Source: a virus. Taken from it: a DNA stretch of 64,000 bases. The stretch lies in IMG/VR virus record IMGVR_UViG_3300042892_004373, positions 1 through 64,000 of that record; one strand, written 5' to 3'. The translations under genes were made by a program, and so were the position numbers. Below the pieces are notes generated by a model that had not been told where the DNA came from, did not search any database, and was given only the letters and a program-made list of their open reading frames with translations. This document shows positions 1 through 64,000 of the stretch, one piece after another (the first letter of the stretch is position 1; each line of letters begins with the position of its first letter).

Positions 1-2
1 AT

Positions 3-239
3 GTTGTTGGTTTAACTGCCGATGTTGCTGGTTTAACTGCATCTGTTATGGTTTTAGAAGATGATGTTGTTGGTTTAACTGCCGATGTTGCTGGTTTAAC
101 TGCATCTGTTATTGATTTACAAAACGCATTTAGTAATATAGACGGAAGTTTTAACTTCTTATTATTAGTTGGTGGAGTTACACAATCTGGAACATTTAGT
201 TTTAATAATGGTATTTTAGCTACTTATAGTTTAGTATAA
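3..239 (+). CDS. 3' end of a repeat-containing (probably structural/fibre) protein, truncated by the window edge
   Basis: Frame is open from the window start; DVVGLTADVAGLTASV repeats with a 63-bp period (1-47 vs 64-110). Confidence 0.55.
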   Translation, partial: VVGLTADVAGLTASVMVLEDDVVGLTADVAGLTASVIDLQNAFSNIDGSFNFLLLVGGVTQSGTFSFNNGILATYSLV

Positions 240-259
240 TTTTAAAAAAATTAAAAAAT

Positions 260-290
260 AAAAAAGAGACTTATTTAAGTCTCTTTTTTT
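260..290. terminator. Bidirectional intrinsic terminator
   Basis: AAAAAAGAGACTTA-TT-TAAGTCTCTTTTTTT hairpin between convergent genes. Confidence 0.75.
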
Positions 291-695
291 TTATTTGTAA
301 CCAAAGTCAGCTTCATTCTCACCCCATTTACCGGTTTCCCATTTGTGAACTAGTTTAAAATAACCAGGTAGTTTAGAAAGATGATTCTCTGCTCTATTCA
401 TTAGGTCTATTGAACGTTCAGTTCTAACATTAGAAACTAATGTTGATTTTGACTTCTTATTTCTAACCCAAGCAATTGCTGTTTGACTATCTGAATAAAC
501 ATGTGTATATCCATTTTTAATTGCATAATCAATAGCATGAACTAATCCTATAAACTCGGCGATGTTATTAGTTGAATCTCCAATATTTACATTGAAGAGT
601 TCCTTACCTGTTGCTAAATCTACTGCTTTGTATCCAGCTGGTCCTGGATTACCGCGAGAACTACCATCTACACATATTCCTGATGTTGGTTTCAT
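291..695 (-). CDS. rnhA: Ribonuclease HI
   Basis: VDGSSRGNPG, TNNIAEF, YSDS and KWETGKWGENEADFG motifs of RNase HI. Confidence 0.9.
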   Translation of the reverse strand: MKPTSGICVDGSSRGNPGPAGYKAVDLATGKELFNVNIGDSTNNIAEFIGLVHAIDYAIKNGYTHVYSDSQTAIAWVRNKKSKSTLVSNVRTERSIDLMNRAENHLSKLPGYFKLVHKWETGKWGENEADFGYK

Positions 696-696
696 A

Positions 697-1059
697 TTAG
701 TTTTCTTCGTTTTTTAAGATTTCGTTAAGTTTCTTGTCTCTTATATATTCTAAAGTTGCTTCTTTAAATCTTGTCTCGGTAAATTCATATGGTTCAGCAT
801 GTGAAACTGAATCCCAATCTGGAGAATCCCAAGAAGAGTATGAACCTTCTAAAAGAACATACATATTACACTCAATAAAGTGTAACGCGATTGTCCATTC
901 ATTACCGTCACCATAGTGTTGGTCGTAAACTGTTGGTACTTGTTTGTGTAGTCCAGCATGGTATTTACCTTCTACTTCACCATTATAGATTTCATAAAAA
1001 AAGTTTGTATCGTTTGCATTAACCTTTTCAATAATTTGTTCTCTTGTAAAAATTCCCAT
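697..1059 (-). CDS. Hypothetical phage protein with C-terminal IRDKKLNEIL tag
   Basis: Tightly packed ORF in an operon. Confidence 0.7.
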   Translation of the reverse strand: MGIFTREQIIEKVNANDTNFFYEIYNGEVEGKYHAGLHKQVPTVYDQHYGDGNEWTIALHFIECNMYVLLEGSYSSWDSPDWDSVSHAEPYEFTETRFKEATLEYIRDKKLNEILKNEEN

Positions 1060-1063
1060 TGTT

Positions 1064-1777
1064 TTAATTTTTTATTGTTTTATATTGTTTGTAAAATTTT
1101 GAATTTGTTGCATTCCAGTAATAATTATTCCAATTTTCAATAATAAAGTCTGCTAACCAAACTGGATGTAATCTTGTTACTAAATTTTGTTGTGCCATAT
1201 TATAAGCAGCCTTTACTGGTAAAGATCCTAATCTTTCCATTGCAATTACAAATGCTTCTTCGTAAAGAACTTCTTTTCTTTCATCTTCTGTTAAATCATA
1301 GAACTTTTCTGGACTTGGATTTAGATCATTTACAATCATTTTCAGATAAGTTGGTGTTGGATTTAACATCTTATGTAAATCATCATGATTTACTTTTCGT
1401 TTAACTCTATCATCAAAAAACTTACCTGGTTTAACCTCAAAGTCGGTTCTATTTTGTACTCCGTGAACATTTACCCAGTGTTCTCTTAACTGAGTAAGAA
1501 AAGATGGTATTACTTTACAACCTTTCATTTGTAGAAATCTAATATCAGACATAGTTTTCTTCCAATTGATGTCATAAATTGCATGACTTACTTTTAAAGT
1601 ATAAATCTCATCTGCGGTCATTTCTCTATCAGGTGTATTCGGAATAAAGTAATACTCTTCTTTACCTACAATAGACTTTTTTAACTTAGTTATATCATTG
1701 GTAACCCAATCAATATCTTTAGGTTCTCTAAAGTCACTAAATAATTTTTTGATAAGGTGTGATCCAAATAAATACAT
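1064..1777 (-). CDS. Conserved phage protein, possibly nucleotidyltransferase-like
   Basis: N-terminal FGS...PKDIDW resembles the GS/DxD signature. Confidence 0.5.
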   Translation of the reverse strand: MYLFGSHLIKKLFSDFREPKDIDWVTNDITKLKKSIVGKEEYYFIPNTPDREMTADEIYTLKVSHAIYDINWKKTMSDIRFLQMKGCKVIPSFLTQLREHWVNVHGVQNRTDFEVKPGKFFDDRVKRKVNHDDLHKMLNPTPTYLKMIVNDLNPSPEKFYDLTEDERKEVLYEEAFVIAMERLGSLPVKAAYNMAQQNLVTRLHPVWLADFIIENWNNYYWNATNSKFYKQYKTIKN

Positions 1778-2142
1778 TATATTATGTTTGTTGTTATTCC
1801 AGATGTTGGAATATAATTAGTTCTAATTTGTTCTAAAGTCATAAAATAAAGTTCTTCATAAACTTCTTTTACGTTTCCACGATTGATTTCTTTTATTAAA
1901 GATAAGAATTCGGTGTAAGGAAGTAAGAATTTTTTATGACGGGGAATATCAAACGTATCTAAGATAGTAATAATCATTTCATATTTCATCTTCATATCAG
2001 CAGTTTGTAATAGGTATGAGATTCTATCATCAGAAGAATTTTCTAAAACTTGTTTAGTATCTTCAAACGTCTCACCTCTTTTCCAATCTCTGTGTAGATT
2101 GATAATTTGATCTAATTCTTTCTGTCTATTTACGTTTAACAT
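1777..2142 (-). CDS. Hypothetical protein
   Basis: 121-aa ORF overlapping the next start codon. Confidence 0.65.
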   Translation of the reverse strand: MLNVNRQKELDQIINLHRDWKRGETFEDTKQVLENSSDDRISYLLQTADMKMKYEMIITILDTFDIPRHKKFLLPYTEFLSLIKEINRGNVKEVYEELYFMTLEQIRTNYIPTSGITTNII

Positions 2143-2146
2143 ATAT

Positions 2147-2431
2147 TTATATTTTACCTAAAATTGCTTGTTTCATTTCTCTAACTTCATCTTTAGTAAA
2201 TCCATTAGTTGTGATATTTCCTTCACCAGTTGTTTCAATAGTAATTGTTGAAAATCCAATCATAGGACAATCAATATTTACAGATGAAATCTTTGAAAAA
2301 GGAATTGTTTTTTCTTTGGCACTAAATAGTCCAGGTTGTGTAATTGTTACTGCAGATTCACTAATCGTTAGTTTGTGTGGAAAAACTTTACTTACTCCTG
2401 AGGCAAGTTTTGATGCTTGATATACTTTCAT
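2147..2431 (-). CDS. Bacterial PH-domain protein
   Basis: TIPFSKISSV...G.STITIET.G pattern. Confidence 0.7.
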   Translation of the reverse strand: MKVYQASKLASGVSKVFPHKLTISESAVTITQPGLFSAKEKTIPFSKISSVNIDCPMIGFSTITIETTGEGNITTNGFTKDEVREMKQAILGKI

Positions 2432-2459
2432 ATTATATTTATTTTTTACAAAGATACTA

Positions 2460-3917
2460 TTATTTTTTTAAATTCAAAACTTCTGAGGTACTTTTTCTTA
2501 CCTCATTACACAAATATTCATTATCATTTAAAGATTTTCCGTAAGAAGGAATTATTTCTTTTAACTTTTCTATCCAATCTTCATTTTTAAAACATTTCTC
2601 AATTAAGTCTAACATAATTGAAGTTGCGGTTGATGCACCTGGAGAAGCTCCTAATAAACCAGCTATTGTTCCATCTGCAGATGTAATGACTTCTGTACCA
2701 AATTCTAATACACCGTGTCCCTCTACATCCTTTTTAATTACTTGAACTCTTTGACCAGCGGTTTCTAAAACCCAATCTTTTGATTTTGCGGTTGGTACAT
2801 ATTCTCTTAGTGCATTCATTCTATCGTCTCCAGATTGACGAACTTGGTCAATTAGATACTTTGTTAGTGGAATGTTTTTTAAGCCAGCACCGATCATTGG
2901 AATGATGTTATTTAATCTAATTGATGTAAATAAGTCCCAATAAGAACCATTTTTAAGAAACTTTGTTGAGAATCCAGCATAAGGTCCAAATAATAACTCT
3001 TTTTTACCATTTATAATACGACTATCTATATGAGGAACAGACATTGGTGGTGCACCAACTCCTGCTTTACCATATACTTTAACGTGATGTTGTTCAATAA
3101 CTTCTCTATTAGTACAACGTAGCCATTGACCACTAACTGGAAATCCACCATAACCTTCAATTTCTGGAATACCAGATTTTTCTAATAGTGGAAGTGAACC
3201 ACCACCGGCACCAATAAATACAAAGTCGGTTGTTATTTTTCTTTTTTCGTTAGTAGATAAGTCTTTAACTTTAATGACCCATTTACCTTCTTTATTTTTT
3301 AACTTTTTTACTTCATGATTAAAGTGTAATTCAACACCATCTTGTGATTTAAGATAATCAAACATACTTCTTGTTAAGTTACCAAAGTTTACGTCAGTTC
3401 CCATTTCCATAAAAGTTGCGGCAACTTTTTGAGTTTCTTTACGACCATTCATAATAAGTGGTGCCCAAGATTTGATTGTATCAAAATCTTCGGTGTATTT
3501 CATATCTTTAAATAAAGTATTTGATTTTAAAGTGTTGTATCTTGTTTTTAGATAATTTACATTATCTTGATCCCATACAAAACTCATGTGTGGACTCTGT
3601 CTAATAAAGTATTCTGGTTTTATAATTAAGTTATTCTTAACTAAGAAAGACCAAAATTGTTTTGATACTTCAAATTGTTCAGCAATTTGAATTGCTTTAT
3701 TTGGATTTATTGAACCATCTGTTTTTTGTGGAGTATAGTTTAATTCACAAAATGCAGAGTGACCAGTACCAGCATTATTCCAAGCATCAGAGCTTTCTGC
3801 GGCGGCAGAGTCTAATCTTTCAAAGATTTGTATATTTAATTCTGGATCTAATTGTTTAAGGATTGTTCCTAAGGTGGCACTCATAATTCCGGCACCGATA
3901 AGAGTTATATTTGTCAT
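2460..3917 (-). CDS. mqo: Malate:quinone oxidoreductase
   Basis: IGAGIMSATL, AWNNAGTGHSAFCELNYTP, GAPPMSVPHID, LLGASPGAS. Confidence 0.96.
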   Translation of the reverse strand: MTNITLIGAGIMSATLGTILKQLDPELNIQIFERLDSAAAESSDAWNNAGTGHSAFCELNYTPQKTDGSINPNKAIQIAEQFEVSKQFWSFLVKNNLIIKPEYFIRQSPHMSFVWDQDNVNYLKTRYNTLKSNTLFKDMKYTEDFDTIKSWAPLIMNGRKETQKVAATFMEMGTDVNFGNLTRSMFDYLKSQDGVELHFNHEVKKLKNKEGKWVIKVKDLSTNEKRKITTDFVFIGAGGGSLPLLEKSGIPEIEGYGGFPVSGQWLRCTNREVIEQHHVKVYGKAGVGAPPMSVPHIDSRIINGKKELLFGPYAGFSTKFLKNGSYWDLFTSIRLNNIIPMIGAGLKNIPLTKYLIDQVRQSGDDRMNALREYVPTAKSKDWVLETAGQRVQVIKKDVEGHGVLEFGTEVITSADGTIAGLLGASPGASTATSIMLDLIEKCFKNEDWIEKLKEIIPSYGKSLNDNEYLCNEVRKSTSEVLNLKK

Positions 3918-4011
3918 ACCTATTATATCAAATTATAGTACAAAGTTACGAAAATAATCGGAAATACAGACTTAATTAACTTATAAAATAAAATAATTTT
4001 ATATATAAGTT

Positions 4012-5172
4012 ATGAGATGGATAAAATTATTTGAACGTTTTAATAGTTTAGAAAATATTGTATTGATTGGTGGTGGAATTTCATCACTATATACTGCTTA
4101 TTTAATTAAGAAAAAATTTCCTGGAGTAAAATATACAATAATTGAAAAGGATTCAAAATGTGGTGGTAGAGTAAATATGTCTAAGATAGATGATGTATAT
4201 ATTCCAACTGGTGCACAATTTACCAGAGTTGATAAAGATCTTATTTTAAAAAAACTATTAAAAGATCTTAATATCAAATTAGATACCTATACATTGGATA
4301 TGGATTATACATTTAAAAAGAATGATATTGATGAGATGATTAAAAAACTTAATAGAAATATTAATAAATTTGATAGAAGTAAAATTACATTTAAACAATT
4401 TGCAAGTGAAGTTTTGAATCAAGATTATAATAAGTTTATTGATATGATGGGTTATAGTGACTTTGAGAATGCTGATATTGAGGATACTATGTATAATTAT
4501 GGTTTAAATGATAATATACCTGGTTATAAAGTTGCAAATGTTCCTTGGAACATAGTTATAGAGAGATTAATTGAAGAAATAGGTAGTGATAATATAATTC
4601 TTAACACTGAGGTTAATTCAATTAAAAAAGAAGGTCAATCTTTCTTGATTAATTCAAAAATTAAATGTGATGGTATTATCATAGGTGTTACTATAAATCA
4701 ATTAAGAAAGTTATTAGATAATCCAATATATAAACAAATAGAATCTCAAAATTTCTTAAAAACATTTGCAAAGTCAAATGATCTAAATATAGATAAATAT
4801 ACTATAGTTGACTCACCTTTGAGAAAAATTGTACCAATAAAGGATAATATTTTTACAATTACATTTGCTGATAATAAAGACGCTAGAGATTTAAAAGATA
4901 AAGATAAAGATTACTTCGAAAATATACTATCTAAACAATTTAATGAAGATATAAAATTAAGTAGTCTTAAAAAGTTTTTTTGGGAAGAAGGAACACATTA
5001 CTTTAAACCACTTTTAAGTAAATGGAAGTCAAGATCCGAATTCATTAATGACGCACAACATCCTAAGGATAATATTTGGGTAATAGGTGAAGTAGTTGCG
5101 GAGAAACAAGGTTGGGTTGAAGGAGCATTATCATCCGTTGAAAAGATAAGTTTATTTAAAAAACTAAACTAA
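4012..5172 (+). CDS. FAD-dependent amine oxidase-family oxidoreductase with N-terminal MRWIKLFE tag
   Basis: GGGISSL dinucleotide-binding motif, GGRV, C-terminal GE...QGWVEGAL. Confidence 0.8.
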   Translation: MRWIKLFERFNSLENIVLIGGGISSLYTAYLIKKKFPGVKYTIIEKDSKCGGRVNMSKIDDVYIPTGAQFTRVDKDLILKKLLKDLNIKLDTYTLDMDYTFKKNDIDEMIKKLNRNINKFDRSKITFKQFASEVLNQDYNKFIDMMGYSDFENADIEDTMYNYGLNDNIPGYKVANVPWNIVIERLIEEIGSDNIILNTEVNSIKKEGQSFLINSKIKCDGIIIGVTINQLRKLLDNPIYKQIESQNFLKTFAKSNDLNIDKYTIVDSPLRKIVPIKDNIFTITFADNKDARDLKDKDKDYFENILSKQFNEDIKLSSLKKFFWEEGTHYFKPLLSKWKSRSEFINDAQHPKDNIWVIGEVVAEKQGWVEGALSSVEKISLFKKLN

Positions 5173-5218
5173 TTTTTATAGTTTTAAAACCAAAGATATA
5201 TTCTACAATATATAGTTT

Positions 5219-5449
5219 ATGAAAGATAAATTAGTTAAAATTTTTAGAAAACTAACATTCGTTTTTATTGGTTTATCAATAATTGAAGTTTTGTTGGGTT
5301 TATATACTGAGAAATATATGGAAGATTATTCTGGAAGTTTCTTCTCTGATGAATTGCCGTATATCTTTCTAGTAACTGTTTTACTTTCATTTTTTTCTAA
5401 CTTGACAATTGTTATTGTCGAATACTTTACAAGAGATGAAAATATTTAG
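5219..5449 (+). CDS. Small two-helix membrane protein
   Basis: Two hydrophobic segments. Confidence 0.6.
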   Translation: MKDKLVKIFRKLTFVFIGLSIIEVLLGLYTEKYMEDYSGSFFSDELPYIFLVTVLLSFFSNLTIVIVEYFTRDENI

Positions 5450-5702
5450 TAAATTAAGAAAATTATTTTTTGGAGAAACATATCAAGAAATACTTGATCG
5501 AAAATACGGTGGTTCAATTCCTACTAATATGTTTGTAAATGATAGAGAGTTAAGTAAGGCGGGAGAAAAAAGAACTTATAAGATTACAATTACTAATACA
5601 CCTACTAGTACCGGTGCATCTTTATATAATGCTTTTTATCCACATTCTTTAAACAAACATATTTTTAGAAAAAGAAAAATTTATAAATTATTTTCAATTT
5701 AA
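5436..5702 (+). CDS. Hypothetical protein (C-terminal RKRKIYKLF)
   Basis: ORF; start moved to ATG 5436. Confidence 0.55.
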   Translation: MKIFSKLRKLFFGETYQEILDRKYGGSIPTNMFVNDRELSKAGEKRTYKITITNTPTSTGASLYNAFYPHSLNKHIFRKRKIYKLFSI

Positions 5703-5730
5703 TTTTATATCTTTGTTAAAATATTTACAA

Positions 5731-6219
5731 ATGACACAAAAACAAATTTTCTTAAAAAATATAGTAGATTCAACAACGAGTATTGATTTAGATCAATCTG
5801 TTAGTGTAGAAACACTTGATGCATTTCATTTTAATAATAGAGCAATAAATGAAAGATCCACTAAGTTTGAATATATCTTAAAGAATTCGGATACAAAGTA
5901 TTATTTTATGATTACTTTTTATATAGTAAATAAAACTAATTTTTTTGGAAGTGATAAAAGTCAATTTTATTTAAAAGTTGAAACCAGAGTAAGTACACAG
6001 TACTCATCTTCTAACTTTTTAGGTACAGACTTCATTACTAATGAAACAGGTGATGTTGACCTATTAAAAAGAATGTTTAACTTTTTAAATTTGCGAATTG
6101 AAGAGAAACGATTTAAAAAAGAGGAAGATTTATACTTAGCTAAAAATAAGGAATTAGTTAAATTTATAGATAAAAGTTTAACTCGTGATGAGAAGTTAAA
6201 AGATTTGCTACAAAAATAA
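5731..6219 (+). CDS. Hypothetical protein with C-terminal RDEKLKDLL tag
   Basis: ATG 5731 lies downstream of the TATCTTTG box at 5708-5715. Confidence 0.7.
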   Translation: MTQKQIFLKNIVDSTTSIDLDQSVSVETLDAFHFNNRAINERSTKFEYILKNSDTKYYFMITFYIVNKTNFFGSDKSQFYLKVETRVSTQYSSSNFLGTDFITNETGDVDLLKRMFNFLNLRIEEKRFKKEEDLYLAKNKELVKFIDKSLTRDEKLKDLLQK

Positions 6220-6244
6220 AAGAGATAAAAATAATATATACTTA

Positions 6245-6847
6245 ATGAGGTATTTATTTTTATTTGAAGATTTTAATCCAGGTGATGATATGACATCACA
6301 CCTAAGAGATAGAGGTATTGATCCTTCTAAAACTAGATATATTCTAGATGAAGAGTCGGGTGATACTTTTTTCTTTTTATATAATTTATCAGGACAAATG
6401 GTAGGTTATCAAAAGTATAACCCAAATTATGCTAAGAAAGGACAGAATAGTAAGACACTTGGAGATCCAAGAAAAACTAAATACTACAATTGGGTTGGTG
6501 AAGAACCAGAAGGAAAGAAAATTGCTGTATGGGGATTAGAATCATTAAAGATGTCTGATAAATACTTATTTATTACAGAAGGAATTTTTGATATAGCCAG
6601 AGCTCACGAAGTAGGTTATCCCGGAGTAGCTGTTCTTTGTAATGATCCAAATCCACAATTAGGTTATTGGCTTAAAACTTTACCACAAACTAAGATTGTT
6701 ATTTATGATAATGATAAAGCTGGTGAGAAACTAATCAAACTTGGTGATTATGCATTCTCAGTTGATAGCGGTAAAGACCTTAATGACTTAACACCAGAAG
6801 AAGCTAAATTATTTTTAGATGGGATAATACAAGCAATAGAAAACTAA
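6245..6847 (+). CDS. TOPRIM-domain (primase-like) protein
   Basis: FITEGIFD, YDNDKAG, KDLND. Confidence 0.8.
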   Translation: MRYLFLFEDFNPGDDMTSHLRDRGIDPSKTRYILDEESGDTFFFLYNLSGQMVGYQKYNPNYAKKGQNSKTLGDPRKTKYYNWVGEEPEGKKIAVWGLESLKMSDKYLFITEGIFDIARAHEVGYPGVAVLCNDPNPQLGYWLKTLPQTKIVIYDNDKAGEKLIKLGDYAFSVDSGKDLNDLTPEEAKLFLDGIIQAIEN

Positions 6848-6870
6848 TTTTATAACTTTTATATAATAGT

Positions 6871-7266
6871 ATGGAGAAGAAACCCGATGCTGTTGTTTGG
6901 ACTAAAGAAAATGGTTATGATGCTAAATTTAGATCATATCCGACCTCTGTTAGTGCACCATCTTTTGATTTACCTGATATACCAAAGATAAAAAATCTTG
7001 CTGCCAAAAAGATGTATGATGTTTTTGATAGAGAACGATTAGAGCTTTTAGAAAAAGCAGAAAAGTTATATGGTGAATATAATATGTCTATAATGGTATG
7101 GGAGTCTAAGATTTCTTTTGAACCAATTATAGGTGGTGAGTATCACTTATATGATTTTGATGGTGTGAAGACTTTATCACTAATTGCACCAAATGAGTGG
7201 AATAAAGGTAAATATTTTATAGGTAGTTTTGTTTTGAACCATGATAATAAATGGATTAAGAAATAA
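6871..7266 (+). CDS. DUF2452-like protein
   Basis: YPTSVSAP, SFEPIIG..YHLY, LSLIAPNEW. Confidence 0.65.
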   Translation: MEKKPDAVVWTKENGYDAKFRSYPTSVSAPSFDLPDIPKIKNLAAKKMYDVFDRERLELLEKAEKLYGEYNMSIMVWESKISFEPIIGGEYHLYDFDGVKTLSLIAPNEWNKGKYFIGSFVLNHDNKWIKK

Positions 7267-7297
7267 CTTTTTTATTTTTTTTAATATAAAAATTACT

Positions 7298-7753
7298 ATG
7301 AGAATAATTATCGCACTAATACTTCTATTATTTCTAGGATGTTCTTCTGATTCAGAGGTTATTCCACCTATTATGCCATATACTTATTCTACTAATGAGA
7401 TTGGTCTTATTGATTTAATAAATAATTATAGAAATAATCAGGGTTTATCTACATTAGAAACGAATCAACATATTGGATATTTATGTTTTACACATAATCA
7501 ATATATGATTGATACTGGAGTTTTAGGACATCAAAATTTTGAATCAAGGATAAATAATTTAAAACTAACTATGGATGCTACTTATATTTCTGAATTAGTT
7601 GCAAAGAATTATTCTACTAATCAATCGGTTTTAAACGCATTTTTAAATGATGTTTCTTGTAAAAAAATACTTGATAACGATAGGAATAAAATTGGAATCT
7701 CAATTACAGAATCATTGGGTAAGAAATACTATACACTTATACTTATAAAGTAA
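7298..7753 (+). CDS. CAP/SCP-domain lipoprotein
   Basis: Lipobox FLGC; LINNYR...GL, HNQYM, H.NF..R. Confidence 0.75.
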   Translation: MRIIIALILLLFLGCSSDSEVIPPIMPYTYSTNEIGLIDLINNYRNNQGLSTLETNQHIGYLCFTHNQYMIDTGVLGHQNFESRINNLKLTMDATYISELVAKNYSTNQSVLNAFLNDVSCKKILDNDRNKIGISITESLGKKYYTLILIK

Positions 7754-7777
7754 AATCCACTCAATGAGTGGATTTTT

Positions 7778-8155
7778 TTATAATATATTACTTTCTATTA
7801 AGAGTTTTTCCATTTTAACCCAGTCTATGTAAGGATTTGTTGAATAACTCCAGTTGTGTATCAAAGGACAACCAATTGCAGTATCATCTATAATTAGATC
7901 TGCGTGTGATTTAGGAGAGTTAGTCCAAGATCTCTGAGTTGGATTACTATTTATTCCATAAAGTGGAATATCATTTTCTTTAAACCAAGTAACTGCTTCT
8001 AAAAGGTGTGAATTCTCACCTCTCATTGTAAATAAAATTAGTTGATGTCCCTTTTCAACCAATTTTTTTAATACAGGTACTGCACCTATGTCTTTACCAA
8101 CTAGTGGATAAGAATGTGTTACGACGGATCCGTCAAAATCTATATTTATAATCAT
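7778..8155 (-). CDS. HAD-superfamily hydrolase
   Basis: IDFDG, LILFTMR, IIDD. Confidence 0.8.
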   Translation of the reverse strand: MIINIDFDGSVVTHSYPLVGKDIGAVPVLKKLVEKGHQLILFTMRGENSHLLEAVTWFKENDIPLYGINSNPTQRSWTNSPKSHADLIIDDTAIGCPLIHNWSYSTNPYIDWVKMEKLLIESNIL

Positions 8156-8514
8156 AAGTAAAGTTTAATTAAATCTATTAAAACTAAGGATATTTTATAT
8201 CCAGCAAATGCACCAAGTGCGGATGGGATTGGGAATACAATAAGTTTTCCTAAGTCCGTTACATACTTTGGTCTATTTACAATTCTTCCCATGAAGAAGT
8301 AGTAAACTATATAACCAATTAAAACTGCTATATCTGTTCTGGTTGCGATGAAAACTACTAAGGTTGCGCCTATAAACCCAAATATAAAATTGTCTCTTAA
8401 ACCTTCCCAAATCTCTTTAGTAGTTGCGGATTTATACTCTTTGTATATTTTCCTGTGTAATTTATGTTTTTTTGGTTTTGGTGTTACCGTACCGAAATCT
8501 GTTTTTTCTTCCAT
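8152..8514 (-). CDS. Membrane protein
   Basis: Three hydrophobic segments. Confidence 0.65.
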   Translation of the reverse strand: MEEKTDFGTVTPKPKKHKLHRKIYKEYKSATTKEIWEGLRDNFIFGFIGATLVVFIATRTDIAVLIGYIVYYFFMGRIVNRPKYVTDLGKLIVFPIPSALGAFAGYKISLVLIDLIKLYL

Positions 8515-8677
8515 TTCTTATATATAAGCAAGTTGTGTCCTTTGACTAACATTCTTTTTGTGAATGTATTTTAGTAAAGGTGTTTTAAAGTGTATTCTTT
8601 CTTTTTCTGTTTTTACTTCAGTTATTTTACTTGAGGAACATGATGTTATCAAGAGTAATAAGATTATGTATTTCATA

Positions 8678-8959
8678 TTATTTAATATTTTCTAGTTTCT
8701 CGTCTCTATAGTAAGGTCTTAGGTCAACATTGAAGTTACCACTATAATCATAATCACCTGCACCATATTTATATTCTACACTAATTGTATTTTCATCAAT
8801 GATTACACACTTATCATAGTGATGCCAACCTTGGTCAAATTTTTTAGGATCTCTAGGAAATTTCTCATTATATCTTACTTTTGCAAAATCATCGAGTTTT
8901 TTTCGATCTTCTTTAACACTAATTAAATTTTTTACTGATTTTTGTAATTCTGATTTCAT
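8678..8959 (-). CDS. Hypothetical protein with C-terminal RDEKLENI tag
   Basis: ORF coupled to the upstream gene. Confidence 0.65.
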   Translation of the reverse strand: MKSELQKSVKNLISVKEDRKKLDDFAKVRYNEKFPRDPKKFDQGWHHYDKCVIIDENTISVEYKYGAGDYDYSGNFNVDLRPYYRDEKLENIK

Positions 8960-9195
8960 TATTCGTCTTTATATTTAGTTGTTAAATGATAATAATCACA
9001 TTGTTCACATCTATATGCTACTAAAGTTGTATCTTTTTTAGGATATGTTTTATTTAAGTATTCTGCATTTACTTGTGCCAGTGTAAGAGTTTCCCATCTT
9101 ACTTTTGGTGTTTTATTTGCGGATATACAGATTTCATTTTTTTCTTCCATATGTATTCTTGATTTCCTTGGGAAAACTAATTCATTTTTATTCAT
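8959..9195 (-). CDS. Small zinc-ribbon protein
   Basis: YRCEQCDYYHLT; TATCTTTG box at 9200-9207. Confidence 0.65.
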   Translation of the reverse strand: MNKNELVFPRKSRIHMEEKNEICISANKTPKVRWETLTLAQVNAEYLNKTYPKKDTTLVAYRCEQCDYYHLTTKYKDE

Positions 9196-9254
9196 GTAGC
9201 AAAGATAATAAAAAAATCCCAAAAGAACTAACTTTTGGGATTTTTCTTTCTAAA

Positions 9255-9337
9255 TGGTGGAGCTCAACCTTCCATTCGCGGGAAGGTCTATCCACCTCGG
9301 TTACGTTTCCACGAAGGAAAGAGGCTTGACCGGCACC
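9255..9337 (-). ncRNA. Unidentified GC-rich structured small RNA
   Basis: Hairpins UUUCC/GGAAA, GACCUUCC/GGAAGGUU and GGUGGA/UCCACC; ends CUCCACCA; followed by a terminator at 9210-9245. Confidence 0.5.
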
Positions 9338-9346
9338 TGAGATATG

Positions 9347-9416
9347 AGGCAGAAAAAGGAATCGAACCTCTGTGTAGGAACTTGCGGTTCCTCGCCTAAC
9401 ACTCAGCCATTCTGCC
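9347..9416 (-). tRNA. tRNA-Cys(GCA), atypical anticodon loop
   Basis: Acceptor GGCAGAA/UUCUGCC, U73, GUUCGAUUC T-loop, stem AGGAA/UUCCU, loop CCGCAAG. Confidence 0.8.
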
Positions 9417-9459
9417 ATATTGTTCTACAAAGATAGAACTTTTTTTATATAATAAAAAA

Positions 9460-10095
9460 TTATTTTGTTGTTAAAATTAATCTGTCGATTCCAAGTGCAA
9501 AACCAACCCCACCTTCATAAGAACCACCACCACAAATTTGTTTTTGTGCTCCTAATTCTGGACATGAGATTTCAAATCCTTTACCACCTTTGTAGTAGTC
9601 AAGTCCTCTTGTTGCATCTAAGTTTACTTCATAGTTATCAGTTGCTAATTCAATTAGTTTAGTTGCGATTTCTAACATTTCATCAGTCATATCTTGAGTT
9701 GGGTTGATTACTTCAACTCCGAATTGCGTGAATTGTCTGTATCTACCAGCTTGTGGTTTTTCACCTCTAAAACATTCTCCAATATAGAATAATTTAACAT
9801 TCTTAGTCATTTTAAATGTTTCGTTTGCAAGTTGTTGAACAACTGCTGTGTATTCTGGTGCTAAGCAAATGTCTCTGTTACCTCTATCAGTAAAAGTATA
9901 CATCATGTTGTTATTTTCTTCACCTACTTTACTAGCGAATGTTTCAGTTAGTTGAATAACTGGGATCATCATTTCTTGATAACCATAAGATTCCATAATC
10001 TCGATCATTTGATTTAGTAATCTTCTTTTGTTTCTGGCAGTTTCACCAAAAACTATCCTCGTACCTTTGTACGTTTTACTTGTCTTTATCTCCAT
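9460..10095 (-). CDS. hisS: Minimal histidyl-tRNA synthetase (catalytic core only)
   Basis: Class II motif 2 FRGEKPQAGRYRQFTQFGVE, RGLDYY, GGG.Y, motif 3 GFALGIDRL; stops 5 aa after motif 3. Confidence 0.85.
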   Translation of the reverse strand: MEIKTSKTYKGTRIVFGETARNKRRLLNQMIEIMESYGYQEMMIPVIQLTETFASKVGEENNNMMYTFTDRGNRDICLAPEYTAVVQQLANETFKMTKNVKLFYIGECFRGEKPQAGRYRQFTQFGVEVINPTQDMTDEMLEIATKLIELATDNYEVNLDATRGLDYYKGGKGFEISCPELGAQKQICGGGSYEGGVGFALGIDRLILTTK

Positions 10096-10120
10096 TTTAA
10101 TAATATATTTTTTGTTTAAT

Positions 10121-10240
10121 AAAAAAGCCCAGATCATTATAATCTGGGCTTATGTTTAAATTAGCAATTTTTAAGACATATACTTACGACCCAGATTTCT
10201 CTGTGTGATGATGTAGTTTATATGTTGTTTTCATTTTCAT
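10121..10240 (-). promoter_or_regulatory. Histidine attenuator: leader MKMKTTYKLHHHTEKSGS (10184-10240) plus terminator (10121-10152)
   Basis: CAT CAT CAC run; leader AUCUGGG is complementary to the terminator 5' arm CCCAGAU; TATATTTG box at 10245-10252. Confidence 0.85.
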
Positions 10241-10287
10241 ACTGCAAATATATTACTTTTTATTTTATTATACAAATAAATTTTATT

Positions 10288-10671
10288 TTATTGGACATTT
10301 ATATTTTGTGGTAGTGCTAAGAAACCACCATATAAGTTATACCCTATATAAAAATTAAAGGATATACCACTGGTATTTGGTGTTAAAGTAAATGTGCCAC
10401 CTAATGTGCCACTCCCATCAATATATAGCTGAATAAAACTATTATCTATATTTTCAACAAATTGATTTGCTCTACTAAATGAAGGTGATGTACCATCTAT
10501 CCACCAGTAAAGAAATGTACCTTCTGAAACTCCAGATATACCACTTATAGTAAATGTTATTGTACTACCTTGTGTTGGATTATAGTTACTTGCCACAAAT
10601 GTTGGTTGTGAAGGTGGAGGAGGTGTATTTCCATCTCCTGTAAAACTTGTTCCTATTATTGATTGTATCAT
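10288..10671 (-). CDS. Putative virion structural protein (beta-rich)
   Basis: Gly/Ser/Thr-rich, follows the fibre gene, TAATATATA upstream. Confidence 0.5.
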   Translation of the reverse strand: MIQSIIGTSFTGDGNTPPPPSQPTFVASNYNPTQGSTITFTISGISGVSEGTFLYWWIDGTSPSFSRANQFVENIDNSFIQLYIDGSGTLGGTFTLTPNTSGISFNFYIGYNLYGGFLALPQNINVQ

Positions 10672-10771
10672 ATTTTATTTTTTATTTTTTATTTGCTATT
10701 ATATATTATTTTTAATAAAGAAGCAATTGTTATTAGACAATTGCTTCTTAATTTTATTAGTTTTTCTATTT

Positions 10772-13700
10772 TTAGTCATTATTTCCTAAACCTGCACCAC
10801 TTACCATCCATTTATCTGGTCCAATTTTCAATATTGTTGCCATTGAGTTATTTGGAATATAAAAGTCGTTACTTGTAGTATCAAATCCTGCACCCCATAA
10901 CTCAGTAGTATCACTATCATCAGTTCTAATATATGTCCAGCTATCACCGCTAACTACAGTAATCGCGGATCCTATAGGAAAAGGAACATTTCTATTTATA
11001 GGAATAATAACACTATAATTACTTTCAGTATCTTTATAGATATGTTTTCCAATATCACTTAGTTGTAAGTAATAATCATCATAAAATGGATGATAAACTT
11101 GAGGTATTACACCTGCACTAGAAGTTTGTTTTGTCCCATCTGAAAATACTATACCACTATCTACATCATTTATTCTATCTATATTATTATCTTTATTATA
11201 ATCACTATTACCGAAATAGAAATCTCTTGAATGTGTTATTGAATGTGTTCCAACTAATGGTGTGAATGTATCAAAATAACTTTGTGTTATTGATATTGAT
11301 CTTATTGAGTAATTACCTTCTAAATAGTTTGATACTCCTCCATAATTTACCAGTGAACCATCTGTAGGTAAATTTGCCACAAATGCGTTGTGATACTCAT
11401 TTGACATTACATCTGTATATCCTACTAGTGCTAACTTACTACCATCAAAGCTTATAGCTAATCCATTACTTTCCTCGATTAGGCTATAATCTTCTTTACC
11501 ACCTATAATATTACTCCAAATTAAGACACCGTCTGTGTTAAGTTTGAATAATCTTAATGCATCATCCTCAAAACCAAAACTACTTTCATAATCTGAAGTT
11601 AATACATATATATTATCATTAGAATCAGTTACTACACTACTTGTGTTCTCATCATCAGTTCTTTTTTGCCATAATAATTCACCATCAGTTGTTATCTTAG
11701 AGATTACTGTCTCATTATCATCATCACTATGGTGGGTTGTTACAATGCTATTAGTACCTAATATAGCAACAGACTTTCCTGAACAGTTGTCATCTACTTC
11801 ATTAAGTGCTTTAGTCCATAAGTGATCACCATCAGAATTAAATTTACTAAGAATTGCAATTTGTTCTCCACTTAATGATGATGTTAAACCACCACCATAT
11901 GCGTGACCAATTGCATATATATTGTTATCTGCATCAGTAGTAACAGAACTAAACTTATCACTATCATCATCTGTATTACCACCTAATGTTCTTTCCCAAT
12001 TTTCGGTATATATATAAGCTTCTGCTCCAATTGATTTATAGATTGACCAAGTTCCTGACGCACTAAAGTCAACTGATGTACTTATAGTTAAGTATAAACT
12101 TGAGGTACTACCTGTTCCTGATATACTTGGAATTTGGAAAAGTCCTGCATCATTTGAATTATTGACTAATATACAATCATTTGAACTTGTTCCTCCTAGT
12201 TTATTACCAGGTATGGTAATAATATCATTCAGTACATAACCAGATTGTGATCCAATAATATTTAAAACAGAATAAACTCCTGTAGTTGGATCATTAAATA
12301 CATCAAATGATGCACCTGATCCCTCTGTTGTTGAACCAGTTACTCCTATAAAACTTTGAGTTCCTGATGGTGATAGTCCAGTTGGTCCATTACCTGTAAT
12401 ACTTGCTGCTAATATTCCACCATTTGATGCTGTTGCTGTTTGTATAATAGTTGCATCATTATCTGGGGTAATACCACCTAAGTTTGTACCTGGTACAATT
12501 ATTGGTTTAAGTATATCTAGACTATATCCAGTACCTGGTGTATCTACACCAAGAATTGTATAAATACCGGTAGTATTATCTAATTGTATTGTAAATGATG
12601 CACCCACTCCACCTGGTGTTAGTGAACCTGTTACTCCAAAAAAGGTATTTACGTAAGTTAAATCTTCATCTCCTGTGATACCTGTACCACCAATAGACCA
12701 AGCACCATTATTATTTGGGTTCTCATTATTAATACTACTTGAAGATATAACTAAAGTACTAAATGTGCTACCAGAAAGAACTGATGAAGTTCCAATTACC
12801 CATTCAAAATATTCTGTCTCTTTTTGACCAACAATGATCAATTCATTATTACTATTAAAAGTCATATCATGTAGATAAATATCTCCTTGATTTTCAGATA
12901 TATTTATATCTTTTAATCTAATTACTTTTTTAATTTGAGCACTTTCTGTATCAATTCTTACGATAAGTCCTTCTGCAAAGTTATCCGGATATGTTTCACA
13001 TAAAACTACTAAATCACCATTTATAGGATCAATTTTTATTGATTTTGCTCTCCCATCTTCATTGTTATCATCATTAAAAATTGAAATCGACCATATTACA
13101 TCTCCAGTTTTGTTAAACTTTACTACAATTGGTCTGTTATCATCATGATCTTCACCAACACAATAAGTATTGTTATGAATATCCATTACAACAGATCTAA
13201 ATTCAATGTCATCATTGTAGTTATATAATGGTCCAAATACTGACATCCATCCTAAGGTATCTGTTTCTGGTAGAATTAAATCTTTATTAGATAATTCTAA
13301 TTTTGTATCTCCAAGTGATAATGTATTACCATCTGCAATTAAAACATTTACTTGTTTTGTACCATCACCATCAGCTCCGGTATCACCACTATACCAAATT
13401 TTATCAATATCTGTATTTATTGCAACCATTGCAAAAATACTTTCATTATATAAAGTAATATAACTACTAGATGTTCCAAATGAATTATCTTCAATTATTT
13501 CACCTGCACCATAGTTTATACCGTATGCAGTAAAGAATCTAGTACTTATATCTGTATTATTGTTTCCACCAACACTATATGTTCCTACACCACCTTCTAA
13601 TGGGCCGGTAAGTACATATAGGTCATATTGGGTATCCTGGTTATATTTTATAACTTGTCCTACTGATAGTGTTCCTGATATGATCTCTGTTACAGTAAGA

Positions 13701-15013
13701 ATATTACTATTATAATTATTATCAATGTATTCAATTGATCCTATAAATTCGGTGATACTTTTATCTGTTGTTATGTAATTTGAACCATCATATTGATCAG
13801 ATCCGCCATCTCCTATTGATCGTATTGGCCAAGGATTTGAATTATTTATATATGGACTTGTATAATCTGGTATACCATTTACATTAGTATTCTCTATAAC
13901 TCCATCTCTTATAGATGTTACTAAAATTGAGGCATCATTATTACCACCACTAATAGTATAACCTTCACCTAAATCAACAGTATAGCTATCACCACCATCA
14001 ATTAGTGTTGCACCAGTAACTGAACCAGTTGGGCTTGTTGTTATATAAAAAAATGCCCAATCTCCTGGACCTTGTACATTATAATATCCATCAGTATATC
14101 CAGTACCTGAATGGAAAATTTCAAATGTATCAATATGGCCATTATCAACACTTAATACCTCTATCTCAGCATCATTAGCAGGACTAAACCCACCTAAAGC
14201 AGTACCTGAAATGTTAATTAGATCACCACTTTGAAAACCATATGTGAAGTTAGTATTTGTAAAATCGGGAGAAGGTCCACCTGGTCCTCCTTCTCCTGGT
14301 CCAAAATCATATTCTTTATAATCACCTTCACGTTTACGCATACTGAATGTTCCACTTCCGGTTCCGGTAGTAGTATATGAATCTACAGCATATGTTATTT
14401 GAGTATCTAAAAATGAGAAATTATTATATAATGATCCTGTTGGTAAAGAAGATGTTAGCGTTTCTATGTTATCATAAAATAAATCTCTTATTATTGTAAG
14501 ATCTGAGTTAAGAGTACCTTCAGAATATAATATAATATCAACAAACTTTTCTACAAAGGTTCTAATATCTTTAAGTTTTAAAGGCCTTTTAGAATCGGCA
14601 CCATAAACATTAAGTACAACTACAGTATCACTACCACTAAGTCCAGTTACATAGAAATCATCATTCTCTGTATCATTAGTTCTATTTTGATAGGATGTGT
14701 TTGAATTTTTACTTATAATGATTTGTGTTATTGTAGGATCTGCACCGAATAATCTATTTATTCCAGCATAAAATCCTCTATATCCAGATGCTGCCACACC
14801 TGAAGTTCCAGATGTTCCGTTTATACCGGATGTACCAGAAGAACCGGATGTACCAGAAGAACCGGACGTACCAGATGTACCAGAAGTTTCAGATCCGGTT
14901 CCACCATTGTTAGTAAGTGCTAATTCTTCTAAGTATAAGAAGTTATTATCCATTTCTGAAATGGTTAATCTACTATTTTTTTCACTTCTTAAAGTTAATG
15001 AGTAAGTTGACAT
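10772..15013 (-). CDS. Large tail fibre/structural protein with GTSGSS repeats and beta-propeller-like segments
   Basis: 1413 aa, G/T/S/D-rich, KF...G...W propeller-like repeats, N-terminus shared with 50370-51896. Confidence 0.65.
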   Translation of the reverse strand: MSTYSLTLRSEKNSRLTISEMDNNFLYLEELALTNNGGTGSETSGTSGTSGSSGTSGSSGTSGINGTSGTSGVAASGYRGFYAGINRLFGADPTITQIIISKNSNTSYQNRTNDTENDDFYVTGLSGSDTVVVLNVYGADSKRPLKLKDIRTFVEKFVDIILYSEGTLNSDLTIIRDLFYDNIETLTSSLPTGSLYNNFSFLDTQITYAVDSYTTTGTGSGTFSMRKREGDYKEYDFGPGEGGPGGPSPDFTNTNFTYGFQSGDLINISGTALGGFSPANDAEIEVLSVDNGHIDTFEIFHSGTGYTDGYYNVQGPGDWAFFYITTSPTGSVTGATLIDGGDSYTVDLGEGYTISGGNNDASILVTSIRDGVIENTNVNGIPDYTSPYINNSNPWPIRSIGDGGSDQYDGSNYITTDKSITEFIGSIEYIDNNYNSNILTVTEIISGTLSVGQVIKYNQDTQYDLYVLTGPLEGGVGTYSVGGNNNTDISTRFFTAYGINYGAGEIIEDNSFGTSSSYITLYNESIFAMVAINTDIDKIWYSGDTGADGDGTKQVNVLIADGNTLSLGDTKLELSNKDLILPETDTLGWMSVFGPLYNYNDDIEFRSVVMDIHNNTYCVGEDHDDNRPIVVKFNKTGDVIWSISIFNDDNNEDGRAKSIKIDPINGDLVVLCETYPDNFAEGLIVRIDTESAQIKKVIRLKDINISENQGDIYLHDMTFNSNNELIIVGQKETEYFEWVIGTSSVLSGSTFSTLVISSSSINNENPNNNGAWSIGGTGITGDEDLTYVNTFFGVTGSLTPGGVGASFTIQLDNTTGIYTILGVDTPGTGYSLDILKPIIVPGTNLGGITPDNDATIIQTATASNGGILAASITGNGPTGLSPSGTQSFIGVTGSTTEGSGASFDVFNDPTTGVYSVLNIIGSQSGYVLNDIITIPGNKLGGTSSNDCILVNNSNDAGLFQIPSISGTGSTSSLYLTISTSVDFSASGTWSIYKSIGAEAYIYTENWERTLGGNTDDDSDKFSSVTTDADNNIYAIGHAYGGGLTSSLSGEQIAILSKFNSDGDHLWTKALNEVDDNCSGKSVAILGTNSIVTTHHSDDDNETVISKITTDGELLWQKRTDDENTSSVVTDSNDNIYVLTSDYESSFGFEDDALRLFKLNTDGVLIWSNIIGGKEDYSLIEESNGLAISFDGSKLALVGYTDVMSNEYHNAFVANLPTDGSLVNYGGVSNYLEGNYSIRSISITQSYFDTFTPLVGTHSITHSRDFYFGNSDYNKDNNIDRINDVDSGIVFSDGTKQTSSAGVIPQVYHPFYDDYYLQLSDIGKHIYKDTESNYSVIIPINRNVPFPIGSAITVVSGDSWTYIRTDDSDTTELWGAGFDTTSNDFYIPNNSMATILKIGPDKWMVSGAGLGNND

Positions 15014-15119
15014 ATTTTTTTAAATGATTTTTTATATGGTATATATTATTTAAAAAATATCAAATTTTACCGAATCTTGATTTAAAATATAAAAAAAGAG
15101 AGAGCAAATGCTCTCTCTT

Positions 15120-16391
15120 TTATCTTAATATTGTTTGTGTTCGGTCAGGACCAACTGATACTATTTTAATTGGTGTTTCTAACTCTTTTTCGATGAACTC
15201 TATATATTCTTTTAATTCACCTGGTAAACTATCAAAATCTTTTACCTTAGTTATATCTTCCGACCAACCATCAAACCCTATGTAAATAGGTTCTAGGTTC
15301 TCTGGTTCAATATTATAAGGAAAGTGAGTGATTATCTCACCTTTATATTTATAACCTGTACAAACCATTATTTTATCAAATCCAGATAACACATCACCTT
15401 TCATCATCATAAGTTCAGTAACTCCATTGATTTGACAAGTATATTTAAGTGCAACTAAATCTAACCAACCACATCTTCTAGCTCTACCAGTAACAGAACC
15501 AAATTCGTTACCAATCTTGGCCATTTTTTCACCTACTTCATCAAATAATTCTGTTGGGAATGGTCCACTTCCAACTCTTGTTGTATAAGCTTTGAAAATA
15601 CCATAAACATCTTTGATTCGATTAGGTGCAATTCCTAATCCAGTACAAGCTCCTGCTGCCGTTGTATTAGAAGAGGTAACAAATGGATAAGTACCAAAGT
15701 CAACATCTAATAAAGAACCTTGTGCACCTTCGCATAGAATAGATTTTCCATCTCTTTGAGCTTGATGTAAATACTCTTCACTATCGATAAAAGTAAATTG
15801 TTTTAGATAAGCAAGTGCATCTAAAAATTCTTCTTCCATATCTTCATAGTTAGTATTAAATTGTTTAGTAACACCCCACTCAATTAGTTCTTCGTGTTTC
15901 TCAAAAAGTTTGCAAAATCTTTTGTGAAAGTCTGGTAATTCTAAATCACCAACTCTGATTCCATTTCTACCTGTTTTATCCATATAAGTCGGTCCAATTC
16001 CTTTAAGAGTTGATCCAATTTTATCTTTACCTTTGGCTACTTCAGAAGTTGCATCTAAAAGTTTGTGAGTAGGTAGAATTAAGTGAGCTTTTCTTGATAT
16101 AAGCAATCTTTTTTTGACATCCATATCAAACTTAGCTAAAGCTTCTACTTCTTGTCTAAATACAACCGGATCAAGTACAACACCATTACCAATTATATTT
16201 ACTGTGTCTTTATGAAAGATACCAGAAGGTATAGTTCGTAGTACGTGTTTGATACCGTCAAACTCCAATGTATGTCCTGCATTTGGACCTCCTTGAAACC
16301 TTGCAACAATATCATATTTTGCGGTTAAAACGTCAACGATTTTACCTTTTCCTTCGTCTCCCCATTGAAGACCTAATAATAAATCTGCCAT
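15120..16391 (-). CDS. purA: Adenylosuccinate synthetase
   Basis: QWGDEGKGK, GGPNAGHT, EGAQG, GTYPFVTSS, TGRARRCGWLD. Confidence 0.97.
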   Translation of the reverse strand: MADLLLGLQWGDEGKGKIVDVLTAKYDIVARFQGGPNAGHTLEFDGIKHVLRTIPSGIFHKDTVNIIGNGVVLDPVVFRQEVEALAKFDMDVKKRLLISRKAHLILPTHKLLDATSEVAKGKDKIGSTLKGIGPTYMDKTGRNGIRVGDLELPDFHKRFCKLFEKHEELIEWGVTKQFNTNYEDMEEEFLDALAYLKQFTFIDSEEYLHQAQRDGKSILCEGAQGSLLDVDFGTYPFVTSSNTTAAGACTGLGIAPNRIKDVYGIFKAYTTRVGSGPFPTELFDEVGEKMAKIGNEFGSVTGRARRCGWLDLVALKYTCQINGVTELMMMKGDVLSGFDKIMVCTGYKYKGEIITHFPYNIEPENLEPIYIGFDGWSEDITKVKDFDSLPGELKEYIEFIEKELETPIKIVSVGPDRTQTILR

Positions 16392-16625
16392 TTATTCTTC
16401 TATTTTTATAAATCTTGGTTCAATCCCACCTCTTTTATTCTCAACTGTTTCACACCAAATTGAAAGTGGTCTTGCATAAGTTGATCCAAATGATAATGAT
16501 TGATAAATTACTAAAGGTTCTTTAGTTTCTGTATGATTTGCTAGAGTGATGATTTTATATCTACCACCTTTGTAGTGTTGCCAAGTTTCCCCTGGCATAA
16601 TTCCATAGTTTAATTCTTGTTCCAT
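16392..16625 (-). CDS. DUF1653-family protein
   Basis: HYKGG.Y, HTET.E.LV.Y, ARP. Confidence 0.8.
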   Translation of the reverse strand: MEQELNYGIMPGETWQHYKGGRYKIITLANHTETKEPLVIYQSLSFGSTYARPLSIWCETVENKRGGIEPRFIKIEE

Positions 16626-16626
16626 T

Positions 16627-17010
16627 TTAGTTTGTAAATTGTATCATGTCACCATTTTCAAATATTATTCTGGTTCCATATGAGTTATCGTAAAAAATTT
16701 GTAAGTAAACTGTTAAAGATGATCCTTGTTCTCTGAATGTTGCAGATTGGTATTTCATACCTCCTTGAGTTTCTCCTTCTACTAGATCTGTTTGTTGATC
16801 GAAAAATCTTATAGTTCCATCATTCATAACTATTTTAAAGGTTGATGAATTTTGATAGTTGAAAATAATTTTATTTTCTGCTGATTCCCATTGAGGTGCT
16901 TTATCTTTTCTAATAACACAAATTTTAGAATAGTTTCTAGTAAATTGTGATTGTGCAGATGTTAGTGTTACAGTGAATAGTAACAACATTGTAAGTAATA
17001 GTTTTTTCAT
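16627..17010 (-). CDS. Secreted hypothetical protein
   Basis: Signal peptide ending TSA-Q, typical of Bacteroidota. Confidence 0.65.
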   Translation of the reverse strand: MKKLLLTMLLLFTVTLTSAQSQFTRNYSKICVIRKDKAPQWESAENKIIFNYQNSSTFKIVMNDGTIRFFDQQTDLVEGETQGGMKYQSATFREQGSSLTVYLQIFYDNSYGTRIIFENGDMIQFTN

Positions 17011-17028
17011 TGAATATATATTTTTAAA

Positions 17029-17286
17029 TTATACTAATTGTTGTAACATATGTTGTCTTCTATATTGAATAAATATTTTTTTACATTGTTCTATTACTAA
17101 GTCACCTTCACTATCGGTATAATGTAAACTACTTAGTTCTAATTCATAAGATGAATGTCCCGAATCTATAATTAGAATAGGACCGGTTGTTAAATCTGAT
17201 TTGTAATGATAGTCTAAGTAAACTATATTACTTGGATAAAGTAGTTTAACTTCATCTAAGAATTTATTTATTAGTTTATGTTCCAT
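17029..17286 (-). CDS. Hypothetical protein
   Basis: 85-aa ORF. Confidence 0.55.
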   Translation of the reverse strand: MEHKLINKFLDEVKLLYPSNIVYLDYHYKSDLTTGPILIIDSGHSSYELELSSLHYTDSEGDLVIEQCKKIFIQYRRQHMLQQLV

Positions 17287-17351
17287 ATGTATATAATATA
17301 AAAAAGTCGAAACTAAGTTTCGACTTTTTTAATTTATTCTAAAATTATTTA

Positions 17352-17882
17352 TTAGAATTTGTAAAGTACACCAAATTTAGATGCATTTAAAGGGTTATCA
17401 ACTCCATCAAATCCTACATTAAATGATCCTGTCTCAAAGTTATAACCAGCTAAGTTAGCTAAATTAGCAGAAATTGCCAAGTTTTTAGTAACAAAGTAGT
17501 TAACACCTAAACCTAAATTAGCATTGAAGTTTTGTCTTGCAATAAACTCATCTGTTGATGCATCTAAAACTAAAGCATTAGTATTCAAGTTTAATCCAGA
17601 GAAAACTTTGAAGTCTTTTCCAACATTTAGGAAATAACATCTAGCAAATACACCAGCTCCTAATTTATCAGTGGCACTAGTTTTTTCAACTTGTGCTCCA
17701 ACTGCAAACTTATCAGTTAAAAAATAACCAACTGTTGGTGCAACACCATAAGTTGCATCTTGTCCTTTTTCTTTCGCATAAGAGAATGTACCTTCTACAA
17801 AAACATCAGATTTTTTAAATCCTGTTTGAGCAGTTGCAGTTAGTCCTAACATTGCTACTAAAATTAATAAAATTTTTTTCAT
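17352..17882 (-). CDS. Outer-membrane beta-barrel protein (Bacteroidota type)
   Basis: Signal peptide, amphipathic strands, C-terminal GVLYKF. Confidence 0.8.
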   Translation of the reverse strand: MKKILLILVAMLGLTATAQTGFKKSDVFVEGTFSYAKEKGQDATYGVAPTVGYFLTDKFAVGAQVEKTSATDKLGAGVFARCYFLNVGKDFKVFSGLNLNTNALVLDASTDEFIARQNFNANLGLGVNYFVTKNLAISANLANLAGYNFETGSFNVGFDGVDNPLNASKFGVLYKF

Positions 17883-17954
17883 TTTTAATTTATTTTTTTT
17901 TAATGTGTGGAAAATTCCAGACACTTCTATTTATATAGAAAAGTTTAAAAAAGT

Positions 17955-18956
17955 TTAGTTTATTGCCAATCTTTTTGTTGATGTTTTACCATCTTCTGTA
18001 ATTTTTACAATATACATACCTGTTACTAAACTACTTACGTCTAATTGACTTTGTGTATTTTCTACTAAAACTTTTTTACCAACCATGTCATAAATCTCTA
18101 TATTTTTTGTAGAATCTAGATCAGTTGTAATATTTAAAATGTTTTTTGTTGGGTTTGGATAAACTTGTAATCCAGAGATTTGATTTTGATTAGTAGATAA
18201 AGATCCTGTTGGAGTAACTGATAAAAATGTATTTGATACACGTATTTCATCAATTTCAACATTACCAGATCCCGCTGTTGCAGTACCACCTTGTCTAATT
18301 ACAAAACCTGTAATCGTTGTGGGTGCCGCAGTAGTTCCTGTAGAATTTGTTACTGTTGCAGTTGGTTCGGTATTACCAGGTACTGGATTTACAAATAAAC
18401 TAGCAGTATTGGTTGATAATTCATACTTTACAACTAATAGGTGTGTACTGCCTACTAATAGATCACTTGTAAATGTTGGTGTTGCTGTACCACCACTATT
18501 ATTTAGTATTCCAACTTGAAAACCTGATGTGGCACCCTGTCTTGTATAAATTCTTCCTTGAAATGCGGTTGTTGTTGCACTTGCAACAGACGTTAATGAT
18601 AAACCGTAGCTTCCAGTTGTTGAAGTATTTGGATCTAATTGTGTTGCATCTAATACTTTAATTAGTACTGAGTAGTAGACAACTCCTGATAATGGTGTTG
18701 TTAGTGGAAAGTTCACATCTTCTGTATTACCTGCAATCATAGAGGTTCTATTACCTGTTGATGTTGCCAAACCAGGATAAGATAAACTGCTACCATTATC
18801 GCTAGATGAGGTAATTATTGATAATTGTCCGGGGGTTCCACTGTGTGTAGTCCAACCATTTGAGGTTAGTGTACCTGTTCCATTAAAAGGAATGTAGGTT
18901 TGACCGAAAGAAATAGTTGTCATAAGTAAGACAACTAAAGTTAAAAGTTTTTTCAT
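17955..18956 (-). CDS. Secreted protein with T9SS type-A sorting domain
   Basis: Signal peptide; C-terminal VYPNP, IYDMVGK, GMYIVKI, KRLAIN. Confidence 0.85.
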   Translation of the reverse strand: MKKLLTLVVLLMTTISFGQTYIPFNGTGTLTSNGWTTHSGTPGQLSIITSSSDNGSSLSYPGLATSTGNRTSMIAGNTEDVNFPLTTPLSGVVYYSVLIKVLDATQLDPNTSTTGSYGLSLTSVASATTTAFQGRIYTRQGATSGFQVGILNNSGGTATPTFTSDLLVGSTHLLVVKYELSTNTASLFVNPVPGNTEPTATVTNSTGTTAAPTTITGFVIRQGGTATAGSGNVEIDEIRVSNTFLSVTPTGSLSTNQNQISGLQVYPNPTKNILNITTDLDSTKNIEIYDMVGKKVLVENTQSQLDVSSLVTGMYIVKITEDGKTSTKRLAIN

Positions 18957-19027
18957 GTTTTTATAAGTTTTTATTTTTCTTTCTTTATACAATTTAGATA
19001 TTAAAAGTTTAAAAAATTTATAAAATA

Positions 19028-19062
19028 AAAAAGCCCCTAACTACTCAAAGTTAAGGGTTTTA
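19028..19062 (-). terminator. Probable terminator of the large ncRNA
   Basis: Imperfect hairpin followed by a U-run on the minus strand. Confidence 0.55.
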
Positions 19063-19085
19063 TTTCACGTGTATTGTTTGTTTAA

Positions 19086-19925
19086 ATAAGGGGCTGAGAT
19101 TATGCCATCTTGTAAGAATCTTTTGAAGAATTATTGTTTCTCTTCGTATCCACAATCTTTTGGATTGTAATTCTCATTGAGGATTAGTTAGACTAATCAC
19201 TTCTTGAGGCTTCAACTACTCTCTTATTACTCAACTCTCTTCAAACTTGCGGTCTGATTAAGGGTTCGACCCCTTAGAGGTTTTTGGCAAGAATACGTCT
19301 CAACTTGCGATCTTGACGTGCACTGGACAACCCAGTACTATGTACTCAACTTTCGTTGAAGCCTGACAGACACTTTTGCTTTTTATGTTTAAATTTTACT
19401 TCAAATGTAAATTGCTTTTGTGTTCGTGGATGTGTCGAAGAAGTGGTCTGCCGTAAGCTTCGTTATCTTTTGAACAACGAAATACTAAACTCCTTCGTGA
19501 AGCCTCCCAGCCTCCATATTTTAAGACAACTTCAAACTAACGCCTTGGTAGACATTTAGTAGGGATAGTAGCAGCACCACCTGTTCTCTACCATTACCTT
19601 TCGGTTTTAAGTTACCTTTTATATTGGAAGTCGCAATCATATAGTTGGAGCCATATTTCTTGCAAAAATCCTATGAGTTATTCTTATTGGTGTTCCCACC
19701 TCAACCGGACAATCCACATTGCCACGATTACTCAACCACTTTTTCTACAGTGTTACCCTCGATACTGAAGGTTGAGTAATATCTCACTTGTGTACTCGAG
19801 CTCTTACGAGCCGCAGAACCATTTAACGTTGATTCCACTTTAGCCTACTTTCGTAGTTTATTTAACGACGATACACCGCCGATTATCATTTTACTAGCCA
19901 CCGAAGTGATTAGTTGGATAATACA
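19086..19925 (-). ncRNA. Large structured ncRNA, GOLLD-like (boundaries approximate)
   Basis: ~840-nt GC-elevated region with no credible ORF, many GNRA/UUCG hairpins, own TATCTTTG box (19967-19974), next to a tRNA cluster. Confidence 0.65.
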
Positions 19926-20022
19926 ATATTTTCAAAGAACGTATTCATTTTGTTTTTATTATAGAGCAAAGATAATAAAAGTTGTTTAAACTACCAAAAT
20001 TATTTTACTTTATTTTTAAAAA

Positions 20023-20131
20023 AATTAAGACCCTATTACAGGCAGTTGATTACCCCATTCTATTTTGACTTGGATGTTATAGCTTTCACTAATAAATTAG
20101 CTAGAATGCGTCAGCTCATTGAGTCTTAATT
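20023..20131 (-). ncRNA. ~110-nt interrupted rod-like RNA
   Basis: AAUUAAGACUC/GGGUCUUAAUU closing stem and CAUUCUA/UAGAAUG inner stem. Confidence 0.45.
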
Positions 20132-20135
20132 TTAG

Positions 20136-20232
20136 TAGTCTGTACGGGATTCGAACCCGTGTGACCAGCCGCCCCGAAGGACCGCTACCCGTCCTGACTC
20201 ACCGAAGTGAGTATCCGCTAGACGAACAGACC
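20136..20232 (-). ncRNA. tRNA-Glu-bodied RNA copy 1 (D-loop hairpin insert; anticodon arm capped by UUCG)
   Basis: GGUCUGUUCGUCUAGCGG...AGGAC...GGGUUCGAAUCCCGUACAGACUA. Confidence 0.8.
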
Positions 20233-20263
20233 GATAAGTAGTTGCCTACCTAGGTTTTATTTG

Positions 20264-20352
20264 TAGTCTGTACGGGATTCGAACCCGCGTTACCTCCTTC
20301 GAAGGGAGAAGTCCTGACTCACCGAGGTGAGTATCCACTAGACGAACAGACC
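20264..20352 (-). tRNA. tRNA-Glu-bodied RNA copy 2 with UCG (Arg) anticodon and D-loop insert
   Basis: Stem UCUCC/GGAGG, loop CUUCGAA; insert ACUCAC-CUCG-GUGAGU. Confidence 0.75.
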
Positions 20353-20442
20353 GAAGTGTCGTGTTTTGATTACACTAAAGATGAATACTTGTATAAGAAG
20401 TACCAACTTGTCAACATTACAGAAATGACATTTACACTTTAG

Positions 20443-20515
20443 TAGCGGGAGAAGGACTCGAACCTCCGACCTTATGGTTATGAGCCACACGAGCTACCAA
20501 CTGCTCTATCCCGCG
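20443..20515 (-). tRNA. Initiator-type tRNA-Met(CAT)
   Basis: CGCGGGA 5' end with C1xU72 mismatch, loop CUCAUAA; only two G-C pairs at the base of the anticodon stem. Confidence 0.9.
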
Positions 20516-20526
20516 ATATTTTATTG

Positions 20527-20642
20527 TAGTCTGTACGGGATTCGAACCCGCGTTCCTCTCTCGTGACTAAGAGAATGTCCTGTTTACTTTACTTTAATGC
20601 CGAGGCTTTTTGTTCAGTAAACGTCCACTAGACGAACAGACC
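20527..20642 (-). ncRNA. tRNA-Glu-bodied RNA copy 3 (long D-loop insert, 8-nt anticodon loop containing GUC)
   Basis: Same acceptor, D-stem and T-arm; insert closed by GUUUACU/AGUAAAC. Confidence 0.75.
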
Positions 20643-20764
20643 GAAGAGTTGTGCTACGTTTCTTACACCACGAGACGACATTTCAGCCACCACCTACTCT
20701 TATTTTGTTTGACAAAGATACGGTGACTTTTTTAATCTACCAAATCTTTTTTCAATTTTTTTGA

Positions 20765-20901
20765 CCGCATTGAGGGAGTCGAACCCAAATATAAATACAT
20801 TTACTAGTATTTATATTTATAATAACAAGATTAGAACCCATCCCGACTTCATACTAGAATATTAAATTATTATCTAGTTTACTAACTACTTGTTCAACGC
20901 G
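20765..20901 (-). ncRNA. Expanded tRNA-like RNA with possible CUA anticodon and long variable arm
   Basis: 8-bp acceptor CGCGUUGA/UCAAUGCG, G73, GGG-UUCGACU-CCC T-arm, loop UUCUAAU, 12-bp AU-rich variable hairpin. Confidence 0.55.
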
Positions 20902-20908
20902 AATGTTG

Positions 20909-21013
20909 TAGTCTGTAAGGGATTCGAACCCATGTTTACAATCTCTCCATATACCAGGATATTTGAGATTGTCGTCCTATTACCGAAGTAATATACCGCT
21001 AGACGAACAGACC
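20909..21013 (-). ncRNA. tRNA-Glu-bodied RNA copy 4 (UUCG D-loop insert, extended arm with no canonical anticodon loop)
   Basis: Insert UAUUAC-UUCG-GUAAUA; arm ACAAUCUC/GAGAUUGU. Confidence 0.75.
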
Positions 21014-21081
21014 ATTTTATTTTTGTTTGACAAAGATACGGTGACTTTTTTAATCTACGAAATCTTTTTTAATTTTTTTTG

Positions 21082-21168
21082 TGGGAAGAGAGGGATTCGA
21101 ACCACTCGAAGATATATAATCGACTACCTCACCGGTAGCCTACTTTAACCAGGCTTGTATATCTCCCC
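21082..21168 (-). tRNA. Atypical class II (Leu-like body) tRNA with anticodon loop CGGUGAG
   Basis: Acceptor GGGGAGA/UCUUCCC, A73, variable hairpin GAU-UAUAU-AUC, bulged T-stem. Confidence 0.65.
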
Positions 21169-21429
21169 TTATTTGTTTGACAAAGATACGGTGACTTTTT
21201 TAATCTACCAAATCTTTTTTAGATTTTTTTAATTCTTTTTCTTGTAATCTTAAAAGTTTACAAACTTCTGAATAGTGGTAATAAACTCCATCTTGTCCTT
21301 GAACACCTGTCGCATTTTCCATAATGAAATCCCCGATAGGCTTTTTTATATCTTCTAACATTGTTTCTTATTTAGAGTACAAAGATACAAAATTTTTTTA
21401 ATCTACCAAATCTTTTTTATTTTTTTTTT

Positions 21430-21627
21430 CTATTTATATGATTCTTCGGGTAAGAACAACCATAATATAATATATGTCCAAAAAATAGGAAATGTTGTGA
21501 ATAATAGAATAAAAAAAATTACTTTTACTAAAGTTTCATCTATATTAAAGTAATCTGCGAGTCCGCTACAAACTCCTGCAATATTACCATTGCGTTTTCT
21601 CTCTAATCTCTTATTTGTGTTATTCAT
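21430..21627 (-). CDS. PspC-domain protein
   Basis: IAGVCSGLADYFNID plus transmembrane helix and W...PEE. Confidence 0.9.
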   Translation of the reverse strand: MNNTNKRLERKRNGNIAGVCSGLADYFNIDETLVKVIFFILLFTTFPIFWTYIILWLFLPEESYK

Positions 21628-21667
21628 TTATTTAATAATGATTTGTTATAGAACAAAGGTAATAATA

Positions 21668-22135
21668 TTATTTATAAAGACCAAATGTATTTACAAAATA
21701 ATTACAATCTTCTTTTTTTGAAAAATATATGAATGATGTGAAGTCGTTGCCATTTATATATCTTATTGATAAGAGTGTTTTTGACTCCAAAAATGCAGCA
21801 TCGATAGAGTTTAGTGTAAATTTTACCTCTACAATACCATCACATCTTTTTTCATTATTGGCATTGATTTTTATTTTTCTACCATCTGTAAATATAAATA
21901 CAAGTGCATCATCTTTACTACATTCACCTATGTTCAACTTTAAGGTAGTTAGATAGGTTTTAACTGTAAGTCCATCAAATTTTTCAAAAGTTGGCATAAT
22001 AACAAACCACTTATCTCTTTCTTCATTAGAACATATAAGTATTGGTGCACTTATATTTTCAGTTCTAGTGTTTGTTTCTTGTGCATTACTTACAAATGCA
22101 AATAGAATTAGTATTATTGTGATTAGCTTTTTCAT
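21668..22135 (-). CDS. Secreted hypothetical protein
   Basis: Signal peptide ending SNA-Q. Confidence 0.65.
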   Translation of the reverse strand: MKKLITIILILFAFVSNAQETNTRTENISAPILICSNEERDKWFVIMPTFEKFDGLTVKTYLTTLKLNIGECSKDDALVFIFTDGRKIKINANNEKRCDGIVEVKFTLNSIDAAFLESKTLLSIRYINGNDFTSFIYFSKKEDCNYFVNTFGLYK

Positions 22136-22162
22136 ATTTTATTTTATATTTTAATGTATATA

Positions 22163-23227
22163 TTATCCTGAAATATATCTAAATAATAGAAATAATCCAC
22201 AAGAAACTAGAATTGTTACTGGTAACGTAAGAATCCAAGCAGATAATATAGTTTTAATTGTTTTTGTTTTTAAGTTATTTACTCCTTTTGATGCCACCAT
22301 TGACCCTGCAATACCAGAGCTTAATATGTGTGTTGTTGATACTGGTAGCTTAAACGCAGTTGATAATCCGATTGTAATTGCGGCGACTAACTCAGAAGAC
22401 GCTCCTTGTGCATAAGTTAAATGTTGTTTACCAATTTTTTCTCCGATCGTAACAACAATTCTTTTCCATCCAATCATTGTTCCTAATCCTAATGAAGTGG
22501 CAATCATCCACATAACCCACATTGGTGGATTCTCAACATTTTCTAATGTAAATATAGTAGGTAAGAAAGCCATAAGAATAATCATTGCTAAACCAATTCC
22601 TTTTTGACCATCATTTCTTCCGTGAAAGAATGAAACTAATGTACAAGTAGAAATTAAGGTCGCTCTAATCCATAATGGTGGTGGATTATCTCCTTTAGGC
22701 TCTTCAAATACGTCTTTTCTTTTAATAACTTTGTTTAAGAACCACATTAGAAGGATAACCATAGTAAATCCTAATAAAGGTGAGAATGCTAAAGCTTTTC
22801 CTATATCAATAATTTTACCCCAATTAGTATAATCTACTCCTGTTATAATAGAATAACCAACAGAAACTCCGATAATTGATCCAATTAGTGTATGAGAGGA
22901 AGAAGCTGGAATTCCTTTATACCAAGTTGCTAAATTCCAAAGGATTGCAGTTATAAGAATTGACATAACCATTCCCATTGAGTGATAGATGTTAGTATCG
23001 GTAAGTAATTCTTTAGGAATAAGTGTTACAATACTTAATGCAACACCTACACCACCAGTGATAAGACCTAGGAAATTCATAATTCCTGACCAAACAACTG
23101 CTTGTTTAGGTTTTAAAGATTTTGTGTAGATTACTGTGGCAACCGCATTTGCGGTATCGTGAAATCCATTAACGAATTCAAATATACAAACTGCAAGTAA
23201 GGCTAGAATTAGAAAAGTTGTTAACAT
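22163..23227 (-). CDS. PiT-family inorganic phosphate transporter
   Basis: NGFHDTANAVAT, GIPASSSH, HGRNDGQK, PVSTTH. Confidence 0.93.
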   Translation of the reverse strand: MLTTFLILALLAVCIFEFVNGFHDTANAVATVIYTKSLKPKQAVVWSGIMNFLGLITGGVGVALSIVTLIPKELLTDTNIYHSMGMVMSILITAILWNLATWYKGIPASSSHTLIGSIIGVSVGYSIITGVDYTNWGKIIDIGKALAFSPLLGFTMVILLMWFLNKVIKRKDVFEEPKGDNPPPLWIRATLISTCTLVSFFHGRNDGQKGIGLAMIILMAFLPTIFTLENVENPPMWVMWMIATSLGLGTMIGWKRIVVTIGEKIGKQHLTYAQGASSELVAAITIGLSTAFKLPVSTTHILSSGIAGSMVASKGVNNLKTKTIKTILSAWILTLPVTILVSCGLFLLFRYISG

Positions 23228-23274
23228 AAATAGTTTTTTTAAGTATAGTTATTAGAATTAAAAAGTTTAAAAAA

Positions 23275-23465
23275 TAAGTGAGCTTAGCCGCGATTTTGTT
23301 TTATCCCATCATTTATCTTTGCATCAACCCGTTCTCATAGGGAAACCGACACCCTCGAATTGTTTGACTTGCTACTTCCTTAGTACAATCGACATTAGTC
23401 TCCTAAGTTAGGTTTTGTAGTCGCGAACTTCCTCTGTTTCCAGCGATAGGTTCTCTGCTTACTTA
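23275..23465 (-). ncRNA. rnpB: Minimal RNase P RNA (catalytic domain, ~40-nt residual S-domain)
   Basis: GAGGAAGUUCGCGA pairs with ACAAAAUCGCGGCU (P4 with bulged U); AGAUAAAUGAU; P1, P2 and GAAA-capped P3 present. Confidence 0.85.
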
Positions 23466-24371
23466 TTAAAATTGGTGTGTACCTTGATTTACGTTAAACA
23501 CGAAGATACCTTCGTCATACCACATATCTACTACACTTAATCTATCATCATAAACACAAAGTAAGTTATAATTTGGTTTAATATGATTTTCGTATATTTC
23601 TTTTTTAATTAAAGTATCTTTTCTATAATCATCTTTTGGTCTCATATACATTTCATCGAATTCAATACCGTGAAAGTCTAACCATTCCTCGGTAACTTCT
23701 CGACAAACTTCATCACGACCAGTTACGATAATTACTTTTCTACCTTTATCTTTATGAAATTGTAATTGTTCTGATACAATTTCGTTCAAATCATCTTTAT
23801 AAACTTGCATCCAATCGAATGGACCTCTACGACCCATAAGTGCAAGTGTACCATCGATGTCAAATATAACTGCACCTTGTTTAGTGGAGTTAAAATCTGG
23901 GATCAAATGAGGTCTTGTCATTTTTTTGACTGGTTGAAAGTCAAAAGAATCCATTAAAATTTTATATTCTTTATACATTCTATTGATAACAACAGGACCT
24001 ACAGACTTGTCTCTTTGTCTGTCTCGTTCTATCGCCTTGTCTTTTGATATATCAAAAACTTGATAGTCTATATCGGCACTAAACTTAAACTTCTCGATAA
24101 TGTTTTGGATATATTTATCTTTTAGATTAGTATTATCAACGATAACATTCATTTTTTTAAGTAATGATTGCTCAATTGTTGCATCAACTAATTCATTTAT
24201 TATATTCTCAACTTTATTTTCTACAACTCCAGAGTTTTTTAACATTTCTCTAAAGTCGTCTCTACTTACTCTAGTCCAATTATCATTTGTTTTCACAAAA
24301 TCTTTGGCCCATGTAGATTTGCCGGAGGCAGGTACTCCGATAAGTATTTTTATTTTTGTATTTGTCTTCAT
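23466..24371 (-). CDS. Polynucleotide kinase/3'-phosphatase (T4 PseT-like)
   Basis: P-loop GVPASGKST, RDDFR, HAD motif FDIDGT, YDDR. Confidence 0.92.
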   Translation of the reverse strand: MKTNTKIKILIGVPASGKSTWAKDFVKTNDNWTRVSRDDFREMLKNSGVVENKVENIINELVDATIEQSLLKKMNVIVDNTNLKDKYIQNIIEKFKFSADIDYQVFDISKDKAIERDRQRDKSVGPVVINRMYKEYKILMDSFDFQPVKKMTRPHLIPDFNSTKQGAVIFDIDGTLALMGRRGPFDWMQVYKDDLNEIVSEQLQFHKDKGRKVIIVTGRDEVCREVTEEWLDFHGIEFDEMYMRPKDDYRKDTLIKKEIYENHIKPNYNLLCVYDDRLSVVDMWYDEGIFVFNVNQGTHQF

Positions 24372-24433
24372 GATTTTATAATTTATACAAATGTAATCAT
24401 TTAAAATTAAAAAAACCACTCAAAGTGGTTTTT

Positions 24434-24643
24434 TTATCCTCCGTATGCATCGATTATGTAACCATGTTTAACTCTAAAGTTAATTCTATTAGGATTAGCA
24501 TCCATTTCTAGCATTTTTGATTGACCATTTTCTTCTGTTATTCTTACTATAAATCCACCATCTTTAGCGTATTGTGTAGCTTCTTCGATGGTTTTACCCT
24601 CATATTCTCCTCTTGTAATTAAACCAAAATTTCTTAATGCCAT
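24434..24643 (-). CDS. Small protein, protease-inhibitor I78-like
   Basis: MD.NPNRIN pattern. Confidence 0.45.
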   Translation of the reverse strand: MALRNFGLITRGEYEGKTIEEATQYAKDGGFIVRITEENGQSKMLEMDANPNRINFRVKHGYIIDAYGG

Positions 24644-24688
24644 AATTTTTATTATTTTTTCTATTATACAAAAAAAGATAAACAAAGT

Positions 24689-25333
24689 TTATCTTTTTAT
24701 TTCGGCTTTCTTCCAATTTCTAGTCCAGTGAACATCCGTGCTAACGTGGCCTTTTCTTACCCATTTCATTACATTATCTGCGAAGTCGTCATTGTGAAAC
24801 ATTCCTGCAGTTCTTACTACGATACCTTCTCTTTGTCCACCTAATTCAGATGGTTTACTAACTAAATCTTCTACAATTTGTTGTAATTCTTTCACGGAGT
24901 TTACTACACCTTTGAATAAAACAGGTACAGTTGGTATATCTAATAGGTAAGAATACTCTTCTACTTTTTCCCAAGGGATCCAAATATCATTATCTCTGAT
25001 ACCAAAGATATAAAAGTAAGATTCTAGATTAGAGTATTCGATAGAGTGAATACCTTCCATATTTTCTCCGAATAAGAAAACACCGTCTCCTAATTCATCT
25101 TCAACTGATAGTTTGTGTAATTGTCTAACTTCTCTTGACCAAGCAGATGTAGTAAAAGTTGCGTGACTTCTTGCATAAACTCCTTCATCTGTCATTCCAC
25201 AATTTTCACCGTCTAATTTCTCAGTAATAACAATTTCAGTACCTAATAATGATTCTACATTATCAGATATTCTATCATCATTTGTTGATCCTGGTGACCA
25301 TGGCAGGTGGTAGGTTCGATTATACTTACTCAT
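24689..25333 (-). CDS. RNA ligase family protein
   Basis: TEKLDGEN adenylation motif, FGEN, EGIVVR, KWVR. Confidence 0.88.
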   Translation of the reverse strand: MSKYNRTYHLPWSPGSTNDDRISDNVESLLGTEIVITEKLDGENCGMTDEGVYARSHATFTTSAWSREVRQLHKLSVEDELGDGVFLFGENMEGIHSIEYSNLESYFYIFGIRDNDIWIPWEKVEEYSYLLDIPTVPVLFKGVVNSVKELQQIVEDLVSKPSELGGQREGIVVRTAGMFHNDDFADNVMKWVRKGHVSTDVHWTRNWKKAEIKR

Positions 25334-25380
25334 GATTTCTATTTTTTACAAATATATATAAAATAAATAATATATACACT

Positions 25381-25848
25381 ATGAAGTATATTAAATTATT
25401 TGAGGCTAAGACTCAACAAGAAATGAAGCAACAATTTAAAGAAGAGTTTCAAGATTTTTGTGAACAACATTTGGCGTATTTGCTTGATGGTGATGGTGTA
25501 TCTTTAGTTTGTACCAACCATAGTCATGCTTATGGCACTGGAGTAAAAATCTCATTTAAAAAACCATTACATTGGAATCATATAAAAGATCATATTATTC
25601 CATTCTACCATTATTTAGAACAGACATATTACTTAAAGAATAGTTTATTAGAGTTGAAATCACTTGATACTGATGGTGAAGAAGGATCCAAGTATTATGA
25701 TATGAGTGATACTAAGTTTAAGGATTGGTTAGGTAGAAATCTTCCTTATGAATATAGTATGAATAAAATACTAATTTATGATATAAAGATTTATTTAGAT
25801 GAAAAACGAGTTTATGGAAAATTTGATTTAGAAAGATATAAAAAATAA
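25381..25848 (+). CDS. Hypothetical protein with MKYIKLFE tag
   Basis: TAATATATA at 25368-25376. Confidence 0.7.
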   Translation: MKYIKLFEAKTQQEMKQQFKEEFQDFCEQHLAYLLDGDGVSLVCTNHSHAYGTGVKISFKKPLHWNHIKDHIIPFYHYLEQTYYLKNSLLELKSLDTDGEEGSKYYDMSDTKFKDWLGRNLPYEYSMNKILIYDIKIYLDEKRVYGKFDLERYKK

Positions 25849-25878
25849 AAGTCTTACATTTCTGTAAGACTTTTTTTA

Positions 25879-26721
25879 TTATTTACTAAACTCGTCGAAC
25901 TTTAAAAGTTTTGACTCAATTACTACTTCTTTAGTAGAACCGGCACCACCTCTTTTCTCGATGGCTTTCCATTTCTTATCTAAGAAAGCTAACTTAGCTT
26001 TATCGATTTTACAGTTTCTATCTGAAATGTTTCCTTCGTTAAAAAGAGAGATCATTTCATCAATACTTAATGTAGGGTGTTTTTTATCAAATAAAGGGTC
26101 TGGATGTGACCAACCGAATTTGAATAACCAGTTTAACATAGCGGCTTTGCTGAAGTCTTGGTAGTCTGCAGTAGTACCGTTACCTTTTCTCTTAGATAAT
26201 TTAGCATTACCCTCGAAAAGTAAACCAGCGTGTGTGATTGTTGGGAATGTCTTATCTCCTTCTACTTCACAAATCTTATCCCAGATAATTCTTTGTTTAG
26301 CCTCATTTGCAATGTGGTCAACACCTCTGATGATGTTAGTTACATCGTAATCGTAGTCGTCTAAGATAGAACAGAAGTTGTAAGTAGGGAATCCGTTATT
26401 TCTAAGGATAACCATTGAGTACTCTCCCATATCTAACTCGTAACCATTCTCAGTTTTAGTACCGATTTTCTCAGCCACTTCTCTGTAACGGTCTAATCTT
26501 TCAGATTGTCTGAATGTGATGTCGTGATCTAAACCAAAATCCGCCATTTGTTCATAGATATAGTCAATCCATTCTGGTTTATTTCTTTCTTGATCAGTAT
26601 CATCAATTCTTAAAATGAATGTACCGTTATTCGCTCTTGCTTGAAGCCAAACAAGTAATGCCGTTCTTAAAGTTCCTAAGTGGAAAAAGCCAGTTGGAGA
26701 GGGTGCTACTCTTGTTACCAT
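25879..26721 (-). CDS. Minimal glutamyl-tRNA synthetase / GluQ-RS-like catalytic core
   Basis: RVAPSPTG.FHLGT, RIDDTD, PTYNF, IRGVDH, KLSKR; no anticodon-binding domains. Confidence 0.85.
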   Translation of the reverse strand: MVTRVAPSPTGFFHLGTLRTALLVWLQARANNGTFILRIDDTDQERNKPEWIDYIYEQMADFGLDHDITFRQSERLDRYREVAEKIGTKTENGYELDMGEYSMVILRNNGFPTYNFCSILDDYDYDVTNIIRGVDHIANEAKQRIIWDKICEVEGDKTFPTITHAGLLFEGNAKLSKRKGNGTTADYQDFSKAAMLNWLFKFGWSHPDPLFDKKHPTLSIDEMISLFNEGNISDRNCKIDKAKLAFLDKKWKAIEKRGGAGSTKEVVIESKLLKFDEFSK

Positions 26722-26882
26722 AGTATATTTTTTCTTTTGTTTATATATTTAATTTCTTTTACAAAAATATGTCATTTAATTTAGATAACCAAACTTACTT
26801 ATCCATTTTTTGTTATTTTTAATTCTTATAAATTGTGATTTTGATTATAAAATAATAATATATACTTAAAAATATTTTTTTT

Positions 26883-36776: not shown

Positions 36777-36898
36777 TGAAAGATATATTCGTAATGAAAT
36801 CATATAGTGAAGCCGCTAAACGACTTAAAAAATTAGCAAAACGAAATATGAGAGTACTTTTAAGAAAAGAAAAAATAAAAAAGATATGCCAGAATTAG
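36776..36898 (+). CDS. 40-aa basic peptide (RKEKIKKI near C-terminus)
   Basis: ATG overlaps the upstream TAA; below the ORF-track cutoff. Confidence 0.4.
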   Translation: MKDIFVMKSYSEAAKRLKKLAKRNMRVLLRKEKIKKICQN

Positions 36899-37692
36899 CA
36901 GAAGTGAGAATTATGAGTGATTATATAAATCATCACTCAAATAAAAGAAAATTTACAAAATTATATCACGTTGAAAAGGGTAATAACCCAATCGACTCTG
37001 AACTAATTGAAGATTTCGAAGTAATTGCAAATTCTTTTGGTAAAGAATTACAATTAAAAACAACAAATGGAATAAAAACATTAGACTTCTCTGTATTTAT
37101 GGGGATGTCTGGTAATTGGAAATTTGTTCCTACTGAAAATTGGAATGATACCAAGTTTGTTAGAATGAGAATTGATACTGATGATGGTAATTCCTTATTA
37201 CTTTATGGTTCATATATGGGACCAAGATATAGATTAGGTGCATTTACTGGTGTAAAAAGAGGACCAGATCCAACCAAAGAATTTGATAAATTTAAAAGTA
37301 ATGTTTTAGATAATTTAAAGTTGAAGGCTTTTGATAAACCAATTTGTGAAGTTCTTTTAAATCAAAAATACTTTAATGGAATTGGTAATTACTTACGTTC
37401 TACAATTCTTTATTACATAAACGTAAATCCTTTTGAGTCTGCAAGAAATATTATTATGGAAAACCCAGATATATTAGATTTCTGTAGAGACGTTCCAATT
37501 AAAGCTTATACCTTAAATGGTGGTCAACTTTCAGACTGGACAAATCCATTTGATTCTGATTATGAAGAATTTAAGAAGTGGGTATTTTATCAAAAAGGTT
37601 TATCTTGTAGAGATAATACTGGTAGAACTTTCTGGTATGATGATAAATGGGAGCCTTATTCCATATATAAAAGTAAAAGTAAAGGTAAATAG
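36886..37692 (+). CDS. Fpg/Nei DNA glycosylase, NEIL1-like
   Basis: N-terminal MPE, GKEL, GMSG, H2TH FNGIGNYLRSTILY, zincless finger DNTGRTFW. Confidence 0.88.
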   Translation: MPELAEVRIMSDYINHHSNKRKFTKLYHVEKGNNPIDSELIEDFEVIANSFGKELQLKTTNGIKTLDFSVFMGMSGNWKFVPTENWNDTKFVRMRIDTDDGNSLLLYGSYMGPRYRLGAFTGVKRGPDPTKEFDKFKSNVLDNLKLKAFDKPICEVLLNQKYFNGIGNYLRSTILYYINVNPFESARNIIMENPDILDFCRDVPIKAYTLNGGQLSDWTNPFDSDYEEFKKWVFYQKGLSCRDNTGRTFWYDDKWEPYSIYKSKSKGK

Positions 37693-37877
37693 TGAAGATT
37701 GAATTTGATAAGAATAATTATGTAGTTTGTGAAGGAATTACCTTATCTTTAACGAGAGAACAGGTTATGGATTTACAAATGTATGGTTATGATCCTCAAA
37801 ATACTATTGAGGAATTCTATAGAAATAGTAAAGCTTATATTAGAGATCAAAAGATTGATTTGCTACTAAAAAAATAA
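37692..37877 (+). CDS. Hypothetical protein with RDQKIDLLL tag
   Basis: Coupled ORF. Confidence 0.6.
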   Translation: MKIEFDKNNYVVCEGITLSLTREQVMDLQMYGYDPQNTIEEFYRNSKAYIRDQKIDLLLKK

Positions 37878-37903
37878 AGAGAGACTTTCGTCTCTCTTTA
37901 TTG

Positions 37904-38746
37904 TTAGTCTTGTAATTCAAGTTGTTCTTGATTTTGTTTTTGAAGTAACTCCATAGCTCTTGCTAATCTTGTTAAACCAATTCCTGCACCAAATCTTGGA
38001 AAGAAGTCAAATTTTAAGAACTCTTCTAGTTCTGCTTCTACTCTTTCTTTTCCAAATAATTCAAATAGTTTTTTAGAATATCCACCATTTTCTATTGTAT
38101 AGAACATTTTTCTCATAGATTCAACATCACAACTTCTTTCTGCAGCGCCTATTGTTTCTTGTCCATATAATATTATATCAACTTTATTGAATATATCATC
38201 TTTTTGATTTTGCATGTTCCAAAATGGATTAGTTCTTAGTGGAAAGTTTTGAAGAGAAACACAATGACTTACTTCATTCCACATTTTAGTTTCATGTTCA
38301 TTTTCTAAAATTGATACGTCTCCATATTCTTTACAAGTTTTGTTGTAGTCCATTTCAACAGGTAAACCAAATCCTAAATACTCAAGAAGTTCTTTTTCTA
38401 ATAGAATTAAGTCTTTATATTTACCTTTTGATTCAAATTCAAACATTGGAAAGATTAGTTCATGTCTTCCAGGAATTGGATTTTTTTCTGCTCTGTAACT
38501 TGTAGATATACAAAAAACTCCATCCCAAGTAGGGTTTTTTAATAATTCATACTCGAGCCACATTTGTCCTGTTTGTGGTAACGGCCATATCTCACCATTG
38601 TATTCAAAAGTTGATACTGAGTGTGGGTTTTCACAAGCTGCTAAAATTGATAGTCTTGATTGTGTTGGTACTTCTACGAAGTTTTTTTCCAAAAAAAATT
38701 CTCTTAGTTTCTGAACTAGAGAATTGTACATTAAAGTGTTTGTCAT
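37904..38746 (-). CDS. AsnRS-like catalytic core (class IIb, no OB domain); possibly asparagine synthetase-like
   Basis: FVEVP, LPQTGQMWLE, SYRAE..RH...FEFE, GAGIGLTRL. Confidence 0.78.
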   Translation of the reverse strand: MTNTLMYNSLVQKLREFFLEKNFVEVPTQSRLSILAACENPHSVSTFEYNGEIWPLPQTGQMWLEYELLKNPTWDGVFCISTSYRAEKNPIPGRHELIFPMFEFESKGKYKDLILLEKELLEYLGFGLPVEMDYNKTCKEYGDVSILENEHETKMWNEVSHCVSLQNFPLRTNPFWNMQNQKDDIFNKVDIILYGQETIGAAERSCDVESMRKMFYTIENGGYSKKLFELFGKERVEAELEEFLKFDFFPRFGAGIGLTRLARAMELLQKQNQEQLELQD

Positions 38747-38851
38747 ATAAGATTTTTTTTTTAACCAAAAAGTAAAAACCTTTGATTAAAAAATTATTCT
38801 TGATATATATAAAAAAATCCACTCTTGTTTAGTGGATTTTTTTAATTTTTT

Positions 38852-39190
38852 TTATGTCAATAGATCTATTTTTAAATCTCTTCTATTTTCTATGGTATCA
38901 TATGTAGCTTTTTGTGTAAACCAATCATGTACAGTATCAATATCTGTTCTATGATAATCTAACCAACAACCTTCGATAGAACTATACCTCATAAACTTTG
39001 TAAGTTCTTCACTACTATATTTCTTTAGTTTCATTTCTCTGATACGATTACCTTCTAATGTAATTATTATACCATCGTCAGTTATGTCTAAAATTCCTAA
39101 CCAAAATGTTAGCATTTCTTGAAATATCATACCTTTCTCAAATAGTCCATTAAAAACTATTTCGTTTGTTTTATCGTTTGTTTTACTCAT
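38852..39190 (-). CDS. Hypothetical protein with RRDLKIDLL tag
   Basis: TATATTTG at 39207-39214. Confidence 0.65.
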   Translation of the reverse strand: MSKTNDKTNEIVFNGLFEKGMIFQEMLTFWLGILDITDDGIIITLEGNRIREMKLKKYSSEELTKFMRYSSIEGCWLDYHRTDIDTVHDWFTQKATYDTIENRRDLKIDLLT

Positions 39191-39225
39191 ATTTATTTAT
39201 ATAAAACAAATATACAAAATAAAAG

Positions 39226-39612
39226 TTAAACTCCAATAGAATTTAACTTTTCGTTTCTAAAATAAGAAATAAGTTTTTCTGATAATAATTCAAATGCTTT
39301 TATTTCAAAATCTTCAAGCTTAGATACTTTATATCTTAATGAGTTACCTGAGTTTTTCTTTGTAAGTAGTTCTTTATAGATTTGTACCATTTCTTCTTCT
39401 GTTGGTTCTATATCTTCTTTGAATTTAGAAAAATCTAATTGAGAAATATGTGTACTTTTGTGATATAAATCCTGTGTTAGTTCTGCTGAAATTATACCTG
39501 ATAATCTAATAAATTGATTACTCGAATGTTCATAAAAAATTGCACATAAAGTGTTTTTAATTGATTCTTCTTGATAAGTAATCTTGCAATTGATTAGAGT
39601 GGAGTTTGTCAT
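39226..39612 (-). CDS. Hypothetical protein with RNEKLNSI tag
   Basis: 128-aa ORF. Confidence 0.6.
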   Translation of the reverse strand: MTNSTLINCKITYQEESIKNTLCAIFYEHSSNQFIRLSGIISAELTQDLYHKSTHISQLDFSKFKEDIEPTEEEMVQIYKELLTKKNSGNSLRYKVSKLEDFEIKAFELLSEKLISYFRNEKLNSIGV

Positions 39613-39657
39613 TTTTAAAGTTTATTTTTATATATTTCAAATGATTATTTGTTTTCG

Positions 39658-40128
39658 TTAAATTTTGATAAAGATAAAGGTATAATACCTACGACCATTA
39701 GAATCTTGTTTTATTGAAATGCCAAAGTTTGTGAAATTTCCTTCAATTATTACTTTGTGTTTCGGAGAACTAATCCAAGCACTTAAAACAGATTGACTAC
39801 TAATGTAATTATATGCTATAACTTCAGATACACGTTCTGCGTGTAATGTTTTAACTAGGTTATCTGCTCTTTGTTGAAAATAATCATGTGTCATTGTATC
39901 ATGTTCTATCATGTAATCATTATGTTGTGAACAAATATAAGCAGTATGTTGATTTGATTTTAATGTATCTAACCCAATACTATTTCTATAAACATTTGTA
40001 ACGTGCATTACTGCAGTTTCTTGTTGACTAAAATTATAGGGATATTGAGTATAGATTTCTTCATCTTGTGTTTTAGAACAAGATATGAGTAATAATGAAA
40101 TAAAAAGTAGAAGTATTTTTAGTTTCAT
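39658..40128 (-). CDS. CAP/SCP-domain lipoprotein (paralog of 7298-7753)
   Basis: Lipobox LISC; HNDYM, W..SPKH. Confidence 0.82.
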   Translation of the reverse strand: MKLKILLLFISLLLISCSKTQDEEIYTQYPYNFSQQETAVMHVTNVYRNSIGLDTLKSNQHTAYICSQHNDYMIEHDTMTHDYFQQRADNLVKTLHAERVSEVIAYNYISSQSVLSAWISSPKHKVIIEGNFTNFGISIKQDSNGRRYYTFIFIKI

Positions 40129-40149
40129 TATTTATATATTAAAAGAGGA

Positions 40150-40410
40150 TTATTCCTCTTTTAATATATTTTTTAATGTTTCTTCTCTTTTAGTTGCTAA
40201 TTCCCAAGCTAAGTAGTCTTCTTCTGACATTAGTTCAGATTCTTTGAAGAGTGAACTTCTTTTTCTATCCAAATAATCATATTTGTATTCACAATCATAT
40301 TGATTTTCTGTATCTGGTTCATCCAAATTAGCTTCAATATATCGTTCAATAATCATTCTACCATAAGATTTATGATAAACGGATTTATTAAGGTCAAATT
40401 TATTTCTCAT
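40150..40410 (-). CDS. Hypothetical protein with REETLKNIL tag
   Basis: TAACTTTG at 40415-40422. Confidence 0.65.
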   Translation of the reverse strand: MRNKFDLNKSVYHKSYGRMIIERYIEANLDEPDTENQYDCEYKYDYLDRKRSSLFKESELMSEEDYLAWELATKREETLKNILKEE

Positions 40411-40461
40411 TTTACAAAGTTACATTTAATTTTTAATATATACAAAAAAGTAATTTTTATA

Positions 40462-41157
40462 ATGAGATTTCTACAAAAGTTTAAGATATTTGAATCAACA
40501 CAAGAGTTACCAGAATTTGGTACAAAGTGGATCAATGATAAAGGTGAAAAAATATTTATATTAAGACCAGATCAGTATGGTAATATTGGTTATTATAACT
40601 TATCAAATCCAGAACATAAGTGGCATATAAAACCTACAAATTTTTATACTGAGTATAAACCATTAGATAAACACATTTATAGAGATGATATTGAATATGA
40701 TTTTGATAAAGCGGTTTATTTATCAGATGAGAGAGCAATCATTGCGGCTTATTTTATAACTAAAGAGAATGAAAAGTCTATTGAAATTCTAAATATAAAA
40801 GAATTTGCTGCTGATACTGCTACTTTTATGGATAATGCAAGACCTTATTCAGTTACTTTTCACAAAGGTACTTTACCGACTTCACAAATTGCTATTTTAG
40901 GAGAAGTTCCTGAAAAAGAAGGATTTTTCTATGTTAAAGTTCCTTATTGGTTATATAAGGAAAATCCAGAGTTAAATATTAAAAGAATCATTGGTGATTT
41001 TCATCATATGAAAAGATTAGATCTTAGAGATTATAGTTTACGTAATAGTGAATTGATGTCTAATTTCAAAGATCCTAATGTAATTAAATACTTTGCTAGT
41101 TCTGATAAAGATAAAAGAACTCAACAACAAGTGATAAATTACGGACGTCGTTCATAA
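40462..41157 (+). CDS. Hypothetical protein with MRFLQKFKIFE tag
   Basis: Start moved to ATG 40462; TAATATATA at 40434-40442. Confidence 0.7.
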   Translation: MRFLQKFKIFESTQELPEFGTKWINDKGEKIFILRPDQYGNIGYYNLSNPEHKWHIKPTNFYTEYKPLDKHIYRDDIEYDFDKAVYLSDERAIIAAYFITKENEKSIEILNIKEFAADTATFMDNARPYSVTFHKGTLPTSQIAILGEVPEKEGFFYVKVPYWLYKENPELNIKRIIGDFHHMKRLDLRDYSLRNSELMSNFKDPNVIKYFASSDKDKRTQQQVINYGRRS

Positions 41158-41630
41158 GTTAAATATGTAAAGTCATATTTGTGTCTTTCATCTACTGGAT
41201 GGTATTCTTCTTTAACTAATTCCCATTCTTCACCAATTTCTGGAAAGAAAGTATCTGCTTCAAAATCTGAATGTACTCTTGTTAGTTCAATTCTATCTGC
41301 TATTTCGATAGATTGTTTGTAGATTTCTCCACCACCAATTATCCAAATATTATTATCTGAAAATTCTAATACTTCGTCTAATGCAGATTGAATACTATCA
41401 AATGTGAAACATTTTTCTGGTACTTGATAATCTTCCTGTCTTGTTATAATTAGGTGTGTTCTATTAGGTAGAGGTTTAGGGAACGTTTCAAACGTCTTTC
41501 TACCCATAAGTATATGATTACCTGATGTAAGTTCTTTAAATCTCTTAAAATCGTCTGGTAAGTGCCACACTAAATCGTTATCTTTTCCAAGTGAGTTATT
41601 TTCTCCGGCTGCTGCTATAATTGTTATCAT
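41139..41630 (-). CDS. folA: Dihydrofolate reductase
   Basis: WHLPDDFKRFK, MGRKTF, LPNR, IIGGGEIY, ADTFFP. Confidence 0.96.
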   Translation of the reverse strand: MITIIAAAGENNSLGKDNDLVWHLPDDFKRFKELTSGNHILMGRKTFETFPKPLPNRTHLIITRQEDYQVPEKCFTFDSIQSALDEVLEFSDNNIWIIGGGEIYKQSIEIADRIELTRVHSDFEADTFFPEIGEEWELVKEEYHPVDERHKYDFTYLTYERRP

Positions 41631-41659
41631 AGATATTTTATGATAAAAAAGTAAAAAGT

Positions 41660-42181
41660 TTAATCTTCTGGTATTGGGGAAATGTCACAGTTATTACTAA
41701 ATGTAAACTTGATACACTCGGTGGTTGTAAAGAAAATACTATCATAACTAGAACTAGAAGGAATTGAATGTATTGATAAAGTTACATATTTATAATCTGT
41801 TAGTCTTAGTAATTTAATTGCAGATTCAAATCCTATGTAACGAAGATACTCTTGTTCTTTAGGAATTTCATAGTTTTTCTTTCTCCAAACATTACCATAT
41901 TGAAATCCTGTATAATCTCCATTTCTTTCGATACTGGTTACTTGTAAAATCCATCTTCCTCTGTCACGTGGGTCTGCACGTCTATTCTGGTCTGCACTTA
42001 GTTCGTTTTTATTAGTATCACATCTTCTAACAAATGAAATCATACTCATTTGAGAATTAAAGTTAAATGTAGATGCATCTCCATTAAAAGTAAAACCTTC
42101 ATCCAATATTTCTAATACTGAATAAGTTATATCTTCTTCTGTGAGTTGTTTAGACTCATTAAATTTCTTTAGGTATATCAT
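41660..42181 (-). CDS. Hypothetical protein with MIYLKKFNE tag
   Basis: 173-aa ORF. Confidence 0.65.
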   Translation of the reverse strand: MIYLKKFNESKQLTEEDITYSVLEILDEGFTFNGDASTFNFNSQMSMISFVRRCDTNKNELSADQNRRADPRDRGRWILQVTSIERNGDYTGFQYGNVWRKKNYEIPKEQEYLRYIGFESAIKLLRLTDYKYVTLSIHSIPSSSSYDSIFFTTTECIKFTFSNNCDISPIPED

Positions 42182-42184
42182 AAT

Positions 42185-43585
42185 TTAATTACATTCGTAA
42201 CAGTCAACTCGACCACTACCTCCACATTCATCACATTCTGATGTTCCATCTCCATCACATCTAGTACATTCTTCAAGTCCTTTACCATCACATTCAGTAC
42301 ATTCTACTGTGCATTCTCCGTCACATTTATCACAAGTTGATCTACCATCACCATGACAATCATCACAAGATACTTTTCCTTTTCCTTCGCAATCAGAACA
42401 TTCTTCACCTTCTTCATCAGTTCCATCCCCATTACAAGTTTCACAATCTACTTCACCATATCCATCACAAGAATTACACTCTACTTCACCATCTCCATCA
42501 CATTTTGGACAGTTCTCTGTTCCAGATCCTTCACATTCTCTACATTCTTGTTCTCCAGAACCATCACATCTGTAACATTCTCTTTCACCGCCACCGCCAC
42601 ATTCTTCACATTCAAAACTACCTCTTCCACCACAGTTATCACAAGAACCATCACCACCTTCAGTACTGGTTAGTTCTGCATCATAACTAGAGTTATAATT
42701 AGTAGTAAGTTTTCCATCATCTTTAATAAGATATTTTAGAGTGTCCATATAAGGATAATCATCAAAGTTTGAATTTTCTAGTGTAACAATAACCCAGCTA
42801 TCTTCCCTTTCAAGTTGTTCTCCATTGAACATAATAGGATCACCTGTATGGAATGTTTGATTCATTTTATAATAGAACCCATTTTCTTTTGCAAAGTCTA
42901 TAAATAGTTGAGTATCTGCACTATTTATAATATAAACTCTATCCATGAATTTTCTTCCTTTATCATCCAACCAAAGAAGAGCTCTACCGGTAATTTTATC
43001 TGGATTCTCTGCAGATTTTAGTATAATAAGTGATACTCTATCTGGATTATCTGAATAAATTGATAAGTAATTTTGACATTTAGCATATCTCATACAAGAG
43101 GAACCTAATGTTCCTAGTTCTTTATCGTAATTTTCAACATGATACCATTTTTTAATATCATTACCTTTAACTATTTCAAATCTTATAAACGCTTCTTTCT
43201 CTATTAAGATAGTTGCTTTATATTTACTTACGAAATCTTCAAGATCTTTTGGTTTAACTTCGATACCTGCTTTAGTTAGAATTGCTCTTACGAATCTACC
43301 AACATTCATGTCAGATTTTTTAATTGTTTTAGGATCTTCTACTTTTTTTGCTTTATCATCTGGTGTAAAGAATACTTTATCTTCTTTATCTACATCATAT
43401 GAAATATAGTTATAGTTAGTATCTACCTCTTCTCCGTTTAATTTTAATAATTCAGATGCAACTGGAGATTTTATTTTTTTCAATAAGTCATAAAACTTAT
43501 CATCAAGTACAATTGTTGCTTCCAATAAAAGCATCATGTCTTTTTCTAGTAAAAATTCGTCGTATTTTGATATTTTATTATTCAT
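42185..43585 (-). CDS. SCM-motif protein with long CxxCxGxG zinc-repeat tail (paralog 1)
   Basis: SSCMR, GRALLW, FMDRVY, YPYMDT, more than ten CxxC repeats. Confidence 0.75.
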   Translation of the reverse strand: MNNKISKYDEFLLEKDMMLLLEATIVLDDKFYDLLKKIKSPVASELLKLNGEEVDTNYNYISYDVDKEDKVFFTPDDKAKKVEDPKTIKKSDMNVGRFVRAILTKAGIEVKPKDLEDFVSKYKATILIEKEAFIRFEIVKGNDIKKWYHVENYDKELGTLGSSCMRYAKCQNYLSIYSDNPDRVSLIILKSAENPDKITGRALLWLDDKGRKFMDRVYIINSADTQLFIDFAKENGFYYKMNQTFHTGDPIMFNGEQLEREDSWVIVTLENSNFDDYPYMDTLKYLIKDDGKLTTNYNSSYDAELTSTEGGDGSCDNCGGRGSFECEECGGGGERECYRCDGSGEQECRECEGSGTENCPKCDGDGEVECNSCDGYGEVDCETCNGDGTDEEGEECSDCEGKGKVSCDDCHGDGRSTCDKCDGECTVECTECDGKGLEECTRCDGDGTSECDECGGSGRVDCYECN

Positions 43586-43602
43586 AGTATATATATTATG
43601 TT

Positions 43603-43851
43603 TTAGAAATATCTTTTGATATTTCCCACCTTGTCTATTAGAACATTTTTACCATCTTTTTTACGTACTAATATATCTGTTCCTGAAAATCTTGCTTCTA
43701 ATACTCCTTGTGATAAAACTCTTATTGGATTGCCTCCAATGTCTTTAGTTTCTAGTTTACCATCTATACTAGTTATTAAAAAAATTTTTTGTGATTCGTC
43801 ATATGTACCAAATGCAACATTCTCAGATATTCTTCTACCAAGGTTTCCCAT
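43603..43851 (-). CDS. Small beta-repeat hypothetical protein
   Basis: Internal G...R.I repeats. Confidence 0.55.
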   Translation of the reverse strand: MGNLGRRISENVAFGTYDESQKIFLITSIDGKLETKDIGGNPIRVLSQGVLEARFSGTDILVRKKDGKNVLIDKVGNIKRYF

Positions 43852-43930
43852 AGTATCACATATGTATAGTGATTGATTTAGTATTTTAAACATCATAACT
43901 TTTATATAATTTTATTATATATATAATAAT

Positions 43931-44077
43931 ATGGAAAAGAAAAATATATTTCTTTTATTAGATGATGAGATTGTAACACGTTATAAAGAACATCTAGATA
44001 AAGTAGGATATGATAAAAATAAGCTATTTGAAAGAATTATTATTGATTTTTTAAAGAAAAATACAATAAAGTCTTAA
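43931..44077 (+). CDS. Probable ribbon-helix-helix regulator (48 aa)
   Basis: KNIFLLLDDEIVTRYKEHLDKVGYDKNKLFERIIIDFL strand-helix-helix pattern. Confidence 0.5.
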   Translation: MEKKNIFLLLDDEIVTRYKEHLDKVGYDKNKLFERIIIDFLKKNTIKS

Positions 44078-44129
44078 AAAGGTACTTTTAGGTATTTTTT
44101 ATTTATATATAGCATTAAGGAAAATAATT

Positions 44130-44339
44130 ATGAGATACTTGAAAGAATTTAACGAAAATAAGGATGTATTCATGGAATACCTACTTGAGTTTACTGAGGA
44201 CGGTAAGCCAGAAGAGCTTTTTAATAGTAGATTAAGTAAATTACTTAGATTTGTGAGAGTGGAAGGTATTAAAAACTATACTATAAAAGGAACAACAAAA
44301 TCAGGAGAAACTAAATTAGTTTTAAAAATAGGAAAATGA
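44130..44339 (+). CDS. Small protein with MRYLKEFNE tag
   Basis: 69-aa ORF. Confidence 0.6.
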   Translation: MRYLKEFNENKDVFMEYLLEFTEDGKPEELFNSRLSKLLRFVRVEGIKNYTIKGTTKSGETKLVLKIGK

Positions 44340-44364
44340 AGAACCCACTCGAAAGTGGGTTTTT

Positions 44365-45333
44365 TTAATTCATATAATCTGTGAAAAATTGTTCAAAAAT
44401 AGCTTGCATTACCGGGATACATATTGAGTTTCCTGCTAAAGCTACGTGTTGTTTAGTTGATAAACTTGTAGTTAGTAAGTTATCAATGTCTGTATCTTTA
44501 ACTCCCATAAAACGATATCCTTCTCTTGCGGTTAAAGTTCTAATTTTCTTATTATCTAATATAATTTGTGGAGATCCTGATGTAGTTAGACAAGGCGAAC
44601 ATCCATCAATAGAATAAATTCGTCTGGCTTGATCATATTTTACGTCACTTCTACGGGCAGCTAATTTACAAACAGAACTTAACTTAGGTGTATTTATTTC
44701 ATAAGGTGGTGTAATGAATAAACTATTATCTACAATTGTTTCAACAAATTCTCTCATCGGAACTCTAGTTTTTTTATGATTATGAACACCCATCATTTTA
44801 TTAGAAACTTCTAAAGATGATTCTCCTAACACTGAAAACATGAAAACTCTCTCACGATTTTGAGGACATCCGAAGTCAGCACCATTAAGTACCATCCAAG
44901 CAGAACCATAACCTAAAGAGTTAAGTTTTTCAATATAATCGTTAAATTTTTTGATGTGATTTTTGGAAACTAGATTTTTAACATTTTCCATTAAAAGATA
45001 CTTTGGTTTATTATGTTCTACGATTCTTTCAACTTCGTATAATAAACCGCTTCGTGTTCCTCTTTCAATACCACGTTGTACTCCAGATATAGATATATCT
45101 TGACAAGGAAATGAATATGTTAAGAAATCACAATGTGGAAATGTTTTTTCGTCAACTTTTGAAACATCTCCTAAATTACCTTCTTCGGTAGTGTGTAAAG
45201 AGTCGTAAGCTTCATTTGCTGATTTAAGAATGTCACAATTTGCGACGTTACGGTATTTAATACCACTATACTTTAGTGCTAGTTCTTGAGTACCATACCC
45301 TGAGAATAGACTTATAATTTTTAATTCTTCCAT
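44365..45333 (-). CDS. DNA (cytosine-5) methyltransferase
   Basis: LFSGYG, FPCQ, ENV, PQNRERVF, AGNS. Confidence 0.92.
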   Translation of the reverse strand: MEELKIISLFSGYGTQELALKYSGIKYRNVANCDILKSANEAYDSLHTTEEGNLGDVSKVDEKTFPHCDFLTYSFPCQDISISGVQRGIERGTRSGLLYEVERIVEHNKPKYLLMENVKNLVSKNHIKKFNDYIEKLNSLGYGSAWMVLNGADFGCPQNRERVFMFSVLGESSLEVSNKMMGVHNHKKTRVPMREFVETIVDNSLFITPPYEINTPKLSSVCKLAARRSDVKYDQARRIYSIDGCSPCLTTSGSPQIILDNKKIRTLTAREGYRFMGVKDTDIDNLLTTSLSTKQHVALAGNSICIPVMQAIFEQFFTDYMN

Positions 45334-45363
45334 ATTAAATTATATGGAAGAATTAAAAAATGT

Positions 45364-45837
45364 TTAGTCTAAATGTCTAATATCTTTGTGTGATGACTTT
45401 TGTTTACCGTTGTGTGACCACAATCTTGCAAATGGTGTGGTGAAATAATCATTATAACATAAAGTATCATCAATATGTAGATCTATATTGTTTTCTTTAC
45501 AGTATTCTGCTTTTGTTGAATCCCATAGAACATCGTCAAATTTTTTCTGAATAGTTCCATCTGGAAATTCAATTTCTCCTAATGTTTCTGCGGTTTTTAA
45601 TAAGTGGTCATAAACTGAAAATTTATGTGTATAGTTTATACCACTTAATTGTTTTTCTAATTTGTCTGTCCATTCACCGCCAGTGATTACGTGAACTTCT
45701 CCCCCATTTTTTACAATAGAGTCTGCTAAAAATACAAAGAACTCTGGAAGTGCATCGATTACTCCGTGTATATCAATACCAATTTTGAATTTTGAGGTTG
45801 AACTTTCGTTCACTATACTACTAAATTTTGTTATCAT
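45364..45837 (-). CDS. HAD-like protein
   Basis: GIDIHGV, VITG, K...HIDD. Confidence 0.65.
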   Translation of the reverse strand: MITKFSSIVNESSTSKFKIGIDIHGVIDALPEFFVFLADSIVKNGGEVHVITGGEWTDKLEKQLSGINYTHKFSVYDHLLKTAETLGEIEFPDGTIQKKFDDVLWDSTKAEYCKENNIDLHIDDTLCYNDYFTTPFARLWSHNGKQKSSHKDIRHLD

Positions 45838-45847
45838 AATTTATATA

Positions 45848-46240
45848 TTAAATTATTTCTTCGATTTTCTTATCTCTCATTTCTGCAGTAGATAGAATTT
45901 CTTGTACAAAGATATGAAAATGTTTTGTATTATGTATTAAATCTAATGAAATATTTGTATGTGCTCCCATACCATTTGTATGTGAGTTTAGTATTGGTTC
46001 AGAAGTGGTTACAGTACCCCAATAATTGAAACCATGTTGTTTAAAATATTCATTTGTACCATTTGTATCTACCCAATGTTCTATTATAAATGTTTTATTT
46101 TCTGTTTCATTTGGATCAAATTCGTATAAAATAGTATATTGTGAATTATTATACATTACATTTAGAAGTTTACTCCAAGCGGGAACTACAAATGTGGCTT
46201 GATTATAACTGATATGTTGTGATTGTGTTCTTATTATCAT
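45848..46240 (-). CDS. Hypothetical protein with RDKKIEEII tag
   Basis: Operon ORF. Confidence 0.6.
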   Translation of the reverse strand: MIIRTQSQHISYNQATFVVPAWSKLLNVMYNNSQYTILYEFDPNETENKTFIIEHWVDTNGTNEYFKQHGFNYWGTVTTSEPILNSHTNGMGAHTNISLDLIHNTKHFHIFVQEILSTAEMRDKKIEEII

Positions 46241-46599
46241 ATTCCTAATTTAGTTAAAATTTTATCTCTATAGAAACTTATATCATCGACAATAAAAAGG
46301 TTTGAATCTGTAATAATTAGATTATCAATAATCTCAATAATCTTTGAGGTTGTCTGCATTGGTATAAATCCAGATTGATAACTTGTAACTATTTGATTTA
46401 TTTCTAACAAATCTACCTTAGCAGTTTCTAGATGTACAATACCTTTACATTTTTGTAAAGAATATTTGTCTATAAATTCTTTATTATTTAAAATTTTTTT
46501 ATAGTATTTATTTTCAATATCTACCATAACATAGGAAACCTCAGTGGATTTACCACTGAGGTGATTATGAATTAAATCTCCTACTTTAGCCAATTTCAT
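46237..46599 (-). CDS. Hypothetical protein with RDKILTKL tag
   Basis: Operon ORF. Confidence 0.6.
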   Translation of the reverse strand: MKLAKVGDLIHNHLSGKSTEVSYVMVDIENKYYKKILNNKEFIDKYSLQKCKGIVHLETAKVDLLEINQIVTSYQSGFIPMQTTSKIIEIIDNLIITDSNLFIVDDISFYRDKILTKLGI

Positions 46600-47432
46600 T
46601 ATAGTATTTTATTACCAGTTTTTGAGCCTAAAACAACTGCGGGTGTACCATTTTCTAGTTCACCTGGCATAATCATTGCTTGTGACTCAATACCCATCAT
46701 TTTAACAGGTTTTAAATTTGTTACGAACAAGAAAGAGTATCCTTCTAATTTATCAACATAGTTCTCACCTAATGAAGATTTAATATTTGTTACAACAACT
46801 CTTGGTGTGTCTTCACCAAAGTCAACTTCTAACTTAATAAGTTTTTCTGATTTAGGTACATCTGTTACTGATATAATCTTTCCTGTTTTAATTTCTAATT
46901 TAGATGATACATCTAAAAATTCACTGAATTCTATTTTATCTTTCATGTTTAATATATTTATTGCTTTAATTTTACATTCTTCTTTTAATCCTGGAATTCC
47001 TAATTTCCAAGGTTTTACTGGTTCTCCTGTTGAACAATTTACAAAATAATCTTGTTGTTCATCTAAGAAATCTTGTATATCATCAAATATAACATACTGA
47101 GTTACTTCTGGGTGTCTATCTAACCAAAGTTTAATTTCGTGGCCTCTTTTTACTTGATCATAATAAACTATGTTGGTTGCTTCACATACATCTACGCAAT
47201 CTGGTGTTACATCAATAATTTCACCTGGTAGATTACGTTCTTTCCAAAGTGATAACATTCGTTCTATTCCTTTATCTTTCCAAGTTGAGGAGATAACGAT
47301 TTTTGCTCCTGTTTTCTCGATAACTTCCTTTAAGTTCTGGACGTACTCATCCCTGAAGATATGACCAAATTGGTCTTTATCTGCATAATCTACGTTTAAA
47401 ACTCCGTCAATGTCTAGAAATATCGTTTTCAT
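46599..47432 (-). CDS. HAD phosphatase (Swiss-Army-knife RNA-repair type) fused to a Trbp111/CsaA-type tRNA-binding OB domain
   Basis: FLDIDGVLN, ISSTW, RG.EI..WL, YVIFDD; then KLIKLEVDFG, NLKPVKMMGIESQAM. Confidence 0.82.
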   Translation of the reverse strand: MKTIFLDIDGVLNVDYADKDQFGHIFRDEYVQNLKEVIEKTGAKIVISSTWKDKGIERMLSLWKERNLPGEIIDVTPDCVDVCEATNIVYYDQVKRGHEIKLWLDRHPEVTQYVIFDDIQDFLDEQQDYFVNCSTGEPVKPWKLGIPGLKEECKIKAINILNMKDKIEFSEFLDVSSKLEIKTGKIISVTDVPKSEKLIKLEVDFGEDTPRVVVTNIKSSLGENYVDKLEGYSFLFVTNLKPVKMMGIESQAMIMPGELENGTPAVVLGSKTGNKIL

Positions 47433-47449
47433 AATGGCAAATATACAAC

Positions 47450-47692
47450 TTAGTTTTGATTTATTAAAAGAATTTTTTGATTTCTTGTTAGTTGTTTAAT
47501 TCTCCATTCTTCTTTTGCTGCCAAAGATTTTGTTTCAAAAGATTGTTGATAAACTAATTTTACTGGTGTTCTAGTCTTGGTGTACTTCGCACCTTTCTTC
47601 TTATTGTGTGTATCAATTCTCTTTTCTACGTCATTACTAATACCAGTATAATAAGTTAGGTCTGAACATTCTATTATGTAAACTTTCCACAT
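47450..47692 (-). CDS. GIY-YIG nuclease (UPF0213-like)
   Basis: VYIIECSD..YYTGI, KGAKYT, E.RIK. Confidence 0.85.
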   Translation of the reverse strand: MWKVYIIECSDLTYYTGISNDVEKRIDTHNKKKGAKYTKTRTPVKLVYQQSFETKSLAAKEEWRIKQLTRNQKILLINQN

Positions 47693-47778
47693 ACCTTATA
47701 TATTCACTTTCATGCAACATCATGATATATAACTAAATAAATATATAATTTTGGGTTTAAAATTTAATATATACTCTT

Positions 47779-48294
47779 ATGAAATACATAAAATTATTTG
47801 AAGATATAGTTCCTGCACATCAAAGTGGTTCAGATTATAGAAATAGAAACATTGATGAAACTGTTGATGTTACTACATTAGATACAATGTTATTAAGATC
47901 ACCGGTATATAATAAAGGTGAGATAATTATTTGGTCCGATAATGTAAAGAATAGAGATGTTGACTATGACTTTGCGGAGAAATTACTAAGAAGAGTAGGT
48001 CTTAAATTGATAGGAGAACCTTATGATGGTGGATTTTTAGTAAAATGTGAACCAGGAAAAGAAGAAGAGTCTGCAGAAAAAGTATTAGCTAGATTTCCTG
48101 AATTTTTTGATAGTTATGAAAGAGAAGATATAAGAATGCCTTTTATATCAAATAAAGTAGAAGAAATAAAGGATAAAGTTGAAGATATAGAAAGATTCTT
48201 TGAAAGTACTTTGAAGAAAAATGTAAATGTAACTAAATATAATAAGTATATTGATGATATTATTAAAGACCTTGATAATCTAAAAATAAAATAA
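47779..48294 (+). CDS. Hypothetical protein with MKYIKLFE tag
   Basis: TAATATATA at 47765-47773. Confidence 0.7.
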   Translation: MKYIKLFEDIVPAHQSGSDYRNRNIDETVDVTTLDTMLLRSPVYNKGEIIIWSDNVKNRDVDYDFAEKLLRRVGLKLIGEPYDGGFLVKCEPGKEEESAEKVLARFPEFFDSYEREDIRMPFISNKVEEIKDKVEDIERFFESTLKKNVNVTKYNKYIDDIIKDLDNLKIK

Positions 48295-48318
48295 AAAGTC
48301 CTTTTTCAAGGACTTTTT

Positions 48319-49497
48319 TTATACTTTATCTACTGGAAATAGTCCAATTTTTTTCATACCTATTTGTAAATCTGTCAATAAGTCAGAAAAAATCTTTTTG
48401 TTTACTTCATTATCTTTTATGTATAATTTCTCATACAATTTATTTATATTCTTACAATGATTTACTAAAGCATCGAATAATATATTCGGTGATAAATTAG
48501 ATTTGGTTTTTAATTCAGCAAATTCTAATTGTTTAGAATAGAAGTTTTCTTTATCTTGTACTTCAACACCACAGCTTTTAATATGTGCCATAGTATAACT
48601 TAGATATAAACCTAAAGATAACTTTGGATTACCAATCAATTTTGTATCTATTGACTTACTAGAAGTCGGTCCAGATTTAAGTATTTGTCCTGCAATTATA
48701 TTATAAACTAATTTTAAATCATTATTAAATAATGGTAATAAACTATTTATAAAATCAGTCATGTAAATAACATTACCTTCACTACTAGACATTTTCTTAC
48801 CATCTAATTGAACTAAGCCAAGACCAACGTGATTTGTAGTAGGAAATAACTTCTTTAAAGATTTAAAGTGATTATCTTGTTCTACTCCTGTTAGATATAA
48901 CGTAGAAGCATTTAATTTACTAGCTAGAGCTACATCTTGGTAGAAGTAAGAAGTAGAACCAGTACTTTTCACACCTACTAATTTCTCGTCTCCCAAATCG
49001 AAGATTTTAGAACCTTCATAAGTACCTTCACCTTCTTTTAATAAACTTTCATCTTGTAATTTCATTTCAGATGCAAAGAACATTTCATCTACATTATAGT
49101 TAAAATTTTTACAATACTCAAAATAAGATTTTAAAGCATCATCTTTTTGAACTGCTCCTTCTAAAGTATCACCAAAAATGACAATAAATTTATTACCGAC
49201 ACCTAATTTTTGAAAAGCATTTGCTAATACAAGGTTGGAAAAGTGACCAACGTGTAAATGTTTATTTAAGTTTGGACTAAACCCGTCAATATAATCATAC
49301 TTTTCAGGTTGATTAAACATATCAGAGATTTTTGTATCATCATTTAAGATGATGTTTGTGTATTTACCAGAATCTTCCGTTTTTAAATTCCAGTACTTAC
49401 ACCAATTTATAATTTCATCAGAGGGTTTTCCGAATACACAGAAGTTAAAACCTAAATCTGATGGAGTTGTCTTTATTTTATTTATATCTATTTTCAT
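48319..49497 (-). CDS. argS: Shortened arginyl-tRNA synthetase
   Basis: FSPNLNKHLHVGH, KSTG..SY..QD, EQ..HF, KMSS, YLSY; 392 aa. Confidence 0.8.
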   Translation of the reverse strand: MKIDINKIKTTPSDLGFNFCVFGKPSDEIINWCKYWNLKTEDSGKYTNIILNDDTKISDMFNQPEKYDYIDGFSPNLNKHLHVGHFSNLVLANAFQKLGVGNKFIVIFGDTLEGAVQKDDALKSYFEYCKNFNYNVDEMFFASEMKLQDESLLKEGEGTYEGSKIFDLGDEKLVGVKSTGSTSYFYQDVALASKLNASTLYLTGVEQDNHFKSLKKLFPTTNHVGLGLVQLDGKKMSSSEGNVIYMTDFINSLLPLFNNDLKLVYNIIAGQILKSGPTSSKSIDTKLIGNPKLSLGLYLSYTMAHIKSCGVEVQDKENFYSKQLEFAELKTKSNLSPNILFDALVNHCKNINKLYEKLYIKDNEVNKKIFSDLLTDLQIGMKKIGLFPVDKV

Positions 49498-49589
49498 TTT
49501 TTCTAATTTTTTTTTCTAATTTTTTAATTTTGTTCATAAAAAAACCCTTACTTGAAAAAGTAAGGGTTTAAACAATAAGTAAAGCTGTG

Positions 49590-49928
49590 TTACTCACTAA
49601 CCACAACTTCACAAATTTTTGTAAATTCACCATTACTTACTGCTTTGGTGATCCACCTGTTTAAATCTGAACCTTTCATTTCTGACTCGAATGTAGTTGT
49701 ACCTAAGTCAGAAGATAATTGTAATGTTTCGATTGTTGGTTCATCATCATATACACCTTCATTTTCAGGATTGAGATAAACAACTGATGTTTCGACTGTT
49801 GCAATAGGAAATTGATAAACACCGTCAGCTAACTCTACTGTATAGTAAAGGTTACCACTAACATAGTGACTTAATTTTGCCATTGCTTTAGATTTATACA
49901 AATCTTTTTTAATTTCGTTTAATTCCAT
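49590..49928 (-). CDS. Hypothetical phage protein
   Basis: 112-aa ORF after the tRNA. Confidence 0.65.
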   Translation of the reverse strand: MELNEIKKDLYKSKAMAKLSHYVSGNLYYTVELADGVYQFPIATVETSVVYLNPENEGVYDDEPTIETLQLSSDLGTTTFESEMKGSDLNRWITKAVSNGEFTKICEVVVSE

Positions 49929-49949
49929 TGTTATTTTGTATTTTTAATG

Positions 49950-50023
49950 TGGTCCCACTTGGGCTCGAACCAAGGACCTACTGATTATGAGTCAGCCGCT
50001 CTAACCAACTGAGCTATGGGACC
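49950..50023 (-). tRNA. tRNA with CAT anticodon, probably Ile2 (lysidine)
   Basis: Canonical cloverleaf with GCUGA-CUCAUAA-UCAGU arm. Confidence 0.9.
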
Positions 50024-50159
50024 GTTACTACTATATATTTTGTATTTCTTATTTGTTTTACAAAAGTACAAAAAATAATTGAAACTAAAAATTAAATAAA
50101 TAATATAATGAAACTTATAAGAATAAAAAAAGAGAGTCATTCGCTCCCTTTTTATTTTG

Positions 50160-50354
50160 TTATTTTACTATGAGATAATCAATTCCATATTCTTTACTAT
50201 AAGAATAGACTTTATCACCAATTTCTAAAATATAGTTTGTATCTAATATTAGAATACTTCCATCATATTTTACAAGAATATCAATCTTTGGTACATTAGG
50301 TCCTTCCGTTATTAAATTACTTGTAATATAAGTTATAATATTTTCATTTTCCAT
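50160..50354 (-). CDS. Hypothetical protein
   Basis: 64-aa ORF after the collagen-like gene. Confidence 0.5.
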   Translation of the reverse strand: MENENIITYITSNLITEGPNVPKIDILVKYDGSILILDTNYILEIGDKVYSYSKEYGIDYLIVK

Positions 50355-50369
50355 AATTATTTTATTTTT

Positions 50370-51896
50370 TTATATGAGTTCAAACCAAAGTGTTACATCT
50401 CTTAAAATTCCACTATTTCCACCATTATATGCTGCAAAGTATGATATAAATCTACTTTGAGCAGGAGCACCAGGAGTACTAATAGCATTTGATTCACCAA
50501 CATAACAACCTTGTGAATAATTTTGAAAGTCTAATAGTCCAGGTATACTAGATTCGATAGAAGTGTTTAGATCAACACGTCTTAATAAACAGTGTAAACC
50601 ATCAAATACTAAAGTATCTGCTCTTACATACATTTTTATTTTGTATGATGATCCACTTGGAAAAATATAAAAAGGATCAAATACAAAACTAGCACCTGTA
50701 ACAGCAAAAAATCCAAAGGCGGATGGGAGAGAACTAGTACCTATGCCCGGTGAGTAACCACTATTACTAAAAGATGTGGAAGCATTTGATAATATAACTC
50801 CTGGTCCTAATTTATATTTATTTGGTCCTTGAACACCTTGTGGACCTTGTGGACCTTGAGATCCTTGTACTGCCAATAATGCCCAATTTATATTTGTTAT
50901 ATCTAAATCCGGGGAAACTACTGATGCTGTTGAACTAACCGTTGCAACACACCACCAAGATGCTGACGCATAACCAACCGCATCATTCATATTATATAAT
51001 GAGTTATTACTCCAAGAACCTTGCCAAGTTAAACCCGAAACACCAACCGGTCCTTCAACACCTTGTGGACCTTGTGGACCTTGAGATCCTTGAATTCCTT
51101 GTTCTCCCGAAGTTCCCGAAGAACCAGAAGTTCCAGATGAACCCGAAGTTCCAGATGAACCAGAAGTTCCAGATGAACCAGAAGTTCCAGATGAACCCGA
51201 AGTTCCAGATGAACCAGAAGTTCCAGATGAACCGTCTATACCAGAAGTTCCAGATGAACCTGAAGTTCCAGATGAACCTGAAGTTCCAGGATCTCCTTGA
51301 ATTCCTTGTTCTCCAGAAGTTCCAGATGAACCTGAAGTTCCAGGATCTCCTTGAATTCCTTGTTCTCCAGAAGTTCCAGATGAACCTGAAGTTCCAGGAT
51401 CTCCTTGAATTCCTTGTTCTCCAGAAGTTCCGGATGATCCGTCTATACCAGAAGTTCCAGATGATCCGTCTGCGCCATTTATACCAGAAGTTCCAGATGT
51501 ACCACTTGAACCACTTCCAGATGTTCCAGATGATCCAGAAGTTCCATTTGTACCTGAAGTTCCATTTGTACCTGAAGTTCCATTTGTACCTGAAGTTCCA
51601 TCGGTTCCAGATGTTCCGTCTATACCTGATGTTCCTGATGATCCGTTTATACCTGATGTTCCTGATGATCCGTTTATACCAGATGTTCCTGATGATCCGT
51701 TTATACCTGATGATCCGTTTATACCAGATGTTCCAGAAGTACCGTTTACACCAGATGTTCCAGAAGTACCGTTTACACCAGTACCAGATCCACCATTAAG
51801 TGCTAATTCTTGTAGATATAAGAAGTTATTATCCATCTCAAAAACCGATAATCTGTTTCCTGATTGACTTCTTAGAGTAAGTGAATAAGTTGACAT
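50370..51896 (-). CDS. Collagen-like (Gly-X-Y) fibre protein
   Basis: Long GTSGSS and GPQ triplet tracts; W.G.W....Y...D.V module. Confidence 0.8.
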   Translation of the reverse strand: MSTYSLTLRSQSGNRLSVFEMDNNFLYLQELALNGGSGTGVNGTSGTSGVNGTSGTSGINGSSGINGSSGTSGINGSSGTSGINGSSGTSGIDGTSGTDGTSGTNGTSGTNGTSGTNGTSGSSGTSGSGSSGTSGTSGINGADGSSGTSGIDGSSGTSGEQGIQGDPGTSGSSGTSGEQGIQGDPGTSGSSGTSGEQGIQGDPGTSGSSGTSGSSGTSGIDGSSGTSGSSGTSGSSGTSGSSGTSGSSGTSGSSGTSGSSGTSGEQGIQGSQGPQGPQGVEGPVGVSGLTWQGSWSNNSLYNMNDAVGYASASWWCVATVSSTASVVSPDLDITNINWALLAVQGSQGPQGPQGVQGPNKYKLGPGVILSNASTSFSNSGYSPGIGTSSLPSAFGFFAVTGASFVFDPFYIFPSGSSYKIKMYVRADTLVFDGLHCLLRRVDLNTSIESSIPGLLDFQNYSQGCYVGESNAISTPGAPAQSRFISYFAAYNGGNSGILRDVTLWFELI

Positions 51897-52014
51897 ATTT
51901 TTTATATAGTTTTTAGTATTTAATACTATTTATATATTATTTTAAAAAATACATTTTCTATAAATATTAAATTTTTTTTCAAAAAAATATAAAAAAATAT
52001 ACTATCTTTGTGAA

Positions 52015-52380
52015 ATGGAGATTATACAGCGACATGGCATTGCCTTTAAAGTAATAGAAAGAAAGATGAATTTCCCTTTCATAACTGATTGTGATGATAT
52101 GTTATGTGAAGATGTGAGTTCATTTTATTCAGATCCAAACACACAATCTATTGTTCTAATTAGAGATAATTATTCTAAACCTATTATGACTTATCAAGAT
52201 GTTCTTGACGAGATAGATTATTTATATGATGATAGTATTCGTTGGAGAAGCGAAGAAAGACGAGATAGTTTAAGGATCTATTATAATAAAGTTTCTAATA
52301 TAATGAAAACTTACAAAAGACAAGAACAAATAAATAAGGTATTAAATAGTAACGAATGTACATTTCACTTAGCATGTTAA
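52015..52380 (+). CDS. Hypothetical protein (RQEQINKVL)
   Basis: TATCTTTG at 52003-52010. Confidence 0.65.
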   Translation: MEIIQRHGIAFKVIERKMNFPFITDCDDMLCEDVSSFYSDPNTQSIVLIRDNYSKPIMTYQDVLDEIDYLYDDSIRWRSEERRDSLRIYYNKVSNIMKTYKRQEQINKVLNSNECTFHLAC

Positions 52381-52892
52381 AAAATAAATTATACTTATTC
52401 GATAAGTGGTTATCCAAAGATAGAAATACATTACTTGTTTTACTATTAGTTGTTGGTTCTACATTTATGATTAGTTATGAACCTACTCTTTTTTATGGTA
52501 TTGGTCTATTATCTATTATATGTTTTTATGTTGTATTCGTAAAAGCTAAGATTTTAGGACAAGATTGGAAAATCGATAGATCAGTATATGATGTACCACA
52601 AGTTGAAGAAATTATAGTTACTACTAAAAATTTCTACTGGGATGGATCATTAAAAAGTTATCATGTTCAGAGTCATACAAGTAAGCCTAATACAGTTTTT
52701 ATTGAGAAAGGAACAGAATTAAAGATTATACATTTAAAAGAAATAGAAGATGATTGGTCTTTGATGTTAAAGAAAGGTAACGGTGAGATAATCATTACAG
52801 TAAATTATTTGGAATCAAAAGATTATTATAAAACAAAGTCTCAAATTAGAGAAGAAAAATTAAAGAAATTATTAAGTAAAAAAATATGGTAA
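52374..52892 (+). CDS. Membrane protein with REEKLKKLL tag
   Basis: Two N-terminal transmembrane segments. Confidence 0.6.
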   Translation: MLKNKLYLFDKWLSKDRNTLLVLLLVVGSTFMISYEPTLFYGIGLLSIICFYVVFVKAKILGQDWKIDRSVYDVPQVEEIIVTTKNFYWDGSLKSYHVQSHTSKPNTVFIEKGTELKIIHLKEIEDDWSLMLKKGNGEIIITVNYLESKDYYKTKSQIREEKLKKLLSKKIW

Positions 52893-53623
52893 AATTACTA
52901 CCCGCAACATTCAAATGGATTCCTAAATTAGAAGATGTTATTGAGATAGCAGGAATACACCCAAGTCGTGTGTTTAATGTTTATATCTTTGGTTCTCGTG
53001 TATATGGAAATTACGATGCAGCATCTGACTGGGATATTATAATGGTTGCTAATAACTCAGTTGAAGCAGTTGAGTTAAATAAAACAGTTCAAGACGAGTA
53101 TTCTTATAATATGAATCATCGATTTATTAGATATAATATTCATGTTTATACACCAGATAGATTTCAAAAAGATTTAGACTGGCATCGTATGAATAATCTT
53201 GAGTGTATATTTGCACCAGACTGGGCTAAGTTAAAAGAGGATAAAAAATATGAGTTTAAACTAGATTTAAAGAAGTTGAGACATGCTTCATCACATATTA
53301 GTTCTAACTCATGGGTGAAATGTAAGAAAAAATTATTGGTTGAGGGTGAGTATCGTACTGCTATAAAATCATTCTTTCATTCGATTAGAATACCTATGTT
53401 TGCTACACAAATTGCTAGATATGGTAAAATTACTGACTTTACAATAGCAAATTTTATTTGGAGAAGACTTATGTTTGAAGAAGAAGCGGTTTATGATCCA
53501 AAAACCTATTTACCAATTTATCGTACTATAGAACGTAAATGGAATTGGGAATCTTTGAATTTAGAGTTTAAAATAACATATAATCTTATGTTAAGTTTAT
53601 TTAGAAAAGTAACTGATAAATAA
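52886..53623 (+). CDS. Pol-beta-like nucleotidyltransferase
   Basis: YIFGSRVYG...SDWD. Confidence 0.8.
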   Translation: MVKLLPATFKWIPKLEDVIEIAGIHPSRVFNVYIFGSRVYGNYDAASDWDIIMVANNSVEAVELNKTVQDEYSYNMNHRFIRYNIHVYTPDRFQKDLDWHRMNNLECIFAPDWAKLKEDKKYEFKLDLKKLRHASSHISSNSWVKCKKKLLVEGEYRTAIKSFFHSIRIPMFATQIARYGKITDFTIANFIWRRLMFEEEAVYDPKTYLPIYRTIERKWNWESLNLEFKITYNLMLSLFRKVTDK

Positions 53624-53859
53624 TGGAAGAAGAATTAGAAAAATTATATCAAGATTTACTTACAAATAGACAAATCTATAGGGGTCAAGGACTTGTAACC
53701 GCTAGTCCACCACAACCATATCAGGATTTGATCAATAGTCCAACTAATATAAATTATGATTTTGCTTCTTTATATCCTAGTGTTCAGAAAAAGTATTACT
53801 ATAAAATAAGTATGAAAGTTTCTATTAGAAAAAGAAAGATTACAAATATATTTCAATAA
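53623..53859 (+). CDS. 78-aa protein carrying family-B polymerase motif A
   Basis: YDFASLYPS; C-terminal RKRKITNIF. Confidence 0.5.
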   Translation: MEEELEKLYQDLLTNRQIYRGQGLVTASPPQPYQDLINSPTNINYDFASLYPSVQKKYYYKISMKVSIRKRKITNIFQ

Positions 53860-53870
53860 AAAACCCATCT

Positions 53871-54227
53871 TTAAGATGGGTTTTTTAGTATTCGTTCTAA
53901 TTTATATTCTCTTCTTAGTATCTTTTTATCTATCATATCTAACCTCAAAGGATTATATCCACTCTTTAGCGTCATTGGTGTATATCCTTCTGTGATCTTT
54001 GGTTCAATAAGTACGGTATAGAATCCACCTACATGTAATATATAATCTTTTATTTGATACTCTATATTAGAAAGATAGGTTGGTGCGAAAAATTTACACA
54101 TATATCCGATTGGATACCATTTCTCAAGTATCTGTAATTGTATATCTACTGGTGTTTTACTAAAACGTTCACACTCATTGGAATCATAGTTCCAAAAAAC
54201 TAACGCTTTCTTACCAAATGTACTCAT
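53871..54227 (-). CDS. Hypothetical protein with REYKLERIL tag
   Basis: TATATTTG at 54243-54250. Confidence 0.65.
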   Translation of the reverse strand: MSTFGKKALVFWNYDSNECERFSKTPVDIQLQILEKWYPIGYMCKFFAPTYLSNIEYQIKDYILHVGGFYTVLIEPKITEGYTPMTLKSGYNPLRLDMIDKKILRREYKLERILKNPS

Positions 54228-54306
54228 TTTACATAATTTTTACAAATATAAGTATAATTTATGATAATGAGAAAATAATATATAATAAAAAAATTATATT
54301 ATAATA

Positions 54307-55746
54307 ATGTTAAAAAAATATATTGATTTTATAACAGAATCTCAAGATTTAATAACAGAATCCCAATTGATTGAACTTTTATTAGAATCTGATGTAATGT
54401 TTTCAGATAACTTTAAGAAGGTATTAGGTAAAATTGATAGCCCTGTTGCTAAGAAAATACTAGGATTAGAAAAAAAAGACTTACCAGTAGTTGCTAACTA
54501 CTTTGATATAGATCCAAAAAGAAATGACTATTTATGGTTTACTGCAGATAGAAAGGCACAAGAGATTTTAAATGATCCAAAAGAATTATATCGTTTTGTA
54601 GGAAATAATGGTGGATGGCTAACTCATGGTGAGGCTAATAATGCAATTTTTGGTAGATTGGGATATGTTCCACAAGGTGATGTTTATAGACCTACGTCTG
54701 TAGAAGTTGGTGAAGTTGTTGAAAAGATAGTTTCCGAAAAATCTGGTAAAACTTGGGTTTGGTTAAAATTCCAAAATGGACAAGGTGTTTTCAATTTAGA
54801 AAAATTAAGACCTGTTGATGATAGAAATAAATTAGTTTGGTCTAAGAACCGTCAAGATGTTAGAGTTGGTAGATCGATGAATGCTCTTTTGACTTTGGCT
54901 GCAAGAGAAGATGATACTGCTAAATTTACCGCAAGAGAGGTTGAGATATTTGTAAACTTATATAAAGCACAGATGGATAAATTCAATGATAAATTCTCAT
55001 TCTTTGATGTTGTTCAAGGTGATGATATTTATTATAAGTATCAATATAATAATTACTATGATGCAAGTGGTACACTGGCAAACTCTTGTATGGCAGAAGC
55101 CGAATCTAGTTGGTTAGAACCATATACTGAAAATAACACAGTATCATTAGTTATTTATAAATCACAGGATGATGATAGTAAAATTATTGGTCGTGCTATT
55201 CTTTGGGAATGTTTGGATGGTAAAAAAGTAATGGATAGAGTTTATACTAACTCTGATTCTGATGTTGATTTATTTAGACAATTTGCACAAGATAGTGGGT
55301 GGTGGTATAAATCAAATAATAATAGTTCTTCAACTATAAATGCTATAGGTCCGGAAGGTCAAAATATTGACTATTTAACTGTTCAAGTTCAGTTACATAA
55401 AAGACATGATAATTTCCCTTATATGGATACCTTAAAATACTATAGTCCTGAAACTGGAATTATGTCAAATGATAAACCAGAAAGTGGAGTAGTTTATTAT
55501 TGTGAGTCAACTGAAGGTTATTATGATAAACTTTGTTCAACTTGCAGTGAGGATGGTACTATTACTTGTCCAACTTGTGATGGTGATGGTGAAGAAGTTT
55601 GTGTTGAGTGTAATGGTGATGGTGAAGTAGAAATTGATGGAGAATCAAAAGAGTGTCCAACTTGTGATGGTGAAGGTAAGAAAACCTGTTCACAATGTGA
55701 TGGTGATGAACAGATTACTTGTCCAGATTGTGAAGGTGATTACTAA
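54307..55746 (+). CDS. SCM-motif protein with CxxCxGxG tail (paralog 2)
   Basis: NSCMA, GRAILW, MDRVY, FPYMDT. Confidence 0.75.
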   Translation: MLKKYIDFITESQDLITESQLIELLLESDVMFSDNFKKVLGKIDSPVAKKILGLEKKDLPVVANYFDIDPKRNDYLWFTADRKAQEILNDPKELYRFVGNNGGWLTHGEANNAIFGRLGYVPQGDVYRPTSVEVGEVVEKIVSEKSGKTWVWLKFQNGQGVFNLEKLRPVDDRNKLVWSKNRQDVRVGRSMNALLTLAAREDDTAKFTAREVEIFVNLYKAQMDKFNDKFSFFDVVQGDDIYYKYQYNNYYDASGTLANSCMAEAESSWLEPYTENNTVSLVIYKSQDDDSKIIGRAILWECLDGKKVMDRVYTNSDSDVDLFRQFAQDSGWWYKSNNNSSSTINAIGPEGQNIDYLTVQVQLHKRHDNFPYMDTLKYYSPETGIMSNDKPESGVVYYCESTEGYYDKLCSTCSEDGTITCPTCDGDGEEVCVECNGDGEVEIDGESKECPTCDGEGKKTCSQCDGDEQITCPDCEGDY

Positions 55747-55809
55747 CAAATAAAAATAAAAATCCCTTTTAAAGGGATTTTTTCATGATACTAATTTAAT
55801 ATATAACCT

Positions 55810-64000: not shown

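Follow-up and report, generated by a model that had tools for sequence, protein, structure and literature searches.

The window, by which we mean the whole 64,000-nucleotide stretch of the viral record IMGVR_UViG_3300042892_004373 analysed here, encodes five compact homologues of aminoacyl-tRNA synthetases (aaRS), all on the minus strand, and also holds tRNA genes, an RNA ligase, a polynucleotide kinase (PNK), a tRNA_bind fusion and a GOLLD RNA. The features are as follows:

9346–9416, minus strand: tRNA-Cys(GCA), 44 nt downstream of mini-HisRS
9460–10095, minus strand: mini-HisRS, 211 aa from Met15 (the ORF extends to 10137)
20136–21168, minus strand: cluster of tRNA-like RNAs, adjoining the GOLLD RNA
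21079–21168, minus strand: long-variable-arm tRNA-like RNA within that cluster
23466–24419, minus strand: polynucleotide kinase-phosphatase, a tRNA-repair context next to mini-GluRS
24689–25333, minus strand: RNA ligase, part of the same tRNA-repair context next to mini-GluRS
25879–26721, minus strand: mini-GluRS, 280 aa, with HLGT and KLSKR
32294–33550, minus strand: mini-LeuRS, 418 aa, with HCGH and KMSKS
37904–38746, minus strand: stand-alone class IIb (Asp/Asn/Lys-type) catalytic core, 280 aa, phrog_29758
46599–47432, minus strand: fusion of HAD_SAK_2 (RNA-repair HAD) and tRNA_bind (general tRNA-binding OB), 277 aa
48319–49497, minus strand: compact ArgRS, 392 aa, with HVGH and KMSSS
49949–50023, minus strand: tRNA-Met(CAU), upstream of compact ArgRS

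The source is a huge freshwater phage, probably with a Bacteroidota host. Its closest GenBank relative is the uncultured-phage record LR745206.1 (634,780 bp), and at least 12 DNA runs share half or more of the words sampled from the stretch. The contig represents only ~26% of a genome, and full-length aaRS copies could lie in the remainder of this phage. The five aaRS genes are dispersed across 40 kb between unrelated metabolic and DNA-repair genes.

A sequence-only reading of this DNA had described five shortened aaRS with intact catalytic signatures. The ORFs do lie at the coordinates it gave, the motifs are kept, and the proteins reach 50–69% of normal length when NCBIfam model lengths are taken as the reference (His 211/406, Glu 280/470, Leu 418/843, Asn-like 280/455, Arg 392/569). 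Pfam and NCBIfam searches assign each protein to its aaRS family, and none of the five reaches the curated NCBIfam cut-off. Each belongs to a length-conserved viral family found mostly on huge-phage contigs of up to ~650 kb, and this conservation of length and motifs over many contigs rules out chance as the origin of five short ORFs. Values of dN/dS between 0.066 and 0.152 indicate purifying selection, with all five genes represented among the pairs compared (12 of 18 with computable dS). A profile search of the contig and four large relatives found no free-standing anticodon-domain genes, so there is no sign there of the separately encoded domains that the earlier reading had said would refute its claims; within the contig there was no match to PF03129 (HGTP anticodon-binding), PF19269 (GluRS anticodon-binding), PF08264 (LeuRS anticodon-binding) or PF01336 (OB anticodon-binding). 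The tRNA_bind fusion protein carries the sole trans-encoded tRNA-binding domain found in the contig.

The HisRS ORF (9460–10137) spans 225 aa, and the start shared with homologues (MEIK...) is its Met15, giving a protein of 211 aa. Mini-HisRS carries motifs 1–3 and the His-specific RGLDYY and GGGxY (of the GGxxY type). Its residues 33–164 align with chain positions 25–163 of PDB 5e3i and residues 167–216 with positions 258–306, and the gaps in this alignment show that the insertion domain and anything past motif 3 are missing, bearing out the description of a 211-aa HisRS that stops after motif 3. The protein scores 91 bits with PF13393 and 165.7 bits with TIGR00442 (hisS; cut-off 286.75), and falls outside the full HisRS definition in having no C-terminal HGTP anticodon-binding domain. 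Motif 2, RGLDYY and motif 3 are retained in 17–18 of 18 distinct members. Complete ORFs (n = 20) measure 205–258 aa, the best 120 of 2088 database relatives measure 209–236 aa, and each of five genomes holds a single HisRS-type gene, in the mini form. HisZ is likewise HisRS-like and devoid of the C-terminal anticodon-binding domain, but mini-HisRS is shorter, has motifs 2 and 3 together with the His-specific ones, and scores lower with hisZ (TIGR00443, 104 bits; cut-off 271.65) than with hisS; a HisZ identity is unlikely. An engineered catalytic-domain fragment of E. coli HisRS is reportedly also HisRS-like without the C-terminal anticodon-binding domain, and mini-HisRS, having lost the insertion domain too, is smaller than either. 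The tRNA-Cys(GCA) gene downstream has the same placement at one related locus (L116), and at another (L137) two tRNA-His genes lie immediately upstream of mini-HisRS.

Mini-GluRS retains the class Ib HIGH and KMSKS-type motifs and scores 153.6 bits with PF00749 and 204.2 bits with TIGR00464 (gltX_bact), below the cut-off of 289.95. Residues 3–89 align with chain 13–100 of 7k86 and residues 102–251 with chain 177–318 of 475, so that ~75 connective-insert residues and the entire C-terminal anticodon-binding half are absent, in agreement with the initial account of a 280-aa GluRS without its anticodon part and most of the connective insert. KLSKR is present in 15 of 15 distinct members, of which 13 retain the HIGH His and two have Gln in its place; 23 complete ORFs measure 260–283 aa. 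GluQRS (YadB; 1nzj, 298 aa) is also a ~300-aa GluRS-like core with no anticodon-binding domain. Mini-GluRS differs from it in having lost the connective insert and in scoring 204 bits with gltX_bact versus 121 with the GluQRS model (TIGR03838; cut-off 276.7), and a GluQRS identity is unlikely. On these scores both mini-HisRS and mini-GluRS are closer to the charging enzymes than to HisZ or GluQRS, paralogues against which the earlier claims were to be checked. In two of four near-complete carrier genomes (W01, G005) mini-GluRS stands beside a full-length GluRS, which is typical of a paralogue with a different job, and it is only 24–33% identical to the full-length GluRS of a related phage. Amino acid activation by GluRS and ArgRS requires bound tRNA, which makes the loss of tRNA-binding domains from mini-GluRS hard to square with normal function.

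In mini-LeuRS, QRNWLENQHDWCVSRQR is directly legible in the sequence, and six residues separate QRNW from DWCVSRQR. The top PDB match is 3ziu (637-aa LeuRS; E 1.5e-77), the closest solved relative and the naturally CP1-less LeuRS of Mycoplasma mobile, an enzyme that reportedly still charges tRNA but mischarges. The alignment crosses the place of CP1 insertion uninterrupted, which together with the six-residue spacing upholds the view of a 418-aa LeuRS without CP1. Compared with 3ziu, the phage protein lacks chain 274–356 and all past ~481, and with them the distal helical and C-terminal tRNA-binding domains. What remains is the LeuRS catalytic core with a zinc-finger-like CxxC...CxxC segment and a shortened helical domain; the CP1 editing domain, a complete anticodon-binding domain and the C-terminal domain are absent. 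The best family is TIGR00396 (372.3 bits; cut-off 548.4, not reached). HxGH is found in 27 of 27 distinct members and KMSKS in 24–26 of them, and 29 of 31 ORFs measure 410–442 aa; the homologue L032 breaks off at 280 aa. Arrays of one to seven tRNA-Leu genes lie within 3 kb upstream at 6 of 31 loci, and in the 634-kb relative mini-LeuRS completes a class Ia set with IleRS, MetRS and a ValRS-like enzyme. Bacterial LeuRS is not known to read the anticodon, so domain loss in mini-LeuRS says little about anticodon recognition. Deletion of the C-terminal domain is said to abolish charging by E. coli LeuRS.

Compact ArgRS had been counted among the enzymes stripped of anticodon-binding or editing parts. 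Its length of 392 aa was given correctly, but a confident structure model (pLDDT 92.3) shows the three-domain ArgRS architecture in compact form: a small N-terminal domain, the Rossmann fold and a short helical anticodon-binding domain. In this predicted structure residues 1–392 align with 23–607 of 1bs2 (Z 27.0, rmsd 3.7, 365 aligned), that is, with a whole ArgRS, and the statement that all five proteins were stripped therefore fails; only some of the five enzymes have truly lost the anticodon-reading part. The protein scores 32.6 bits with TIGR00456 (cut-off 261.65), and many of its relatives have a precomputed PF00750 match. Among 634 relatives, all but one of the best 120 measure 387–413 aa, and five of five genomes carry one Arg-type gene with no further PF00750 match. 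The tRNA-Met(CAU) upstream has the same layout at two related loci (L034, L035).

The fifth protein is most like the catalytic domain of AsnRS. Residues 1–270 of its model map only to that domain (8tc8 chain 244–531), and no OB domain is present, as had been claimed for this 280-aa protein. Its score with TIGR00457 (AsnRS) is 33.4 bits (cut-off 342.6), and AsnRS catalytic domains are the best fold matches (Z 27.4, 21–22% identity), with archaeal asparagine synthetase A ~3 lower (Z 24.4) and GenX/EpmA at Z 23.7. Archaeal AsnA (3p8t, 3reu) and EpmA/GenX (3a5y) are stand-alone class IIb cores of ~290–325 aa like the phage protein, which differs from them in being slightly closer to the AsnRS fold and in having a tRNA(GUU) gene next to it in most phages. 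Neither identity was accepted: no NCBIfam AsnA model (NF005052-55) matched at E <= 0.01, models with which the true AsnRS and AspRS of the 634-kb relative score 107–141 bits, and TIGR00462 (EpmA/GenX) gave 17.8 bits against a cut-off of 286.9. The family, phrog_29758, is separate and widespread among viruses, including the cyanophages P-SSM2, P-SSM5 and P-SSM7, and is sporadic in huge phages (3 of 12 genomes), a distribution that differs from that of the other four aaRS. Sullivan et al. 2010 (PMC3037559) list T4-GC 194, a 'tRNA ligase' in P-SSM2 and P-SSM7, as a sporadic host-like gene, and the part of their table that covers it gives neither a function nor a link to a neighbouring tRNA; it belongs to the same family as the window's core, at 53–55% identity. 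At 64 of 80 loci a long-variable-arm tRNA(GUU) follows the core gene by ~10 nt, a count made with a tRNA model derived from 20 of the same loci, and this arrangement is hard to reconcile with a role off tRNA.

The sequence-only reading had further proposed that the enzymes match aberrant tRNAs. The association of the class IIb core with its tRNA(GUU) bears this out in part, but that neighbour is absent from the window's own subclade, where a terminator hairpin and no tRNA gene follows the stop codon of the window's core gene, and no cognate tRNA gene adjoins mini-LeuRS, mini-GluRS or the class IIb core. Nor was the long-arm tRNA(GUU) found in a 98%-complete relative that carries the core. The tRNA-like RNA cluster of the window contains tRNA-Glu-bodied RNAs with a D-loop hairpin and a normal tRNA-Met, and its members are candidate substrates of the compact enzymes. 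The D-loop-hairpin pattern occurs in G000 (3 copies), W01 (1) and G005 (2), all mini-GluRS carriers, or in 3 of 8 genomes with mini-GluRS versus 0 of 9 without (Fisher ~0.08, an estimate confounded by kinship). In relatives, tRNAs of swapped body type lie near compact enzymes. The idea of a systematic reduction did not hold, as the clade mixes compact with full-length enzymes; in the 634-kb relative GluRS, GlnRS and AspRS pass the NCBIfam cut-offs, and a 735-aa IleRS retains its editing region.

Several explanations can be weighed against these data. Lengths and family scores far below cellular values in all five proteins, and the broken LeuRS homologue, might suggest that synthetase genes captured from a host are decaying here without function, or that the ORFs are artefacts of assembly. 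This reading is already contradicted by the conservation data, as dN/dS is 0.07–0.15, the same deletion junctions and fixed lengths recur in dozens to thousands of relatives, the stretch recurs in the DNA runs counted above, and structure models are confident (pLDDT 92.3 and 88.3); we give it almost no credence. We also think it unlikely that some or all of the proteins are non-charging paralogues whose role ends with ligand binding or amino acid activation. Candidate roles of this kind are regulation in the manner of HisZ, GluQRS-like transfer of glutamate onto a modified tRNA base, asparagine synthesis as by AsnA (archaeal AS-AR), aminoacylation of a protein as by EpmA, and ligation that feeds an amino acid into another pathway. 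The architectures resemble known stand-alone cores, 1nzj being among the PDB matches of mini-GluRS and the class IIb core matching AsnA and GenX/EpmA over nearly the entire length of those two proteins; two genomes hold mini-GluRS in addition to a full-length GluRS, and in the cyanophages that carry the class IIb core the region examined has no further aaRS-like annotation. However, the hisS and gltX models outscore those of HisZ and GluQRS, motifs 2 and 3 and RGLDYY of HisRS are near-invariant, the class IIb core has no AsnA match and scores poorly with EpmA, a tRNA(GUU) gene adjoins it at most loci, and the His, Leu and Arg forms are the sole enzymes of their kind in near-complete relatives.

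Equally improbable, in our judgement, is the strong form of the earlier reading, a single coherent and self-contained, anticodon-blind system that reads acceptor stems only and has co-evolved with the aberrant tRNA-like RNAs and the reduced RNase P-like RNA of the window. Such a system would fit the complete lack of an anticodon-binding domain in the His, Glu and class IIb proteins, the confinement of the D-loop-hairpin RNAs to mini-GluRS genomes, the link of the class IIb core to an odd tRNA(GUU) and the swapped-body tRNAs near the enzymes in relatives. It is at odds with the anticodon-binding domain kept by ArgRS, the mixture of compact and full-length enzymes in relatives, the absence of the tRNA-Glu-like pattern from five of eight mini-GluRS genomes, which leaves a weak association, the scattering of the genes over 40 kb among unrelated genes and the distinct distribution of the class IIb core.

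The results above show how the proteins are built, that they are conserved and under selection, and what surrounds their genes; that they charge tRNA, with which amino acid each does so and how the tRNA is recognised are inferences. The five are most likely genuine minimal charging enzymes. We consider it somewhat better than an even chance that all five ORFs are working genes of phage-specific compact aaRS lineages, in which the His, Leu and Arg enzymes are predicted to charge tRNAs and the Glu and class IIb proteins are accessory. In near-complete relatives no second enzyme of the kind accompanies mini-HisRS, mini-LeuRS or compact ArgRS. These three most likely charge phage tRNAs, and perhaps host tRNAs, during infection, and have lost modules for editing, insertion and accessory tRNA binding. 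Recognition would proceed through the acceptor end for mini-HisRS, through the discriminator base and tRNA core for mini-LeuRS, and through the retained small N-terminal and anticodon-binding domains for compact ArgRS. The other two proteins, mini-GluRS and the class IIb core that lacks an OB domain, are on this reading accessory paralogues, with special tRNAs or tRNA-like RNAs as their probable substrates; in most other phages the core is paired with a dedicated long-variable-arm tRNA(GUU).

Al-Shayeb et al. 2020 (PMC7162821) reported up to 15 tRNA synthetases in one huge-phage genome and proposed that phage synthetases charge the phage's own tRNA variants; the portion of that paper considered here makes no mention of truncation or domain loss in these enzymes. 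A more tentative idea, possible though doubtful, is that large phages carry natural orthogonal pairs of synthetases without anticodon readers and body-swapped phage tRNAs, for instance with a long variable arm where the anticodon is that of Asn, His, Lys, Trp or Met, or with a short body in the case of tRNA-Leu. Such pairs might allow chosen codons to be decoded with parts that neither host enzymes nor host tRNA-cutting defences recognise. The clearest candidate would be the pair formed by the OB-less class IIb core and the long-arm tRNA(GUU) next to it, and the window's mini-HisRS, mini-GluRS and class IIb core may share the same design. As the core and tRNA(GUU) module is present in cultured Prochlorococcus phages, the pair is directly testable, including its role in infection.

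If charging holds true, these proteins would rank with the smallest His, Leu, Glu and Arg synthetases in nature, would indicate the minimal protein needed around each active site, with a bearing on synthetase evolution, and could provide small parts for engineered translation systems. It would also mean that huge phages rebuild a slimmed charging apparatus of their own and do not merely carry copies of host genes.

Direct reading and alignments showed that all five synthetase ORFs match the description in the sequence-only reading, which had reported shortened proteins in both enzyme classes. We refer to these and their same-size relatives as mini-HisRS, mini-GluRS, mini-LeuRS and compact ArgRS, and to the AsnRS-like catalytic domain lacking an OB domain as the class IIb core.

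Synthetase ORFs in the window
9460–10095, minus strand: mini-HisRS
25879–26721, minus strand: mini-GluRS
32294–33550, minus strand: mini-LeuRS
37904–38746, minus strand: class IIb core
48319–49497, minus strand: compact ArgRS

The HisRS has 211 aa when read from the MEIK methionine (the start used by its homologues), and its alignment to solved HisRS omits the insertion domain and ends after motif 3. The GluRS alignment omits ~75 residues of the connective insert and ends at residue 318 of a 475-residue GluRS. LeuRS reads QRNWLENQHDWCVSRQR at the CP1 insertion site; its closest solved relative is a 637-aa LeuRS (entry 3ziu), and the phage protein is shorter at two further places. The class IIb core model (pLDDT 88.3) aligns with AsnRS and AspRS in their catalytic domains only. 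The 392-aa ArgRS has diverged far in sequence (32.6 bits on argS), and its model (pLDDT 92.3, from 28 sequences) matches ArgRS structures over its full length (Z 27.0), taking in the N-terminal and helical anticodon-binding domains. As modeled, this enzyme is compact, not decapitated. The claim that each protein had been stripped of anticodon-binding or editing parts thus holds for HisRS, GluRS, LeuRS and the class IIb core, but not for ArgRS, whose model keeps its anticodon-binding domain.

These short forms recur at fixed lengths across viral genomes. Mini-LeuRS was found at 30 IMG/VR loci with 59–94% identity, and 29 of the 31 ORFs span 410–442 aa, the exceptions being one of 487 aa and one broken at 280 aa. 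The 23 mini-HisRS loci contain 20 complete ORFs of 205–258 aa and one that runs off the locus end, while the best 120 of 2088 database relatives (E <= 1e-10) are 209–236 aa long. Mini-GluRS occurs at 25 loci, with 23 complete ORFs of 260–283 aa; compact ArgRS has 634 relatives, and 119 of the best 120 of these are 387–413 aa. For the class IIb core, 680 clusters passed E <= 0.001, 172 of them also E <= 1e-30, and most measure 265–375 aa. Decay or an assembly artefact would also yield short synthetase ORFs, and is extremely improbable here given the fixed short lengths, the catalytic motifs and CP1 deletion junction that are nearly invariant across family members, and dN/dS values of 0.066–0.152 in the 12 of 18 pairs with computable dS (the other 6 of 18 were saturated).

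The window covers the opening 64 kb of an IMG/VR viral contig of 73,060 bp, which CheckV estimates to be ~26% complete; GC content is ~30%, and reading of translations beyond the window revealed a large terminase-like protein and a topoisomerase subunit. RNA-related genes in the window comprise tRNA genes, tRNA-like RNAs, an RNA ligase, a polynucleotide kinase-phosphatase and a HAD-tRNA_bind fusion protein; they are accompanied by genes for adenylosuccinate synthetase, a PHO4 phosphate transporter, a ClpB-like ATPase, DHFR, a cytosine methylase and an Fpg-like glycosylase.

Other features of the window
17955–18992, minus strand: protein with a type IX secretion C-terminal sorting domain (PF18962, Pfam)
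19091–19497, minus strand: full-length GOLLD RNA (324 bits), directly adjoining a cluster of tRNA and tRNA-like genes
20136–21013, minus strand: several copies of RNAs sharing a tRNA-Glu-type acceptor stem, D stem and T arm, with a hairpin in each D loop
21079–21168, minus strand: tRNA-like RNA with a long variable arm and no ARAGORN call
46599–47432, minus strand: 277-aa protein combining HAD_SAK_2 (RNA-repair HAD phosphatase) with a general tRNA-binding OB domain (tRNA_bind, PF01588)

Repeated TAnnTTTG-like sequences precede the RNA genes. Such sequences and the type IX sorting domain are Bacteroidota signals, and together they suggest a Bacteroidota host. The stretch recurs in metagenomes of lakes and other freshwater. 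Its closest GenBank relative is the uncultured phage LR745206.1 (634,780 bp), with 67% identity in mini-LeuRS and 84% in mini-GluRS; 15 kb taken from the window had no megablast match among GenBank phages. Metatranscriptome contigs from two runs of two studies cover mini-GluRS nearly letter for letter (25956–26699 with 2 differences, and 26164–26663), with DNA carry-over possible, and the same libraries also match other parts of 25800–45799. These matches are not counted as expression because carry-over is possible and the contigs give neither strand nor level.

The missing domains could have been encoded as separate genes, and searches of both flanking ORFs and domain families recovered none, with one exception. 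Ten ORFs flanking the synthetase genes had no synthetase-domain Pfam match at E <= 0.1, a threshold that very divergent domains could escape. PF03129, PF08264, PF19269 and PF01336 had no match in the contig, and in relatives the first three (PF01336 was searched in the contig only) occur solely inside longer synthetase ORFs. The exception is the PF01588 domain at 46599–47432, which we considered as a cofactor acting in trans and rejected; because its fusion partner is an RNA-repair HAD domain, we read it as serving tRNA repair.

To see how far reduction extends, four large relatives were searched, namely LR745206.1 and three viral genomes (518, 508 and 482 kb) with completeness ratings of 97–100%. 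Each has exactly one HisRS-type gene, in the mini form, and exactly one Arg-type gene, in the compact form, with no further PF00750 match. Their class Ia enzymes have open frames of 426–749 aa and their class IIa enzymes 215–430 aa, some with an HGTP anticodon domain inside a 375–405-aa frame. By NCBIfam models, LR745206.1 encodes a 735-aa IleRS with its editing region and essentially full-length GluRS (492 aa), GlnRS (532 aa) and AspRS (454 aa), all above cut-off, an AsnRS (392 aa) at cut-off, and further a MetRS core (457 aa), a ValRS-like protein (443 aa) and a GlyRS-like protein (246 aa). It also encodes the mini Glu, His and Leu and the compact Arg enzymes. The reduction proposed as systematic is therefore not so in LR745206.1, where compact enzymes mix with full-length GluRS, GlnRS and AspRS and with an IleRS that keeps its editing region. 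From these mixed sizes, compaction is common in the clade but not universal, and does not always cost the anticodon domain.

Among the large phage genomes compared, mini-GluRS stands beside a full-length GluRS in LR745206.1 and G005, has no other Glu/Gln-type gene next to it in the genomes of G004 and G010 (98% and 100% complete), and is absent from G001, G002, G003, G008 and G009, which have full-length enzymes. Because it shares only 24–33% identity with the full-length GluRS of LR745206.1 and matches proteobacterial-type GluRS structures (E ~1e-42), we infer an independent lineage, not a recent truncation. In three mini-GluRS relatives (L151, L153 and L161) the HIGH motif reads MQIG, with Gln for the first His. 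A strict pattern for the tRNA-Glu-bodied RNAs with a D-loop hairpin was found three times in the window's contig, once in LR745206.1 and twice in G005, all of which carry mini-GluRS. This corresponds to 3 of 8 genomes with mini-GluRS versus 0 of 9 without; the five other carriers do not have the strict pattern, and the co-occurrence is a lead and no more.

Cognate tRNA genes next to the synthetases were found in some relatives. Immediately upstream of mini-LeuRS, 6 of 31 loci carry an array of tRNA-Leu genes, and 21 of the 31 are free of tRNA genes within 3 kb. In L137 mini-HisRS is preceded by a pair of tRNA-His genes, one 90 nt in length, and in LR745206.1 the GlnRS gene has three tRNA-Gln genes ahead of it. 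The window's own neighbors are non-cognate, with tRNA-Cys after mini-HisRS and tRNA-Met before ArgRS. In eight relatives (L018, L026, L027, L123, L126, L127, L129 and L137), ARAGORN called long (82–90 nt) tRNAs with Lys, Trp, His, Asn, Ile, Thr, Met, Cys and Gln anticodons adjoining normal-length copies, and short (74–75 nt) tRNA-Leu beside long tRNA-Leu; tRNA body types seem to be swapped. The loop CGGUGAG of the RNA at 21079–21168 can be read as carrying anticodon GUG, making it a candidate tRNA-His for mini-HisRS; G33 and A73 speak against this reading, and a G-1 register would cost U8.

The class IIb core differs from the other four. Its family (phrog_29758, 324.5 bits) includes proteins annotated 'tRNA ligase' in Prochlorococcus phages P-SSM2, P-SSM5 and P-SSM7, and occurs as well in two other huge-phage records; of 12 huge-phage genomes tested, only 3 carry it. 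ARAGORN placed an 83–89-nt tRNA-Asn(GUU) directly 3' of the gene at 30 of 59 loci, and 5 more loci had odd 99–103-nt calls at the same spot. Across 20 aligned sequences the loop core U33-G-U-U-U37 is invariant, acceptor stems covary, the variable arm spans ~11–30 nt, and in 19 of 20 an encoded CCA comes after G73. With a covariance model (R1) of this tRNA, we found it on the same strand adjoining the core gene, ~10 nt after it, at 64 of 80 loci (20 of the 64 supplied the sequences for the model, and the end of the locus truncates one).

Long-arm tRNA(GUU), outside the window
L050–L115 and L167 (P-SSM2, locus 5786–5873): U37, G73-CCA; in P-SSM2 it begins 9 nt after the class IIb core gene

The class IIb core and tRNA(GUU) are thus a candidate natural synthetase/tRNA pair. 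The covariance model found no such tRNA in the 14 loci nearest the window's core (L036–L049), nor in L051 and L070. In the window a terminator hairpin lies 3' of the gene; R1 recovered from the contig only tRNA-Met and a weak 23-bit match at 21079–21168, with no long-arm tRNA(GUU), and none was found in the 98%-complete G004. A further hairpin, TCCACT...AGTGGA with a T-run (T7) after it, lies at 38790–38850 on the minus strand, ~75 nt before the core's ATG.

Phage-encoded synthetases are already known. Passages in Al-Shayeb et al. 2020 (PMC7162821) describe huge phages with up to 15 synthetases each, suggested to charge phage tRNA variants, and Iyer et al. 2021, in the part concerned, report no conserved synthetase complement in jumbo phages. 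The cyanophage 'tRNA ligase' is listed without comment in the relevant section of Sullivan et al. 2010 (PMC3037559), and the passage on synthetases in a 2026 review states that large phages took them from hosts and nothing further. In the open full-text literature we found neither the shortening of phage synthetases nor the core/tRNA(GUU) pair described; the pair is a side result that is testable and possibly more novel.

The above analyses confirm the observation of five shortened synthetases, while the interpretation placed on it is supported in part. The five ORFs are most likely genuine minimal charging enzymes, with activity predicted. The main determinant for HisRS is G-1:C73, and the bacterial LeuRS is not known to read the anticodon, so the His and Leu enzymes could plausibly work without an anticodon reader; Arg keeps its reader in the model, and charging is uncertain for Glu and the class IIb core. 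An enzyme lacking an anticodon reader and paired with an odd-bodied tRNA is the kind of arrangement expected from the sequence-only reading, and the core with tRNA(GUU) at those 64 loci fits it, but the loci closest to the window's lack that RNA. That all five form one anticodon-blind system which evolved together with the odd RNAs of the window, a view drawing on one weak co-occurrence and on analogy with the marine class IIb core/tRNA(GUU) module, we consider unlikely. Mini-GluRS and the class IIb core may serve special RNAs or carry out other chemistry.

Follow-up and report, generated by a model that had tools for sequence, protein, structure and literature searches.

The analysed window is a 64,000-nucleotide stretch of phage DNA. 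Its minus strand carries a gene (9460..10095, start ATG at 10095) for a 211-aa protein that consists of a histidyl-tRNA synthetase (HisRS)-like catalytic core only, which we call mini-HisRS. Many columns are invariant in alignment A1 of the mini-HisRS homologues, M1 among them, and the start at 10095 is thus common to the homologues. The protein matched Pfam tRNA-synt_His (7.6e-26) and, in profile comparison, HisRS 1qe0 (5.4e-33) over residues 6-140 and 232-315 with the motif 2 and motif 3 regions included; the HisRS residues from about 141 to 231 and those past 316 (anticodon-binding domain) are missing. Hence it has the catalytic core of a HisRS, but not the full insertion and C-terminal anticodon-binding architecture, and its length of 211 aa compares with about 420 for the full enzyme. 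To our knowledge, every characterised HisRS is about twice as large. Its NCBIfam hisS match (1.4e-48, against 6.1e-30 for hisZ) scored 165.9 bits, below the cut-off of 286.75. A HisZ identity was rejected, as the HisZ structures matched at 1.4e-08 and 6.3e-08 versus 5.4e-33 for HisRS. In a scan of cellular genome contigs the short family was found on three MAG contigs only, at 53-61% identity, and the remaining matches were full-length HisRS at 44% identity or below. The window protein contains no histidine. This absence and the far better match to HisRS than to HisZ lend independent support to the real His-related role that the initial annotation had proposed for the 211-aa enzyme, and the absence of histidine together with the attenuator described below argues that this core is functional in the charging or supply of histidine.

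Upstream of this gene the initial annotation had placed a histidine-sensing attenuator, and we found all of its described parts on the minus strand. The promoter box, predicted to be of the Bacteroidota type (10245..10276; -33 TTTG, 20-nt spacer, -7 TAnnTTTG), is present at 10276-10245. It is followed by the 18-codon leader ORF (10184..10240; ATG 10240-10238, stop 10186-10184), in which three consecutive His codons, two CAT and one CAC, occupy codons 10-12 (10205..10213) and are the proposed sensing codons. Such combinations of -33 TTTG and -7 TAnnTTTG boxes occurred 13 times in the window compared to 4.27 ± 1.9 expected, all 13 on the minus strand. Of 20 leaders, 14 had a -7 box at most 70 nt from their ATG, and in 7 of the 20 the box preceded the ATG by 4-7 nt. 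In the window the -7 box ends 4 nt 5' of the leader ATG, and because of this short distance the RNA would have little or no untranslated sequence ahead of the leader ORF, which we count as a point against the attenuator reading. The His triplet by itself is weak evidence for an attenuator, because CAYCAYCAY occurs 29 times in the window, both strands considered. The leader region folded better than shuffled sequences (z -2.9), 2 of 200 shuffles being equally good.

The terminator claimed ahead of ATG 10095 is a 12-pair intrinsic hairpin at 10125..10151 on the minus strand (5' arm 10151-10140, loop 10139-10137, 3' arm 10136-10125), with a T run (10121..10126) that ends 25 nt ahead of the gene ATG. 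Four terminator-like sites were found in 2.5 kb, where 0.8 was expected. Fifteen terminator-like hairpins in the window have a gene end within 200 nt upstream. For 14 of them the spacing from that gene is -2 to 20 nt; only the hairpin at 10151-10125 stands apart, at 136 nt and downstream of a promoter of its own. No other terminator in the window qualified as an attenuator. An antiterminator 5' strand (10189..10197, minus strand), which ends 3 nt before the leader stop codon, can form 9 pairs with 10149-10141. The short segment AUCUGGG to which the initial annotation had given the switching role was located here, at 10196-10190, 4 nt ahead of the stop codon. The duplex between leader and terminator 5' arm was computed at -14.3 kcal/mol, compared to -6.2 ± 1.8 in shuffles, none of 300 being as good. 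Since it uses the terminator 5' arm, this pairing and the terminator are mutually exclusive. The His codons are positioned 8-14 nt ahead of the antiterminator strand.

The proposed logic was that a ribosome stalled at the His codons frees this segment and one at the stop codon masks it. To model occlusion, we truncated the transcript immediately ahead of the terminator 3' arm and placed a ribosome on a His codon or on the stop codon. The predicted probability of 5' arm sequestration in the window was 0.81, 0.81 and 0.57 with the ribosome on the His codons, as against 0.29 with the ribosome on the stop. A gap of at least 0.3 between the two positions was obtained in 13 of 16 modelled leaders, and the model thus reproduced the predicted switch. 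In L114, L115 and L030 the model gave no difference between ribosome positions because the stop codon lies far from the antiterminator. The antiterminator was also predicted to form in the absence of a ribosome in most of the leaders (0.7-1.0), and the small local hairpins present in the folds included no anti-antiterminator or 1:2 pause hairpin clearly conserved across leader types. For these two reasons the synchrony between ribosome and polymerase is left unexplained, which we count as a further point against the attenuator reading.

Conservation of the leader upstream of homologues, by which the initial annotation had suggested checking its proposal, turned out favourable. A leader ORF with His, an antiterminator by its stop codon and a terminator were found together in 22 of 118 distinct upstream regions, with proteins down to 62% identity; these comprise 16 of the 19 regions having a terminator within 120 nt, plus L023, L030, L038, L019, L036 and L033. 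The element is absent from 96 of the 118 homologous loci. The 20 loci with homologous leader ORFs yielded 15 different peptides, none of them devoid of His, and an ORF identical to that of the window is found in L001/L024 and L023. Divergence excluded that the homologous leaders are assembly duplicates of one sequence. When 104 distinct proteins were placed on a quick tree, a single 38-row clade took in 18 of the 21 rows that bear the leader. His-free proteins accounted for all 21 leader-bearing rows, all 38 of the clade and 76 of 104 in the family. Among non-initiator leader residues, 41 of 262 (15.6%) were His, compared to 3.1% in 2397 control short ORFs. This 5-fold enrichment was the highest of any residue, Thr being second with 2.1-fold, and the His codons used were CAT (30) and CAC (11). 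A subgroup of leaders (L030, L038, L019 and L033) has a single His, a content reached by 41% of the control ORFs, and carries an extra small ORF between terminator and gene.

Both pairings were also supported by covariation. The best duplex between leader and 5' arm lay at or adjoining the leader stop codon, and only 0-7 of 300 dinucleotide shuffles were as good in 19 of 20 leaders (27 of 300 in L040). Pairs were counted in A3, a MAFFT alignment of sequence windows that start just before the antiterminator segment. In A3, 85.6% of the antiterminator cells were paired and 6 of 10 pairs had changed on both sides, a count somewhat favoured by the anchoring of these windows on the best duplex site; shifting the partner by one column lowered the pairing to 46-50%. 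The antiterminator covariation score was 0.318 compared to 0.190 in shuffles and was reached by none of 500. For the terminator, 92% of cells were paired, 7 of 12 pairs had changed on both sides, and the score (0.492 versus 0.199) was likewise reached by none of 500 shuffles. Sequence letters therefore vary between leaders while the pairing stays. It is the RNA, and not the peptide, that is conserved at the antiterminator segment, because the reading frame across the segment differs between leader types.

Analogous elements were found in a related phage, G001 (508 kb). Five candidate terminators in this genome lie far from the upstream gene, near the downstream gene and after a small ORF, and four of the five are ahead of synthetase genes. 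The leader before a LeuRS-like gene has Leu at codons 9-12, that before a ValRS-like gene has Val at codons 9-12 and 17, that before an AspRS gene has Asp at codons 10, 11 and 20, and the one before mini-HisRS has His codons, so that the leader residue matches the downstream synthetase in 4 out of 4 cases. The antiterminators of these leaders were equalled by 0-18 of 300 shuffles. The view of the initial annotation that phage attenuators are unusual held as far as the literature searched is concerned (mostly titles and abstract openings), where no leader-peptide attenuator in a phage was described; it is qualified by G001, where three more were found. Of 30 regions upstream of LeuRS-like genes, 3 had Leu-run leaders, and a viral-contig scan for relatives of the ValRS-like gene returned only G001 itself. 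Ahead of the LeuRS-like gene of the window (33550-32294) there is a plain promoter but no leader. In a second complete relative, G002 (483 kb), the His leader was the only one preceding a synthetase; its three further candidates, which show no residue runs, lie ahead of a portal gene and of two genes without a Pfam family. We also counted the own residue in the G001 synthetases and obtained 0 of 425 for Asp, 0 of 509 for Val, 0 of 346 for Thr, 0 of 368 for Pro, 0 of 211 for His and 1 of 266 for Gly. A synthetase devoid of its cognate residue was not found in the literature searched, again mostly titles and abstract openings.

We consider it highly probable that the element before the mini-HisRS gene is a classical transcription attenuator, which works through the ribosome on a leader peptide and senses how much charged tRNA-His is available. 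The data show the anatomy and its conservation, covariation in both pairings, enrichment of His, cognate analogues ahead of other synthetase genes and a product free of His, and from these we infer leader translation, ribosome stalling at the His codons, its coordination in time with RNA polymerase and a response to histidine. The promoter of the Bacteroidota type would start transcription, and translation of the 18-codon leader would begin almost at the RNA 5' end. When His-tRNA is plentiful, the ribosome would reach the stop codon and cover 10197-10189, upon which the terminator at 10151-10125 could form and transcription would end ahead of the gene. When it is scarce, the ribosome would stall at codons 10-12 and leave 10197-10189 free to pair with 10149-10141; this pairing would block the terminator and let RNA polymerase enter the mini-HisRS gene. 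The enzyme could be made under these conditions because it contains no histidine. In this huge phage of Bacteroidota-type hosts, mini-HisRS is thus probably made only when charged His tRNA is short.

Other explanations of the same features were weighed. The element could be a general sensor of translation rate or a constitutive partial terminator that damps the gene without histidine specificity, as the four leaders with a single His codon, the ribosome-free antiterminator predicted in most leaders and the secondary enrichment of Thr would allow. However, His is by far the more enriched residue and is kept while adjacent residues vary, the enriched residue in G001 tracks the downstream synthetase through Leu, Val, Asp and His, and the product lacks exactly histidine; we regard a non-specific device as quite unlikely. 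That the unit is instead a separate small gene, giving a transcript of ~120 nt for a small peptide or small RNA with its own terminator, while mini-HisRS is expressed independently, is suggested by its compactness between promoter and terminator and by one RNA-library contig spanning 10170-10276. In the portion of the literature covered, Sinorhizobium attenuator RNAs (rnTrpL/peTrpL) are moreover described as able to act in trans. Independent expression of mini-HisRS is difficult to reconcile with the lack of a -7 box in the 25 nt from the terminator to ATG 10095, and the unit is always directly ahead of the mini-HisRS gene, or of a small ORF plus that gene. A separate gene would also leave the segment complementary to the terminator arm without a role, and between leader types its peptide is not conserved except for the His residues, all of which makes this explanation very unlikely.

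Synthetase genes are often controlled through RNA elements read by factors other than the ribosome (T-box; E. coli thrS operator), and base pairing between the His codons and the anticodon of tRNA-His is conceivable. The leader RNA might accordingly be contacted by uncharged tRNA-His in a T-box-like manner or be bound by mini-HisRS itself in autoregulation. No T-box or other Rfam family was matched at the locus at E up to 10, though, and the ORF, its ATG and its stop by the antiterminator are kept in 20 of 20 complete leaders despite the differing frame, which is expected only if the leader is translated; a non-ribosome reader is therefore extremely improbable. The chance of coincidence, in which an ordinary terminator of the upstream gene happens to trail a short ORF with three His codons, appears close to nil. 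Short ORFs are plentiful in AT-rich DNA and the His-codon triplet is not rare, but the distance from the upstream gene is 136 nt for this terminator and -2 to 20 nt for the other 14, a promoter of its own precedes it, and in L023 the upstream gene has its own terminator ahead of the leader promoter. Conservation and covariation also speak against coincidence.

The attenuator inferred here resembles hisL of E. coli and Salmonella in having a short His-run leader ORF, an intrinsic terminator, an alternative pairing that excludes it and a choice set by ribosome position. It differs in several respects: there is no sequence or structure match, the window leader has three His codons compared to seven in hisL, a 1:2 pause hairpin conserved among the phage leaders was not seen, the promoter is of the Bacteroidota type with its end 4 nt from the ATG, and the phage element gates a synthetase core rather than biosynthetic genes. 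In the E. coli pheST operon, the pheM leader peptide likewise uses cognate codons for attenuation ahead of an aminoacyl-tRNA synthetase gene; it serves the gene of a cellular full-length enzyme and is unrelated in sequence. Attenuation of synthetase operons was reportedly treated by Lopatovskaya et al. in 2010, and that work may bear on novelty in Bacteroidota. A search with Rfam His_leader RF00514 gave no match at 10120-10252 at E up to 10. Weak matches to RF00514 fell at another terminator (9144-9250, 26.5 bits; 9207-9345, 21.2 bits; gathering score 49 bits), and the whole window gave no Rfam match at gathering score. Firmicutes T-box leaders likewise sense the charging of a specific tRNA through a terminator/antiterminator switch ahead of a synthetase gene. 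They read the tRNA directly without translation, whereas the phage leader keeps an ORF, and T-box was not among the 25 Rfam matches in 9000-11000 at E up to 10. In the part of Naville and Gautheret 2010 (PMC2965389) available to us, a His leader peptide was predicted before hisS* and hisZ in bacilli; there too a His-codon ORF occupies a premature-terminator region upstream of HisRS paralogues. Those leaders belong to full-size paralogues on Firmicutes chromosomes and have no similarity to the phage leaders, and the word 'phage' does not occur in the PMC2965389 text.

For the aminoacyl-tRNA synthetases of huge phages, of which many are truncated, the portion of PMC7162821 (on huge-phage clades) available to us offers a single reason, namely that they may charge phage tRNAs. 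An attenuator with cognate codons tells when the enzyme is wanted, namely when the matching charged tRNA is short, and the absence of histidine points to an enzyme built for production under exactly a His-tRNA shortage. Taken together, the two lead from a list of genes to a hypothesis on regulation that can be tested. The attenuator would also bring viruses, and promoters of the Bacteroidota type that abut the leader start codon, into the range of leader-peptide attenuation, which textbooks describe for Proteobacteria. With confidence only a little above even, we favour the broader view that the His switch is one arm of an emergency charging module of huge Bacteroidota phages, made up of cognate-free synthetases, several of them gated by leaders that test the codon in question, where a collapse of a charged tRNA switches the matching enzyme on and a phage NusA homologue may tune the response. 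Charged tRNA could collapse through starvation, host shut-off or a tRNA-directed defence, and the matching phage enzyme would remain translatable, needing none of the missing residue. A NusA homologue is encoded in the window and may tune pausing or termination for such switches.

RNA contigs from three metatranscriptome runs and one guessed RNA run cover parts of 9200-10700, including pieces at 10216-10494 and 10170-10276. Nothing follows from them on termination at 10121, because they show neither ends, strand nor level. Downstream, 43 nt behind the mini-HisRS gene, lies a minus-strand tRNA-Cys (9346..9416) with its own -7-like box, and a minus-strand terminator (9210..9247) closes the unit. 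The tRNA-Cys may or may not share the attenuated transcript; the same layout, with a tRNA-Cys behind the mini-HisRS gene, was observed in L001.

The leader in front of the 211-aa catalytic-core HisRS-like gene (mini-HisRS; 10095–9460, minus strand) is very probably an attenuator in which the ribosome would sense the supply of His-tRNA, as judged from its sequence. All the elements named in the initial annotation (promoter, leader, His codons, complementary segment and terminator) were real and lay where it had placed them. On the minus strand, we read from the sequence a promoter box (−33 TTTG / −7 TAnnTTTG) at 10276–10245 and, four bases after it, an 18-codon ORF (ATG 10240–10238, stop 10186–10184) with His at codons 10–12 (10213–10205). 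The 7-nt segment originally quoted (10196–10190), when widened by one base on either side (10197–10189), can form nine pairs with 10149–10141, the core of the 5′ arm of the terminator. The latter is a hairpin of 12 pairs with a 3-nt loop (10151–10125), and the T run behind it extends to 10121. The ATG at 10095 lies twenty-five bases past this T run and is the start common to all homologues (M1 is invariant in their alignment). Downstream of mini-HisRS, on the same strand, are tRNA-Cys (9416–9346) and, behind it, a second terminator (9247–9210). The ~100 nt between these two (9248–9345, minus strand) are GC-richer and hairpin-capable, and gave neither a tRNA call nor an Rfam family.

We gathered 157 loci carrying relatives of mini-HisRS; the gene start was assignable in 143 of them, which gave 118 distinct upstream regions. 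A terminator-like hairpin was present no more than 120 nt from the gene start in 19 of the 115 upstream regions checked, and a short ORF with His codons preceded it in 16 of these 19. Six further loci have the leader ORF and terminator unit. In L023, the T run is interrupted. In the other five (L030, L038, L019, L036 and L033), the unit is located ~250 nt upstream of mini-HisRS and is separated from it by a small basic ORF, so that the switch would gate two genes in this subgroup. The small basic ORF has roughly 75 codons in all five (L019 is LR745206). Conservation upstream of homologues, which the initial annotation had proposed as a check, was thus observed in 22 of the 118 distinct upstream regions.

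The leader is present in 21 rows of a quick maximum-likelihood tree built from 104 distinct mini-HisRS proteins. One clade of 38 holds 18 of these rows and a separate small clade the other three, and the tree requires at least seven gains or losses of the leader. In close relatives without the leader, mini-HisRS is abutted by tRNA genes or by LAGLIDADG-type or NUMOD-type endonuclease ORFs (L027:591–1526 and L103:792–1499), at the gene start where close relatives carry the leader. Mobile insertions would therefore explain part of this patchiness.

Two of the 22 leaders are cut by contig ends, and the remaining 20 encode 15 distinct peptides of 13–31 residues. His is found at positions 10–12 in the window; elsewhere at 10–11; 10–12 and 15; 10–12 and 21; 11–13 and 22; 9, 11, 13 and 22; 3 and 5; 7, 9, 10 and 13; 6, 8 and 12; or 7, 9 and 14. 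Four leaders, from the subgroup with the small basic ORF, have only one His, at 5 or 6, which is a weakness. Excluding the initiator, 41 of the 262 leader residues are His (15.6%), compared to 3.1% in a control set of 2397 short ORFs taken from these loci. His is the most enriched residue (5-fold), followed by Thr (2.1-fold).

The pairing between the leader and the terminator 5′ arm recurs across the family. At most 0–7 of 300 dinucleotide shuffles gave as good a duplex in 19 of the 20 leaders, the weaker one being L040 (27 of 300), and the best site was at or adjoining the leader stop codon. Pairing was counted on a sequence-based MAFFT alignment of 16 leaders. For the terminator, paired cells amount to 92%, both sides have changed in 7 of 12 pairs, and the covariation score is 0.492 (0.199 when shuffled; reached in 0 of 500). 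The antiterminator has 85.6% of cells paired, with both sides changed in 6 of 10 pairs and a score of 0.318 (0.190 when shuffled; reached in 0 of 500); anchoring the alignment windows on the duplex site works somewhat in favour of the antiterminator, and two rows (L031 and L059) are one column out of its register and count against it. Sliding the partner by one column lowered the pairing to 46–50% and the score to 0.06–0.08. The reading frame over the antiterminator segment varies among leader types, and an open frame from the ATG to this segment is kept in all 20 leaders. What is conserved at the segment is an RNA element and not a peptide motif.

We then folded the nascent transcript up to just before the terminator 3′ arm, with the ribosome modelled as a stretch in which pairing was forbidden. 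Relative to the first base of the codon in the A site, this stretch began 15 nt upstream and ended 12 nt downstream. With His codons 1, 2 and 3 of the window leader in the A site, the terminator 5′ arm was bound by upstream RNA at probabilities of 0.81, 0.81 and 0.57, compared to 0.29 with the stop codon in the A site. A drop of at least 0.3 between the two positions was observed in 13 of 16 leaders and was absent in L030 (extended frame), L114 and L115. In the last two, the leader stop is 27 nt beyond the antiterminator segment; the stop codons of all three would be too distant for occlusion in this model, which is a weakness. The antiterminator forms in most leaders without a ribosome too, and therefore the design would rest on occlusion by the terminating ribosome and not on a 1:2 hairpin. 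No conserved pause structure was found across the leaders, a further weakness. This equilibrium sketch speaks for plausibility only. The −7 box ends 4–7 nt before the leader ATG in 7 of the 20 leaders, and translation of the leader would need leaderless or near-leaderless RNA, likewise a weakness.

Similar arrangements were found before other synthetase genes. We scanned a related 508-kb phage genome (G001; 97% complete by its IMG/VR record, which holds locus L106) for a terminator >60 nt past any upstream gene, with a gene of ≥80 aa within 100 nt and a short ORF before. Five sites qualified, and a synthetase gene follows in four of them. At 128046–129368, Leu occupies codons 9–12 of a 15-codon leader ahead of a 421-aa LeuRS-like gene (leuS 2.9e-117). 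At 396624–398224, an 18-codon leader with Val at 9–12 and 17 is followed by a 509-aa ValRS-like gene (valS 8e-141). The stretch 388202–389556 has a 20-codon leader, with Asp at codons 10, 11 and 20, and then the gene of a 425-aa aspartate-tRNA(Asn) ligase (6.6e-148). The fourth is the His leader before mini-HisRS. Each has a segment beside the stop complementary to the terminator arm (0–18 of 300 shuffles as good). Of 30 distinct regions upstream of LeuRS-like genes, 3 contain Leu-run leaders; such leaders occur in L304 and L333. A second relative, G002 (483 kb), yielded only the His leader before a synthetase. Thus, the enriched residue follows the downstream enzyme, a pattern that amino-acid-specific attenuation would predict.

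This pattern bears on the alternatives. Where a promoter fires into a terminator ~115 nt further on, the sensible readings are a regulated stop and a small RNA gene. A non-specific sensor of translation rate, or a fixed partial stop, is improbable, as a general terminator does not predict an enriched residue matching the downstream synthetase. The same argument stands against an independent small gene, which we rate as less likely still. Reading of the leader by a tRNA or a protein instead of the ribosome is a slightly more remote prospect than that, and a search with Rfam models did not place the leader in the T-box family. The terminator was also considered as the end of the preceding gene and rejected, since its own promoter ~115 nt upstream makes no sense there. 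In the window, 15 terminator-like hairpins have the end of a gene of ≥70 aa no more than 200 nt upstream of them. The distance from that gene is −2 to 20 nt for 14 of these hairpins; that of the attenuator is the exception, at 136 nt, and it also comes after its own promoter. L023, a near-identical relative, has a separate terminator for the upstream gene ahead of the leader promoter.

Chance is hardly credible as an explanation. CAYCAYCAY occurs 29 times in the window, and the His-codon triplet by itself is weak evidence. The promoter box of the leader is among 13 of its kind in the window, compared to 4.27 ± 1.9 expected, all 13 on the strand bearing most genes. The leader fold is more stable than its shuffles (z −2.9), and its best duplex with the terminator arm (−14.3 kcal/mol) was equalled by none of 300 shuffles (−6.2 ± 1.8).

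The putative His-tRNA attenuator follows the logic of hisL and, among controls of synthetase genes, of pheM-pheST. The leader is not a member of Rfam His_leader by model search, and our literature search did not find a leader-peptide attenuator in a phage. In bacilli, a His leader peptide is predicted before HisRS paralogues (PMC2965389). What is new here is the predicted occurrence of textbook attenuation in a virus, where it would gate a half-size, histidine-free synthetase, together with a putative three-element design having the promoter set against the leader start.

The gated protein is tRNA-synt_His by Pfam (7.6e-26), and its NCBIfam match to hisS (1.4e-48) is well above that to hisZ (6.1e-30); owing to its half size, the protein scores below the hisS equivalog cut-off. 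With a profile of 13 family members, solved HisRS structures ranked first (1qe0, 5.4e-33) and HisZ far lower (1.4e-08). The profile aligns to HisRS residues 6–140 and 232–315, and therefore the insertion and anticodon-binding domains are absent. Among cellular genomes, the short form occurs only on three MAG contigs, and all other matches are full-length HisRS (≤44% identity). The phage records nearest to it come from two uncultured phages (642 and 635 kb). In the available text of a paper on huge-phage clades, those of its genomes >634 kb are predicted to infect Bacteroidetes, and these two accessions are not named in that text (PMC7162821). A Bacteroidota host fits the promoter type and a window protein with a type-9-secretion sorting domain.

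Mini-HisRS of the window has no His. The same is true of all 21 leader-bearing proteins, all 38 of the main clade and 76 of the 104 distinct family members, the others having 1–5. In G001, AspRS (388279–389556) has 0 Asp of 425 residues, the ValRS-like protein (396695–398224) 0 Val of 509, ThrRS (322160–323200) 0 Thr of 346, ProRS (392810–393916) 0 Pro of 368 and a GlyRS-like protein with a weak match (422098–422898) 1 Gly of 266. SerRS (12 Ser of 423) and the LeuRS-like protein (20 Leu of 421) are depleted rather than free. Among G001 ORFs of ≥150 aa, the median content is 6.9% for Asp, 5.6% for Val, 1.7% for His and 8.2% for Leu. A synthetase without its own amino acid is translatable when that charged tRNA is missing, and the His-free mini-HisRS matches the condition in which the attenuator would open. 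Our literature search found no description of such phage synthetases. Four further short synthetase-like genes of the window, all on the minus strand, encode a 418-aa LeuRS-like protein (32294–33550; plain promoter, no leader), a 280-aa GluRS/GluQRS-like protein (25879–26721), a 280-aa class II Asp/Asn/Lys-type core (37904–38746) and a protein with HAD and tRNA-binding domains (46599–47432); none lacks its presumed cognate residue.

The window also encodes a NusA homologue with NusA_N and KH domains (60605–61837, plus strand), which could bear on the attenuators, since NusA has an effect on pausing and intrinsic termination. Auxiliary genes of the window encode malate:quinone oxidoreductase (2460–3917, minus), adenylosuccinate synthetase (15120–16391, minus), a PHO4-type phosphate transporter (22163–23227, minus), a ClpB-like ATPase (26883–28937, plus) and ClpP protease (57197–57937, minus). 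ARAGORN called a tRNA-like gene with a four-base anticodon (cggt) adjoining tRNA-Met (20263–20352, minus), and a similar unit is repeated just downstream, near 20140–20260. Downstream of a tRNA cluster is a GOLLD RNA (Rfam RF02032, 324 bits, E 4.9e-92; 19091–19497, minus), probably extending from a promoter box at 19967–19998 to a terminator at 19057–19034. In L003, the 3′ end of a similar RNA is located upstream of mini-HisRS.

What the first reader, a model, noticed from the sequence alone, without database searches (positions are those of the whole stretch)
20136..21013. Family of four tRNA-Glu-bodied RNAs with D-loop hairpin inserts and replaced anticodon arms
Seen: copies at 20136-20232, 20264-20352, 20527-20642 and 20909-21013 keep near-identical acceptor (GGUCUGU/ACAGACU, A73), D-stem (GUCU/GGAC) and T-arm. 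Each has a well-paired hairpin inserted after the D-loop GG, capped by UUCG or CUCG, with different stems. The anticodon arms all differ: a UUCG tetraloop, a 7-nt loop with UCG (Arg), an 8-nt loop with GUC, and an extended arm. Pairing maintained despite divergence argues against decay. Inference: these are non-decoding aminoacyl carriers or decoys resistant to anticodon nucleases, plausibly substrates of the anticodon-blind GluRS core at 25879-26721. Copy 2 could insert Glu at CGA codons.
Basis: partly seen in the sequence, partly recalled or inferred. Interest (0 to 1): 0.88.

Follow-up and report, generated by a model that had tools for sequence, protein, structure and literature searches.

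The report
Phage tRNA-Glu look-alikes beside GOLLD
A giant lake phage carries four genes for RNAs shaped like the glutamate tRNA, each with an extra hairpin at the elbow and, in three of four, no readable anticodon; the same apparently undescribed RNA family recurs in many phages next to the cage-forming GOLLD RNA, so it probably imitates a tRNA rather than reading codons.

Summary
Four minus-strand genes (20136-20232, 20264-20352, 20527-20642, 20909-21013) share a tRNA-Glu acceptor stem, D stem, T arm and A73. Each has a hairpin inserted in the D loop after GG, and each has a different arm where the anticodon arm should be. They are not decaying tRNAs. Their GC is 41-60% in a 30% GC phage. 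Bacteroidota-type promoter boxes precede the array. Pairing covaries across 41 distinct relatives (15 of 20 pairs, 0 of 500 shuffles). RNA-library contigs hold copies 1, 3 and 4 with inserts intact. In this window the array lies directly upstream of GOLLD (19091-19497). Most relatives keep UUC or CUC in a closed 4-6-nt loop, and few have a canonical loop. The proposed partner, the 280-aa GluRS core, is real but not obligately linked to the RNAs. I read them as non-decoding tRNA-Glu mimics of the GOLLD/tRNA island, with the biochemical role unproven. Copy 2 (loop CUUCGAA) might still decode. This scan found the same family before on other DNA (e1-5857470, e1-6013106, e1-6078429). I found no paper describing it.

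The parts
20136..20232 (-). Copy 1, 97 nt. tRNA-Glu body; D-loop hairpin at 20195-20214 (UUCG tip); position 26, the arm that replaces the anticodon arm (a bulged stem capped by UUCG) and the variable region at 20161-20190.
   Evidence: (76.6 bits). An RNA-library contig spans it whole in 2 runs (records 5 and 15).
20264..20352 (-). Copy 2, 89 nt. D-loop hairpin at 20315-20334 (CUCG tip). Within 20289-20310, a 5-bp stem UCUCC/GGAGG with the 7-nt loop CUUCGAA (U33, UCG, A37) lies between position 26 and the variable region. This is the only copy with a canonical-looking anticodon loop.
   Evidence: RF00005 26.5 bits; 85.8 bits.
20527..20642 (-). Copy 3, 116 nt. 44-nt D-loop insert at 20581-20624. 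Within 20552-20576 (position 26, arm and variable region), the arm has the 8-nt loop UAGUCACG.
   Evidence: (77.7 bits). RNA-library contigs cover it (records 6 and 32).
20909..21013 (-). Copy 4, 105 nt. D-loop hairpin at 20978-20995 (UUCG tip). Within 20934-20973 (position 26, arm and variable region), an extended 8-bp arm with a conserved inner module CCUGGUAUAUGGAGAG. T stem has a U.U mismatch.
   Evidence: RF00005 21.5 bits; 75.1 bits.
20713..20744 (-). Promoter-like box TTTG-N20-TATCTTTG, ahead of a roughly 60-nt conserved leader, then copy 3, tRNA-Met, copy 2 and copy 1.
   Evidence: The window has 15 such boxes on the minus strand and 0 on the plus strand; shuffles give a mean of 3.76 for both strands. 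The consensus is recalled, not taken from a call.
21031..21062 (-). The same box with TTTC in place of TTTG, 17 nt ahead of copy 4.
20442..20515 (-). Ordinary tRNA-Met (CAU) inside the array. A tRNA-Met accompanies the family in most related loci.
   Evidence: (61.2 bits).
19091..19497 (-). Conserved 3' domain of GOLLD RNA. The whole RNA runs from about 19960, with its own promoter box at 19967-19998, to the terminator at 19034-19057.
   Evidence: RF02032, 324 bits, E 4.9e-92. RNA-library contigs cover it.
21082..21168 (-). A further tRNA-like gene with a long variable arm and A73. Its anticodon position can close to a 7-bp stem with a 5-nt loop (G at position 33). Its own promoter box lies at 21181-21212.
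   Evidence: RF00005 27.9 bits, below the cut-off of 29.
20765..20850 (-). Unexplained conserved element with a T-arm-like GGGUUCGACUCCC and an AT-rich hairpin, between copy 4 and the next promoter box.
   Evidence: (conserved in L005).
25879..26721 (-). 280-aa GluRS catalytic core. HLGT and KLSKR motifs are present. It has no anticodon-binding domain and most of the connective insert is missing.
   Evidence: PF00749, 7.4e-45; gltX_bact 204 bits, below the cut-off of 290; GluQRS 121 bits.
23466..25333 (-). Polynucleotide kinase-phosphatase (23466-24419) and RNA ligase (24689-25333). This is tRNA-repair-type context.

Best explanation
The four genes encode non-decoding tRNA-Glu mimics that belong to the phage's GOLLD/tRNA RNA island.

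Shown:
- Each keeps the full upper body and core of a tRNA-Glu: a 7-bp acceptor stem, A73, U8, the D stem with U11-A24 and U13.G22, the GG of the D loop, a 4-5-nt variable region ending in AC, and T loop UUCGAAU.
- Each carries a hairpin grafted into the variable part of the D loop after GG.
- Each carries a stable hairpin where the anticodon arm should be.
- Promoter-type boxes lie ahead of the array, which sits on the same strand as GOLLD, directly upstream of it.

Inferred:
- The RNAs fold into an L shape with the extra hairpin projecting from the outer corner.
- They are cut at G1 by RNase P and given CCA like tRNAs.
- They are then recognised through the tRNA-Glu 'augmented D helix' by a glutamate-specific tRNA-binding enzyme. 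In this phage lineage the candidate is the anticodon-domain-less GluRS core 5.6 kb away, which would not need the lost anticodon.
- The closed or replaced anticodon arm keeps them out of decoding.

I cannot decide whether they work charged (as Glu carriers), as competitors for tRNA-binding proteins, or together with the GOLLD cage. I lean towards a role tied to GOLLD, because that linkage is the most widely conserved.
For: Structure and selection:
- Searches give the shared fold and the covariation: 97.1% of cells paired, 15 of 20 pairs with changes on both sides, all 4 pairs of the D-insert helix covarying, 0 of 500 shuffles as good.
- GC is 41-60% against 29.7% for the window.
- Promoter boxes precede the array.
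- Orthologues of copy 4 in L007 keep the 8-bp arm although 4 of its pairs have changed on both sides (sequences and folds).

Breadth:
- 30 parsed RNAs from 16 viral loci plus the window. 29 of the 30 D inserts fold alone into a hairpin.
- 59 further RNAs parsed in 46 of 80 metagenome loci.
- Among representatives of 185,579 cellular species, bacterial-type members appear only in three short MAG contigs.

Non-decoding:
- Canonical 7-nt Glu loops occur only in L019, L021 and L136.
- Most members hold UUC or CUC in 4-6-nt loops or in CUUUUCA.
- Copies 1, 3 and 4 of the window have no anticodon-like loop.

GOLLD link:
- Of 61 loci with the RNA, 26 have GOLLD in the fetched stretch, always on the same strand.
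- Of the 24 loci with at least 1500 nt on both sides, 15 have GOLLD.
- The RNA lies 5-289 nt after the GOLLD 3' domain or 498-1724 nt before it (Rfam confirmation).

[quoted passage not shown] U11-A24 and U13.G22 are present in 41 of 41 rows.

GluRS core. It is present in all five closest RNA-bearing records, G021-G025.

RNA libraries: contigs hold copies 1, 3 and 4 unspliced, with no joint that removes an insert.
Against: - Nothing here shows 5'/3' maturation, CCA addition, charging or any binding partner.
- The RNA-library data are assembled contigs and may include DNA.
- The GOLLD link is one-sided. In 39 other GOLLD loci picked by a GOLLD motif, no model hit exceeded 42.6 bits, so most GOLLD RNAs lack this family.
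- 9 of the 24 well-flanked RNA loci have no GOLLD.
- The GluRS-core link is weak. 20 of 25 records with the core lack long members. Many of these are fragments, but G005 (89% complete) and G013 (98%) are not.
- Near-complete RNA-bearing records G038 and G026 have no GluRS homologue.
- Copy 2 here and one L007 copy (CUUAGAA) keep canonical 7-nt loops and might decode.
- Ascertainment: the collection scans fixed TCGTCTAG, AGGAC and GGTTCGAATCC. Invariance of the D stem and T loop, and the restriction to a Glu body, are therefore partly built in.
- Loci from three collections are not all independent.
Confidence: 0.4

Rival explanations
1. Decoys or sponges against tRNA-targeting host immunity. 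The mimics would offer the tRNA body (acceptor, elbow, T arm) to host tRNases or tRNA-modifying toxins without being needed for translation. They would act alongside the phage's RNA ligase and kinase-phosphatase repair pair.
For: - Repair-type genes lie 2.5-4 kb away.
- The genes are multi-copy, with their own promoters.
- Anticodon loops are closed or replaced, and D hairpins vary widely, as an arms race would produce.
- Phage tRNAs that escape anticodon nucleases through loop changes are in print. For PMC10264068 I saw the title and the start of the abstract only, in the listing. That listing also names defence nucleases that cut tRNA arms or tails.
Against: - A decoy for an anticodon nuclease should keep the target loop. 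Copies 1, 3 and 4 do not.
- No defence system or nuclease target is identified.
- The restriction to a tRNA-Glu body and the GOLLD synteny are not explained.
Confidence: 0.2
2. Processing punctuation. The tRNA-like fold recruits RNase P and 3' processing enzymes to cut polycistronic RNA-island transcripts and to make the GOLLD ends, as the mascRNA element does for MALAT1. The hairpins would be passengers.
For: - In L014, L153, L022/L056, L231 and L250 the RNA starts 5-11 nt after the GOLLD 3' domain.
- RNA-library contigs run continuously from GOLLD through copy 1.
Against: - In this window the copies lie upstream of GOLLD, which has its own promoter box and terminator.
- Four to six paralogues with class-specific, conserved and covarying arms are more than punctuation needs.
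- An ordinary tRNA would do the job.
Confidence: 0.15
3. Real decoding tRNAs with unusual architecture. Copy 2 would read CGA, charged with Arg or Glu. Relatives with UUC or CUC would read Glu codons. The D hairpin would be an identity or anti-identity element for an orthogonal phage GluRS.
For: - Copy 2 has the loop CUUCGAA with U33 and A37 on a 5-bp stem.
- L019, L021 and L136 have canonical CUC loops together with a D insert.
- Three RNA-bearing records encode full-length GluRS-like ORFs.
Against: - Copies 1, 3 and 4, and most relatives, have 4-6-nt, 8-nt or hairpin-only arms.
- CGA is a minor codon, 21 of 364 Arg codons.
- The 10-nt palindrome CCUUCGAAGG in copy 2 can close its loop.
Confidence: 0.08
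4. Y-RNA-like partners of a phage Ro60 (TROVE) protein, as bacterial YrlA RNAs carry a tRNA-like domain.
For: - 4 of 5 near-complete distant RNA-bearing records (G021, G036, G038, G026) encode a 488-492-aa TROVE protein.
- YrlA RNAs mimic tRNA and are RNase P and CCA-enzyme substrates (PMC4201824, abstract and outline).
Against: - There is no TROVE gene in this 73-kb record.
- There is none in G022 (60% complete), G023, G024, G032 or G028 (100% complete).
- The four positives are only two lineages.
- There is no Rfam Y-RNA hit.
- The RNA ends sit at the acceptor stem, not at a Ro-binding stem.
Confidence: 0.05
5. Intron-bearing or decaying tRNA-Glu genes. Either the inserts are spliced out to give ordinary tRNAs, or the copies are pseudogenes.
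For: - Archaeal tRNA-Glu genes with D-loop inserts turned up in the same pattern scan.
- Related phage loci hold tRNAs with inserts of about 30 nt in the anticodon loop (L017:4384-4487; L168:10357-10459).
- An RNA ligase and a kinase-phosphatase are encoded nearby.
Against: - Removing the D hairpin would still leave non-canonical arms in copies 1, 3 and 4.
- By eye, no bulge-helix-bulge motif flanks the inserts.
- No joint removes an insert in 4 RNA libraries.
- Covariation, GC content and promoter boxes argue against decay.
Confidence: 0.04

Closest known systems
Canonical bacterial and phage tRNA-Glu (Rfam RF00005)
   Same: Acceptor stem, D stem GUCU/GGAC with U11-A24 and U13.G22, GG in the D loop, short variable region, T arm and A73. 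A related phage record (G017) has a normal 73-nt tRNA-Glu(UUC) with the identical acceptor stem and the T arm of copy 1.
   Different: The D loop is expanded by a 14-44-nt hairpin (over 100 nt in L097). The anticodon arm is replaced or its loop is closed. All four window copies score below the Rfam cut-off.
tRNAs next to or nested in GOLLD RNA (RF02032)
   Same: Same-strand neighbours of GOLLD in a phage tRNA island. The literature notes that GOLLD lies near tRNA islands, downstream of a tRNA-Met, and that tRNAs are embedded in its linker (passages of 10.1101/2024.12.08.627333, and of PMC12990946).
   Different: Those reports concern ordinary tRNAs (Met, Phe). A tRNA-Glu-derived, anticodon-less, D-hairpin family is not mentioned in the passages I read.
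mascRNA / MEN-beta tRNA-like elements of MALAT1 and NEAT1
   Same: A tRNA-shaped, non-decoding RNA next to a long structured non-coding RNA. In several relatives it lies 5-11 nt after the GOLLD 3' domain.
   Different: In this window the copies lie upstream with promoter boxes of their own, in 4 paralogues with distinct arms. The comparison is by recall, plus one mention in PMC9976931.
YrlA, the bacterial Y RNA with a tRNA-like domain (PMC4201824)
   Same: A non-coding RNA that mimics tRNA. Found in phages too. Sits in an RNA-repair-type gene context.
   Different: No Ro60 gene in this record, no Rfam hit, and a different topology: the ends are at the acceptor stem.
Engineered 'tRNA scaffold' chimeras (recalled, not looked up)
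   Same: The anticodon arm of a tRNA is replaced by an arbitrary hairpin, while the body gives processing and stability.
   Different: Those are synthetic. Here the arrangement is natural, is specific to a Glu body, and has a second graft in the D loop.

Membership tests
tRNA (RF00005) / tRNA-Glu | Cloverleaf with a 7-bp acceptor stem, 4-bp D stem, 5-bp T stem and T loop UUCGAAU | tested here: met
tRNA (RF00005) / tRNA-Glu | Reaches the Rfam gathering score (29 bits) | tested here: not met
   copy 2 scores 26.5 bits, copy 4 scores 21.5 bits, and copies 1 and 3 have no match at E up to 10.
tRNA (RF00005) / tRNA-Glu | 7-nt anticodon loop with U33 and purine 37 on a 5-bp stem, with a Glu anticodon | tested here: not met
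   Only copy 2 has such a loop, and it reads UCG, not UUC or CUC.
tRNA (RF00005) / tRNA-Glu | [quoted passage not shown] | tested here: met
   UA in 41 of 41 rows and UG in 41 of 41 rows; variable region UAAC, GAAC or AAAC in copies 2-4, UCAC in copy 1. The determinants are taken from PMC9976931. The D stem was partly fixed by the search pattern.
tRNA (RF00005) / tRNA-Glu | Aminoacylation and use on the ribosome | not testable with these tools
   No biochemical data. The RNA libraries were available only as contigs.
GOLLD-associated tRNA island | Same-strand neighbour of a GOLLD RNA | tested here: met
   (324 bits at 19091-19497); 26 of 61 loci, all on the same strand.
YrlA / bacterial Y RNA | Ro60 (TROVE) gene in the genome and a Ro-binding stem formed by the RNA ends | tested here: not met
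   no TROVE gene in the 73-kb record, which is only 26% complete. No Y-RNA family match.
mascRNA-like 3'-end element | Lies directly at the 3' end of the long RNA and defines it by RNase P cleavage | tested here: not met
   The window copies lie upstream of GOLLD, which has its own terminator. The position is met only in relatives. Cleavage is not testable.
Intron-bearing tRNA (archaeal bulge-helix-bulge or group I) | A splice motif at the insert borders, and a spliced product | tested here: inconclusive
   No bulge-helix-bulge motif by eye. The inserts (14-44 nt) are far too short for group I introns. No joint removes an insert in 4 RNA libraries. Contigs drop rare forms.

The most novel reading that the evidence does not exclude
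The mimics, the GOLLD cage RNA and the phage's set of synthetase cores stripped of their anticodon-binding parts (GluRS, HisRS-like, a class I core and a class II D/K/N core, all in this window) form an aminoacyl-RNA system that works without anticodons. Under this reading, tRNA-Glu-shaped carriers are charged by acceptor and D-helix identity alone and act with or inside the GOLLD nanocage, not on the ribosome. The elbow hairpin and the variable arm would act as address tags that set each paralogue's partner.
Probability: 0.1. Interest if true: 0.95.

Novelty: new variant of a known kind. Interest (0 to 1): 0.72.

Why it matters
GOLLD is one of the largest bacterial and phage non-coding RNAs. 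It is now known to build a 14-mer nanocage, but it has no known function or cargo (passages of 10.1101/2024.12.08.627333). A conserved, phage-specific family of tRNA-Glu look-alikes sits on the same strand within 5 nt to about 1.7 kb of GOLLD. That gives a concrete candidate partner to test by co-assembly, pull-down or co-deletion.

The family also shows that tRNA genes can be rebuilt in nature as scaffolds. The body is kept, the anticodon is closed or swapped, and a hairpin is grafted at the elbow. Standard tRNA finders and Rfam miss these genes, so phage tRNA counts and 'tRNA island' annotations are incomplete. Together with the truncated synthetases in the same window, this makes it possible to test whether aminoacylation without anticodon recognition is used in present-day biology.

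Tried and rejected
1. Cultured-phage relatives. blastn of 20100-21200 against 50,697 phage records matched only the tRNA-Met part, 72 records. No cultured relative was found.

2. Base-pairing between the mimics and GOLLD. The longest complementary runs were 8-9 nt, no better than shuffles (65-149 of 200 shuffles reached the observed length). Rejected.

3. Link to a possible reduced RNase P RNA.
- 23276-23460(-) gives a weak full-length match to RF00373 (25.3 bits), and homologues exist in 6 related contigs (8 loci).
- A genome-wide RF00373 search over 15 records did not recover even the window's own candidate. That search was insensitive, so it gives no conclusion on co-occurrence.

4. Ro60/TROVE. 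Absent from this record. Present in 4 of 5 distant near-complete records and in 1 of 17 others. I kept it only as a weak rival.

5. Mini-GluRS as an obligate partner. Rejected. One 95-nt hit in G015 (12108-12202, 47.9 bits) was not inspected.

6. Expression. Only Logan contigs were available. No listed piece covers 20308-20381, which includes most of copy 2. Depths cannot rank genes. A joint 20754->21169 in one contig (depth 6) joins the repeated promoter regions, and I read it as a strain variant.

7. Rows dropped.
- L015, L020 and L023, where the pattern spanned two ordinary tRNAs.
- Before the counts, RNAs with archaeal-type acceptors (AGCC.., AGTCC..), and loci L008 and L016 as duplicates.
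- Alignment A2 still contains 4 ordinary tRNAs and some duplicates; identical rows are counted once.
- L013 and L018 failed my parsing regex but are family members.
- L197 and L236 look mis-parsed.

8. Literature. Searches found no description of this family. Supplements were closed and may hold tRNA lists that I could not see.
Full report
**What is there.** The window is part of a 73,060-base viral record rated 26% complete, that is, a jumbo phage. Its GC is 29.7%.

On the minus strand between 21212 and 19034 lies an RNA island. Reading in the direction of transcription it holds:
- a promoter-like box (21181-21212);
- a long-variable-arm tRNA-like gene (21082-21168);
- a near-identical box (21031-21062);
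- copy 4 (20909-21013);
- an unexplained T-arm-bearing element (20765-20850);
- a box (20713-20744) and a roughly 60-nt leader;
- copy 3 (20527-20642);
- tRNA-Met (20442-20515);
- copy 2 (20264-20352);
- copy 1 (20136-20232);
- a box (19967-19998);
- GOLLD RNA, whose Rfam 3' domain is 19091-19497 (324 bits);
- a terminator (19034-19057).

The box TTTG-N17-22-TAnnTTTG occurs 15 times on the minus strand and never on the plus strand, while shuffles give 3.76 for both strands together. I recall this as the Bacteroidota promoter consensus. A protein with a Por secretion tail at 17955-18992 fits such a host.

**Check of the observation.** A parse of each copy gives the same acceptor stem (GGUCUGU/ACAGACU with G1.U72), A73, U8-C9, D stem GUCU/GGAC, D-loop AG(C/U)GG, a 4-nt variable region (UAAC, GAAC or AAAC) in copies 2-4 (UCAC in copy 1), and T loop UUCGAAU.

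After the D-loop GG each copy has a hairpin. In copies 1, 2 and 4 it is 14-16 paired-and-loop nucleotides within an 18-20-nt insert, tipped by UUCG, CUCG and UUCG. In copy 3 it is 44 nt with internal loops, tipped by CUCG.

MFE folds reproduce the five-armed cloverleaf (z -1.1 to -2.9). All four are invisible or sub-threshold to ARAGORN and Rfam.

**Relatives.** An exact-pattern scan of viral contigs found 13 more copies in three contigs. A looser pattern required only the Glu-type D arm, at least 14 nt inside the D loop, and the T loop. It found 22 viral stretches. I dropped three of these because they span two ordinary tRNAs.

I parsed 30 RNAs. In 29 of them the D insert alone folds into a hairpin. 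The acceptor and T stems differ between lineages by compensatory changes.

A covariance model (R1) aligned 48 hits, 41 of them distinct. On that alignment:
- 97.1% of cells pair;
- 15 of 20 pairs changed on both sides, including all four modelled pairs of the D-insert helix;
- 0 of 500 shuffles reach this;
- slid partners give 29-52% paired.

The alignment was fitted to the model, and it holds 4 ordinary tRNAs. The D stem and T loop were fixed by the search pattern, so the informative helices are the acceptor stem, the T stem and the insert.

Within orthologous classes the arms are also kept. Copy 4 and its L007 orthologue both form an 8-bp stem although four of the pairs differ on both sides, and all four class members keep CCUGGUAUAUGGAGAG. 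D-insert types and arm types are recombined between phages.

The same pattern in 185,579 cellular species gave 74 stretches. Only three short MAG contigs hold bacterial-type members, two of them with GOLLD. The rest are archaeal tRNA-Glu genes with D-loop inserts, or other matches. It added 59 parsed RNAs in 46 loci.

**Can they decode?**
- Canonical 7-nt Glu loops are rare (L019, L021, L136).
- The commonest form keeps UUC or CUC in a loop of 4-6 nt closed by extra pairs (UUUUCG, UUUUCA, CUUUCA, CCUCAA), or in CUUUUCA with a pyrimidine at position 37.
- Others are plain hairpins.
- In the window's lineage the arms are the most divergent.
- Copy 2 (CUUCGAA) and one L007 copy (CUUAGAA) look decodable. 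CGA is 21 of 364 Arg codons in 28 ORFs.

So the family as a whole is derived from tRNA-Glu but mostly cannot read codons in the normal way.

**Context: GOLLD.** Rfam finds GOLLD beside the RNA in the window, L005, L007, L009, L014, L017, L022, L025, L026, L016/L056, L097 and L153.

With an nhmmer profile of these GOLLD domains:
- 26 of 61 RNA-bearing loci have GOLLD in the fetched stretch, always on the same strand;
- 15 of the 24 loci with at least 1500 nt on both sides have it;
- the RNA lies 5-289 nt downstream of the 3' domain or 498-1724 nt upstream of it, and in L269 and L022/L056 on both sides.

These loci come from three collections and are not all independent. The converse does not hold: 39 other GOLLD loci have no hit above 42.6 bits. 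The literature passages I read say only that GOLLD lies near tRNA islands, downstream of a tRNA-Met, with tRNAs sometimes in its linker.

**Context: GluRS core.** ORF 25879-26721 matches the GluRS catalytic domain. It aligns to solved GluRS structures in two blocks that skip about residues 101-176 and everything after about residue 318, and it keeps HLGT and KLSKR.

It recurs in 25 viral loci. Only 5 of these 25 records (G021-G025) have long D-insert members. The others have ordinary 71-73-nt tRNA-Glu genes, an anticodon-less 71-nt form without the D insert (G015), or nothing.

None of 13 more distant RNA-bearing records has the core. Three have a 500-543-aa GluRS-like ORF.

According to PMC9976931 (passages), E. 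coli GluRS relies strongly on U34, U35, C36 and A37, and also on U11-A24, U13-G22:A46 and the missing residue 47. The mimics keep the second set and, in this window, none of the first. That fits an enzyme without an anticodon domain, but it does not prove it.

The window also encodes other truncated synthetase cores (9460-10137, 32294-33550, 37904-38746) and an RNA ligase plus kinase-phosphatase.

**Expression.** The stretch was found in 20 public runs, 6 of them RNA libraries from freshwater or estuary samples.
- In four RNA libraries, contigs cover GOLLD.
- Two contigs from two runs span 19677-20293 and 19677-20244, so they hold copy 1 with both grafts.
- Others cover copy 3 and most of copy 4.
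- No joint removes an insert.

Contigs cannot show ends, strand or level, and DNA may be present in these libraries.

**Reading.** The genes are functional tRNA-Glu mimics. Decay and splicing are unlikely. The best-conserved associations are the tRNA-Glu body itself and the GOLLD neighbourhood. The GluRS-core link holds only in this lineage.

I therefore commit, at about 0.4, to non-decoding mimics that are matured like tRNAs and recognised through the Glu-type D helix, with a role tied to GOLLD. Decoy, punctuation, decoding and Y-RNA-like readings are the rivals.

Earlier follow-ups in this scan reached the same family-level verdict on other DNA. My additions are:
- the test and weakening of the GluRS-core link;
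- the quantified same-strand GOLLD synteny;
- the Ro60 lead;
- the RNA-library contigs.

Noticed in passing
window 23276-23460 (-): A candidate 185-nt RNase P RNA. It gives a full-length but weak match to archaeal RNase P (RF00373, 25.3 bits, cut-off 84), with the specificity-domain region reduced to about 36 nt. It lies directly after the kinase-phosphatase gene. Homologues exist in 6 related contigs (8 loci). An elbow-blind RNase P would suit tRNAs with an elbow hairpin, but I could not test co-occurrence.
   Followed up: partly
window 9460-10137, 32294-33550, 37904-38746, 48319-49497 (all -): More truncated synthetase-like cores: HisRS-like (225 aa), class I I/L/M/V-type (418 aa), class II D/K/N-type (280 aa), and a 392-aa ORF with only a faint class I match.
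   Followed up: partly
window 21082-21168 (-): A tRNA-like gene with a long variable arm and A73. Position 33 is G, and the anticodon position can close into a 7-bp stem with a 5-nt loop. It has its own promoter box. It may be a second kind of anticodon-less mimic (Leu-type body).
   Followed up: partly
window 20765-20850 (-) and 20643-20712 (-): Two conserved non-coding pieces without an explanation. One is an element with a T-arm-like GGGUUCGACUCCC plus an AT-rich hairpin. The other is a roughly 60-nt leader (AAGAGU...ACUCUU stem) ahead of copy 3. In L005 and L007 the same leader precedes other paralogues.
   Followed up: no
window about 31600-31700 (-): A short tRNA-like RNA with a perfect T arm and the loop CUCUAAA (CUA), behind a promoter box at 31713. 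It was seen in my T-arm scan and noted by another first-stage reader.
   Followed up: no
L017:4384-4487 and L168:10357-10459: Phage tRNAs of 103-104 nt with an insert of about 30 nt inside the anticodon loop. That is far too short for a group I intron. Both lie in GOLLD-bearing loci.
   Followed up: no
L190:4256-4342 and L161:1288-1374: 87-nt tRNAs with a CAU anticodon and a long variable arm, near GOLLD. This is an unusual architecture for tRNA-Met.
   Followed up: no
G021, G036, G038, G026, G006: 488-492-aa Ro60 (TROVE) proteins are encoded in jumbo-phage records that also carry the mimic and GOLLD. G006 is a fragment with a 365-aa open frame. They are absent from the window's own lineage as far as it is sequenced.
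   Followed up: partly
L262 (2960 nt): Six tandem copies of the mimic in under 3 kb. Their arms are nearly identical, with a CUUUU/UUUUC loop, but their D-loop hairpins differ.
   Followed up: no
window 20754 / 21169: One RNA-library contig (depth 6) joins these two points and skips 414 nt between the repeated promoter regions. This is probably a strain that lacks copy 4 and its neighbours.
   Followed up: no

What the first reader, a model, noticed from the sequence alone, without database searches (positions are those of the whole stretch)
23275..23465. 191-nt RNase P RNA reduced to its catalytic domain
Seen on the minus strand: P1 UAAGU.AGC/GCU.ACUUA, P2 CCUAUC/GAUGGG, P3 CUG-GAAA-CAG, P4 AG(U)UCGCGA/UCGCGGCU with compensatory changes relative to the usual GUCCGGG/CCCGGC, P5 CUAC/GUAG, then CAAG and AGAUAAAUGAU. 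Only about 41 nt lie inside P5. Established: bacterial P RNAs are roughly 350-400 nt and the S-domain reads the tRNA D/T elbow. Inference: an elbow-blind ribozyme would suit tRNAs with D-loop inserts or no D-arm. It starts immediately after the PNK stop codon, in the RNA ligase-PNK transcription unit.
Basis: partly seen in the sequence, partly recalled or inferred. Interest (0 to 1): 0.85.

Follow-up and report, generated by a model that had tools for sequence, protein, structure and literature searches.

The report
Phage-encoded miniature RNase P RNA
A fragment of a large freshwater phage carries a 191-base, cut-down gene for RNase P RNA (the ribozyme that trims new tRNAs) that keeps the whole catalytic half and only a 41-base stub of the half that reads the tRNA's shape; it belongs to a large phage-only RNA family that I could not find described in print.

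Summary
Window 23275-23465 (-) is a real RNase P RNA homolog. Rfam's archaeal RNase P model spans it end to end below threshold (25.3 bits, E 3e-5). A covariance model built only from other phages' copies hits it alone in the 64 kb (190 bits, E about 6e-56). The fold is bacterial type A: P1-P5, P6 pseudoknot, P15-P17 with the invariant L15 GGU, and CR-I/IV/V. A 41-nt stub replaces the specificity domain, and P18 is absent. On a structure-blind alignment of 35 members, 87.6% of cells pair against 66.9% shuffled, and 44 of 54 pairs change on both sides. Larger relatives grade into bona fide type A RNase P RNA (L035, 178 bits). The signature occurs in 22 viral contigs but once in 185,579 cellular genomes. 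Two of five near-complete carrier phages also encode RnpA. Catalysis, protein partner and substrates are inferred. A sister phage (PNK 95% identical) has the gene split by 3.8 kb. This scan has already confirmed the same family many times on other DNA. Six literature searches found no description.

The parts
23275..23465 (-). Whole RNA gene, 191 nt (P1 could extend by two A-U pairs to 23273-23467, overlapping the PNK stop codon)
   Evidence: Sequence; Rfam RNaseP_arch 23276-23460; family model R1 23272-23463, 190.2 bits
23457..23465 (-). P1 5' strand UAAGUAAGC
   Evidence: flank duplex -9.5 kcal/mol, z -2.83, 2 of 200 shuffles as good
23275..23283 (-). P1 3' strand GCUCACUUA
23445..23450 (-). 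P2 5' strand CCUAUC
   Evidence: P2 98.1% paired, 6 of 6 pairs change on both sides
23305..23310 (-). P2 3' strand GAUGGG
23434..23443 (-). P3 hairpin CUG-GAAA-CAG
   Evidence: variable length in relatives (9-30 nt)
23421..23434 (-). CR-I and P4 5' strand GAGGAAGUUCGCGA; bulged U at 23426 in the canonical register (23427 pairs as U.G)
   Evidence: Invariant columns; P4 99.6% paired, 3 pairs with changes on both sides; register fixed by the L132 variant
23285..23299 (-). CR-V and P4 3' strand AACAAAAUCGCGGCUA
23417..23420 (-). P5 5' strand CUAC
   Evidence: P5 100% paired, 3 of 4 pairs change on both sides
23372..23375 (-). P5 3' strand GUAG, followed by J5/15 CAAG (23371-23368)
23376..23416 (-). 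41-nt remnant in place of the specificity domain: J5/7 with the P6 5' strand (23415-23411), P7-like helix (23407-23403 with 23383-23379), hairpin GAC-UAAU-GUC (23400-23391), conserved single strand ending in invariant AC (23384-23383)
   Evidence: stub 41-101 nt in 35 members, median 46; the window is at the minimum
23343..23347 (-). P6 pseudoknot 3' strand GGUUU in loop L17, pairing with AAACC 23415-23411
   Evidence: 5 pairs, about 81% paired, all with changes on both sides
23323..23368 (-). P15-P16-P17 arm (P15 23368-23365/23326-23323; P16 23359-23357/23334-23332; P17 23354-23352/23342-23340) with L15 GGU at 23329-23327
   Evidence: P15 95%, P16 100%, P17 88.6% paired, all pairs covary; GGU invariant
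23310..23318 (-). CR-IV AGAUAAAUG (J15/2; no P18 between P15 and this block)
   Evidence: P18-type insert in 11 of 35 members, 2 nt here

Best explanation
The RNA at 23275-23465 (-) is a phage-encoded descendant of bacterial type A RNase P RNA. It keeps the complete catalytic domain: P1-P5, the P6 pseudoknot, P15-P17 with the L15 GGU, and CR-I, CR-IV and CR-V with the bulged U of P4. The specificity domain is reduced to a 41-nt stub and P18 is lost. Most likely it is made as the tail of the PNK transcript, or from a start inside it, and folds on its own. It then binds an RnpA-type protein, the host's here while some relatives bring their own, and cleaves the 5' leaders off the phage's pre-tRNAs, and possibly its tRNA-like RNAs, during infection. 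It would recognise the acceptor stem, leader and 3' end rather than the D/T elbow. Shown here: homology, architecture, selection on the fold, restriction to phage DNA, tRNA-gene context in relatives, and co-encoded RnpA in some relatives. Inferred: catalysis, the protein partner in this phage, the substrates, and the benefit to the phage.
For: (1) Rfam RNaseP_arch spans its whole model over 23276-23460 with the S-domain skipped, E 3.1e-5. (2) Model R1 was built from 27 other phage copies without the window or its three nearest relatives. It gives 190.2 bits, E about 6e-56, at 23272-23463, and no other significant hit in 64 kb. (3) Larger family members with the same P4 variant match bacterial type A RNase P: L035 178.2 bits (gathering 100) and L004 62.5 bits, E 1e-16. 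(4) Covariation on a MAFFT alignment of 35 members: 87.6% paired against 66.9% shuffled (0 of 500 shuffles reach it) and 28-48% with slid partners; score 0.518 against 0.06-0.085; 44 of 54 pairs change on both sides, including pairs in P4 and P6. (5) The invariant bases lie in CR-I, J5/15, L15 GGU, CR-IV and CR-V, that is the catalytic core and CCA-binding loop. (6) In relatives the gene lies inside same-strand tRNA arrays, directly flanked by tRNAs in L003, L005, L007, L012 and L013. 35 of 44 representative loci hold tRNA genes, 417 in all. (7) 2 of 5 near-complete carrier genomes encode an intact RnpA (PF00825, 50 and 47.7 bits) in a shared phage context beside ClpP. None of the five has a second type A RNA. 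(8) The signature occurs in 22 viral contigs and in 1 contig of 185,579 species genomes. (9) Published work: the bacterial C-domain alone cleaves pre-tRNA with or without RnpA (review PMC4919922, passages read). In the engineered E. coli C-domain a P6-type contact matters and P18 does not (PMC5839562, abstract read). That matches what this family keeps and loses.
Against: No activity data exist. No Rfam RNase P family reaches its gathering score on the window (25.3 bits against 84). RF00010 and RF02357 searches of the record found no candidates. The MFE fold is no better than shuffles (z +1.22). No RnpA is encoded in the 73-kb record, which CheckV rates 26% complete, and 3 of 5 near-complete relatives lack one. 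In a sister phage (PNK 95% identical) the gene is split by a 3.8-kb Rrf2-NrdD-NrdG cassette. In L016/L017 an HNH endonuclease gene sits in the P16/P17 arm. So the RNA may be dispensable, or may have to work in pieces. The review states that loss of the S-domain lowers rate and affinity. Transcription was not shown: RNA-library contigs cover the RNA and its flanks alike. tRNA genes of this window do not encode CCA (0 of 4), so the L15 contact would depend on CCA being added first.
Confidence: 0.7

Rival explanations
1. Non-catalytic decoy or regulator. The RNA keeps the RnpA-binding, catalytic-domain scaffold in order to titrate the host RNase P protein, or to compete for pre-tRNAs. This would shut down or redirect host tRNA maturation without cleaving anything itself.
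For: No RnpA in this record. S-domain loss weakens substrate binding (PMC4919922, passages). One P4 pair next to the bulged U is G-C where the type A consensus has A-U.
Against: The invariant positions include the bulged U, J5/15 and the L15 GGU, which serve catalysis and substrate 3'-end binding rather than only protein binding. Some carrier phages add their own RnpA instead of depleting it. The gene sits inside phage tRNA arrays in relatives.
Confidence: 0.12
2. Specialised processor. An elbow-independent RNase P evolved for aberrant substrates: the tRNA-Glu look-alikes with D-loop hairpins beside GOLLD, or D-arm-less tRNAs, which a normal S-domain would reject.
For: The window does hold GOLLD (19091-19497, 324 bits) and an odd tRNA call at 20263-20352. 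The sister phage record and LR745206 also carry GOLLD.
Against: GOLLD is absent from 7 of 10 carrier records, including 5 of the 7 that are complete or at least 95% complete. Most family members lie in arrays of canonical tRNAs that ARAGORN calls. Nothing ties stub length to tRNA oddity.
Confidence: 0.1
3. Decaying relic. A captured host rnpB that has lost its S-domain and is drifting towards loss, with no present function.
For: Interrupted copies exist (L016/L017, L022). Rfam scores are sub-threshold.
Against: Compensatory changes keep every helix across at least 35 diverged copies, and core bases are invariant. 62 of 132 loci held carry a copy scoring up to 202 bits. The two halves of the split L022 gene are otherwise intact.
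Confidence: 0.05
4. Not RNase P at all. A PNK 3'-UTR element or other structured RNA that resembles RNase P by chance.
For: Only a sub-threshold Rfam hit on this sequence alone. The MFE fold is not exceptional.
Against: There is a graded series to a 178-bit type A RNase P RNA with the same P4 variant. The pseudoknots P4 and P6 are in the canonical places and covary. Adjacency to PNK is not conserved.
Confidence: 0.02

Closest known systems
Bacterial type A RNase P RNA (rnpB / M1 RNA; Rfam RF00010)
   Same: P1-P5, P6 pseudoknot, P15-P16-P17 with GGU in L15, CR-I, CR-IV and CR-V, bulged U in P4. Larger phage relatives with the same P4 variant score 178 and 62.5 bits on RF00010. An RnpA partner is encoded by some carrier phages.
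   Different: 191 nt against the typical 340-420 nt (PMC4919922). No P8-P14 and no CR-II or CR-III. No P18. Four P4 pairs are swapped relative to the RF00010 consensus printed. It is encoded by a phage, not a cell. It fails the RF00010 threshold.
Archaeal minimal type T (also called type P) RNase P RNA of Thermoproteaceae / Pyrobaculum (Rfam RF02357)
   Same: A natural RNase P RNA of about 200 nt that keeps the catalytic domain and lacks nearly the whole specificity domain (PMC4919922 and PMC7191817, passages read).
   Different: Type T is archaeal, works with archaeal proteins and is the cell's only RNase P. PMC7191817 describes it as found only in Thermoproteaceae. The window RNA has bacterial type A features (P6, L15 GGU, P16/P17), and RF02357 found no candidate in the record. 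This is convergent reduction, not membership.
Engineered C-domain constructs of bacterial RNase P RNA (for example Eco CP RPR)
   Same: The same domain content. These constructs cleave substrates with or without protein at reduced efficiency. A P6-type interaction matters and P18 does not (PMC5839562, abstract; PMC4919922, passages).
   Different: They are laboratory deletions. The phage RNA is a natural, selected form with a conserved stub (P7-like helix, hairpin, invariant AC) that the constructs lack.
Other phage mini RNase P RNAs found by this scan (for example e1-5857473, e1-5337829, e1-5748132)
   Same: The same family or sister families: 149-288-nt catalytic-domain forms in large phages, often in tRNA arrays, some with RnpA.
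   Different: This copy is a 191-nt, P18-less form placed directly behind a PNK gene rather than in a tRNA array. Those notes are unchecked AI notes, except where I repeated the test here.

Membership tests
Bacterial type A RNase P RNA (RF00010) | Score at or above the curated gathering score of the family model | tested here: not met
   No RNase P family at gathering threshold in the window. RF00010 search of the record found no candidates. The best clan hit is RNaseP_arch at 25.3 bits against a gathering score of 84. Relatives: L035 178.2 bits (met), L004 62.5 bits.
Bacterial type A RNase P RNA (RF00010) | P4 formed by CR-I and CR-V strands with a single bulged U | tested here: met
   23429-23421 with 23293-23286. 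99.6% paired in 35 sequences, with compensatory swaps at three pairs. A further fully compensated variant in L132.
Bacterial type A RNase P RNA (RF00010) | CR-IV block and J5/15 conserved single strands of the catalytic core | tested here: met
   GCAAG and AGAUAAAUG are present and aligned to the model. They are invariant or nearly invariant in the family.
Bacterial type A RNase P RNA (RF00010) | P6 pseudoknot between J5/7 and L17 | tested here: met
   AAACC 23415-23411 with GGUUU 23347-23343. Five pairs, about 81% paired, all with changes on both sides.
Bacterial type A RNase P RNA (RF00010) | P15/L15 internal loop with GGU that binds the tRNA 3' CCA | tested here: met
   GGU at 23329-23327 is invariant in 35 sequences. 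P15 is 95% paired. The binding itself cannot be tested here.
Bacterial type A RNase P RNA (RF00010) | Specificity domain (P7-P14) with CR-II and CR-III | tested here: not met
   Only 41 nt lie inside P5. The Rfam alignment skips the S-domain positions.
Bacterial type A RNase P RNA (RF00010) | P18 hairpin with GNRA loop | tested here: not met
   2 nt lie between the GC that follows the P15 3' strand and CR-IV in the window. A P18-type insert is present in 11 of 35 relatives.
Bacterial type A RNase P RNA (RF00010) | Site-specific 5' cleavage of pre-tRNA; works with RnpA | not testable with these tools
   No RnpA in the 73-kb record. RnpA is present in 2 of 5 near-complete carrier genomes.
Archaeal type T RNase P RNA (RF02357) | Match to the family model | tested here: not met
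   The RF02357 search of the record found no candidate at E up to 10. The first look found none, so nothing was scored.
Archaeal type T RNase P RNA (RF02357) | Catalytic domain kept, specificity domain nearly absent, about 200 nt | tested here: met
   191 nt with a 41-nt stub. This is a likeness of form only.
   190.2 bits, model 1-205 of 205, at 23272-23463 (-). The seed left out the window, L009, L010 and L106.

The most novel reading that the evidence does not exclude
Large phages carry their own RNase P: a natural, bacterial-lineage, catalytic-domain-only ribozyme, with a phage RnpA in some lineages. It matures phage tRNAs independently of the tRNA elbow and of the host enzyme. It is modular enough that the sister phage's gene, cut in two at J5/7 by a 3.8-kb cassette with a promoter-like box before the 3' half, still yields a working two-piece ribozyme.
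Probability: 0.25. Interest if true: 0.9.

Novelty: new variant of a known kind. Interest (0 to 1): 0.8.

Why it matters
RNase P RNA is treated as a strictly cellular, near-universal gene. The only natural form without a specificity domain in the papers I read is the archaeal type T, which one of them says is found only in Thermoproteaceae (PMC7191817). A widespread phage family of type A catalytic-domain-only RNAs would give three things. It would be the first virus-encoded RNase P ribozymes. It would be an independent natural experiment on what the S-domain and P18 are for, and it agrees with the engineered C-domain work: P6 kept, P18 dispensable. It would also be a 191-nt bacterial-type ribozyme small enough for structural and mechanistic work. 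It further suggests that large phages take over tRNA 5' maturation along with tRNA supply, repair (RNA ligase and PNK next door) and charging. Standard annotation misses the gene, because no Rfam family reaches threshold.

Tried and rejected
Thermodynamic stability: the MFE of the 191 nt is no better than shuffles (z +1.22, 180 of 200 shuffles fold at least as well). The MFE fold does not recover the pseudoknotted structure, so it is not useful either way.

Automatic P1 finding over 110-nt flanks and unrestricted duplex folding picked distal AT-rich pairings. I replaced them with P2-anchored, 20-26-nt flanks. MAFFT cannot align P1 (50.4% paired). The duplex control gives z below -2 in 30 of 44 members, and 14 of 44 do not reach that.

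Encoded-CCA test of the L15 contact: 132 of 417 tRNA genes in 44 representative loci encode CCA. The split is by phage, and the window has 0 of 4. No support.

Expression: the look-up of sequencing runs listed 12 runs, 9 holding part of the stretch, none holding half of its words. I laid 4 of them (X1, X2, X8, X3), all as contigs. One X1 contig (23311-23456, no mismatch) and one X8 contig of a relative (23283-23701) cover the RNA, but the flanks are covered at like depth. There is no verdict on transcription, ends or level.

Promoter scan: 22 sigma-70-like sites against 25.7 expected, none placed to serve the RNA.

GOLLD co-occurrence: 3 of 10 records, so no link.

Cultured carrier: blastn of the window region and of two other subfamily members against 50,697 phage records gave only three uncultured huge-phage records and one unrelated PNK hit, then nothing. 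I did not find it.

RF00010 and RF02357 on the record: no candidates. Rfam on L001 and L002 as whole loci missed the RNA. 7 of 10 loci gave no RNase P hit at E up to 0.1.

The search for related loci with the two phage RnpA sequences found only 4 loci, one of them the query's own, too few to measure co-occurrence.

Rows left out. Of 44 unique sequences, A1 used 35. Dropped: L110 (near-copy of L029); L025 and L097 (doubtful end trimming); L005, L032, L035, L049, L076 and L091 (the six longest, to keep the alignment compact). A3 used 27 of those 35, dropping the window, L009, L010 and L106 (too close) and L003, L020, L033 and L055 (long inserts). P1 pairs were left out of model R1.

I did not use structure prediction, complex prediction, the protein representative search or the metagenome scan. 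Supplementary files of papers were not opened and may hold RNA lists that I could not see.

Full report
WHAT IS THERE. P1 is UAAGUAAGC/GCUCACUUA, P2 is CCUAUC/GAUGGG, and P3 is CUG-GAAA-CAG. The block GAGGAAGUUCGCGA pairs with UCGCGGCU as P4 with one bulged U. P5 is CUAC/GUAG and encloses exactly 41 nt. CAAG and AGAUAAAUG follow. The upstream ORF (23466-24419) is a polynucleotide kinase-phosphatase (AAA_33 plus HAD_PNKP). Its stop codon is 23468-23466, so the RNA begins at the next base. The window is part of a 73-kb IMG/VR virus record rated 26% complete, so it is a fragment of a much larger phage.

IS IT RNase P RNA? At Rfam gathering thresholds nothing in the RNase P clan is reported for the window. 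With the permissive setting on 23000-23800, the archaeal RNase P model aligns over its whole length (1-288) to 23276-23460 at 25.3 bits, E 3.1e-5. It matches CR-I, J5/15, CR-IV and CR-V and skips the specificity-domain positions.

Related DNA settles the matter. The only nucleotide-level matches of a 1.6-kb query in 50,697 phage records fall on the RNA itself, in three uncultured phage records of 635-735 kb. A 34-nt degenerate pattern for the CR-IV to P4-3' block finds 22 viral contigs. Of these, 51 loci (44 distinct sequences, 191-354 nt) carry both blocks at 120-263 nt spacing.

Among the larger members, L035 matches bacterial type A RNase P at 178.2 bits (gathering 100, E 6e-56) with a recognisable, reduced S-domain and the same P4 variant. 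L004 matches at 62.5 bits, E 1e-16. Seven of the ten loci in that search gave no RNase P hit at E up to 0.1. So the family grades from near-canonical type A RNAs down to the window's 191-nt form.

As an independent test I built a covariance model from 27 members, leaving out the window, its three nearest relatives and four long forms. It hits the window once, at 23272-23463 (-), with 190.2 bits, E about 6e-56, over the full model. It finds copies in 62 of the 132 loci held. The other 70 are unrelated occurrences of the 15-mer.

STRUCTURE AND SELECTION. I mapped a full secondary structure from the window onto a structure-blind MAFFT alignment of 35 members, writing P4 and P6 as pseudoknots. 87.6% of 1747 cells form standard pairs. 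That compares with 66.9% in shuffles (0 of 500 reach the observed value) and 28-48% when partners are slid by 1-3 columns. The covariation score is 0.518 against 0.06-0.085. 44 of 54 pairs show changes on both sides.

Per helix, the share paired is:
- P2: 98.1%
- P4: 99.6%, with compensatory swaps at three pairs
- P5: 100%
- P6: about 81%
- P7-like helix: 81.7%
- Stub hairpin: 85.4%
- P15: 95%
- P16: 100%
- P17: 88.6%

P1 is only 50.4% paired because MAFFT cannot align the ragged ends. A separate duplex test of the proximal flanks beats shuffles at z below -2 in 30 of 44 members. The window has z -2.83, with 2 of 200 shuffles as good.

The invariant columns are GAG.AA.UUCG..AC (CR-I/P4), GCAA (J5/15), GGU (L15), GC, AG...AU (CR-IV) and A.A.CA..A...CGG.UA (CR-V/P4). 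These are the catalytic core and the CCA-binding loop.

Against the type A consensus printed, P4 has the same length and the same bulged-U position, with four pairs swapped. The variant in L132 (AACCUCGGAA with UUCCGGGU) is again fully compensated and fixes the register. P6 is a type A hallmark (J5/7 with L17). It is AAACC/GGUUU here and changes to other complementary pairs in relatives.

WHAT IS MISSING. Inside P5 the 35 aligned members have 41-101 nt (median 46), and the window is at the minimum. A P18-type insert, often two hairpins with the second carrying a GNRA loop, is present in 11 of 35 and absent here. The stub is not random filler. It holds a covarying P7-like helix, a hairpin and a conserved single strand ending in an invariant AC. 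CR-II and CR-III, the elements that contact the D and T loops (PMC4919922, passages read), are gone.

CONTEXT. The 34-nt signature occurs once in the one-genome-per-species collection of 185,579 prokaryotes, on a 10.6-kb MAG contig, against 22 viral contigs. The family therefore looks phage-specific.

In relatives the gene lies inside same-strand tRNA arrays:
- L003: between tRNA-Thr and tRNA-Cys
- L007: one base after tRNA-Leu
- L012: six bases after tRNA-Thr
- L013: six bases before tRNA-Tyr
- L005: between tRNA-Lys and tRNA-Gly

12 of the first 24 loci, and 35 of 44 representative loci, hold tRNA genes, 417 in all.

In this window the gene instead follows PNK, within a tRNA-metabolism block: RNA ligase 24689-25333, a GluRS/GlnRS-type catalytic domain 25879-26721, and tRNAs and GOLLD 3-4 kb away.

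Of five complete or at least 97%-complete carrier genomes, two (LR745206 and a 476-kb record) encode an intact RnpA. These match PF00825 at 50 and 47.7 bits and carry a KKFKRAVDRNRIKRLM basic motif. Both lie beside a ClpP gene in the same arrangement, which is not the bacterial rpmH-rnpA-yidC context as I recall it. None of the five has a second type A RNase P RNA. No RnpA lies in the window's 73-kb record.

MECHANISM. Published work says the bacterial C-domain alone cleaves pre-tRNA, with or without RnpA, at reduced rate and affinity (PMC4919922, passages). In the engineered E. coli C-domain a P6-type contact is needed while P18 contributes nothing once the S-domain is gone (PMC5839562, abstract). 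The phage family keeps P6 under selection and has lost P18 in 24 of 35 members, which is what an active C-domain-only enzyme would be expected to do.

I therefore think the RNA is an active RNase P ribozyme for the phage's own tRNA precursors. It would use host RnpA here, and phage RnpA in some relatives. It would read the acceptor stem, leader and 3' end instead of the elbow. This step is inferred. Nothing here shows cleavage, and expression could not be shown.

POINTS AGAINST AND OPEN.
- The sister phage (L022) has a PNK 95% identical to the window's. Its gene is cut after AAAACCU in J5/7 by about 3.8 kb carrying Rrf2, NrdD and an NrdG-type radical SAM gene.
- In L016/L017 an HNH_3/NUMOD4 endonuclease gene sits in the P16/P17 arm.
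- Either the RNA is dispensable in those phages or it works in pieces. The 3' half in L022 is preceded by TATATTTG, which fits the Bacteroidota -7 box as I recall it. That is only a hint.
- The CCA test gave no support.
- GOLLD accompanies the mini RNA in only 3 of 10 records, and most relatives sit among ordinary tRNA genes.

KNOWN OR NEW. I ran six full-text searches:
- RNase P RNA with phage, specificity domain and huge phages
- phrases for phage or viral RNase P RNA
- rnpB or RNase P with jumbo or huge phage
- RNase P with jumbo phage
- RNase P with huge phages
- phrases for lacking the S-domain

None found a paper describing a phage-encoded RNase P RNA. P finder (PMC7191817) says the minimal T-type is found only in Thermoproteaceae and does not contain the word phage. 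Bcheck (PMC2996960) has no mention of phage, virus or plasmid. The CPR paper (PMC8172020) reports diverged bacterial forms only. Lai et al. 2010 is not held, and I know it only through the review. The library lacks most subscription journals and I could not open supplements, so 'not in print' is provisional.

Within this scan the family is not new. Earlier follow-ups confirmed the same or sister RNAs of 149-288 nt on other phage DNA, the split gene, and a phage with both RNA and RnpA. One unchecked first-reader note says phage RNase P RNAs are 'not unprecedented' without a source.

VERDICT. The identity is supported. This is a new structural variant of a known ribozyme, in an unexpected kind of genome. 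It is of high interest to RNA and phage biologists and can be tested directly at the bench.

Noticed in passing
window 19091-19497 (-): GOLLD RNA, 324 bits against a gathering score of 150, about 3.8 kb downstream of the mini RNase P RNA on the same strand. GOLLD also occurs in LR745206 and in the records behind L022 and L118, but in only 3 of 10 carrier records.
   Followed up: partly
window 20263-20352 (-): ARAGORN calls a 90-nt tRNA with a four-base anticodon.
   Followed up: no
L022 about 5070-5122 and 8927-9064 (+): In a sister phage (PNK 95% identical to the window's) the mini RNase P RNA gene is split in J5/7 by about 3.8 kb. The insert holds Rrf2, NrdD (347 bits), an NrdG-type radical SAM gene and three small ORFs. 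The 3' half follows a TATATTTG box.
   Followed up: partly
L017 8617-9314 (-), the same in L016: The mini RNase P RNA gene is interrupted in the P16/P17 arm by about 490 nt. The insert has a perfect 10-bp hairpin that repeats the L17 sequence, followed by a 136-aa HNH_3 plus NUMOD4 homing-endonuclease ORF. R1 hits both halves.
   Followed up: partly
L111 12869-12949 and 13524-13790; L125 4030-4296 and 4871-4951: Besides the full R1 match (84.3 bits), a second short match (31.7 bits) lies about 600 nt away on the same strand in two loci. It may be a partial duplicate or another interrupted copy.
   Followed up: no
L133 1465-1812 (+) in LR745206; L134 1498-1797 (-): Phage-encoded RnpA homologs (PF00825, 47.7 and 50 bits), 62% identical to each other. 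Each lies beside a ClpP protease gene (185 bits) in two huge-phage genomes that also carry the mini RNA.
   Followed up: yes
window 22163-23227 (-): A PHO4-family phosphate transporter gene (266 bits) lies directly downstream of the RNA. This is an auxiliary metabolic gene in a phage.
   Followed up: no
window 25879-26721 (-) and 17955-18992 (-): A 280-aa ORF has only the class I Glu/Gln-tRNA synthetase catalytic domain (153.6 bits). A 345-aa ORF ends in a Por_Secre_tail sorting domain, which hints at a Bacteroidota host.
   Followed up: no
window 24408-24436 (-): A terminator-like hairpin (13 pairs followed by a T run) lies between the small ORF after the RNA ligase gene and the PNK start. 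It questions a single ligase-PNK-RNA transcript.
   Followed up: no
L132 1417-1632 (+): The only hit in the prokaryote genome collection is on a 10.6-kb contig of a MAG labelled Deltaproteobacteria. It is a full family member (134.8 bits) with a different, fully compensated P4. It is probably binned phage DNA.
   Followed up: partly
window 23331-23407: One metatranscriptome contig (run X1, depth 2.8, 28 letters on the shorter side) skips 75 nt inside the RNA. It is a single weak record and remains unexplained.
   Followed up: no
44 representative family loci: Whether phage tRNA genes encode the 3' CCA is all-or-none by phage. Examples: 35 of 36, 21 of 21 and 18 of 18, against 0 of 30, 0 of 30 and 0 of 28.
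   Followed up: partly
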